A stretch of 49,315 nucleotides of DNA, filler included, from Sphacelaria rigidula (taxonomy: Eukaryota): NCBI GenBank assembly GCA_964200075.2. It is 2 parts of 2 records of this genome, joined end to end, with 100 filler letters (N's around TTAATTAATTAA, not from the genome) between each part and the next. Parts side by side here need not be neighbours in the genome. Positions count along the whole stretch, not along the records: positions 24,729 to 49,315 come from CAXNAA020000196.1; 1 more part is not named here. One strand, given 5' to 3'. The position numbers and the translations under genes were made by a program. A model generated the notes under the pieces. That model ran no database searches and had not been told where the DNA came from. It saw only the letters and a program-made list of their open reading frames with translations. The stretch's first letter is position 1. Every line of letters begins with the position of its first letter. Of this stretch, positions 1-49,315 are shown one piece after another.

Positions 1-1140
1 AAATGGACACAATCCCGGGGAGCGGTTGATTCTCATTTCAAAATACGTTCTCATTTTTCTGGCAACCCTGCTTAAAAGTGTGCTTTTGCACATACCCTGT
101 AGGGGAACGGAAGATTAGAAACCCCCCAGAATAGTTTAAGGGAGGTCGGGAGGGACAAGGTCGTCCATACGAAAGTCATTTATCATGAACTTAGGTCAGG
201 GGAAGCACGACTTTTGAGTTGAACCTTATTCTTTTTGTCAACCTGTGACGGTTTAAGAGACAACAACTAGACTAACCAGTCAGCGCTGACTGGTCAGTAG
301 TAGTCTAGGACTGGTCAGTAGTCTAGTTGGTTGTCTCCTAAACCGTCACAAACCCCATTTTCGAGAATCCACTGTTTATTCCTTCAGCGGATGGTAAGAA
401 GATAGGCGATGGCGTAATATCGGGGAAAAGTGTGGTACCAGCTCCACCCAGAGAGTTGATACTGTTGGACGGCAGATGCACTGCTCGTATTTTTGCCACC
501 CTTAACAAGAAAACGTGGATATATTGTAATAGTATAACAGTAGCAGAGCAAACCGCACCCCAAAGGAGGGATATGACAAGCTGATCCTGTGTTAAGCTTG
601 TTAAACCAAGCGGAAGGTTCTCTGTCTCAACACAACAATCCATCTGCTTGGGGGGAAACAGCCAGCCCAAGCCTGAAACGATAATTGCAATCGGTGGATA
701 AGGATGATAGTACAGCACAGCTTGCCGATCAACTCACGTCTGTTGGCTGTGGACTTGAGACCGAGTAGACAGGAGAGATCGATGGGGTAGGTGACGATTG
801 AAAGCTCTTCTTATATCCAAAAGGTGCTTGTAGATCGGTCTGTGGGGCAAGTGACTCGGTGGGGGCGCCAGAAGTTTCAGCAAAAACCTCTGTCGTAGCC
901 ACGCATACAAATGACATACTACAAAATCATTCCGGCGTGTGCCACCAACCAATCAAGCGTTGTCACGCGTGTCCCACAGATTGACTAATCCGACACAGGC
1001 TGCGTCCGAACACAAACTCATAAAAACGCCAATCAGCTGAGCAAACAGTCCAAGTTCTACTTATTTACACAAGGCTTGCACACTTTCAACTAGGAGCATC
1101 ATCTCTTACTCGCCGGGCGTTTGTGAAACGATCGCGATAT
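1..1140 (-). pseudogene. Decayed coding relic of an unclassified mobile element (possible N6-adenine methyltransferase-like segment)
   Basis: Broken minus-strand frames (…RLIGWWHTPE*FCSMSFVCVATTEVFA…QTDLQAPFGYKKSF…, then LYYHPYPPIAIIV…TPSPIF). A short nucleotide match (ggtaagaagataggcga vs ggtgagaagataggcga) links it to the relic near 24280. It is interrupted by a MITE at 244-350. Boundaries are approximate. Confidence 0.35.
244..350. mobile_element. 107-bp MITE with TGT...ACA termini and 4-bp TSD (Ginger-like)
   Basis: ~30-bp TIRs tgtgacggtttaagagacaacaactagact / agtctagttggttgtctcctaaaccgtcaca. AACC is duplicated at 240-243 and 351-354. Confidence 0.8.
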
Positions 1141-1879
1141 TCAACTGTGCTAGTTAATTCTCGTACGCGGTCATATACCATCACTGTGCCCACTGGAGGA
1201 GAGTATATGTAGACCATCGATTTTGCTGCCAATACTTCCGCCACTTGTATGACCACGGGGGGCACTCAAATAATATAAGGGGATATTACTCCTTGTAGAA
1301 GGTACAATTTCCCCCGAACTTTGCAAAAGGTTTGTGGGGTCCGCTCTTGAGTAGGTTGTGCACGAGGCCCGACGAATGTGGCGCGCATCTGCACTTGCTG
1401 TTCGTGTGGTGTCATCGTCACCGGTAGGAGATGTTGGCATCACAAACACACGATAGCCTAAGGTCTATTCTTCTCGCGTTGATGAGGACAATGCTTGCTT
1501 GTCCACCGTGTTCCCGCGTGTTCGAATACTGCGTGTTGGTTCTTGTTGAGTCCGAAGCGCGTGGCGGTACTAAGCTGCTGTCTATGACGTTTCTCAGGTA
1601 TTTGTGGTTCTGGGGGGATTATTATGCGGTACTAAGACATATTTTCTATGGTGTGAATCTGGTGTTTGTCTTGTGGGTAGAGCGTGACAGTTTCACGCAG
1701 AGGCAGCGGCTGTCCTTGGTTGCAGGTATTACGCGCATGTAGGTGTTTCTGCTGAGATCGCGAGGATCTACCCACCCTACCACCCTACTCAGCGGTATGT
1801 ACATGGTGTAATGAAGGGGGGGAGGGGCGAGGGGGAAGGGGGGGGGGCGGGGCGTACGTGGATGTATGTAGTATATATA

Positions 1880-2428
1880 CAGCAGTGGGCGGTCTAACTA
1901 TTCATTTTGTGGTATTTTGTGATTTTTTCGTAATTGGCGATTTTCTTGGGCTTTTTCGCTCACCACCCCCTATCACATCGGGGATCTGAAGATACTGGTA
2001 TCCGCTCCACATTCCAATATAAAAAAATCACCTGTACTCAATATTCAGTGACTTACAGGCTGACCGGTCATCGGGGGTCCTGCCACGTTTCAGCCCAGGT
2101 TCTTACTCTTCTGTATTTACGGTCGATCGAGCCCGTCCCGATCATACTTTCAAACAAACGTACAGTTTTATTTTTTTGAAATTCTGCCTAGTCAGTGCAC
2201 TAGGGCCGAAAAACTGTGTTTCACGGTCAATAACATCCTCCCGATGAACGGGGTGTTTACTCGTTTCGCCCGATAACACCAACAAACACTGAGTTGGGCA
2301 CTGTGTTCCGAAGATCATCTGTTTTTTCGTACCAAAATCTACCGACGCTAGCAATTTCGAGTTCTATCGAAGAGTAGTACGCGAGGAAACCCTAAAACAC
2401 CCCTAAATAGTTAGACCGCCCACTACTG
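1880..2428. mobile_element. Non-autonomous Tc1/mariner(pogo)-type TIR element, ~549 bp
   Basis: 23-bp TIRs cagcagtgggcggtctaactatt / aatagttagaccgcccactactg (1 mismatch), flanked by TA on both sides (1878-79, 2429-30). Confidence 0.85.
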
Positions 2429-3186
2429 TACTTCGAAGTATATATGTGAGAGATTAAGTGTTATCGCAACGCTAGATTTGTAATGCTCCGAGATACGGCT
2501 TGAAAGCGTGTTCGATGCGTTGTGAAAGATACTCGTGTCGAGGGAAAATACGCCAGACGCGAAGGGGGCTATTTGTTGGTTGACTAGTTAATGAATATTT
2601 CTTTAATCTCAAGGGGGTAGAGTGGCCGTTTCTCAGCAGTGTGTACTTCGCTTCGTCTTTTCGGAAATGGCGACATTCGATCTTCGCTCTCCTGCCCCTT
2701 CTCGGACAGTGTGGCCTTGATCATTCGTCTATCACGCGAGCGAGGGGATCAACCGAAAAGAGGAGAACAAACAATAATTTTGCACTTTATATTGACGTGT
2801 GTCGTACATTTTTACGGCAAAAACACACGAACTTTGAAGACCCGATATCCCCAGAATCGTGAAGCCGTATGCGAAGCGAGTTTACGCGCTATCATCAGTG
2901 CACCTGAAAAGCAAGCAAATTGCCCCAATAACGCGTATACATGGGACGTTGAATTCCTCGCTGATAGAGGCGTAACTCGTGCATATACGCCTATACCCGC
3001 GTTTACCCGCGTGTGAGAGCGGCCGGGGTCGTCTCGCATGTGCGCGTATGCAAAATATGCTATTCGTTTTTCATATTTTATGTGATATTGGTCATACCTC
3101 CCGCGATGGCCAACTGTGAAACAGAGATGGTCCTGTGCGAACGTTCAGGTCTTCGAAGGATTATGTGCACAAACTTCAATACATAC

Positions 3187-4342
3187 TGCTACGGTGTTGG
3201 AAGAGAGGATCCATATCTTGGTCTTCGGCGTTGCTGACGTCGAAACTGCTGCCCGAGTCTGGTTCACGCCGGGGTTGCCTGGTACTACTATACTGCACCG
3301 CATTCGTCATCGTGCCGATGAATTCCAAAAAAACATTGTAATCTCTTTTGCGCATACTCCAAGCTGGTTTCTGATGGTGCAAAAGCACGTCAACATAGAT
3401 TTTAACCGGGCGTGGGGCCATCTGTAGCCAGCCCTACATGCATTCATGTATATATGTGGTATGGAGCATATCTGGGCATGTAAACTAGGGTACATTGATG
3501 AGGGACAACAGTAGCAGTCAAAGAGTTTTTCGAAAGTGCAGGGAACCCGCCAAACGAACGCGGAATCCCTCAAACAACGATAAACACGTCTTCGGTACAC
3601 GCACCAGCCCCCTCAAGGGTCCTCGACCGTGGGGTTCCTTGCATTATTCTGTCAGCCACGAAACGAAACCACCAACTCATCTTTCCCCTCTATGGAAAAG
3701 CACGTACCCTACTTGGCAAACCCAACACTACATACATCTCCTGGGCAATGTGATTTGGTATGTCGCAATCATCCATCCCATCTTATGTTCACCCTCAGTA
3801 TTCCATCTACAAAATAGTACCACGCCTATCAGTCGTTACGGATCTAGAGAAAGGACCTGATCGGAACATTTCCGCCGCCGAGCAAACTTGACTGATCTCA
3901 TATCTGGTGCGTTCGGGAAACCGACATAACTCAACTTCCACGGGTAAGTCTGGCAGAGCCCAGACGGTGGTAGCAGCTCTACGACCCTTGTTGCTGTTCA
4001 TGAGCCAATCACACGTACAACATTCCACATGTACGTCGTTTGGTATTCATTCCTTGCAAAACACGCACATTAACTTCGACTATCATAATTCTATGGTTTT
4101 CCCAGCCGAGTGGTGAGGCCAACGTTACAGTATACAACCGCTGCAACTACTGTAGGCTTGGGGATGCGTTTTTTCACATGCACAGAAAAACGTCAACGAC
4201 GTGCCCGAATGTCTAGTGTATATTGTCCATGAAAAGATGAGGCCGGGAAAGCGCTGAGGCAATACCTGAAATACCCATTTCGCACCAGCAACGAAACAAC
4301 ACGCGCGTCGTCGTCAGCGATGTGTCTGTGGCTCCACCCCAT
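3187..4342 (-). CDS. Possible small spliced gene or gene relic of unknown function (candidate exons 4266-4342, 3857-3986, 3187-3421)
   Basis: Three GT-AG bounded, phase-compatible open segments (MGWSHRHIADDDARVVSLLVRNGYFR / VVELLPPSGLCQTYPWKLSYVGFPNAPD… / MAPRPVKIYVDVLLHHQKPAW…). No recognisable domain, and the 3' end was not resolved. Confidence 0.3.
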
Positions 4343-4705
4343 GTTGACTCTGATCGCTCGTGGAAAACGCGCCATACTATTACACTACTGCTGATATTCA
4401 CAACACCTGGCTAACTTGGATGGCGCTCCGAGGGCTCTGTGATCACTCCACGCGCCTCCATCAGACTAGTGCCACAGCCCCTCCGCGCGGCATTGTCGAG
4501 GGATAGTGACTTAACCGCTACTTTAACGAAACGCTGCTAGCATTGTCAATGGCCACCCGACCAGTAGTCTGTAACCTGGCGCGAATCCAATCATTCCCAG
4601 CGCAAAACATGAACAATCAGCGTACTTCATGCACACGTATTACACCCTGCCGTCACCCTACTCTACTAGGCACCACCGCCTCCGCTCTCCCCTACCAACA
4701 GAGGC

Positions 4706-4921
4706 CTATGGGACCTTGACCGCCGGTTTTCGAACCACTCGCCGGCGACGGCCTAAACTGGCCATCTGTTCTCTTCTGTCCCGTGCTTTCGACTCGCGGA
4801 ACGTTTTGATGCACTCGTCTACTCGCCCCTGGGCCTCGTCAGCCACCGACGGCCCTCCGAGCCAGTGGTGTTCAGCAGCTTTTGCCGCGGTGACACGGGT
4901 ATCCGGGGACACTTGAAGCAA
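4706..4921 (-). CDS. Kinase exon 10 (subdomain XI, basic C-tail, stop)
   Basis: acacag|LLQVSPDTRVTAAKAAEHHWL…GRRRRVVRKPAVKVP*. Confidence 0.9.
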   Translation of the reverse strand: MLQVSPDTRVTAAKAAEHHWLGGPSVADEAQGRVDECIKTFRESKARDRREQMASLGRRRRVVRKPAVKVP

Positions 4922-7900
4922 CTGTGTATGGCGAAGTGCACAGTGTTTCGGTGGGGACAAGTACCCACCCGCAGGGGAAGAACGTAGGGGGCCGAGGGGG
5001 TCAAGTGGTGTGAAATGAGTACCAATATACACAGGGTTTCGAGGGGTAGGGGGGGGGGCGTACTCATTTGTTGCTTGCCTTAATCGTTTGACCATTGCCT
5101 ACTCACCCCTTTTGAGGCAGAGCACCGTTCCTACTCCTAATAGAGTTTCGAGGGGGGGGAGGGCATTTGGTGCCCTACTTAGAAGCGCGCTACTTGATAC
5201 TAGACTTCTTGTCTACAAACGAGGCAGTCAACCCTGCATGGTTGTGGACCAGAGAGAACGTATATCTATATGAGTAAAACATATATGCCGAGTGGCAATG
5301 AGGAGGGATACAACGGCTGAAGAAGACATGATGGCGGGTGTGGCATGCGCGTCGCCCTGGGCAGAATAAGTGGCATCATCAACACTTCCCCGTACAATAT
5401 GCAGAAGTGAGGACATCCCCTATTGATTGCTGCCGGTAGAAACAGCGCATGGTCTCAGTCGTCAGGATGAACTAGTACGCTACTATTTCAGCACTAGCAG
5501 CAGTAGTATATTTTATCTAGCGAGCTGCGTTTACTGGACCTCTCACCGTGGCAATGAAGTCGGCGCCAACCGTGTCTATGCGCGTCTGATCGACCTCATA
5601 GCACCCGATCGAAATCCTGGACTTCTCCGCATTGTCGTAGTCCTCATCCGTCAATACTTCCCTAGTATCGCAAGAACTATCTTCGGTGTCTTCGGTATCA
5701 TTGTTTACCACACCATCGCTCTTGCCACGACCACTCATTCCCCCTTCTTTGACTCCGCCCGAGACCTTCTGCGTCGCCTCCCAGCTGCAAGTGAGCCGTT
5801 GTGGATGTTTCGGGTATTGCCGTGGTGGGGGTTGAGGGCGGGTAAAGAGGAGTGGGGAAGGAGTGGAGGGAGCGTAAAGCGGTTAACGGGAGAGACGAGA
5901 GGCAGCTAAAAGCGGTGCATGTGGGTTGAGGATGGAATGGAACGTTTCTTCAATATCAAAAGAGATCGTCTTCTCGGGGACAATCAAAATCACGCCCAGT
6001 TTCTGGCCCTCAAGTGCGAAACATGAGAAATACTGAGCGGCAGCATACGTATGCAGGCTTTGCGTTGACAATTGCTGCCCATGTTTCATCGCACATTTCT
6101 CCATCTCTCACCCGTCCGTGCAGCCGAGCGAGCTCACTACACGTTCGACCTTGACCCTAGATTAATAAATCCAAACTGATGAGATGAAAGCCAACGACCT
6201 GGGGTAGCGTTGACTCAATGCCCGACTTCAATGTGATGATTGGGTACCGGAGAAAGAGACGATTAGATTCCCCGACACTTTAGACTCATTCTGAGGATGG
6301 AGGGAAGTGCAAGCACGACAAAATGAAGCGGGAAAAAAGAGAGAAAAGCCGTGTCATTTGCTCAGACTTTGTTTTGGTGCCTAGTTTCGTTCAAGTGGTT
6401 GTACCAAGAACACAGCCTCCACATACCTAAACGGCGTGAAACCGTGCAACATCTCGTATAGCACGACGCCTGCCGCCCAGATGTCAACCTTTGTATCGAG
6501 GTCGGCGTCCTCGGACAGCACCTCGGGAGCCAAGTACGGCTGTCACCCAGCGTTCATATACCGCAGTAGCAAAATATGGCACAATATGGGGCAGGCAAGT
6601 ATTAGATTCGAGCGGCGCGGGGTGGTAGACGAAGCGAAATGATTACCAGCTTGGGTCAGACGATTCGGCTCTAACTTTCTCCCCGAAAGCATCCAAGCTG
6701 AACTCTTGTTTGACCGGGAAGCCAGGTGCTAGAACAAGACTCCGAGCTAGGCACAACAGCAGGCACACGGCCGGTCAAAGTCACGACTACCGAGGTCACA
6801 GGTACACACAGGCCGTGGAACACGTGAGATCCCACAGATCGCATCCCCAACTGCCAGCATCTCCAGCCTGCCTATGTCGGGACTTTCGTTTAGGATCTCA
6901 AAGCCAATAGGATGCTCTGCTAAATCGACAGGAACTACAGCAGCCGATTCTCAGAGGAAAGGCCTCAGGACTTGAAGGAGCAACGGATAGCAGACGAAGC
7001 GTGGGGAGTGGCGTTTGTGATTGCCCTTCGATCCGAGATGTACGGGTAGAACACAGAAGGAACACCGACGGAAAGTGGTTCGCCGACAGGCATGCAGAGA
7101 TGTCTTACCAGGGTCCCCATCACTGTTGTAATTTCGTCGTCGCCCACTCGCTGCGACGCTCCGAAATCGGCAAGCAACACACGTCGCTCAGCTCCTCCTA
7201 CTCGATCGTATTCAGCAAGTCAAAACGTTCATTCGCGGTCTCAAAAGGTGCAGGGTACGATCGATTTGTTGGTGAAGTGAAAGAAGAACACCCCCCGAAA
7301 AATACAGAGATGAAACTATCGGTTCGGTTTTCCTTCTTCACGACATGGAACGTGCAGAAAATAGGCTCACATTTTTCTGTCCTCAGCGTGATTGGGAGTC
7401 GAGATGAAAATAACATGGTGTTTTCATTCCAATTGCATTCAACTACGCCTTTGAGTGCGGGCAGTCGGTGATGGATGGGTGTGACACAATCCACCGGCAC
7501 GTAAGCAAAGGGGGGCGTCTTCCGCCACAATTGATCGACCGACACCTAATCGATCTAATGATCTCTGAAACAACCCACCACTGCAGCAAAGATCCGGCAG
7601 TCAGCGGTAGGGATGGAGGCGGGTGATACCTAAACATTACCGACCGCGTCCGAACCCATCGCATAGGGAGTCATTCCCCACAAATTTCATCACTGCAGTG
7701 TGAGCAACGCATACCAACATGGTCTTATATTCTTGTTCGGGATAGTTAGGAACGACAGCGCTTACCCGTCAAGAGCAGATTCGCCGGTTTTACATCGAAG
7801 TGAATTATGCTCTTGCCGTGCAGGTGACGTAATGCTGAGAGCATCTGATGCGTGATGTGACAGGCCTCCGCCTGGCAGAGCGGTTCGATCTGACCACCAA

Positions 7901-10900
7901 ACGAGCAAGCAGTACAAAGTGACACGAAAGGCAGAGAAATGAGGATGTAGGATAGCGGAACTTGTCATTTCTCACGGCGGTGGAGAATCACTGACTATTC
8001 TCTCGGGGGTGCACATGGCCCAGATCACCGACACGAGGAGATGCGTGCAGCTATTTAGTGCCCTCGGCTAGAGATCGTGCTGTGCCTTCCTCTACGAGTA
8101 TATATTTCCGGTACAGCAGACTGGAATTGATTATTCGAGTTCGCCCGATATTTCGAAACCGCTGCACACTGGCTCGATAACCATGCTGAATTCAAAATTC
8201 GCCTCGTGTCTATTGCCATAGCATTATTGAGCAATGCTACGGTAGGGTTGCACTTTTTGAGCGAAATCTTGTCTGGGTCAGGGGCGCCTCAAGATTCCAG
8301 ATGCACAAGAATATGGGTCAGGGTAACCCCGTTTGCAAATTCATTCGGGACATCACTAGCACATTGCAATATTAATCCTGGCACACTCACATGTTTATAA
8401 CTCGTGTTTTGGATGAGATAGAGGGCTCCTAACAGTTCAAACCTCAAAAAAAAATCGTGCACCCCCACCGTAGCATCCCTCTATTAGTTGATGAATTGAT
8501 GGCATCTCGTCCTGCAGGCTCAGGTAAAAACTATTCAACATAGGCCTCGATAGATTCAATCCACCGTGCACATTGAACGGCCGGATTCCAGGGCGCTTGT
8601 GGTCATGATCATGAAACATCGGTACGCTTACGACGGCTTCCAGTTTGATAAAGAAAGCTGTTCCTTTTGAGAAATGTCTTCTACTGGTTCCTGTCGCTCC
8701 TGCAAGTTCCTGATCTTAAGTTGACACTGACTACATTCCGTACACGAAAGTATGCAAAATGACATTTCTCGACAGCTTTCAAATATCAGTAACTTGCCAA
8801 AAATCCAGTTCATCGACTTTCACTCAACGTCGTATCAGAAATGAGGCAGTCGGTCGCGTCCGAATCGAGAAAAAACAACACAGAGAGCGATCAGAGTAAG
8901 AGTGAAATCATTAGAACCAAATCCTAGAGTGGATACGACACGGGTGGCCACTGGGGTCTGTAACCTGGCCATTTTGGGATCTTATCCACCTTTGGCAAGG
9001 TCCGCGGGTTGGGTAGACAACTGAGGAGCATTCGCACAGCATGGACAGGTTCGAAACAAAAGATGTCCCAGTCTATAGGCGGGTGACTCCCCTGTAGACT
9101 GGAACGTGCTTTGTTTCGAACCTGTCCATGCTGTGCGAATGCTCCTCAGTTGTCTACCCAACCCGCGGACCTTGCCAAAGGTGGATAAGGTCCCAAAATG
9201 GCCAGGTTACAGACCCCAGTGGCCACCCGTGGATTGTGGACCCGCGATGCACGGTGAGACCGCAACTCGTTCATCTTGGGCCAAAATGATGAATGAATAT
9301 CGAAACATATTGTAGTCTACCATGATCTCTTGATCATCAACTTTTAGAACGAGAGGTGCCGATTCCAGCACGAAAATTGTCTATCTATACCAGGAGAAGA
9401 TGGGGAAAACCAAACCTTACAAATTTCCCCCGAAAGGGAGCTGCGAACCATGTCTCTTGCGGTGTGTTCGGCGCCTCCTCACAACAAGAGCCTGAGCACG
9501 CTGATCTCTGGATCGGCAGAGGTCTCAAGGAATGCTTTATGCGTGTGAGATCTTCACCACGCCAGCGCACATTAGTACGAGAACGTCCTGCCAAGTCTTG
9601 GGAGCGTTTGAACGGAAAGAAACACTTCTACTGCTCCTCCAACCGATGCCATACTCTGGGTATCTACAGTGTCATGTATACTAAAGCAGTACTAGTTGCT
9701 GATCTACGGGATGCACGGTACGAAAATTGCCCGGGCGAGCGTGCTGCACAAATACTGGCCCACGGGAGATGATACAATGAATGTCAATGATCGTCGATAC
9801 AAACAGTAGCATTGTACAGGGCGGTACCTTCAAGTACTACTATGAAATCAGTGACAACACTGGACATAATGTGATCGACTTTCGCATTTCATCGCCCGAT
9901 ATTGGAGTTAGCGTACCTGGATAACGGTTGAGACGTCCGTGTCCGCGAGCGGCATCATCAAGTATGCCCTGGGGAGAACACCAAATTTGAAGCACCAGGC
10001 AACATTTACGGTAGGCAGGGTTGTTTCAGTCACGGGGGGGACAGACGGCATGCGAGAGACAGGGGCAGACTGCGCAATGAGTTCGGCTAATGGCTACATT
10101 CATCAAGCAGATCAATTGTACATGTCGTGAATTTCTGCGCGAACCCTACGACCGCACAAGAGAATAAGGCAACGTGTATCTAGGGCTGAGATTGATGAAT
10201 TCATTGATTTAGCCATTAATCGACCGGTTCGGTTGATTGATTATCGCACACTGACGGATGTAGTGATTTCCACTCGTGATTGCACAGGCTGACTTACGTT
10301 TTATACCCCAAACTCGTTCATCCGCAAATATTCACGCCGATTCTTGGAGTTAGGATCTGAAAAATTTCGCAGACATGGTATGATGCATTACGACGCTTGT
10401 AATGGACGGTGCTTTTCCCTCGCCACTCATCGGAGGTCCCACGTACCTGGGGATTTGCATGTCTTTCTGGGACTCCAGAAAACCGGTGAAATGAAGCAGA
10501 ACCGAAAACCGCCGTCCAGAAAAAGGTTTCGTATTGCCCATAGCATATGTGTGCAAATGTTCAGAGTCTAACTCAAAGCATCGGCGTGAATATTCGCCCC
10601 TTTATGCAATAATTTGAGCGTGAAAGTTACAAGCTCTCAACTACTTGGGTTTACTACAGGAACGAGCTTCTAGGGTACGTTTGACAAACGACCCCATGGC
10701 ATCAGTTTCTAAAGTTACAGGACGCAACTTTCTACAAATGTTTCTCGAACGACCCCGGGACGCGTCATGATTTTTAATCATTTCGAAGCATTCTGTACTG
10801 GTTTCCGGAGGTCTCGGCACGAAGATCCCCGGAAGCCGGTAAAGAGTGGAGAAACTTGAAAATATATTCCAAGAATACATTTTCCCATTCGGAGCACCAA

Positions 10901-13900
10901 AATGTACCGAATAGCGAAGTGTGGGGGCAGTCAGAGTCTTTCTACGAAATTTACAAGTGATATGAAGGAAACCCTCGGGAGGCTTTCTTGGTCTTTAATG
11001 CATATGATAGAAGAAATCCGACGACGTCAAAACCCCACATCTTCAAAATACCCTGGTTGTGGATGTACTTCGACCTCATAGAAGCCGTATTCGGATATGT
11101 TTTTTCCCCTTTAGAACCCCGAGATGATGTCAGTTACTATAACTTGAAGCATGCGGTGATTGGGTAGATGTTGTCTTGAGAATTTGTAATATTTGCTTTA
11201 GAGCAGTTCAGGGCTGCTGATTGGTCGAGGTACCTTTCCTCCGTAACGCCACCGGTATAGTCTTGAACAAAGCTCCAGCCATGTCACCCTGTTCAGTTTT
11301 CCGTTATAGTCACTATGATACCATGCATGCGACTATTGGATAGGTACCGCGGAAGGCATTCGCTGGTTAGTCAAGTGTGGGTCGAATGTGTGAAGTAGTC
11401 TATAAAATAGACGCAACGGAGGGCTTTATAACGGAAACACTCAGTAACAAGAGAAGCTTGGTGATCAAAACAACATAGGTAGGAACGCCGCGACGGTAAC
11501 AGAAGTAAAATAAAACGACATAGGAAGGATCTGCAGATTGAAAACCCCACTTTGATCCTGCGATCGAGTTTAGCTTTACCCATCGAATATCATGGAACAG
11601 AGTCTTCCATGTACGATACTGTGTGATGGCAGCCAACGAAGCAGACGAGTGCTGCACGGTTCGCGTGTAAGGACGTTCAAGCGTGTCATGGATTCTGCTC
11701 AGTCGAGAGATAGCTATGCAGCAGTACACGGCAGTCAGTCGTGCGTATTGATCCCTCGACGACATCCTCCAAAGCTTTTTGTTCACACATGATGATTTTA
11801 TGCTCCTGTCCCCCTTTATATAGACATACGCTCCCCCATGCTCCGTCTCGAAAGGGATGCGTGGTCAATGGCCAAATGGTGAAGGAAAGCAACAAATGAG
11901 TACACCCCCCCCCTTACCCCTTGAAGGTTTGGCGTTGGTTGGTGACGACGCGGCAAAACACGCCACTCCCTGCGTAAACGAAGCAACCACATTACCGTGC
12001 TTGGTTGCGCTTGCCCTTGTTTTGCGGTAACCATGATGGTGATGGAGCTAGATCATATTGTGCGGGGTGGGAGAACCTCAACTTCACGCCAAGGAGACGA
12101 TCATGCTACGCAGTGTTCAAATGGTCAGACACCCTTGAGGCCTTGTAACGAGTGGCTGTCGCTAATATTGGCGATACCAGAAAATGAAGCAAATCATTCG
12201 AGGCTGTCAGCCATACGCAAAACAACCAGTACGCTTCGGGCGTAATGATCTTAGCAGGATGAAGATCGCTCCTTATATGCGAGTCGACGAACACATCACG
12301 GCGCTTCGGGTTTGGTGCCTGTGAGCCTGGTCCGTCGAAACCCTGGCGTGCCCCGTCCCGGCTTCGTGGGGATACGAGGTCAATGGCCATATGACTACGG
12401 CATGTAAGATCATGAGTACACCTTGCTCCGCGAGTCTCCCTGCTATTCCAGCGAGAGATTTCGAGGGCTAAACGATTGTCCAGCGGACGAGCGAGGGGTA
12501 TTGTCCACCCCTTTGCCCTTCACAATCATCAGTCCTCCAACGTGTGGGTCCCCACCTCTACATTGAACAATAAAAACACCACCTGATATGAAAATAGTAC
12601 GGTGGTGAAATTCGGTGAGGTCCTCCATCATGCTTGTGGCCAGCTAAACTTCGGCGAGCGAATTCTTTTCTTCGCGGTGCTCGCGGTTGGATTCGAAATC
12701 ATGATCCTCAGATCCTACGGTGTACCATGTGCGGTTCGATCGCCGACGCCGTGGTAAAAAGGATGTTGCAGTCCTCCACAGATTTTGAGGAAATTGCATC
12801 CTTTCAAAGGTACTCTCGATAGTGGTTTTTTCTACTTTGCTAAAATGTACAATCCAATCCAATCCAATAATTGCCCGGTAACACCAGGATTGTTAAATGT
12901 TCTTGACCTTCTAGCCTCATCGTCTATCTCGTTTTACTTCCGGTTGAGAGGTTTTATTACCTCAACCCTTCAGTTCGTGATATGTTCCGATCAACTGCGG
13001 CGCCGGATGCTGCGGCCAATTCCAAACGACGAAATTACAAGAATGCACCATATCTGCCATGAAGGATACACACGTATCCGCGCCTACCTGAACATCAAGA
13101 CCCCGGGCGTGATTTGCATGTACGCCGTGGAACATAGAGACCAGTGGTTGACAGGATGACAAACTACACGGCTTGTTTCGCAAAACTTCAGCAATCTTTT
13201 ATCTCACATTTCGGTAGTCTTCATGTACCCTACTGCTTCCACCACGTTAGGATGGCCGGCGCACTCGGTGAGCAAGCCCAGCTCGCGGGTAACAACATCG
13301 TCCTGAGCAGGAAGCACCGACAGAAGGCACGCAAAGATAAGGAGAATTGAGCTAGGGAGAGACGTGCAACATTCCCCTCTGTTGATCTGAGCGACCAGTG
13401 ACAAGACCCTGTCCGCGAAGAGCTGCTCACAGCGACAGAGTAAAAAGTCTCTCGGGGGACTTGTCGCTCAAGCATGCACGGTAAGGAGACCTTCGAATGG
13501 TCGACACATTTCTCTTCTAGAAATTTCAGGCCCTACTTCCTCAAACCCCGAGAAAAAGATGCAAGAAGGTCACCTTCCTAACAGCCTGGACGTCCCATCC
13601 CTGATTGACTCACACATGGGTTTATTGAGATTTGTTCCGGCCATAACATACAAGCGGCGACGAGTTGGGTATCAATGTAGGTATAATCACTCTTGCTGCG
13701 GTGTCAGCAACATACGCACCAAACTTCAGGACAATCGTGCCAGGTTTTTGGGCATGTTGATTAATCTTTGTATCAAACTGTCCTTCAACTGTACCCTTAC
13801 TACCTTTACCAGGTCGTATTCGGTGTGCTTGCTCGAACAGGAGAAGGTGCCCAAAATGCCATAGCGTTAACCAGAGCACGCTGAGCACTCCGGGGTGGCT

Positions 13901-16539
13901 GGGCGGTGGCAGGGAACGGGATGTACACACACGCGGCCATTTGGCTACCTCAAAAATTTCTCCAGGCGGGTAAACGTTTCGAGCCTCCAGAGAAATTAAA
14001 CGCCTCCGGAGGGGTGCGCGGCCCTCCGGAGGATATTTTTTGGTTTCCTCCAGAGGGATTAAATGCCTCCGGAGGCTTATTTTTGCCTCTGGGGGGCCGC
14101 GCATACCCCCAAGTCCCTCCGGAGGGGTGCACGGCCCTCCGGATCGGTAGAGTTTGGTTCCCTCCAGAGGGGTTAAACGCCTTCGGAGGCTTGTTTTTTC
14201 CCCGGAGGATCGCGCATCCCTCCGGGGGCAATTTGTGGTGTAGCCAAATGGCCGCGTGTGCACTTGTGGAATGTTTCGGCGCTATTGGTGCTGTTTACCC
14301 CCGTGACAGTGTTTTGACCCCTTTCGCTGGGGCCGGCCTGTGAGCAAAAGGATCAACGCCGAGTCCAGAGAGGTAGCCTGTCTTCACAGGATTGCAAACA
14401 TTCCTCGTACCTGGCTACCCTTCGTTGGATGGTGTCTCTCCATCTTCTTGACGGCCAGCACCGATCCCGTGAAGGTCCTGACGGCGACGACACTCGCTGA
14501 TCAGTGCCAATGAACCAGGACGAGGCACGGTGGAGAAGGTAGCGATACGACGGGGTTATTGATGTTTTGCTATTGGTTATACACTACGGTATGTCACCCC
14601 TGAAAAATTGGAAAATTGATTCGTGAACGCGACCTTTGCCTCTGTGCCGGGTAAGCCGGCCGAGCTCGGCAAGTCGGATGAAAAACCTTCGACCCTCTTC
14701 CCGTTCATTGCTGGTACGGTTTACAGGAACTGTCGGCAATCCGAGAAGGAATGCACAGCGAAAGTCACTCAGCCATCACACGAAGCTATCAAAATACGGA
14801 GAACACAATATTAGCTCCCGATTAGTTATTGTGCTTTGAAAGTCCGGATTTACATCCTCGATATACAGAAGATGTGTTGGACTCCTCATTGACGGATTCC
14901 GATTGTGTTATACGCTCCACACTGACATGTTCAGGCCCCAACTACCAGGAACGACAGCAGACGAACCATCTCGAGTTTTCTCACGTCGTACCATATGCTA
15001 TACTAAGGCCTAATTTCATGATCGATGTCGTTGCCGTCACATGTTCCGAACAGCAGCGAGTTGACGACACACGCGATTTTAGTACAGCGGATTGGATCGA
15101 CACACCCTCACCACGCCGGCTTTCATGAAATTTTCTTTGCTACTCACATCCTGACTCCCTCAACGAGGGAAATTAGACATTTTTAAAGGAAGAACCGCAT
15201 CTATCGGGATTCGAAGCCTCAATGTTCGGCCCTAACACGCTGAGGATGCACCGATTCGGGTACCGAGGTACGACGACGTACACACGCATGCGACTATGTA
15301 GTTGTCGAGGGTGATCGCACCAGTTTCAGTTGACACAGGACATGCTCAACGGCTCGTGTTGCCCTGCAAAGTCCCCCGCCGTACCACGAAAGCAGACTGT
15401 GGGAAGAAAGCGCCTTCACTTGAGAAAATATTAGTTTAGATCACTTGCCCAGTCCTGGCAGAGACCGCCATACGTTGCTTTGTTGCTCATCACTCAGCGC
15501 TACGAGTATGTCGTTTGAGGAGTAGCAAGTTGCAGCGCATGTTCATTGGTATCTATAGCGCTAAGATGGTAGTGATTGCGAATTTCTGTTTCCGCGCATA
15601 AACCAAACGTGATATTTCGTAGAAGAAGGCCCAAGAAGCATACTTCCTCTGTCCCATGAGTAAAGGTACCTAAGTTTGTACGGGCCCTTAACGATGTCCG
15701 ATCGTTTTTTTTTTCAATGAACTCTACGGTGTTTTTTGGGTTCAGAAAATGTGTTTAAATTCGCAGCTCGTGCTTGAACCATGCCGCCAAACGGCTGCAA
15801 AAAAAGTAGTCGGCCCAAAAATGGCCGTTTTTTGCCCCTTTCCGAGGGGGAGAAAAGTGTCGATTTTTTTTTTAATCGCGCGAGACTTCCTGGCAGCAAG
15901 CCCCAGTGAAGGCGGGGGTGATTGAAAAAAATCGAAAATCGAAAATTCGACACTTTTTTTTCCCCTCGGAAAGGGGCAAAAAACGACCATTTGGGCCGAC
16001 TACCTTTTTTGCAGCCGTTCGGCGGCATGGTTCAAGTACGAGCTGCAAATTTCAAACACATTTTCTGAACCCAAAAAACACCGCAGAGTTCAATAATAAA
16101 AAACGATCGGACATCGTTAAGGGCCCCTACAAATTTAGGTACCTTTACTTATGGGACAGAGGAAGTATAGCAGTAATACGTGCTACACACGCAGCCTCGG
16201 CAAAGCATGGCAACTAGCCACCGCCACGCCGGAGTGCGGTTGCCATGAGCTACCTCCCAACATGAATGAACGTGCGTAACCGTACTCACCGAACGCTCCG
16301 TTCCCGACCCCACTGCCATCTCTCTCCAAAAGATCTGCTTTCCCCCATCGTCTTGGCGCAGAGTCACCTCCTGCCCTTAGCGCCTTTGGGATGAATGTCG
16401 AGCTCTCCAGGTCCCCTTCTGAGGTGACGAGCAGCTGCGAGTATGAGGCGGCACGGACCTCTTCAACAGGTTCTTCCACCTGTTCACATGCCATGGCACC
16501 GAACATCGCAAGGCATCTTGCGGCGCTTAGGCAAACCAT
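4706..16539 (-). CDS. Spliced Ser/Thr protein kinase (non-RD, CAMK/AGC-like fold), 10 exons, ~435 aa
   Basis: Exons 16290-16539, 14411-14496, 13208-13302, 9917-9968, 7766-7889, 7109-7197, 6427-6539, 6112-6156, 5547-5784 and 4706-4921 are GT-AG bounded and phase-compatible (1308 nt). They give subdomains I-XI in order: VGNGAFASV, LAVK, RE…HPNVV, [53 protein letters not shown]…HHWL. The start codon is tentative. Confidence 0.9.
5547..5784 (-). CDS. Kinase exon 9 (acidic insert plus subdomain X)
   Basis: ttgcag|…NNDTEDTEDSSCD…RISIGCYEVDQTRIDTVGADFIAT|gtgag, joins in frame to LLQVSPDTR. Confidence 0.8.
6112..6156 (-). CDS. Kinase exon 8 (45-nt symmetric, possibly skipped)
   Basis: ctag|(R)VKVERVVSSLGCTD|gtgag; phase 2-2, no conserved motif. 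Confidence 0.5.
6427..6539 (-). CDS. Kinase exon 7 (APE, subdomain IX)
   Basis: cag|[37 protein letters not shown]|gtatg. Confidence 0.93.
7109..7197 (-). CDS. Kinase exon 6 (DFG, activation segment)
   Basis: tag|(G)GAERRVLLADFGASQRVGDDEITTVMGTL|gtaag. Confidence 0.92.
7766..7889 (-). CDS. Kinase exon 5 (subdomain VI, catalytic loop)
   Basis: cag|[41 protein letters not shown]|gtaag. Confidence 0.92.
8150..8620 (-). mobile_element. Intronic fragment of the same decayed coding element as 22790-24628
   Basis: 8233-8480 aligns with 23287-23535 (atgctacggtagg…aaatcttgtctgg…atgcacaagaat…ggtcaggg…cccgtttgcaaattcattcgg). The translation is conserved: QCAxDxPNEFANGxxLTHILVH. Confidence 0.7.
8939..9231. 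mobile_element. 293-bp foldback MITE, CAC termini, 2-bp TSD (EnSpm/CACTA-like)
   Basis: ~120-bp near-perfect inverted arms (cacgggtggccactggggtctgtaacc… / …ggttacagaccccagtggccacccgtg); GA on both flanks. Confidence 0.88.
9917..9968 (-). CDS. Kinase exon 4 (subdomain V, hinge)
   Basis: ccccag|(M)AYLMMPLADTDVSTVIQ|gtacg. Confidence 0.85.
13208..13302 (-). CDS. Kinase exon 3 (subdomains III-IV)
   Basis: cag|DDVVTRELGLLTECAGHPNVVEAVGYMKTTE|gtgag. Confidence 0.9.
13928..14260. mobile_element. 333-bp MITE, CAC termini, 2-bp TSD, internal cctccggagg repeats (EnSpm/CACTA-like)
   Basis: 21-bp TIR cacacgcggccatttggctac / gtagccaaatggccgcgtgtg, with CA on both flanks. About 10 internal cctcc(g/a)gagg motifs. 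Confidence 0.85.
14411..14496 (-). CDS. Kinase exon 2 (subdomain II)
   Basis: cag|(A)SVVAVRTFTGSVLAVKKMERHHPTKGSQ|gtacg. Confidence 0.85.
15643..16165. mobile_element. 523-bp Stowaway-like (mariner) foldback MITE
   Basis: Termini TA|cttcctctgtcccat…atgggacagaggaag|TA; arms of ~230 bp are near-perfect inverted repeats. Confidence 0.9.
16290..16539 (-). CDS. Kinase exon 1 (N-terminus to Gly-rich loop)
   Basis: …DGSGVGNGAF-G followed by gtgagt donor; 5' boundary (ATG 16539) uncertain. Confidence 0.75.
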
Positions 16540-19500
16540 ACAAGCACATAGTCGAGCTAGGCGGGGTTGATTGGTTTCCGTCTTGACACAAGTGGTAACA
16601 AAAATATCACGGAACGCTTGACACTGACAAGTTCAAAACATCCGGGGTGCAGATTTTACTGCAGGCGAGTTGAAAACGTTGCAGCTGAGACCGCCTGCCC
16701 GAAAGTATACAGTTGATCTATATTCGAGGGAGTTATCCTGGTTCAAGGGTCTGGTATAGCCGACAATGATGACTCGAACTGTGGTATCGACTTTCCTGGG
16801 CAAAGCGCACGGCCTTCGAGCGGGATAGACCTTGCTCTCAGGATGAACGGACGAGTCTATAACGTGTTAACCGTCTCGGTCTTGCTGCGATTTTGATATC
16901 CACTTCATGCCGTGCAATCGAGCCGAGTAAACTCTGCTCCTGTATGTGTGCCGGTTTCGCGCCGGAACGTTGGGATGTCGATGTTGACTATTGCACTTAC
17001 GCGCAGTGTTTGTGGAAAGATTGCGTGGAGGAGGCGGCCGCTGAGTCGGTACAGTTGGTGGAGAAGTCCGCGAAGGAAAACGTGGTACCCGCTGATACGG
17101 TAGGAGGTAGGGTGAATCAGGGTGATGCCGTTCTAGCCAAGTCCAGGGAGGAGAAGGTCGTCGACACCAATGTACGAACGATACATACCCAAACTGCTCT
17201 AACAAGTATCCCGCTTCGCTCCGCCGATACATTTACCCGTTTCATAACGCAGAAAAGTCCACAGATATCGCCGGACGGTTGGATAGGGGAGGTGCGTGGC
17301 AGATCTGTGTGTGTGCATACTGAAAACAATTAATTGCCGTCGTCGGTTTTCCGTGCCAGAAACTATCCGTTGCTGAAACGTTCGTTTCGCACCACCGCCG
17401 CCACTGTCGCAGCCACTGACCTACTGAGTACCGGTGGCGGGACGGGGGGTGGCGCCAGCGATATACCTACAGTTCTGACGAGATAGTAGAACCTGCTTTA
17501 TCTCGAAGAAATGTCACGACGTTATTTTCTCCGGATCGGGTAGTCATTTTGCCGCGTTCCGGCTTACAAACAATGAATGTGATTGGTGGCATGATATGAG
17601 ACAAAAAGCACGCTGGAAATTAAGCCATGGCTGGTATCGTTGGGAACCCAATTTGTATGATGAGCATCTGGTGTTTGATGCATGAGTCTATCCTCGTGGC
17701 GAATGAAGCAAGAGGAACCCCACAAAGCAAGATGTTCGTCACCACGGCTGTTGGTTCTACATGTCTGCATGCTTGCTTTCCCGATTTCTGTTTTTCAACA
17801 GCTTTCAAGACTTGCGGGAAACGCGCAATTTGCACCCCTTTGCACTTAGAGTATGAGCTGGGCCGGCCGACAGTGATTCTCGAACGAAAAGTGGAGATGC
17901 GATTGGCAATTCGAAGAGTTAGGCGCTGAAATTTTGACACGACATTTTTACCAACAACCCGCGCAACCCTATCAGTGGAGTAGAGATGAAAAAAACAGGA
18001 AGTTAAAGTGAGTTGAAGTTCAAGCAAATACAGGAAAAATGCTATAACAACCTTTTTAAAATGATAAAAACGATGACAACGCTCCAACACATGCGGGCAC
18101 TCGCGTCAACCACATCATGGTGACGTTTCAGCCAAAAATACCTCAACTTGAGCTTCGCGTCGCACTTTTCGTGTGACACGGCTGCGCCCCGGCGGTCAAA
18201 CTGATACAACAGCCTCAAATTATACTGGTCACGAGTTCGAAGCCCGACCCGACAATTTTGTTTTGTGTGTATAATCTAATCGTGCATAACAGCTCGTACC
18301 TCCGGGTTGCAAAGGGTCTCGATATTTTGGTGACGGTCTTGGTTTTGGGGGGGGTATAACGCAGTTCCAAGTAGTACTTCTCCCTCGAGCGGTGAAATAC
18401 GACGGTTGGCTCGGAGATTATGTCCCATGATGGAGCATGTGACGAGCTTGGTGCCATATTGCAGCACTACCAGTGTGCCCTTACCTGGGCATGTCGGGTG
18501 TGCGTGTAGCCTATGCGGCGCAGCGGTCTGTCGTAATTCACCGCGTTTTGTGAAACGAAACGTCTCTAATCACGTTGTCACGCAACGACAAGAGACGTAC
18601 CCGGTACTCAATCCAGTACAATAACATCATCGCCAAAACTGCGCCAATCAAGCAGCGGCAGTGCCGTGTGTTACCGGGTTAGTCTACATTTCACAGCGAT
18701 ATACTCAAATCGCGCTGATTTGGGGAGAGAGAATGTGGGATTGACTGCTGGGCCAGCTCGTATTCAATGTCTCAGAAGATATCTAGTCTTTTGTCCACTC
18801 AATGTGATGTTGAATTGCTTCCAACCAATGCCGACTTCGCTAACGATCATTTGGCATTTCCGTATCTGTGTTGAGTAACTTGCAATATTGAGTGAGGTAC
18901 CGGAAAGTTGTACTTATATTGCATTTGGTATTCGCTGCAGTAGGTTGTGGAAGGCGTAATTTATATTATTTTGTGAAAAAATATTACTCCCCGGAGTGTG
19001 AAGTTGACAAGGGGAGGATGTTCGTAGGGTTGGCAGTGCGGGGGGAGTGACTGACTATCTGAGTGCTGTGGTTCCAACGAGCAATTTTCTTGTAGTCTAC
19101 CACCTCTAGATAATCACTGGATATTCGCTTGGTGCACAACAAGCCATTTGGTTTCAAGTTTTGGTCAAAGACATTTCGATTTTGGTCCGAGTTATATCAT
19201 GCTCGATATCGTAGTCACTAGAAAAATATAGCGAAAATATCGCAAGGGGTACACCAAATCTAGAGGGCTAACCGATAGTAGTCGAGGCTCCAACTCGTGG
19301 CCTTCAACTCATATTCAAAGTGCAATGAAAAGTAATAACATTCGATTGTGTAGGTCAGAAGCTAACGGAGAAAAGGTGACCTGACAACCAAAAATAGAGG
19401 TGAAATCGTTTTAGATTGAAAACTAACGGACCCAAAAGAACCACCTAGATTTTCGAGTAATCACCAGAGGGCACTCAAGATCTCTTTTCAAAACGCGACC

Positions 19501-22500
19501 ACTTCGTGCGGGTTTGCTCTTTTTGATATCGAAAAAAGAGGTCGGAGAAAGGGACGTTATATCTCTTTGTGACTTTGAGATTGCGAGCCGCACTGAAGAA
19601 ATCTACCTGCTCAGCACCGATAGAAAATTCGACAACCAATGAGCCTCTCTGGTCAAGGCTATCTTTGAAGGCAACACTTATCCGGGCCTACATGTGAGTA
19701 TGGCGGAGATGCTCGCCTCCAACTCCGTCACGAGTTGTGCACGCAAAACGATCGTATGCAACTTACTAAATATTAGCACGTCGACGAAGCCAAAGGGTTT
19801 CCCCCGCTTCCCCCGCGAGCGGTTTTCCGAACAAAATACGAACTTCTCACAGTTATTTCCAGCCCATATAGGAATCCTTCACAGTTACTTTAATCTGAAT
19901 ACGGATGTCTTACAGTGAAGGCAGCGCACAGGCATCATTTTGTTCGCGCTTATTATGGAGTTTTTGAAATTGCTTCCAAGCCAAATACGAATTTCGTTGA
20001 GGTCGGGCAGCGCCCGACCAACGCCTGGACATTTTGCTTTATTATCTTCTGAATATGTTGATGCGACCGCGATGTTCAGGATCAAAAATAACTCAGCATA
20101 ATGTGTAGCAACCCCATCCCCTCCCTTCCTCCCTCCGCTTGCCCGATTTTTGAAGGTTATGGGCGCATGCTTCTTGGAAAATGTCGCTACGGTTGATTGG
20201 GTATTTGGTAATTCGTCATTACTCGTGCATTGCTGTGTTTGTGGACATTCCTTCCAATATCCGCAATATATGGCTTGTTCCAGTTGCCATATTTCTTTTT
20301 CCGGTTGTGTCGCACTCCCCATGTATTTTCGTTGCTTCCTTGGTTTTTGCGATCGCCGGCGGATTCATCTACGCTTTCTGCTGTCTTTTACTCTGATGCA
20401 CTGGTTGTAGTTTGCAACCCGTGATCTGCAATTCTATCCTTTCTCTTTGTATAGCGAAGTGAACGTTACATTGACTCTCGTATCGCGTTTGATTTTGGCC
20501 ACATCTCCTCAGAGTGTTTTTATGGGTGGGTCTGCACGGTGACTGTCGGAATCGCAATAGATTCGTCGATTGAAAAAGTCAACGCGTACATGAACACACA
20601 TGACATATGTACAGTAGTGTAGCATGCCCCGTGCCGCGATTTTCCGTGGCAGGGTACCATGGTTTCAGATTTCCGCAGTTCTCGCGATATCTGTAGTTTC
20701 TCGTGGAAGTACCACATTAGTCCGACCCCGTACTGTCCATACAGTGCTTTCGGAAACAGACACCGAGGTACCGTAGAAGCCACGATAACAGATACCACAC
20801 CGAACCTACCGCACTGTACAGGTACCAAAAACCGTGTACCGTTGCTCAATGTTTGATTGTCGCGCATTCAGTGATCCTCGAGGGACACAGCGGGGGTCAC
20901 ACGATAGGCATACCCGATATGGTCAACAAAATCAAAATTACTCGCCAACGAAAAAAGCATGTGAGACGCAAAAATGTACAACAAACGAAGACATCTGAAA
21001 AACAAAGAAACAAACAGAATGTGGTAGCAAAAACCGCGAAACTCACGTATGATACCGAATAATCGTACTCCAAAACTCCAAAAAAATCTTTTGAGGAAGA
21101 CACTGTGTGATTGTCAGCATGACCTTTGCCAGTGTATATCTCACGAAGTTGCCACTTTCCAAAGCTTTCCTTATGACGCAATACATTCGAAACTTGACAT
21201 ACGAGCGGGTTCACGCTTATCACCCACAGTTGTGTCATCAGCCAATTTTAATACCTTCCACAGTACCCACCCAAAAGTCGCATACATGGTTTCATGCTGA
21301 CCGCCACGGGCAACTGAAGAGGTGGTATAGTCGGGTTTGTTTAAGGCCATTGCTATGGCACGGAGGGCCAAAAGATCCCTCGACCAATCAGGTGCGTTCA
21401 ATTTTTTGAAAAATTAAAATGCAATTATCCAACGCAATTTCCGCCCAATCTTCACATGCTCATGTAGTAGTACTGTGATTAGCTCGGGAACCGAACAGAA
21501 AAAAACAGATGTGGAAACGGTCACGTTGGGATCGAATCATACTCCGAACCGTGGTATTTCGGTGACGTGCGGCCTTGGCGTCGTCGGGTTTCCACTCATG
21601 ATAGGCATCTAGGATCCAGAACGTTTTATGATTGTTTCCCACATATCTGTCTCAGAGAGCCTGTGGCCGCCTTCAAACTTGACAGTTCGGTAGGTATTAG
21701 TGCTCCAAATGGGGAAAATATGTTGAGAAACATTCCAGTCTTTCTTCGCTCTTTGCCAGCTTCCGGAGTTTCCGGCCTAAAAGACCCCCGAAAGCTGGTA
21801 CAGAATGCCTCATAATACGAAAACAAAAGTTGTGTGTCCCAGTGTAACCCAAGGAACATTTGTACAACGTTTGATTGCAAAGCTTGAAAACCTGATGCAA
21901 CTTTCTCGTTTAACAATGGACATACCCCAAAACAAAGTGTTCACACCAAAACCAAATCGTTATCAGTTTGTACCTTTCAAACCCCACTCCATCGCACAAA
22001 AACGCAAACGTTCACGCCCCTTCTGGGAGTCAGGCTCTGAACACGTGCGCGTAAGCAATATGTGACACTTCGATTTGTTTGTGGGCGGGGTCTCCTGACT
22101 TGCTTTTTCCCGCCAGTTAACGGGGGTCCCAGCGAGGGTTGTTACTCCCCAAGTCCCCAGGACACCCTATCACTGACGACAAGCAAAGATATCCGACCCT
22201 CTAGTTGTTTTCTTATGTTTCTGTGTTTCGTGTGTTCAACATTTCAGAGGCTACCTCTAACAATCGGCGTGAACATTTGCGGATGAATGAATCCTGGATG
22301 AAAAGCGTGAACCAGCTCGCTCTGAAAGAAAAGTGTGAGTTTTCGACAGTGCAAGTTCATGAGACGTACGCTAGCAACAGTTAGCTTGCTAAAAATGACG
22401 CTTGTACGAGACTTTGATAAACGAGTCATACCCGTACGAAAATTGATAGGGCTGTGAACTGACGGCTCGGGTCAGTTCAGTTTGAGCTGGCCGCGCCAGC

Positions 22501-22789
22501 GGCCTGTTCATCGATGTTTTCCCAGTTAATCGACTTCGCTTCTTTTCCCTGAAAAAACGTGGATAGCCATAAAAAATGTGAGCCCTCAGATTGAGAAGCT
22601 CAGAGACTGATGTGCTGTCGTTAAATCTCACCCAACGAAGTGAGTGGTTCAAAAATTATTCGTCAGTAGTATGCAGCAGCAGAGCCTCTCCATGAGAAGC
22701 GGAGGACGGGAACAAGTAAGCCACCTGAAGTTTGAGCGCTTGGGCCGACGCGTCTGACCAATTTTTTTGAATGTAAAACAACTTGCGGG

Positions 22790-24628
22790 CTACTATTGTT
22801 GCTCTTTTTGTTTCAGCTGTTTCAGTACATGCAAGGCTTCATCAAGTGCCCAAGAAATGTACTGCACGGCACGCACGAATATATTGAAAACATCTTCAAT
22901 ACGTTCATGATGTCTCATGTGGAGGTAGGCCAAGGATGGGAAAGTAGCCGTCCCCGGGATGATATTCACCGTTTTGTCCTGTCGTGAACGAACGATGGCG
23001 TTCCTGGCTATCCGTGGTGTAATGGCGTCGATATTTTTGACAATACGTGTCGTGCGAAGTCCTCCCGCGAACGGCCAATACGTCAAATAATACCCGCCAA
23101 TGAGGGTGTTTGGGGAGGAGATATGCCCATCTCATCGTCGGGAAGGGGGAGAAGGGTGGTTTTGAATCAGCAAGTGGGGTCCATACATTCTAGTGACCAT
23201 TCACATGTTCGGGGGCATCGCCTTTTGTTTGTACATAACTTGATGGTGGATTATGATCCCAGCTATACGTCGGGATGGCATGGGACAATGCTACGGTAGG
23301 GGTGCACCTTTTGCTCAAAATCTTGTCTGGTTCAGGGGCTCCTTACGCTTCTACATGCACAAGAATGTGGGTCAGGGCATTCCCGTTTGCAAATTCATTC
23401 GGAAAATCCGTAGCACATTGGAATAGTATTCCTGGCGTATTCTCACATATTTCATAAGCCGTGTTTTGGATGGGATGAAGGGCTCCCCCAACAATTCTAA
23501 CCCCAGAAGATATTTGCGCACCCCTACCGTAGACCCCCGGGGTATCTGTAGTCCTGTCAAGAAAGACAGAAAGTACGATGAGTTAGGGTAGGTTGTAGAC
23601 CTTCTATTGGTACCGGTCACGTGTTCGAATCCATTGTTGTCCGGCCACAAATAGCTCGCACGTCAGATAACCCCCCCTTCCCGCTGAGATAATTCGGTGA
23701 GGCAATACGTTAATTTTAACCCCAGGGGAAAGGGGCCGGGGGAGGGGTGCAGGGGATTCTCGAGCTGCGGGATGAGATGAGCACGATCTGATTATGCTTC
23801 CTGCGTGTCCAGGGGCATCGCCGTTCGTATGTAACATGCCCTGACGGTGAATGATGCCCCCTGCGCGTGTTAAGCGATCGAGGGGATGGAACAATATCTT
23901 TCCCGTGGCGTCCGTAACCCCGATAAGGAAAACGTCACTTATAGCTGGTTAGGGTAGACTTCATGTTTTTTTTTGGCACCGGTAAGTGTTCAGATTCCCG
24001 CTTGTCCGGCGGCAAATGGTTCAAACGTTGGATAACACCCCCTTTAGGTGGAATTTGTTCAGGAAGGGAATGCGTTGATTTTATCTCGGGAAAAGAGGAT
24101 GGAGGGAGAAGTGGGCGATGAGGTTATCGTTATAGTAGGCACGTTCTCACGATTCCCTCCGCGTGTCTGATCGCATACAGTACCTATTCGTGTGCAATTG
24201 CCTATGTATCAAGCGAAAACGGTAGATAACACCCTCATCTTTTCTGGAGAAGGGATAGAGCGATTTCATCCCCGGGTGAGAAGATAGGCGAGGCAGAGTC
24301 AAATACATCGTTTTTCACAAGTTCTACCATGTGCTCGCGTGTTCAGGTGTATCGTCATTCGTGTATAACAGGCCAGAACGGTAGAGACCACCCGCCGGGT
24401 GACAACTACTTTTTTGGGGGGATACGTACATCAAGTCTCGGAGCAGGAAAAGGGATTATCTTTTACATTTCGTTAGTTCCATGTTTCAAGTATCCCCAAA
24501 AAATAATCGAAAACGTCCAAACGTATTGCCAATCGCACGGTATAGGCCAAAACAACAGCCAATCATCTATATTGAGGATGGTGCTATTGATTGAGGATGA
24601 GAACCCGGAGGATTAAAATCTTCGTATC
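22790..24628 (-). mobile_element. Decayed coding region of an unclassified repeated element, truncated by the gap
   Basis: Fragmented minus-strand ORFs ending …WALDEALHVLKQLKQKEQQ* at 22793. Clearly paralogous to 8233-8480 and weakly to 355-430. Confidence 0.6.
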
Positions 24629-24728
24629 NNNNNNNNNNNNNNNNNNNNNNNNNNNNNNNNNNNNNNNNNNNNTTAATTAATTAANNNNNNNNNNNNNNNN
24701 NNNNNNNNNNNNNNNNNNNNNNNNNNNN
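24629..24728. other. Artificial contig-joining spacer (N44 + TTAATTAATTAA + N44)
   Basis: Symmetric N runs around a 12-mer that puts stop codons in all six frames. Confidence 0.97.
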
Positions 24729-25033
24729 ATGATGCTAGTCAAAGAGTCTGACAGCTCCCTTCTGAACGAAGATGTACCGGCCAAATTTGTACATGACTTG
24801 TAGACTGGGCCGGGGACGGTGCAGCAAGGGGGTGATACCAGGTCTCAATCTTGAGATCAAAATGCAGGTGCGTAAAGTACAAGAGCGAACGGTGTTCGCG
24901 GCCAACGTGGAGAAATTTCATGTGCACCTAGAACAGCTGCAGCATTCAGGTCCAGGCGAGGTCTGTTAGCTAGCTTGGGGGGGCACATTTAGGGTTAGCC
25001 GAGGAGATCACGACCGTTCCGCAACTGTATACA

Positions 25034-25444
25034 TTGACAGATAGAAAAGTGGTGTTAGGATCAAGATCATCCTGGGAATGGGCCTATCGGGGGTTGTTTC
25101 ATGACGGAACCGAGTCTCACTGGCTTTCAGAGGAGGAAGTTTTAGACAGTTTCACTGAGCTACAGTTGGACGTGTTTCATGCTTTGTGGGAACTATATAA
25201 CCCGCAAACCAAACCGCGCCCATCCATTAACCCATCTCGAGCGGAAAGAGACTCTTTTGCTCGGGATGACGCTTTGCGACTCATTCCTCGAGGGACCAGA
25301 ATACGTGAACAGTTTGTGGACAGCCAAGGTGAGCGACAGGAGATCAACGGGGAAGTGTTCGACTTCCGTCAGCCGTATTACCGTATCAAGTATGAGGAGG
25401 GGGATTGGGAAGAGATGACGCCGTCGGAGGTCAGTTCCCGTTGA
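25034..25444 (+). CDS. C-terminal chromo-like plus Tudor-like domains, probably the integrase tail (5'-truncated/decayed)
   Basis: ITDRKVV…WEWAYRGLFHDGTESHWLSEEEV (chromo-like) and GTRIREQF…INGEVFDFRQPYYRIKYEEGDWEEMTPSEV (Tudor-like YxxxYEDGDxEE motif). Confidence 0.65.
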   Translation: MTDRKVVLGSRSSWEWAYRGLFHDGTESHWLSEEEVLDSFTELQLDVFHALWELYNPQTKPRPSINPSRAERDSFARDDALRLIPRGTRIREQFVDSQGERQEINGEVFDFRQPYYRIKYEEGDWEEMTPSEVSSR

Positions 25445-25904
25445 CCGTCTATAGTCGTGCACACTCCGACAATCAATTCGAAGATGATCGCCGACTTGTG
25501 CACGCTCTGACAGTTCATTCAAAGATAACCGCCTACATGCGCGTGCTCCGACAATCAATTTGAAGATGACCGTCTACCTGTCTGCGCGCTATGACCGTCC
25601 CGGGGGCAGGGCTGCATTCTTCTGGTCTTGAGAGTCTATGGGTTCCACACATTCCTTTTTCGAGATTTACACCGGAAATAATCTGATGAAATTTGCTGGC
25701 TTGTAATGAACGATTCGTGTGTTTATCGTGGAGACTATGCAAGTTGCCAACATACAAGTCGGATATCGAATGGATGAACCAAAACGTTGTATGAACCAAA
25801 TATATGTATATATATATATGCTTGCACCGTACAGCGAACAAGCAGGATTTGATTGCATACAGGAAAATGGGCGAGGACGAAGGTTCAAGATGTCAAGACC
25901 ATGT

Positions 25905-26410
25905 CTTTTCGAGCAGCTTGACAGGAGATCCAGGAGTTTCCCGTGTGTTTTCGAACAGGTTGACAGGTCACCAGGAGTTTCCCTTGTGCGTGCAAACAGG
26001 TTGACAGGAGATCCAGGATTGCCCATATGTTTTCGAACAGGTTGACAGGGAGCCAGGATTTCCCATATGTTTTCGAACAGGTTGACAGGGGGCCAGGAGT
26101 TTCCCTTGTGCGCGCGAACAGGTTGACAGAGATCCAGGATTTCCCTTATGTTTTCGAACAGGTTGACAGGGAGCCAGGATTTCCCATATGTTTTCGAACA
26201 GGTTGACAGGGGGCCAGGAGTTTCCCTTGTGCGCGCGAACAGGTTGACAGAGATCCAGGATTTCCCTTATGTTTTCGAACAGGTTGACAGGGAGCGAGGA
26301 TTTCCCATATGTTTTCGAACAGGTTCACAGGGAGCCAGGGTTTCCCATATGTTTTCGAACAGGTTGACTGGTGGCCAGGAGTTTCCCTTTCGCGTGCGAA
26401 CAGGTTGCAG
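25905..26410. repeat. 40-41-bp minisatellite, ~12.5 copies, with 121-bp three-unit higher-order repeat
   Basis: Consensus ttttcgaacaggttgacagggagccaggatttcccatatg; roughly every third unit starts cgYgc. Confidence 0.95.
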
Positions 26411-26479
26411 AAAGGGGCTCAATTGCGAGGTAGATTCCCCGATGTACCAAGATCCGCAAACGGTTTACGGACAGCCCAG

Positions 26480-26760
26480 AGCGGTCAACAAGATCAAGGA
26501 CTTCTCCGGACTGGATGGGATCGTTTCTGTACGGTGTTCAAATTCCCTACGTGGTCTAACCCGGCAGAGGGATCTACAAGAGCGGGAGTTGCCGAGACTG
26601 TTTGAGATTGTTTTGCACGGTGTTTAAATTCCCTACGTGGTCTAACCCGGCAGAGCAGTCAACAAGATCGACGACGCCTCCGGACTGGAAGGGATCGTCC
26701 TACACGGTGTTTAAATTCCCTACGTGGTCTAACCCGGCAGAACGATTATCAAGATCGACG
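26480..26760. repeat. ~87-bp tandem repeat, 3 copies
   Basis: acggtgttYaaattccctacgtggtctaacccggcaga near 26531, 26617 and 26704. Confidence 0.9.
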
Positions 26761-26865
26761 GCTACGCCCCGACGCTGAACTCGGAAGAGTGACATGGTAA
26801 CGCGGCGATCCATCGCGTGAATCACGTCAGTCCCAGGGTTTTTCAATCCTAGGACTGAGGGGGGG

Positions 26866-27470
26866 TGTTACGGATCGCGGCGTGATGCGGTGGAAGGGGG
26901 ACAGTACAATGATGGGCCGTTGATTCGGAACGAAGATACGCGCCCGGAGGGCTGATCGCAGGAACTGGCTAGTACCTGCGGTCAGGGGTGAGGATGTTAA
27001 GTAATCCGTCAAGATACGGAGTACATAAAAACATGCCTCTTACATCTGGTTGAATCCGATTCTTTCTAAGAATCGGTGCAACGCTGAGATCACCCTGGTG
27101 TTCAGAGAAAAACCTCGAGAGAGATTCTGGCAATAAACACTACCAAGGAACAAAAGAAATCGAATTACCTGAAGCTGTGAGCGAGGATATCCTGACGATC
27201 GACGCGTACTGTACTGCGTAGGACTGTCTCCCCACGCGCTGTCAACTGACGATTGTTACAAGATTAACGGTGAGACAGTTGGAGTTCGAATGCAGTAAGT
27301 AAACAAATGAAATAAACGAACTGGTGCACAAGTGAATGGCAGTCAAATAATAAGTAGAATGATAGGTCACCCATGAAACAGTGAAATTCCATAATCGCTG
27401 ACTGAAGTTTTGCTGTTGGCCTAGTTCGGAGATCGGCCTGCACGGGAGAGTTCAGCAGAGGCTGACAACA
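26866..27470 (+). repeat. Putative 3' LTR (~605 bp)
   Basis: Starts TGTTA directly after the PPT (26857-26865). Contains TATA-like tacataaaaa (~27022) and AATAAA (27132, 27311). Ends …GACAACA; the right end is inferred. Confidence 0.6.
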
Positions 27471-27496
27471 ACCGGAGACTGCAGTTTACCTGCACC

Positions 27497-30400
27497 AGAA
27501 CAAGCGAACACGCCAACACGAGAACACGCGAATACGCGAGCACGCGACTACGCGAACACGCGAACACGCGAAGAGGTCTTTGTCATTTTATACCGGCTCC
27601 GTGTTGGGGCCGTGGCCATGCCACGAGGTAACGAACAACTATGGTTTGACTACAATATTTATTCAGTAGTGGTAACACAATATATGGTCTGGAAACGTAA
27701 TCCTGAAGGTGAAACTCAGCCTCAGGGTCAATCCTCGGGAATCCTAAATGAAAAAACCGAGCACCGACGACCAGACCGCCGAGGACCCGGTGGCCGAACA
27801 CGTGAAGACACACGCGAAGACGCGAAGACGCGAAGACGCGAAGACGCGAACACGCGAACACGCGAAGAAGCCAACACGCGAACACACGAACAAGTGAAGA
27901 CACAAGCGAACCCGCGAACACGCTAACACGCAAACACCCGAACACGTAAGACGCGAACACGCCAACAAGCCACCACGCCAACACGCGAACACACGATCAC
28001 GTGAAGACACACGCGAACCCGCGAACACGCTAACACGCCAACACGCGAACAAGCCAATACGCGAACACACGAACAAGCGCAAACACAAGCGAAGACGCGA
28101 ACAATGAAGACGCGAACAAGCGAACACGCGAACACGTCACACGCGAACACGCGAACACGCGAACACGCGAACACGCATACACGCGAACACGTCGTTGTCA
28201 TTCTATATCGGATTCGGGTTGTGCTCGTGGCCATACTATGAGGTTACAAACAACTATGGTTTGAATCCAATAAATATTCATTGGTGGTAACACAAGATAT
28301 GGTCTAAAACCGTATTCCTGAAGGTGAAACTCAGCCTCAGGGTCAGTCTTCGGGAATCCTGAATGGAGAATCCGAAGCACCGACGACCTGACCACCGAGG
28401 ACCCGATGGCCGAACACGTGAAGACGAAAGCGAACACGGGAACAAGGACACACGGGAAGAGGTCTTTGTCATTTCATATCGGATCCGTCTTGTGCTCGTG
28501 GCCATGCTATGAGGTAACAAACAACTCTGGTTTGAATCCAATAATTATGCAGTGGGAAAAACACAAGATTTGGTCTGGAAACGTACGTATTCCCGAAGTT
28601 ACAACTCAGTTGGGTCACATCTTTGGTAATCCAAAAATCGAAGAAGCCAACACGCGAACACACGAACAGGTGAAGACACAAGCGAACCCGCGAACACGCT
28701 AACACGCCAACACGTAAGACGCGAACAAGCGAACAAGCGAACAAGCCAACACAAAACGACATGAACAGTTGAAGACACAAGCGAACACGCCAACACGCGA
28801 ACACGCTAACACGCCAACACGCCAACACGTAAGACGCGAAGCGCGAACAAGCGAACAGGCCTACACGCGAAGACACGAACAAGTGAAGACGCAAGCGAGC
28901 CCGCGAACACGCCAACACGCCAACACGCCAACACGTAAGATGCGAAGCGCGAACAAGCGAACAATCCAACACGCGAACACGAGAACAAGCAAACACGGGA
29001 AGAGGTCTTTGTCATTTCATACCGGATCCGTGTTGTGCTCGTGGCCATGCTATGAGTTAACAAACAACTTTGGTTTAAATGCAAAAAATATCCAGTGGGG
29101 GTATTACAAGATTTGGTCTGGAAACGTACGTATTCCTGAAGCTGAAACTCAGTCTTAGGGTCACATCTTTGGTAATCCAAAAATCGAACAAGCCAACACG
29201 CGAACACACGAACAAGTGAAGACACAAGCAAACACGCCAACACGCCAACACGTAAGACGCGAACAAGCGAACAAGCGAACAAGCGAACAAGCCAACACAA
29301 AAACACATGAACAAGTGAAGACACAAGCGAAGACGCGAAGACGCGAACAAGCGAACAAGTCAACACGCGAACACACGAACACGTGAAGACATAAAGCGAA
29401 CCCGCAAACACGCTAACACGCCAACACGCCAACACGTAAGACGTGAACAAGCGAACAAGCGAACAAGTCAACACGCGAACTCGTGAAGACATAAAGCGAA
29501 CCCGCAAACACGCCAACACGCCAACACGCCAACACGTGAGACGCGAACAAGCGAACAAGCCAACAAGCCAACACAAAAACACAAAAACAAGTGAAGACAC
29601 AAGCGAACACGCCAACACGCCAACACGTAAGACGCGAAGACGCGAACAAGCGAACAAGTCAACACGCGAACACACGAACACGTGAAGACATAAAGCAAAC
29701 CCGTAAACACGCTATCACGCCAACACGCCAACACGTACGACGCGAACAAGCCAACACGCAAACACACGAACATGTACGGACACAGACGAAGACTCGAAGA
29801 CGCGAACACGTAAAACGCGAAGACGCGACCTAGCGAACAAGCCAACACGCGAAGACGCGAAGACGTGAAGTCACAAGCGAAGACGCGAACAAGCGAAGAC
29901 GCGAAGACGCGGACACACGGACACGCGGACACGCGAACGCGCGAACATGCGAACACGAGAACACGCGAACACGTAAACACGCGAACACGTAAACACGCGA
30001 ACACGCGAACACGCGAACACGCGAAGAGGTCTTCGTCATTTCATACCGGATCCGTGTTGTGCTCGTGGCCATGCGATGAGGTAACAATCAACTATGGTTT
30101 GTATCCAAGAAATTTATAGTGGTGGTAGCACAAGGTTTGGTCTTGAAACGTATTCCTGAAGCTGAAACTCACCCTCAGGGTCACATCGTTGGGAATCCTA
30201 AATAAAAAAACCGAGCACCGACGACCTGACCGCCGAGGACCCGGTGGCCGAACACGTGAAGACACAAGCGAACAGGCGACCACGCGATCACGTAAGACGC
30301 GAAGACACGTACAAGCTAACAAGCCAACACACGAACACACGACCACGTAAAGACACAAGGGAAGACGCGAACAAGCTGACACGCGAACACGCGAACACGC

Positions 30401-31972
30401 GAACACGTAAGACGCGAACACGCGAACTAGCGAATGCGCGAACACGCGAAGAGGTCTACGGTCATTTCATACCGGATTCGTGTTGTGCTCGTGGCCATGC
30501 CTTGAGGTGACAAACAACTATGGTGTGAATCCCATAATTATTCAGTGCTGGTAATCCAAGATACGGTCTGGCAACGTATTCCTGAAGGTGAAACTCAGCC
30601 TCAGGTTCAGTCTTCAGGAATCCAAAATGGAGAAGCCGAGCACCGACGACCTGACCGCCAAGGACCCGGTGGCCGAACACGTGTGAAGACACAAGCAAAC
30701 ACGCGAACACGCAAACACGTGAAGACGCAAGCGAACAAGCGAACAAGCGAACACGCGAACACGCGAACACGAGAACAAGCAAACACGCGAACACGCGAAG
30801 AGGTCTTTGTCATTTCATGCCAGATCCGTGTTGTGGTCGTGGCCATGCCACGAGGTAACAAACACTATGGTTTGAATCCAAGACATATTCAGCGGTGGTA
30901 CCACAAGATATGGTCTGGAAACGTATTCCTGTAGCTGAAACTCAGCAAGCTGAAACTCAGCCGCAGGATCAACCTTCGGGAATCCTAAATAGAGAAACCG
31001 AGCACCGACGACCTGACCGCCGAGGACCCAATGGCCAAACACGTGAAGACACAAGCGAAGACGCGAACACGCGAACACGTAAGACGCGAGCACGCGAACA
31101 CGTAAGACGCGAACACGCGAACACGCGAACACGTGAAGACCAAAATGAACACGCGAACACGCGAACACGCGAACACGCGAACACGCGAACACGCGAATGG
31201 GTCTTTGTCATTTCATACCAGATCCGTGTTGTGCTCGTGGCCATGCCATGAGGTAACAAACAACTATGGTTTGAATCCAATAAATATATAGGGGTGGTAA
31301 CACAAGATATGGTCTCTAAACGTACGTATTCCTGAAGCTGAAACTCACCCTCAGGGTCACATCTTTGACAATCCAAAAAAGAGAAACCGAGCACCGACGA
31401 CCTGACCGCCGAGGATCCAATGACCGAACACGTGAAGACACAAGCGAACAAGCGAACACGCGAACACGCGAACACGTAAGACGCGAACACGCGAACAAGC
31501 GAACAAGCCAACACGCGAACACACGAACACCTGAAGACACAAGCAAACACGCGAACATGAGAACACGCGAACAAGCGAACAAGCGAACACGCGAGCACGT
31601 GAAGACACAAGCGAACACGCGAACAAGCCAACACGCGAACACGCGAACAAGCGAACAAGCGAACAAGCGAACAAGCGAACACGAGAACACGCGAACACGC
31701 GAAGAGGTCTTTGTCATTTTATACCGGATCTAGTTGTGCTCGTGGCCATGCCTTGAGGTAACAAACAACTTTGGTTTGAATCCAATAAATATCCAGTGGT
31801 GGTAACACAAGATGAAGTCTCAAAACGTACGTATTCCTGAACCTGAAACTCAGCCTCAGGGTCCCATCTTTGAGAATCCTTAAAAGAGAAACTGAGCACC
31901 GACGACCTGACCGCCGAGGACCCGGTGGCCGGACACGTGAAGACACAAGCGAAGACGTGAAGACGCGAAGAC
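27497..31972. repeat. Compound satellite: nine ~180-240-bp conserved units separated by variable tracts of degenerate 8-mers (ACACGCGA family)
   Basis: The unit (aagaggtctttgtcatttcataccggatccgtgttgtgctcgtggccatg…ggacccggtggccg) starts near 27571, 28191, 28457, 29000, 30024, 30449, 30798, 31197 and 31702. Intervening tracts run from ~40 to ~840 bp. Confidence 0.95.
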
Positions 31973-31999
31973 GGGGGTCACGCCTGATAACTTTCCATC

Positions 32000-33090
32000 A
32001 GTAGCCAATTCTTTTTCACGTGATGCTCATCGCAAAACTTCCTCTTGCGCTCAAGTTTATTTTTTTAATATGACGCCTCCTCGGTCTTCTCAACCAGCTT
32101 CTCCTTTCGAGACGCCATTCTGACCTCCTTCTCAGAATCGGCATTCCTTCCTAGTCAGAAACTTAATTGTTTTGTGCTTTCCAAGGAGCTCTTTCCTCAG
32201 AGATGCCACCACGGCTTGCAGGCGAGACGATCCCGCCATTTCGGATTCCCAATTATGTATTTGATCCTGCTGAGCCTTGTCCAGCATGGTTGCAAGGAAG
32301 AAATCCTTGACGGAGTCCAATTTGATACCACGCAAGGTGACGACGGGCTCGTTTGATGCATGAGAAATCGCGGCCAACATCATCTCCAGGAACTCGCCCT
32401 TCTCATCCTTCTCCAGAAGACTTTCTTCAGCGTGTCAATCGTAGCCTTGTCGTACTCAATATGCGCGCATCCGATCGACACGCTGGGAAGGGCATCGCCC
32501 GCTGGGAACAGATTGCTTTGCTTACGCGGCGGCTTCAACACTTTTTCTTGAAGCACGGCGAGCATTGGGTGGCGATGTATTCGATGTGCTCGTTGATGAT
32601 CTCCCGCGCGCCTTCCATGTCTGAAGATGTTACGCTTGCCGCGTACCCCAGATCGGACAGCGCGTGTCCGCGGCGCACGAGGCTCTCCATGACATTGAAG
32701 AATATGATCACGAACTCCACATCGCGTTCGCGCTTGATGGCCGGATGAATACTCTCCGTCTTTGAGATCAAGGTATTGATCAGGAGCTTGCGAACCCTGT
32801 CACTGCAAAGAGAAAACTTGAATATCCCCTCCATCGCGTGCCGATCAAAGTCGTCGATGCCCCGGAAGCGATCACAAACCTCTTTGGACAGGCCAGCTAT
32901 GTCCTTGCCTTCTGCGATGAGGCAATATGTAGGGCGATTTTTGGCCTTTGTGGCAGCCTTTGTGGCAAGAGGATCGCGCAACCCGAGTTTGATGTATTCT
33001 ATCGAGGCATTGATCAGGTTTGTGTTATCGCGATCGGTACCTTGTCCCGAGGAAGGAACGTCAAGACTTCGTCGTACGATGATTTATGAT
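32000..33090 (-). pseudogene. Frameshifted intronless ORF, virus-like, unknown product
   Basis: Consecutive ORF pieces 32535-32981, 32380-32565 and 32132-32383 read as one protein broken by frameshifts, with no splice signals. Confidence 0.55.
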
Positions 33091-34412
33091 CACCACCGTC
33101 CGGTTGTTGGTATCGGATTGCGTTCGAACATGTCGTGATCCTTTCGAACAGTGGTGATGGTGTAGTCATGACGACAGACTGACCAGATAGGTGTGAACTG
33201 CGGAGTGGTGTGGGATAGGGCGACTATTGTCAAAACTTTCGCGTGGGCGAACAAACGGCGGCAGCCAGTTTTCTGTGCAGAAATCGCCTTGAAAACAAAA
33301 ATCCAAACATCAACACCGCCGTAGTTTCTCCAACCGTTTTGATTTCTCCTCGATGTTGCTTTGCGGCCGACGGTAGAAGCCCCGCAGTAGAAGAACTTCT
33401 TCAGCGGCGCGTGAGAGCGGTTGGACGCTGCGGGCACGGATGGAGACCGTGTTGAGCCATTTGTGTCTCGAAGCAACAAAATGATCATATTGCACTGACC
33501 CCGTTTGTCCAAACATCTGGTTTCTCGTCGAAAGCGGCTGTGAACGTTTCGAATGCGTTTCGCTTTTGATGGTGCTATCCAGTGTTGCACGCTGCTGGCT
33601 ATGGTGCGGATGCTCTACCTCAAGCGATAAAAGCCCTGTACGCGCAAAGTCCCTCCCGCTCCTCTAGTCACTTTCCGATGATCGTACCCCCTGTGCGCGG
33701 CCACGCCTTCCAACAGCTTCTGTGTACGGTATTTTTCGTGAGGACCAAATGGTGACAACCAAGGAAGAAGACCGCAGTTCCTTGATGCGCGATAGATGCC
33801 TTATTTGGTCGGCCTCTCAGGTGCTTCGACCACCAATCCACAGTCACGCGAGGCGCGTTATACCACCGGTCGCATGCAGGGCCACGACGGAGGACGGCGG
33901 TGCCAGCATCCAGCGGCGGGCCTGACATGTTAGCCACATGGCAGCAGGGGCGCGGAAGCTCAGCGATGAGGGTGTATTTCATTTGTACTCCCTGTTTGGC
34001 CTTGCGACCTTGACTGTTCATTGTGTTTCGTGGCGTATTACACTTGTTTTTCAGGAGCAATGACTGTGGTATTTTTGTACTTTTAAGACGCGGGCGATTC
34101 GCCCCACACCATCCTGCCCTGTTTTGTTCCCAGGTACTATTCGGGAGCGCTACTAACGGAAGCAGCTGACACGGGCATGTTGGCGGAGAGTTGTGGGGAG
34201 GGGATGGCAGAGAGCGGAAGGGCGTGGGGACAATTATGATAGGGGGGGGGAGAGGTGCAGATAGCGCGTCGATATTCAAGAGTTCGGGGTGCTCGCGTGA
34301 GTCTGGAGAAATTAAACCATGTGCTTTCGTATGGCACGCGGTTGCCTGCTTTTCATCAGCTGGCGGTGTGCGAGATGGAACACGTTGAGGGTGTCTTGGC
34401 CTCAATACCAAG

Positions 34413-34930
34413 TCACCGGTACGTTAGAGGCACGCAAACGGCCCCTGTGATTTGAGGCAGATTTTCGGGGTCTATTTTGCACGGATTTGGTCGCGGTGGA
34501 ACCTTTGTTTTAGTCGCATTTTTGCACTCCCACTTTTGGTAGGCGCGGTAGAGGCGGCGCAGGTTGTCAGGGGCTTGGTATTGTTGCCGCCAATTAAGCA
34601 ACCTTGGCGCTTGGCCTGCCCAAAAAAAAGAAGAGCGCGGTAGTGCAGTCGTCGCCTCTATGCAACCTCGTGTGATACAAAAGACGTTGCGCTCGATGTG
34701 CAAGAGCTGAAGTGTTTCGATCCTCATATCCTCGCGAAAACGTTTCATTTATGTCTTTGACATCGGTTTTCGGACAACAAACACGGCATCTTTTGAAGGA
34801 ACACCTTGCCGCCCACTTGTTGCCACATTGGCAGACTCTGCTGTTTTTGTCTCCCAGCAACTGCTCTTCCCTTATCCTCCGTCGTTCGCGCATGAAAAAA
34901 TCCTGGCGGGCGGAACTCACGCAATAGCTG
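34413..34930 (-). pseudogene. Decayed ORF(s) including a Cys-rich SHI/STY-like zinc-finger motif
   Basis: VCQCGNKWAARCSFKRCRVCCPK resembles the CxxCGNxAxxxCxxxRCRxCC spacing; followed by ORF 34413-34748. Confidence 0.4.
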
Positions 34931-35317
34931 TAGCGAAAACAAAACTGGTACTGCCTGCACAATCGATGTTGATTAACCGCCCTCCTTTTCTGCAGCGTCC
35001 ATCTCGCGCAAACGCCGTAATCACCCACGTTAAAATACGAACGGGCGCCGGCCGACACGCGTGGGGCCAATGTGCCCCGGCGCGGGTAAAGTAAATTCTC
35101 TTGTTTTGAGACGGTGATAGGGGAGAGGCACGTGTGGCACCCCCGGTTCGTTGCCGCCGTGGGATCCTCTGCTACCGGCTCCATCACGCTCACTGAAACA
35201 ATTCGCGGACAAGCGAGGGGAGCAGTCGCAAAAAACAACATTGCAAATTGCAAACATCATCACTGATCATTCGAATCCGGGAACGACGAACAAATGCCAG
35301 GCACGCGCGCGCACATT

Positions 35318-35746
35318 CTACCTGGTCTCGGAAACAATATTGCTCGCTGACGTAGACATCGATCTCGTGACTGCCTTCTTGCCCGATGCGAAGTCCAGGC
35401 GTCGTTCGCTGGAGCTTTCCGACGCTCCAAAAGCGTCGTCTACGCCAACATTCCGGCCGTTATCGAAAGCGTCAAGAAGAACATGACCAAATTCCAGAGA
35501 GAAACCCTCTGCAGCCTCCCGCAGAACCCGGGTATCTGACACCTGAAGGCCATTGTCGAGCGCCAAGTGCATCGTTTGTGGAAATAGTTGCAAAGGGGGA
35601 ATGCGAGGGCCCTCGGGAATCCCGGCGCACCCGAACTGCACCATGGGCCTCGAGGTCAACTTGCGGTGCATCCGGACCGGGACACCTGATGAGCTCGTGC
35701 CTCTCGTGCGGTCGACAATGCCGGTCAACGTTACAAGTCGTACCAT
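35318..35746 (-). CDS. Short intronless hypothetical protein (142 aa), virus-like island
   Basis: ATG-started open frame with protein-like composition; no recognised domain. Confidence 0.4.
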   Translation of the reverse strand: MVRLVTLTGIVDRTRGTSSSGVPVRMHRKLTSRPMVQFGCAGIPEGPRIPPLQLFPQTMHLALDNGLQVSDTRVLREAAEGFSLEFGHVLLDAFDNGRNVGVDDAFGASESSSERRLDFASGKKAVTRSMSTSASNIVSETR

Positions 35747-35945
35747 GGTCCATACACTTACGAGACAGAAATGCCCAAACCTATCCTCGGTGCCATCCCG
35801 GGAAACATGATATTCGTTTACTAGAACGGATCACGCCCACGAGGTCAACGCTTGGATAGAGAGAGTTCGCCAAGAGAGGCGCGTTAAACAAGGCAAGTGC
35901 AAACGAGCGGCGGCGGATCGGAGGAACGCGCGATAGAAGACACAG

Positions 35946-36357
35946 ATGGGCGTGAACGAACAAAGGAGCACGTCGATCGAGGCCATCGTGAATATCACTG
36001 TGGGTGCGCATGGTACCGAAGAGCGCGAAGAAGTGCGTGTCGAAAGTGTCCGCGGAGGGAAGCGTCGCCGCGATCGCCGTCGTCCGCGCCAACGCAGATC
36101 TCTCTGGCGAGATCCACGTGATCATCCTGTCACCGGGATGTATACGGCCATGCACGCAAGAGTTGGAAGCCGCTTACGCGTTGGCTCGGATAGTCGGAGA
36201 GGAAGCGGTATCCTTGCTTCGTCGGGACCGCCGCATTCGACCGCGCAAGCGGAGCTTGTCGCGCGTGCAAAAAAGAGCGGACGAGGGAAGCGATGGCTGT
36301 GGCTCGTCAGGACAAGTACATGATGAAACAGCCCGTGATAGCGATGGTGGCTTCTGA
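35946..36357 (+). pseudogene. KilA-N/BRO-like DNA-binding protein relic of NCLDV type
   Basis: STSIEAIVNITVG (frameshift) …ADLSGEIHVIILSPG…AYALARIVGEEAVSLL resembles the SVIDVI…T-G / ADxxGxxxIIxxLPG…AxxLxRxxGGDxSL pattern (recognised from memory). Confidence 0.45.
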
Positions 36358-36573
36358 TGATACTAGGGTTAGCGTATTCGCGCTTCGGGAGGTTGTAGCC
36401 CTACTAGGGGAAGTAAGGATATTTAGCGTTCAACCAATCAACTTTTCTGGAGCGTTCTCTCCAGTGTGTACGCAAAACATGCGACTTGAAATGCTCGTGC
36501 CCGTCGCTCACAACTGATCATCGCCGTCTTCAAAAGCCAAACAAATTACTTCAAGAAAACCAGAAACAACAAT

Positions 36574-36900
36574 ATGAACAACGCCATGGACACCAAGATC
36601 GACGTCGACCAAGAATCGAACAAGGCCGCGACCGCGGGTCTTGGTGACACACCAACCGGATTTAGGTTTATATCTGGTGAAGATCGCAAGTAGTTCGCCA
36701 AACAAATGGTCGAGCAGTGTCTTAAACGTAAGCGTCAGGAAATCGAAGAAAAGGAGATTTCGCTCAAGCGCAAGCGCAGCGATCACGTCATGAGCTGCTA
36801 CGAGTGAATGACCGAATTCGGCTTTGAGCTCGATTCGCGCACAGTATTTCATATTTTTTATACCATGGCCGTCCTCACCCAAGTAGGCGTTGGTGCCGAC
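36574..36900 (+). pseudogene. Coiled-coil virus-like ORF relic with in-frame stops
   Basis: aacaatATG NNAMDTKIDVDQE…DRK*FAKQMVEQCLKRKRQEIEEKEISLKRKRSDHVMSCYE*MTEFGFELDSR. This frame is not in the ORF track because of the stops. Confidence 0.5.
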
Positions 36901-37094
36901 GATGAGGTGCTTTCAACTTGCTGGTCTTGTGAGAGCTTTTCGTAAAGTGCCTGTCTTTGTGATTATAACGGTCAAGAACGCGCATTCGTTTTCCTCCAAA
37001 ACGTGTGTTTGAAACTTTCAAAGCTTGTGTACCATGGACGCCATCCAAAACATGGAAAATGTTCCCATCCGCGTGAACATCAAATCAAAACGGG

Positions 37095-37965
37095 AAGCTT
37101 TGTACAACAACACGGTCAGGAACAACGCGCACGGCATACGGTTCTCTGTTTGCTCTTGCAATAACGTGGTGGCCAGCAACACATTTGAGGACAACACCGG
37201 TTACGATGTGTACCAGTACCGGGTAATGATCCCGTGGTCGAGGTAGAGAGCGGCAACCCAAAGAACAAAATGTGCTATTCGCGAATAAGTTTTCCGGAAA
37301 TGCCGGTGGTGTCCGGCTGGATGACTCTGCGGTGCCTAGTTTTAGTCCAACAGTGTTGAAGACTGCCTAACTTCGAGTTTAGGATTTCGGACAATATTTC
37401 GAGCGTCTCTTGCCTCAACTTTGCCTCGGGTGTTGATTTCGGAGATGTTTGTAGCGACGCTGCCATCTCCAACCCTTTCGGCCAGGGAGATTTCGATCGT
37501 ATTGTTGGTGGGGGAGATGAGATCACCACAACCCAAGCCACCTCTGATTCGAAAATGATGTGTTCTTCGCTTCCTGGTAGTAGCAGCGGTAGTGTACCAC
37601 CCTCTGTTTCTTCGCTGACGGCCGCGCCCACTGCTTCGCCGGGCTCATTTGTTCACACACTGATCCTCACGGCGGTGCCGAGGGATGTAGTCATTCCTTC
37701 TGAATCAAGCTCAGGTTCTAGTGGTGTTGGTGGCGGTGGGGGCAGCGGGGGCGGCGGAAATGACGAAACGGGAGGTGGTGATGGGGGTGAAAGCGGCGAT
37801 GATGATGAGTTTCGTACCATATCACCCACATCTAGCCCACCTGCGGGTGGTGTCCCAGTGGCGCATGATGATTTTACCCAAGACGTAAATGGCGGCGCGT
37901 CACGTTTTGTGTATAGGGTGTTGGGGGGCATTCGTTTGGTCGCGGTTATTTGTACTGTCATGTGA
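37095..37965 (+). pseudogene. Mannuronan C5-epimerase-like (parallel beta-helix) 3' fragment, intronless and frameshifted
   Basis: YNNTVRNNAHGIRFSVCSCNNVVASNTFEDNTGYDVYQY / GNDPVVEVESGNPKN / NVLFANKFSGNAGGVRLDDS are PbH1-type repeats. They are followed by a Ser/Gly/Pro linker and a hydrophobic C-terminus (ORF 37555-37965). Confidence 0.7.
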
Positions 37966-38257
37966 AAAAAACGTGGCCAGTATTGAAATGATGAAATAAA
38001 TAAACTCAAATCTTTTTTATCTCAGCCATGTAGATGCTACCCTGGTGTCTGCCACTACGGAATCTTTACCAAGCGTTGCTCATCTGCCCGCCGACCCCTG
38101 TCACTCTCTTTCAAAACATCGCCCGCAAAGACGGTGCTAAACACATCCATATGCCAAGGTCACCCGTCTCTGCATCAATCGCAAAGCTCATCCGTGTATG
38201 ACATCTCGAGATCGTTGCCATACCGGTGTTGCAACTGCCGCCGGATAACCGAGGCCA

Positions 38258-40231
38258 TTACACGTCGTCAAGGCGCCTCCTCTTCTTCCTCTTGGACTTG
38301 ATGTGGATGTTGAGCTTCGAACGTGCGGCGCCGATATCGATCGCCGTGTCATCTTTGGCCTGGTAGGCAGCTTGGAGTGTATGTTCCCCCAGGGAGGGGG
38401 CGTGCTTCTTGATCACCCGGAGGGCCTCGAGAAAGTCCTCCGCGGTTCTGAATGAACAAGCCCTCTTGTTCAACCACTTCGGGACTTCTTCCTGCTGTAC
38501 AAAGTCTTTGAATTTCTTTCTCTTGCTGACCTCTACCCCAGACACAATCCTCTCCAGACGGATGCCAAGGGCGACATCTGCTGCCAGAATGTCCATGAGG
38601 CTCTTGCTCTCCGGTTCCGGCACCCGACCTACCCTAACCAATACGGAGTGGAAGCAGGTTGTTTTGACATCCCCATTGGCGCCTCTCTTGGCGCTCTCGG
38701 CGCTGACCGCATCCGCGAAATAGGGCGCGGTATGGGGGTGCATCGTGATGGCGTCGAAGAGCCGGCAGCGGTCATCTCCTGAGGGTATAGAGCGAAAGAC
38801 CTTCAAGAACCGCGTCGGGATGACGGCCTCTACGTTCCTCTGGTGTTCCTCCTTCTCCTCCCTGTCCTTCAAGATGGCGCAGGCATGATTCCTTGCTGCC
38901 TCTATCGCGTCCCTGTTGTTGGCCCCGGGGTCCAGGCTGGCGATCTCCTGCAGTAGGGTTCCCATGTCGATGGTCTCACCAAGCTGGGCGTTGACAATGG
39001 TCTTGAAGTCGACAGAGGGGTGCTTGTGGATGAAATCAAAGGCTCCGACACAGTCCTTTCCCTCTCTGAACTTCAGACAAAAGGGCCCGAACCATCCCGC
39101 GTCGCGCACAAATTGTGCAAAATCCTTGCCGGACTCGTGAACTATCTCCTTTTTAAGTTTGATCTTGTGCTGTACACGCAGGGCTTCAGCCAAGGATTTC
39201 TCGTCCTGTTCGGGGGTTCTTGTTGCCTCTCTGGCGATGACCCTTGCTGCCTCTATCGCGTTCTTGTTGTTGGCAGCGAAGTGCCTGAGGGAGAGTTCCT
39301 CCGGGAACAACCCCGGGATCCCCTTCCTGATGGAGTAGAACGAGTGTTGCCCTTCGCCCTTGCCCTCGTCACCGCCCTTGCCTTTCTCTTTGCGTCCGCC
39401 CTTGCCCTTGCCCTCGCCCCCGGCCTTGTCCTCGCCCTTGTCCTCGCCCTTGTCCTCGCCCTGGTCCGTGCCTCCGCCCTTGTACTTGCCCCCGCCCTTG
39501 CCCTTGCGCCGGCCCTGGTCCTTGCCCTCGCCCTCGTCCTTGACCCGACCCGGGTATTTCGCGCGACATAGCAGACCGTCGAGGAAGGGCACCATGTCAA
39601 CATCGATTCCGTAGTCGGTAGTGCTGGCCTCGTGCTTGCGTGCGCAGCTAGTGCACCACGGAACTCCTTGTAGCACTGAAAGTCGTGCGTCTTTCATTTT
39701 CCCTGTGCGACCGGCTGATGAACACTTCCCATCGCAGGCCATGCACGTCGCGTTGATCGCGGCCTCGGCGTATTTGGAGCCATGGAGGAGCGGCCGGGAA
39801 CGCTCGCCATTCTTGAGAAGTTCATCTAAGATAGTATCTCCCTTGATCGTGGCTCCGATGTTATGGGTGAGGAAGCGTCCAAAGTGCACCAGGGCTGTAT
39901 TGCTCTCTGGAAGCTTGATCACGTTAGGGTTTCTGCGTTCCACGCTCTTCGGGCTGTGAAGATTGATTGGCTTGTTCAAACACCACACTGCCGTTGCAAT
40001 TGCAGACAAGCCAAGGTAGTCTTCTATCTCGTTGTTGAGATTGTAGCTGGTGATCTCCGTGATCCTTTTCTGCTGGCCTTTCACCTTCACCTTCACCTCA
40101 AACTCCCCCTCCAGGATCGGAAACATCGGGCGCCCTTTACGTTTACCTGGGGAAAAAGCACATGGGAAACAAGAGTGCGTTTGAGAAAACCGCGTAACTT
40201 TGGAACAGCGATAACGAAACAAAGGACTCAT
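38258..40231 (-). CDS. Intact orphan protein, 657 aa (622 aa from ATG 40126): CxxC…CxxC motif, G/K/E/D low-complexity linker, three degenerate helical repeats, C-terminal NLS
   Basis: 1.97-kb stop-free frame with G/C-rich third positions; CMAC-x26-CTSC; ANNKNAIEAAR/ANNRDAIEAAR duplication; KSKRKKRRR tail. Confidence 0.85.
   Translation of the reverse strand: MSPLFRYRCSKVTRFSQTHSCFPCAFSPGKRKGRPMFPILEGEFEVKVKVKGQQKRITEITSYNLNNEIEDYLGLSAIATAVWCLNKPINLHSPKSVERRNPNVIKLPESNTALVHFGRFLTHNIGATIKGDTILDELLKNGERSRPLLHGSKYAEAAINATCMACDGKCSSAGRTGKMKDARLSVLQGVPWCTSCARKHEASTTDYGIDVDMVPFLDGLLCRAKYPGRVKDEGEGKDQGRRKGKGGGKYKGGGTDQGEDKGEDKGEDKAGGEGKGKGGRKEKGKGGDEGKGEGQHSFYSIRKGIPGLFPEELSLRHFAANNKNAIEAARVIAREATRTPEQDEKSLAEALRVQHKIKLKKEIVHESGKDFAQFVRDAGWFGPFCLKFREGKDCVGAFDFIHKHPSVDFKTIVNAQLGETIDMGTLLQEIASLDPGANNRDAIEAARNHACAILKDREEKEEHQRNVEAVIPTRFLKVFRSIPSGDDRCRLFDAITMHPHTAPYFADAVSAESAKRGANGDVKTTCFHSVLVRVGRVPEPESKSLMDILAADVALGIRLERIVSGVEVSKRKKFKDFVQQEEVPKWLNKRACSFRTAEDFLEALRVIKKHAPSLGEHTLQAAYQAKDDTAIDIGAARSKLNIHIKSKRKKRRRLDDV
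39350..39545 (-). repeat. Coding 6/12-bp minisatellite (ggcgaggacaag / ggcaag) within the orphan ORF
   Basis: Encodes GEDKGEDKGEDK…GKGKGG without breaking frame. Confidence 0.85.
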
Positions 40232-41880
40232 CTCGGATTTAGCGCAGTCAACAAAACTCCCTCTAACCTGAGTTGAGAAAAATGGGCGGGAAAGTGCAGG
40301 CTACCTCATAGGGGAGGGAGGGGATGAACGACGCAAACGGATGTCACTCATTGTGCGATCTGTACCCGCCCCAATCATGAGACATCGCCCGAATGTTTTT
40401 GAAGTCAAGCGATAAGCCACGCCAACCACGCTCTCAGCACGCCCCCGATCTTGCTAGAGAGAAACACAAGACAGGAATATCTCATTCACGGCAGTGACCT
40501 GTGCAACAGCAGATTTGAACTACCAACAACAGTCCCTCTTACCCTCGTCACTCTGACTCATCCTCCTCCTTGCTATTTTTCCAGTGGCAAGTCGGTTGGC
40601 GGGCTTGGATTGGTGGATACTACCTCGTGCTCTCTGGTGTGTGGTCATCAGGGTAGTTGGGGATGGAAATATGAGATCGGTGTGCCGCACACACAAGAGC
40701 GCGGTGGTAGCAATTTCAACTCTGATAATTAAAAAACGCAAAAACACGCAAAGTGGCGGTCGCAGCGGTCATTTATTTGTCAGCAGGAGCACGATTTTGC
40801 ACAAGTCTGTTGTTAGCTGGCCAGCTGATCGTGCTGGATGCCATCTGCGTGTCGTGCGTGGACGCGTGGTGGTGGCGTGGGGGTCCAACATTAGACTAAC
40901 TGCTGCTGCTCTTGCGACAGTACAAACGCTCAATTGTCGTGGCAGCAGAATACACGCTTCCTGCCAGAAGTACATAGCTACGAGTCTCTACATCTCTCCC
41001 TTCCGTGGAGCTCTGCGTGTTGGTTCAAGTTCGATGTGTGTGCCGTTTACGTCGACCCATCGCTCTTTCGGTTGTGAAGGTAAACCGTCGGAAATGTCAG
41101 AGAAGATCTCTAGCTGGGTTTTTACTAAGTTTGTGATGGGTACGTGACGAGGATCATATATCTAGCGCTAGCAACCTGAGATGAATCCAACCAAGAACAG
41201 GTGATGATTTCACGCCTGAGGCGTGCGGATCCAGCACGGACAGCCGCATCAAAGGTGACTAATGCGTAGAAATTCGCTTGTTTTCTGCGGAGACTGGGGA
41301 GACTGTCAAGTAGCGCTGGACCGTCTGGCACATCTGAACACACCTTGGCTTTCGACCGATGAAACTCACGTCCTTCCCTCTAGACGAAAGAGCTCTGAGA
41401 GAAGAGATGCGTGAGGGTAGTACGCTCTCTGTCAACGTCCTCACACGTCTCCGTCCGCGCAGATGGGCGTGTGTCGTTCGTTGGGGACGATAGAACCCCT
41501 TCCCCGTGTTTTGAAAAAACAGCCTCTTTTTTCGGTCATTTTGGGGACAAACTATCCCCGAAAAATGCCAAGTTTACCCTCGTAGATTCGGTATAGGTCC
41601 ACAAATTACACTGAAACCACACGTCCCGACATACTCTCACCACACAACACGACGAGGACACGCCAGCGACAGGCGGCAGTGGGAGTGCACTTTTTTTGGT
41701 ACGCAGCAGCAGAGCACAGGCTGGTCTTGAAGACCAGAGGTGCGCGACTGCAAAGCAGATTTGGCTTCCGGCGCTTCGCTGTGGGGCAACTCCACCCCGA
41801 AAAGTGCCGGGGTTCGGGTTAGGATTCCCTTGATTTCTTTTTTTCTTATTTCCCTTCCATTCACTTTTCAAAGAGAAAAG

Positions 41881-42495
41881 GCAAGCGCTGGAGCGGCCCG
41901 TGCCTCTAAACGCCTCACGAGATCTAGCACGAGCTCCGGGACCACGTTGGTGGCGTTAGCTCGCCTGGCCGAGGCGCAACCGCTGTCGGTCGAGTCTCCC
42001 CCCGGGCACGTGAGTTTCCCCCTAAAGTACAGTACAGCATGTGTTGACTACATTCAGCCTTGCAATTCTTACAAGATCTTCACCAGTTAAAAAACAATTC
42101 ACAGGCAAGCAGCGGAGCGGCGGCCCTTACGACATCGAGGGAGAGCTCCAGCAAGACGGCCACGGACCACCGCTCCAAGCGGAGGAGGAACCCCAGACTT
42201 CCCCCGAGCACGCAAGCGTGCCTCCAAACTACAATTTATACTGACACATCGTTCTATGTAATTTCATTTATTTGAGGTGCGCCCGGGCACAACCTCTCCC
42301 GCGCCAAAATGGAGGAAGAAAACCATCCCGCCCCCGGCTTCGACACACGCTCCGGCCCACGCTTCGGCAACCATGGTGGCACCAGCCCCGGCCTCCACCC
42401 AGCCCCGTCCTGCCTCGACCCACTCTTCAACCCACGCTTCGGTAACTGTGGCGGCACCCGCCCCGGCCTCCACGCCACCCCGTCCTGCTGCGGAT
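41881..42495 (+). other. Possible exon-like pieces of a divergent Pro/Ala/Ser/Thr-rich gene, cut off by the satellite
   Basis: Segments 41881-42009 and 42105-42211 both start ag|GCAAGC and end CCCCCG(G/A)GCAC|g(t/c). GC-rich imperfect repeats follow at 42325-42490. Confidence 0.3.
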
Positions 42496-42499
42496 GAAA

Positions 42500-45400
42500 T
42501 TTGTGGGCGGTTAGATGAGGTTTCGGGTGTAGCTTGCCTGCTGGGAGGTCGTTCGATCAAGCTAAATAATAAACGACCAAGCGAGTTGTTTGGGGGCAAA
42601 CTCGGTGAGGCTTCGGGTGTGGTTTGCCTGCTGGCAGGGGTAACTAGTGGATATTCCAGCAGTATTTTCCCTGTTTGGGGGTAAACTATATGAAGATTCG
42701 GGTATAGTTTGCCTGCTCGAGGGATAACTCCTGGAAATTTCACGAGAAGTTACTCTGTTTGCGGGCAAACATGCTGAGGTTCCGGAGATTGTTTCGCTGC
42801 TGGAAGGGGTAACTAGTAGTTATTTCAGCAGTGGTTTCCCTGTTTGGGGGCATGCTAGATGAGTTGCCGGGTGTAGTTTGCCTGCTGGGAAGTCGTTCGA
42901 CCGAGCAAAAACAAATCACGACCGAACGTAGTGTATGGGGGCAAAGTCGGTAAGGTATCATGAGTAGTTTGCCTGCTGGCAGGGGTAACTAGTGGACATT
43001 TCAGCAGTGCTTTCCCTGTTCGGGGGCAAACAAGATAAGGATTCGGGTCCAATTTGCCTCCTTTGCCTGCTGGAAAGTCGTTCGATCGAGCAAAATACTA
43101 CACGACCAAGCGAGTTTTTGAGGGAAAAGTCGGTGAGGCTTCGGGTGTGGTTTGCCTGCTGGGGTAACTAGTGGAAGGTTCATCAGTAGTTTCCCTGTTT
43201 GTGGGCAAACTAGATGAGGAGTCGGGTGTAGTTTGCCTGCTAGGAGATCGTTCGACCTAGCAATAAAATTACACGACCGAACGTAATGTTTGGGGGCAAC
43301 CCCGGCGAGGCTTCGGGTGCAGTTTGCCGACTGGCAGGGGTAACTAGTGGGCATTTCAGGAGTAGTTTCGCCGTTTGGGGGCAAACTAGATGAGGTGCCG
43401 GGTGTAGTTTGCCTGGGAGGTCGTTCGACCTAAGCAAAAAAGATACACGACCGAACCAGGTGTTTGGGGGCAAACTCGGTGAGGTATCAGGAGTAGTTTG
43501 CGTGCTGGCAGGGGTAACAAGTGGAAGCTTCAGCAGTAGTTTCCCTCTTCGTGGGCAAACTAGATAAGGATTCGGTTATAAATTGCCTGCTGGGAGGTCG
43601 TTCGATTGAGCCAAAGAATACACGACCGAACGAGGTGTTTGGGAGCAAACTCGCTGAGGCTTCAGTAATAGTTTGCCTGCTGGAGGGAGTGACCAGCGGA
43701 CGTTTCAGCAATTTGTCTGTTTGGGGGGTAATTTGGTGACATATCGGGTGTAATTTGCCCTCTGGGAGGTCGTCCGATTGAGCATTAAAAATACGCCACC
43801 GAGCGAGGTGTTTTGGGGGGCAACCTCGGTGAGGCTTCGCGTATTGTTTGCGTTCTGGCAGGGGTAACTAGTCGAAGGTTCAGCACCAGTTTCCCTGTTT
43901 GATGGCATGCTAGATAAGGTTTCGGGTATAACTTGCCCGCTGCGAGGTCGTTCGATCGAGCAACATATTACACGACTGAGCGAGGTGTTTGGGGGCAAAC
44001 TCGGTGAGGCTTCGGGTGTGGTTTGCGCGCTGGCAGGGGCAACAAGTGAAAGGTTCAGCAGTAGTTTGCCTGTTTGGGGGCAAACTATATGAGTTTGCCT
44101 ACTGGGAGGTCGTTCGATCGAGTAAAACAAATACACGACCAAGCGAGGTGTTTGGGGGCAAATTCGGTGAGGCTCCGGGTGTGGTTTGCCTGCTGGCAGG
44201 GGTAACTAGCGGAAGGTTCAGCAGTAGTTTCCATGTTTGTGGGTAAACTAGATGAGGTTTCAGGAGTAGTTTGCCTGCTGGGAGGTCGTTCGATTGAGCA
44301 TCAAAGATACACGACCGAACGAGGTGTTGGGGGCAAACTTGGTGAGGCTTCGGGTGTTGTTTGCCGGCTGACAGGGGTAACTAGTGGATATTGCAGCAGT
44401 ATTTTCCCTCTTTGTGGGCAAACTAGATGAGGATTCGGGTGTAGTTTGCCTGCTGGGAAGTCGTTCGATCGAGTAAAACAAATACACGACCAAGCGAGGT
44501 GTTTGGGGGCAAAGTCGGTAAGGTTTCAGGAGTAGTTTGCCTGCTGACAGGGGTAACTAGTGGACATTTCAGCAGTGGTTTCCCTCGTCGGGGGCAAACT
44601 AGATGAGGTTTCGGGTATAATTTGCCTGCTGGGAGGTCGTTCGATCGAGCAGAAATGATACACGACCGAACGAGCTGGGGGGCAAAGTCGGTGAGGCTTC
44701 AGTAGTATTTTGCCTGCTGACTTAACTAGTGCACATTTCAGGAGTAGTTTCCCTGTTTGTTGGCAAACTAGATGAGGTTTCGGGTGCAGTTTGCGTCTTT
44801 TGCCTGCTGGAGGCTCGTTCACACGACCAAGCGAGTTGTTTGGGGGCAAAGTCGGTGAGGCTTCGGGTGTAGGTTACCTGCTGGCAGCGGTAACTAGTGG
44901 ACATTTCAGCAGTATTTTTACTGTTTTGGGCAAGCTGTATGAGGATTCGGGTATGATTTGCCTGCTGGAAAGTCGTTCGATCGAGGAAAATACTACACGA
45001 CCAAGCGAGGTTTTTGAGGGAAAAGTCGGTGAGGCTTCGGGTGTGGTTTGCCTGCTGGGGTAACTAGTGGAAGATTCAGCAGTAGTTTCCCTGTTTGTGG
45101 GCAAACTAGATGAGGTTTCGGGTGTAGTTTGCCTGCTAGGAGATCGTTCGACCCAGAAATAAAATTACACGACCGAACGGAATGTTTGGGGGCTACCCCG
45201 GTGAGGCTTCAGGAGTAGTTTGCCTGCTGGCAGGGGTAACTTGTGGGCATTTCAGTAGTAGTTTCGCTGTTTGGGGTAAACTAGATAAGGATTCGGGTGA
45301 AGTTCGCCTGCTGGAGGGATAACTACTGGAAATTTCACAGTAATTTTCTCTGTTTGAGGGCAACCAAGCTGAGGTTTCGGGTGTTGTTTGCCTGCTCGCA

Positions 45401-48400
45401 GGGGTAACTAGTCGACATTTCAGCAATAGTTTCCCTGTTTGGGGCCATGCTAGATGAATTTCCGGGTACAATTTGCCTGATGGGAGGTCGTTCGACGACC
45501 GAACAAAAAAGATACACGACCGAAGGAGGTGTTCGGGGGCAAACGCGGTGAGGCTTCGGGTGTTGTTTGCTCGCTGGCAGGGGTAACTAGTGGACATTTC
45601 AGCAGTAGTTTCCCTGCTCGGGGGCAAACTTGATGAGGTTTCGGATGCAGTTTGCCTGCTGGGAGGTCGTTCGACCAGGCAAAATAATACACGACTGAGC
45701 GCGGTGTTTGGGGGCAAACTCGGTGAGGCTTCGGGTGTTGTTTGCCTGCTGGCAGGTGTAACTAGTGGATATTTCAGCAGTATTTTTCCTGTTTGGGGCA
45801 AGCTATATGAGGTTTCGGGTACAAACCGCCTGTTGGAGGGATAACTACTCAAGTTCCACGAGAAGTTACTCTGTTTGAGGGCCAACCAGCTGAGGCTTCT
45901 GAGATTGTTTCGCTGCTGGAAGGGGTAACTAATGGATATTTCAGCAGTAGTTTCACTGTTTGTGAGCAAACTAGATGAAGTTTCGGGTGTAGTTTGCCTG
46001 CTGGGAGGTCGTTCGATAGAGCAAAAACCAAATTACGACCAAGCGAGGTGTATGGGGGCAAAGTCGGTGAGGCTTCGGGCGTTGTTTGCCTGCTGGCAGG
46101 GGTAACAAGTGGAAGGTTCAGGAGTAGTTTCCCTGCTCGGAGGCAAACTACTGAGGTTTCGGGTGCAGTTTGCATCCTTCGCCGGTTGCGAAGTCGTTCG
46201 ATTGAGCAAAAAAGATACACGACCGAACGAGGTGTTTGGGGGCAAAGTCGGTGAGGTATCAGGAGTAGCTTTCCTGCTGGCAGGGATATCTAGTGGGCAT
46301 TTCAGCAGTACTTTCCCTGTTTGGGGTAAACTAGATGAGGATTCGGGTGCAGTTTGCCTCCTTTGCCTGCTGGGAGGTCGTTCGATTGAGCAAAAAAGAA
46401 GCACGACCGAACGAGGTGTTTGGGGGCAAACTCGGTGAGGTATCAGGAGTAGTTTGTTTGCTGGCAGGGATATCTAGTGGGCATTTCAGGAGTAGTTTCC
46501 CTCTTCGTGGGCAAACTAGATAAGGATTCGGTTATTAATTGCCTGCTGGGAGGTCGTTCGATCGAGCACAAAAGATACACAACCAAGCGAGTTGTTTGGG
46601 GGCAAACTCGGTGAGGCTTCGGGTGTAGGTTGCCTGCTGGAAGGGGTAACTAGTGGACATTTCAGCAGTACTTTTACTGTTTGTGGGCAAACTAGATGAG
46701 GTTTCGGGTGTAGTTTTCCTGTTGGGAGGTCGTTCGATCGAGCAAAACAAATACATGACCATGCGAGGTGTTTGGGGGCAAACTCGGTGAGGCGTCGGGT
46801 GTGGTTTGCCTGCTGGCAGAGGTAACTAGTGGAAGGTTCAGCAGTAGTTTCTCTGTTTGTGGGCAAACTAGATGAGGTTTCGGGTGTAGTTTGCCTGCTG
46901 GGAGATCGTTCGACCCAGCAATTAAATTACACGACCGAACGTTATGTTTGGGGGCAACACCGGTGAGGCTTCGGGCGTTGTTTGCCGGCTGGCAGGGGTA
47001 ACTTGTGGGCATTTCAGCAGTAATTTCCCTGCTCGGGGGCAACCTAGACAAGGATTCGGGTAAAGTTTGCCTGCTGGAGGGATAACTACTGGAAATTTCA
47101 CAGTAATTTTCTCTGTTTGAGGGCAACCAAGCTGAGGTTTCGGGTGTTGTTTGCCTGCTCGCAGGGGTAACTAGTCGACATTTCAGCAATAGTTTCCCTG
47201 TTTGGGGCCATGCTAGATGAATTTCCGGGTACAATTTGCCTGATGGGAGGTCGTTCGACGACCGAGCAAAATATTACACGACCGAACGAGGTGTTTGGGG
47301 GCAAACTCGATGAGGCTTCGGGTGTTGTTTGCTCGCTGGCAGGGGTAACTAGTGGATATTTCAGCAATATTTTTCCCGCTCGGGGGCAAACTAGATGAGG
47401 TTTCAGCAGTAGTTTGCGTGCTGGGGGGTCGTTTCACAAAGCATTCGAGATACACGACCGAACGAGGTGTTGGGGGCAAACTCGGTGAGGCTTCCGGTGT
47501 TGTTTGCCGGCTGGCAGGGGTTACAAGTGGGCATTTCAACAGTATTTTTCCTGCTCGGGGGCAAACTAGATGAGGCTTCGGGTATAATTTGCCTGCTGGG
47601 CGGTCGTTCGATCGAGCAAAAAAGATACACAACCAAGCGAGTTGTTTGGACGCAAACTCGGTGAGGCTTCGGGTGTTGTTTGCCTGCTGGCAGGCGTAAC
47701 TAGTAGTGGGCATTTCAGCAGTATTTTCCCTGCTCGGGAGCAAACTAGATGAGGATCCGGGTGCAGTGTGCCTCCTTTGCCTTCTGGGAGGTCGTTCGAT
47801 TGAGCAAAAAAGATACACAACCAAGCGAGTTGTTCGGGGGCAAAGTCGGCGAGGCTTCGGGTGTTGTTTTCCTGCTAGCAGGGGTAACTAGTGGGCATTT
47901 CAGCAGTAGGGTCTCTGCTCGGGGGCGAACTAGATGAAGTCTCGGGTGCAGTTTGCCTCCTTTGCCTGCTTGGAGGTCGTTCGATCGAGCAAAACGAATC
48001 ACGACCAAGCGAAATGTATGGGGGCGAAGTTGGTGAGGCTTCGGGTGTAGTTTTCCTGCTGGCAGGGGTAACAAGTGGGCATTTTAACAGTTGTTTCCGT
48101 GCTCGGGGGCAAACTAGATGAGGTCTCGGGTGCAGTTTGCCTGCTGTGAGGTCGTTTGACAAAGCATTCGAGATACACGACCGAACGAGGTGTTGGGGGC
48201 AAACCCGGTGAGGCTTCCAGTGTTGTTTGCCGGCTGGCAGGGGTTACAAGTGGGCATTTCAGCAGTATTTTTCCTGCTCGGGGTCAAACTTGGTGAGGCT
48301 CCGGGTATAGTTTGCCTGCTGGCAGGGGTGCCTAGTAGGCATTTCAGCCGTAGTTTCCGTGCTTAGGGGCAAACTAGATGAGGTCTCGGGTGCAGTTTTC

Positions 48401-49315
48401 CTGCTGGGAGGTCGTTCGATCGAGAAAAATAATACGCGACCAAGCGAGTTGTTTGGGACGAAACTCGGTGAGGCTTGGGATGTAGTTTGCCTGCTGGCAG
48501 GGGTAACTAGTGGATATTTCAGCAGTAGCTTCCCTGTTTGTGGGCAAACTAGATGAGGTCCCGGGTGTAGTTTGCCTCCTTTGCCTGCTGGGAGGTCGTT
48601 CGATCGAGCAGAAAACAAATCACGACCAAGCGAGGTGTATGGGGGCAAACTTGGTGAGGCTTCTGGTGTGGTTTGCCTGCGGGCAGGGGAAACTAGCGGA
48701 TATTTCAGGAGCCGTTTCCTTGCTTGGGGGCGAACTACATGAGGTCTCGGGTGCAGTTTGCCTGCTGGGATGTCGTTCGATCGAGCAAAATAATACTCCA
48801 CCAAGCGAGTTGTTTGGGAGCAAACTCGGTGAGGCTTCGGGTGTAGTTTGCTTGCTGGCAGAGGTAACAAGTGGATATTTCAGCAGTAGTTTCCCTGCTC
48901 GTGGGCAAACTAGACGAGGATTCGGGTGCAGTTTGTCTCCTTTGCCTGCTGGGAGGTCGTTCGATCGAGCAAAATTTTACACCGCCGAACGAGGTGTTTG
49001 AGGGGAAACTCGGTGAGGTTTCAGGAGTAGTTTGCCTGCTGGGAGGGGTAACTAGTGGACATTCCAGAAGCAGTTTCCCTGCTCGGGGGCAAACTAGAAG
49101 AGGTCTCGGGTGTAGTTTGCCTGCTGGCAGGGGTAACTAGGGGATATTTCAGGAGCAGTTTCCCTGTTTGTGAGCAAACTAGACGAGGTCCCGGGTGAAG
49201 TTTGCCTGCTTGGAGGTCGTTTGATCGTGCAAAAAACAAATCACGACCAAGCGAGGTGTATGGGGGCAAACTTGGTGAGGCTTCTGGTGTGGTTTGCCTG
49301 CTGGCAGGGGTAACT
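42500..49315. repeat. Satellite array, ~175-176-bp A/B heterodimer of ~86-90-bp monomers, running off the window end
   Basis: A shared core ggggcaaact(ag/cg)rtgaggyttcgggtgtrgtttgcctgctgg is followed alternately by gaggtcgttcgatcgagc…cacgacc… and caggggtaactagtggacatttcagcagtagtttccc…. The same motif recurs at 44105, 44281, 44456 and 44632. Confidence 0.97.

Follow-up and report, generated by a model that had tools for sequence, protein, structure and literature searches.

Two tandem arrays and the DNA between them

The window, the whole 49,315-nucleotide stretch of Sphacelaria rigidula DNA that was analysed, has the brown-algal appearance expected from an earlier note on this DNA. Two tandem arrays (27498 to about 31975 and 42512–49315) flank approximately 10.5 kb of unique DNA, which comprises about 5.1 kb without an assignable gene (31976–37078, no Pfam match), a relic of a beta-helix gene on the plus strand (37079–37965) and a three-exon gene on the minus strand. 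The unique DNA forms one contiguous interval. Logan contigs X1 (10,704 nt) and X2 (10,715 nt) span 31902–42605 and 31902–42616, respectively, with 0 differences, each as a single unbranched contig; both may share their source sample with the window assembly and do not count as independent support.

The arrays are unrelated to each other, as the earlier note had described them: TRF separates the two, and within the window each unit is confined to its own array. The left composite array (27498–31975, plus strand), defined by TRF, blastn and unit alignment, contains nine full or partial copies of a unit of ~255–270 bp (starting at 27573, 28191, 28459, 29002, 30026, 30451, 30800, 31200 and 31704), with a variable (ACACGCGA/ACAAGCGA)n microsatellite tract after every copy. 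Seven aligned units have a mean column identity of 79%, and a blastn search of the window with the unit at 31704–32000 gives 12 matches, all in 27573–32000. The ~255–270-bp units rule out a plain 8-bp array ending at 31703 and place the end near 31975. The right satellite (42512–49315, plus strand; TRF and blastn) continues past the end of the window and consists of 85-bp subunits within a 176-bp higher-order period, present in about 33 copies. Two of its units gave 87 blastn matches in the window, all in 42512–49271. It is directly preceded by a 75-bp direct repeat in two copies (42334–42483, plus strand; family D3, 80% identity). Further arrays were found by TRF at 25899–26760, so tandem repeats are a common feature here. 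Summed contig depth at the array edges reaches about 2,500–2,800 against 69.7, but it does not measure genome-wide copy number, as the remaining monomers of these arrays would also stack onto the short stretch compared.

The right array differs in period from the subtelomeric satellite of Ectocarpus, which has a ~98-bp monomer with three TTAGGG motifs (PMC11541908). The TTAGGG motif is rarer in the window than expected (11 occurrences versus 15.9), and the right array contains a single one. IMG/VR offers no backing for arrays of viral origin, neither motif having a meaningful match to a viral contig. The right-array motif gave 0 matches there and nothing in a JGI metagenome scan. A 24-mer from the left array matched one IMG/VR contig (L002, 5,973 bp), with which it shares only ~70 nt of microsatellite.

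The left 27 kb of the window contains a protein-kinase fragment (Pfam Pkinase, 4.2e-9; one of 100 ORFs) and a Tudor match (2.5e-5; one of 40 ORFs), and the Pfam scan of its 140 ORFs returned no viral domain, which points to a host context. Given how many ORFs were scanned, the other Pfam matches there (E 0.0028–0.0098) do not exceed chance. Neither Rfam families nor tRNAs were found in the window.

The earlier note had read the interval as some 10 kb of tightly packed ORFs, intronless and mostly decayed. Between 31980 and 38257 there are 25 ORFs of at least 100 aa, compared with 12.8 ± 2.8 in shuffled sequence (ratio 1.95), while the left 25.8 kb, with the kinase fragment and the Tudor match, has 46 against 28.0 ± 4.5 (ratio 1.64). 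The interval and the host flank thus have a similar relative excess of ORFs. Only one decayed gene is provable (37079–37965) and the intact ORF belongs to a spliced gene, so the description is not confirmed. For the Pfam scan, 135 ORFs were taken from 31980–42500, 47 of at least 80 aa and 88 of 45–79 aa; 14 of 61 had been dropped before the scan of the longer class (four within the left array, nine overlapping the big ORF, and the big ORF itself, which was scanned separately). A credible match was obtained for one of the 135, the relic, and for none of the other 134. A BNLF2a match among the 47 longer ORFs (E 0.0019) is at chance level for the number scanned. No NCLDV marker (MCP, PolB, A32, D5, VLTF3, SF2 helicase, integrase) was found at E ≤ 0.01 in the 135 ORFs and the big ORF. 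KilA-N/BRO-like proteins, which the earlier note lists among phaeovirus products, were likewise not recovered, neither KilA-N nor Bro-N appearing among the Pfam matches of these ORFs or of the 140 ORFs on the left.

Two minus-strand ORFs within 31976–37078 are coding-like, 32132–32434 and 32535–33083. The second has GC1/2/3 values of 0.52/0.41/0.64; homologue searches found none, and its only lead in the ESM Atlas is a sub-threshold match to an AAA lid (0.87). IMG/VR seed scans with both ORFs returned no relatives. RNA-library contigs of X20 match 33700–33918, 34244–34527 and 34952–35149 at 88–95% identity; stretches of 31.5–43 kb not covered by RNA contigs do not indicate silence.

The beta-helix relic

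The relic at 37079–37965 is 5'-truncated and frameshifted, and is recognized by Pfam, tblastn and nucleotide matches. It corresponds to approximately residues 341–680 of relatives of 680 aa, with a frame change near 37222, and its tblastn homology is spread over three frames (37079–37222, 37222–37704 and 37248–37352). The ORF at 37013–37243 matches Pfam Beta_helix (PF13229) with E 5.9e-5 and 23.2 bits, just below the 25.9-bit cutoff, and NosD with 1.7e-4. It has 11 homologues (E 2e-14 to 2e-9), among which PF13229 and PF05048 occur, and the relic contains right-handed beta-helix (PbH1) repeats. Residues 1–340 of 12 relatives have no tblastn match in the window, even at E ≤ 20. The YGFDPHDD stretch of the 680-aa relatives falls upstream of the surviving part; in AlgE-type epimerases, YGFDPH(D/E) serves as the catalytic motif.

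A relative of the relic lies in L001, an 11.7-kb locus of a 335,593-bp, EsV-1-sized IMG/VR contig. The two share 80% nucleotide identity over 163 nt, and in a tblastx comparison of the window with the 11.7-kb locus only 37079–37467 matches. The viral protein (L001:4914–6899, 661 aa), which we take to be the EsV-1 virion glycoprotein gp1, is 68% identical to the relic over 47 aa and then about 31% over 105 aa. Both have PbH1-type repeats, a Ser/Gly-rich tail and a hydrophobic C-terminus. Unlike the viral protein, the relic is missing its first ~340 residues and, with them, both the signal-peptide region and the YGFDPHDD stretch. The best match of the relic is a copy in an algal assembly (P0021, E 6e-35), which ranks ahead of the viral contig. 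Judged by these matches, the relic is a fragment of a phaeovirus-type gene. The earlier note had mentioned alginate-epimerase-like proteins of phaeoviruses, and a piece of this type is present, adjoining the intact ORF. According to a review, an EsV-1 gene is predicted to encode an alginate epimerase (PMC9614988).

The orphan gene and its protein

The ORF at 38258–40126 on the minus strand is intact, as claimed earlier for this 1.9-kb frame. It is open for 680 codons from stop to stop; in 200 dinucleotide shuffles of 31980–42500 the longest ORF averaged 213 and reached at most 375. Its GC1/2/3 values are 0.57/0.41/0.72. The whole 622-aa reading frame (ATG at 40126, stop at 38258–38260) lies in exon 3 (38258–40146, minus strand), with the splice joint entering at 40142–40146. 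A single coding exon of 1.9 kb is unusual among the intron-rich genes of Ectocarpus. The 3' UTR reaches below 38258, and RNA-type contigs of X15 and X20 span 38126–40144. Within the exon, a coding tandem repeat of 6/12/18 bp (39347–39546, minus strand; TRF, family D1) encodes a G/K/D/E-rich linker, residues 195–260 of the 622-aa form, and X15 has an in-frame 12-nt length difference in it at 39421. The stop codon is 293 bp from the relic, in convergent orientation.

Upstream, on the same strand, intron 2 (40147–40542, 396 nt, GT..AG) separates exon 3 from exon 2 (40543–40633, 91 nt), in which an in-frame ATG at 40561 would give a 635-aa product. Intron 1 (40634–41343, 710 nt, GT..AG) lies between exon 2 and exon 1 (41344–41462), whose 5' end is undefined and to which P0003 and P0012 align by tblastn (41274–41462). 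The intron-2 joint (40142 to 40539, cut +4, CT..AC on the plus strand) is seen in one contig each of X15 and X20, and the intron-1 joint (40633 to 41344, CT..AC on the plus strand) in one contig, from X15 only. Since there is an in-frame stop upstream of exon 2, exon 1 is probably 5' UTR. The Ectocarpus sp. 12 gene models P0003 and P0012 read through the matching exons. X20 is an RNA-Seq library, while X15 is RNA by guess only; at 88–97% identity to the window, the RNA contigs belong to relatives, either other strains or other species, and do not stem from this genome. The contigs of these related algae fit an expressed and spliced gene. They also fit the fallback of the earlier note, that the host makes use of one gene, insofar as the orthologues are spliced and occur in RNA libraries.

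A phmmer search over 1.84 billion representatives gave eight matches. Four of the eight matched clusters have a named member, in every case Ectocarpus sp. 12 or Pylaiella littoralis, and by these matches the family is confined to brown algae of the Ectocarpales type. Orthologues that are full-length and intact (616 and 618 aa) show 93% identity in alignment (91% for P0002 by BLASTP). The listed length differences are 12 and 3 nt inside the CDS and 4 nt outside it. The 13 CDS substitutions shown comprise five synonymous and eight nonsynonymous changes, a split that is weak evidence of constraint. The gene is probably fast-evolving yet kept open by selection. When the 13 family proteins were compared with the window by tblastn, no second, decayed paralogue was detected, and outside the ORF only the gene's own upstream exons matched.

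The protein comprises 622 or 635 aa, and its calculated pI is 9.1. Its N-terminal domain contains two CxxC pairs that are conserved among the closer relatives in the family; the coding microsatellite gives rise to a low-complexity G/K/D/E linker, and the C-terminus ends in a KRKKRRR tail. A helical module of ~100 aa is present in two clear copies and a probable third; in P0001, residues ~338–424 align to ~536–634 (E 2e-5), and a 59-nt DNA repeat joins 38891–38949 to 39242–39300. These motifs suggest a nuclear protein that probably binds nucleic acids or chromatin. The AlphaFold model has a mean pLDDT of 43.6 over its full length, and the C-terminal module reached 58.7. VIA-align against 48,161 chains gave a best Z of 5.5 on this low-confidence model, below the tool's noise for helical models. 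No Pfam family matches P0001 at E ≤ 1, the PDB sequence profile gave a single match at E 0.51, and the family alignment has no conserved stretch of 7–10 columns.

No viral match backs the proposal that the orphan ORF is a viral gene. None came from phmmer over the 1.84 billion representatives, and none from seed scans of IMG/VR with P0001, P0008 and P0013, which need exact 8-residue words and would let distant viral relatives escape; the fold search in BFVD with Foldseek gave a best E of 0.99 for the C-terminal module. P0001 also had nothing in the JGI metagenome scan, no usable match in the ESM Atlas, and no tblastn match in a phage collection that is irrelevant here. A tblastn match of P0006 to L001:1321–1530 (E 0.099) was rejected, as the target ORF carries a GPPGSGKT-type ATPase motif and is unrelated to the family; nor is this ORF related to the 182-aa ORF of the window.

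Like other brown-algal orphan genes, this one has few relatives (eight in 1.84 billion, the four named being Ectocarpales) and no Pfam domain. It differs from a de novo singleton and should not be regarded as one, because it is one of several members of a small family in which a Cys motif is conserved and a module is duplicated internally. EsV-1-7 proteins are Cys-rich, associated with brown algae and phaeoviruses, and suspected to be zinc fingers. The orphan protein is likewise Cys-rich, but its membership of this group is unsupported, given the Pfam result for P0001. The EsV-1-7 cysteine-rich domain family is mentioned in PMC12477816.

Origin of the interval

Our data suggest that the window is most likely repeat-rich host chromosome of an Ectocarpus-like brown alga, containing one phaeovirus scrap and one lineage-restricted expressed gene, with no integrated virus. 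The interval would then consist of ~5 kb of unique sequence without a recognizable gene, a dead 0.9-kb beta-helix scrap that may have been left by an old viral insertion or by a copy of one, and a minus-strand gene of Ectocarpales-type brown algae transcribed toward the relic. The arrays would be ordinary neighbours of the orphan protein and not its partners.

Because the gene has a single coding exon and the relic is 293 bp away, some probability stays with a viral or mobile origin of the orphan gene. The whole 10.5 kb could be an old, heavily eroded phaeovirus insertion, with the orphan gene a viral ORFan domesticated by the host that gained a promoter and two 5' introns; we consider this unlikely. 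The nearby convergent relic is of genuine phaeovirus type and the whole CDS lies in one exon, but there is no NCLDV marker domain, no family member matches a viral protein or contig, and only the relic matches the 11.7-kb locus that holds the viral beta-helix gene. ORFs are about 1.95 times commoner than in shuffles, yet the host flank shows nearly as large an excess. In brown algae, viral regions are reported to start at 2 kb and to carry mostly monoexonic, transcriptionally silent genes (10.1101/2024.02.19.579948), whereas the only intact gene here has two GT..AG introns and orthologues in RNA-library contigs. If the viral origin were true, the locus would be a concrete example of giant-virus insertions seeding new host genes.

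It is rather improbable that the orphan family itself derives from a phaeovirus or another giant element, captured as an ORFan by Ectocarpales with a gained promoter and two 5' introns and now acting as a nuclear DNA or chromatin binder, the relic being the last trace of the delivering insertion. Such a capture would amount to a datable domestication of a giant-virus gene in a multicellular alga.

An origin from a non-viral mobile element, whose domesticated or decaying gene would be the orphan gene and whose remainder would be the unexplained 5 kb, is improbable. The single-exon CDS, the Cys-rich N-terminal domain, the internal duplication and the fast evolution would suit it, and RNA contigs of other algae match pieces of 33.7–35.1 kb and then continue into unlike sequence (share 0.93, X20), as dispersed repeats do. 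However, there is no transposase, integrase, reverse-transcriptase or helicase domain, 31600–42600 lacks terminal repeats of either orientation (0 inverted pairs, and only internal direct families), and X1 and X2 carry the interval unbranched. That the arrays and the protein form a functional module, a nuclear repeat binder encoded beside its target, is very improbable: the gene does lie between two arrays, and its product is basic, with CxxC pairs and a KRKKRRR tail, but the arrays are unrelated to each other and not the only ones in the stretch, and the weak helical resemblance to two small DNA-binding domains, DnaD (Z 5.5) and KorB (Z 5.0), is at chance level, neither score rising above the noise of VIA-align for helical models.

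The earlier note's 10-kb viral segment is reduced to one recognizable gene fragment of ~0.9 kb, which is accompanied by no core gene, KilA-N/Bro domain or further viral gene and shows no synteny with the 11.7-kb viral locus of the EsV-1-sized contig. The fragment is smaller than the 2-kb lower size of the published viral regions (10.1101/2024.02.19.579948). It resembles instead the viral pieces described as scattered among repeats and pseudogenes in Ectocarpus DNA (PMC2373305), being a pseudogene fragment in host DNA among repeats. Small viral scraps are already well documented in brown-algal genomes, and the relic merely adds another. The orphan gene, a member of an apparently expressed, fast-evolving Ectocarpales-type family and an immediate neighbour of viral debris, holds modest interest.

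Structure and expression of the intact gene

The earlier note described a virus-like island of mostly decayed, intronless open reading frames (ORFs) between two satellite arrays; its observation is partly confirmed and its interpretation partly supported. The 1.9-kb ORF at 38258-40126 (-) is indeed intact. Its frame is free of stops over 680 codons, whereas the longest frame in any of 200 shuffles reached 375, and its codon-position GC is 0.57/0.41/0.72. It is not intronless: two introns are revealed by contigs that share 88-97% identity with the window and come from two runs, X20, an RNA-Seq library, and X15, whose RNA origin is a guess. One contig from each run skips 40147-40542, and one X15 contig skips 40634-41343; on the minus strand, both skipped segments start with GT and end with AG. 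Both upstream exons also appear in the Ectocarpus sp. 12 gene models of two family members, P0003 and P0012. The intact ORF belongs to a gene that is spliced and expressed, in agreement with the fallback suggestion that the host uses one gene of the region. Exon 1 contains an in-frame stop, and the candidate starts are ATG 40561 in exon 2 (635 aa) and ATG 40126 in exon 3 (622 aa).

Between species, the coding sequence differs in length by 12 and 3 nt, compared with 4 nt for the one length difference listed outside it. The 13 listed coding substitutions comprise 5 synonymous and 8 nonsynonymous changes. Together, the length differences and this split point to a fast-evolving protein under weak constraint. 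Two orthologues with intact frames, 616 and 618 aa long, align at 93% identity, or 91% by BLASTP in the case of P0002.

The encoded protein and its family

The protein matches no Pfam family at E<=1, and neither a PDB sequence search nor the ESM Atlas returned a hit. A phmmer search of 1.84 billion representative proteins found eight relatives, two of them near-identical and six at 26-41% identity, the latter covering the N-terminal or C-terminal part. Named members, in four clusters, are from Ectocarpus sp. 12 or Pylaiella littoralis. The family alignment gives the N-terminal domain pattern ...RPLL.G..Y..AA...TC..C...G.P.C.SC..., with two CxxC pairs. This domain is followed by a G/K/D/E-rich linker, encoded by a 6/18-bp coding repeat at 39347-39546, and then by helical modules of ~100 aa, two of which align with each other at E 2e-5, with a third suggested. 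The C-terminus is KRKKRRR and the calculated pI is 9.1. AlphaFold modelled neither the full-length protein (mean pLDDT 43.6) nor the C-terminal module (58.7) well, and the best structural matches, Z 5.5 among PDB representatives and E 0.99 in BFVD, do not rise above noise. As a working model drawn from these motifs, we predict a nuclear protein that binds nucleic acid or chromatin.

A phaeovirus-type relic and the rest of the interval

The sequence between the arrays (31976-42511) is unique within the window. Two Logan contigs (10,704 and 10,715 nt), which may derive from the assembly's own sample, span it with 0 differences. Further left, two runs of 44 N each (24629-24672 and 24685-24728) were read as assembly gaps or masked stretches.

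A Pfam scan of the interval covered 47 ORFs of at least 80 aa and 88 ORFs of 45-79 aa and gave a credible match in one, 37013-37243 (+) (Beta_helix E 5.9e-5, NosD E 1.7e-4). It has 11 homologous proteins, which range from 305 to 680 aa and include several partial sequences; those with a name come from Pylaiella and Ectocarpus spp. A hydrophobic leader at the N-terminus, a YGFDPHDD stretch and a hydrophobic C-terminus are shared by the full-length P0015, P0016 and P0019. The window matches these homologues only from residue ~341 on, and the match shifts frame near 37222 and runs on into ORF 37360-37965. By this alignment, 37079-37965 (+) is a truncated, broken gene copy. A relative of P0016, 67% identical, lies on a 335,593-bp IMG/VR contig, and the relic itself is 80% identical to this contig over 163 nt. 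The 'alginate-epimerase-like' piece of the earlier note is real. PMC2373305 gives the sequenced EsV-1 genome as 335,593 bp, and section 2.6.3 of a review (PMC9614988) attributes to EsV-1 a gene for a predicted alginate epimerase. By eye, P0019 (632 aa, 'Ectocarpus sp. 4') reads identically to residues 30-661 of the beta-helix ORF at 4914-6899 of an 11.7-kb locus of this contig (L001); if this by-eye comparison holds, the 'Ectocarpus sp. 4' assembly would carry an EsV-1-like provirus copy.

Of the proposed viral segment, one phaeovirus-type relic is supported, but the interval is no viral island. Outside the relic, no window sequence matched the 11.7 kb around the contig's beta-helix gene. Among the orphan ORF and the interval ORFs, Pfam found neither NCLDV core domains nor a KilA-N/Bro domain. 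The closest known situation is the phaeoviral debris scattered among repeats and pseudogenes in Ectocarpus (PMC2373305) and, more generally, in brown algae (10.1101/2024.02.19.579948); here a gene of narrow taxonomic range lies beside it. The boldest reading, in which the orphan family arrived with a giant virus and was then domesticated, we regard as improbable.

Nor do the remaining ORFs form the dense, decayed field that had been described: the excess of ORFs of at least 100 aa over shuffles is 1.95x in 31980-38257 versus 1.64x in the left 25.8 kb, and only one of 135 interval ORFs has a credible Pfam match. Coding-like codon-position GC occurs at 32132-32434 (-) (0.55/0.34/0.59) and 32535-33083 (-) (0.52/0.41/0.64). 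The latter had no homologues in the searches run and a sub-threshold AAA-lid lead (0.87) in the ESM Atlas. X20 contigs, 88-95% identical, match 33700-33918, 34244-34527 and 34952-35149; most continue into unlike sequence, and four variants at 33733-33743 are common to X15 and X20. A dispersed repeat that is transcribed, or a gene so far unrecognised, may account for these pieces; ~5 kb of the interval stays unexplained.

The left flank holds a kinase-domain fragment and a Tudor hit. The Pkinase match (Pfam, 4.2e-9) fell in one of 100 left-flank ORFs and was placed at 6968-7219 (-) by motif search only. This short ORF contains an LLADFG... stretch and probably represents a single exon from a multi-exon host kinase gene. 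The PTM/DIR17-like Tudor domain (PF21743, 2.5e-5) matched one of 40 ORFs of at least 110 aa in 1-27400.

The tandem arrays

Tandem Repeats Finder identified two mutually unrelated arrays, as the earlier note had observed, and a search of the whole window found no copies of either unit outside its own array. The left array (27498-~31975) is composite: a ~255-270-bp unit recurs nine times, complete or in part, with starts at 27573, 28191, 28459, 29002, 30026, 30451, 30800, 31200 and 31704, and every copy leads into a variable (ACACGCGA/ACAAGCGA)n tract. With these copies counted in, the array ends near 31975. A left-array 24-mer matched one unrelated IMG/VR contig sharing the microsatellite only.

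The right array begins at 42512 and continues up to the window's final base (49315), with an 85-bp subunit and a 176-bp higher-order period. Its motif has 0 exact matches in IMG/VR and JGI metagenomes. It is not the Ectocarpus subtelomeric satellite, which PMC11541908 describes as a ~98-bp monomer carrying three TTAGGG; this motif is not enriched in the window.

Smaller arrays lie just left of the left array, at 25899-26411 (40/81/121-bp unit) and 26477-26760 (87-bp unit). Tandem repeats are therefore common here, and the bracketing arrays are part of a generally repeat-rich stretch. Summed contig depth is high at the array edges, a value that does not translate into copy number. The analysis of this window yielded no support for the module of arrays and orphan protein that the earlier note had suggested. 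Directly before the right satellite, at 42334-42483, are two 75-bp direct repeats that are 80% identical, ~0.9 kb upstream of the mapped part of exon 1.
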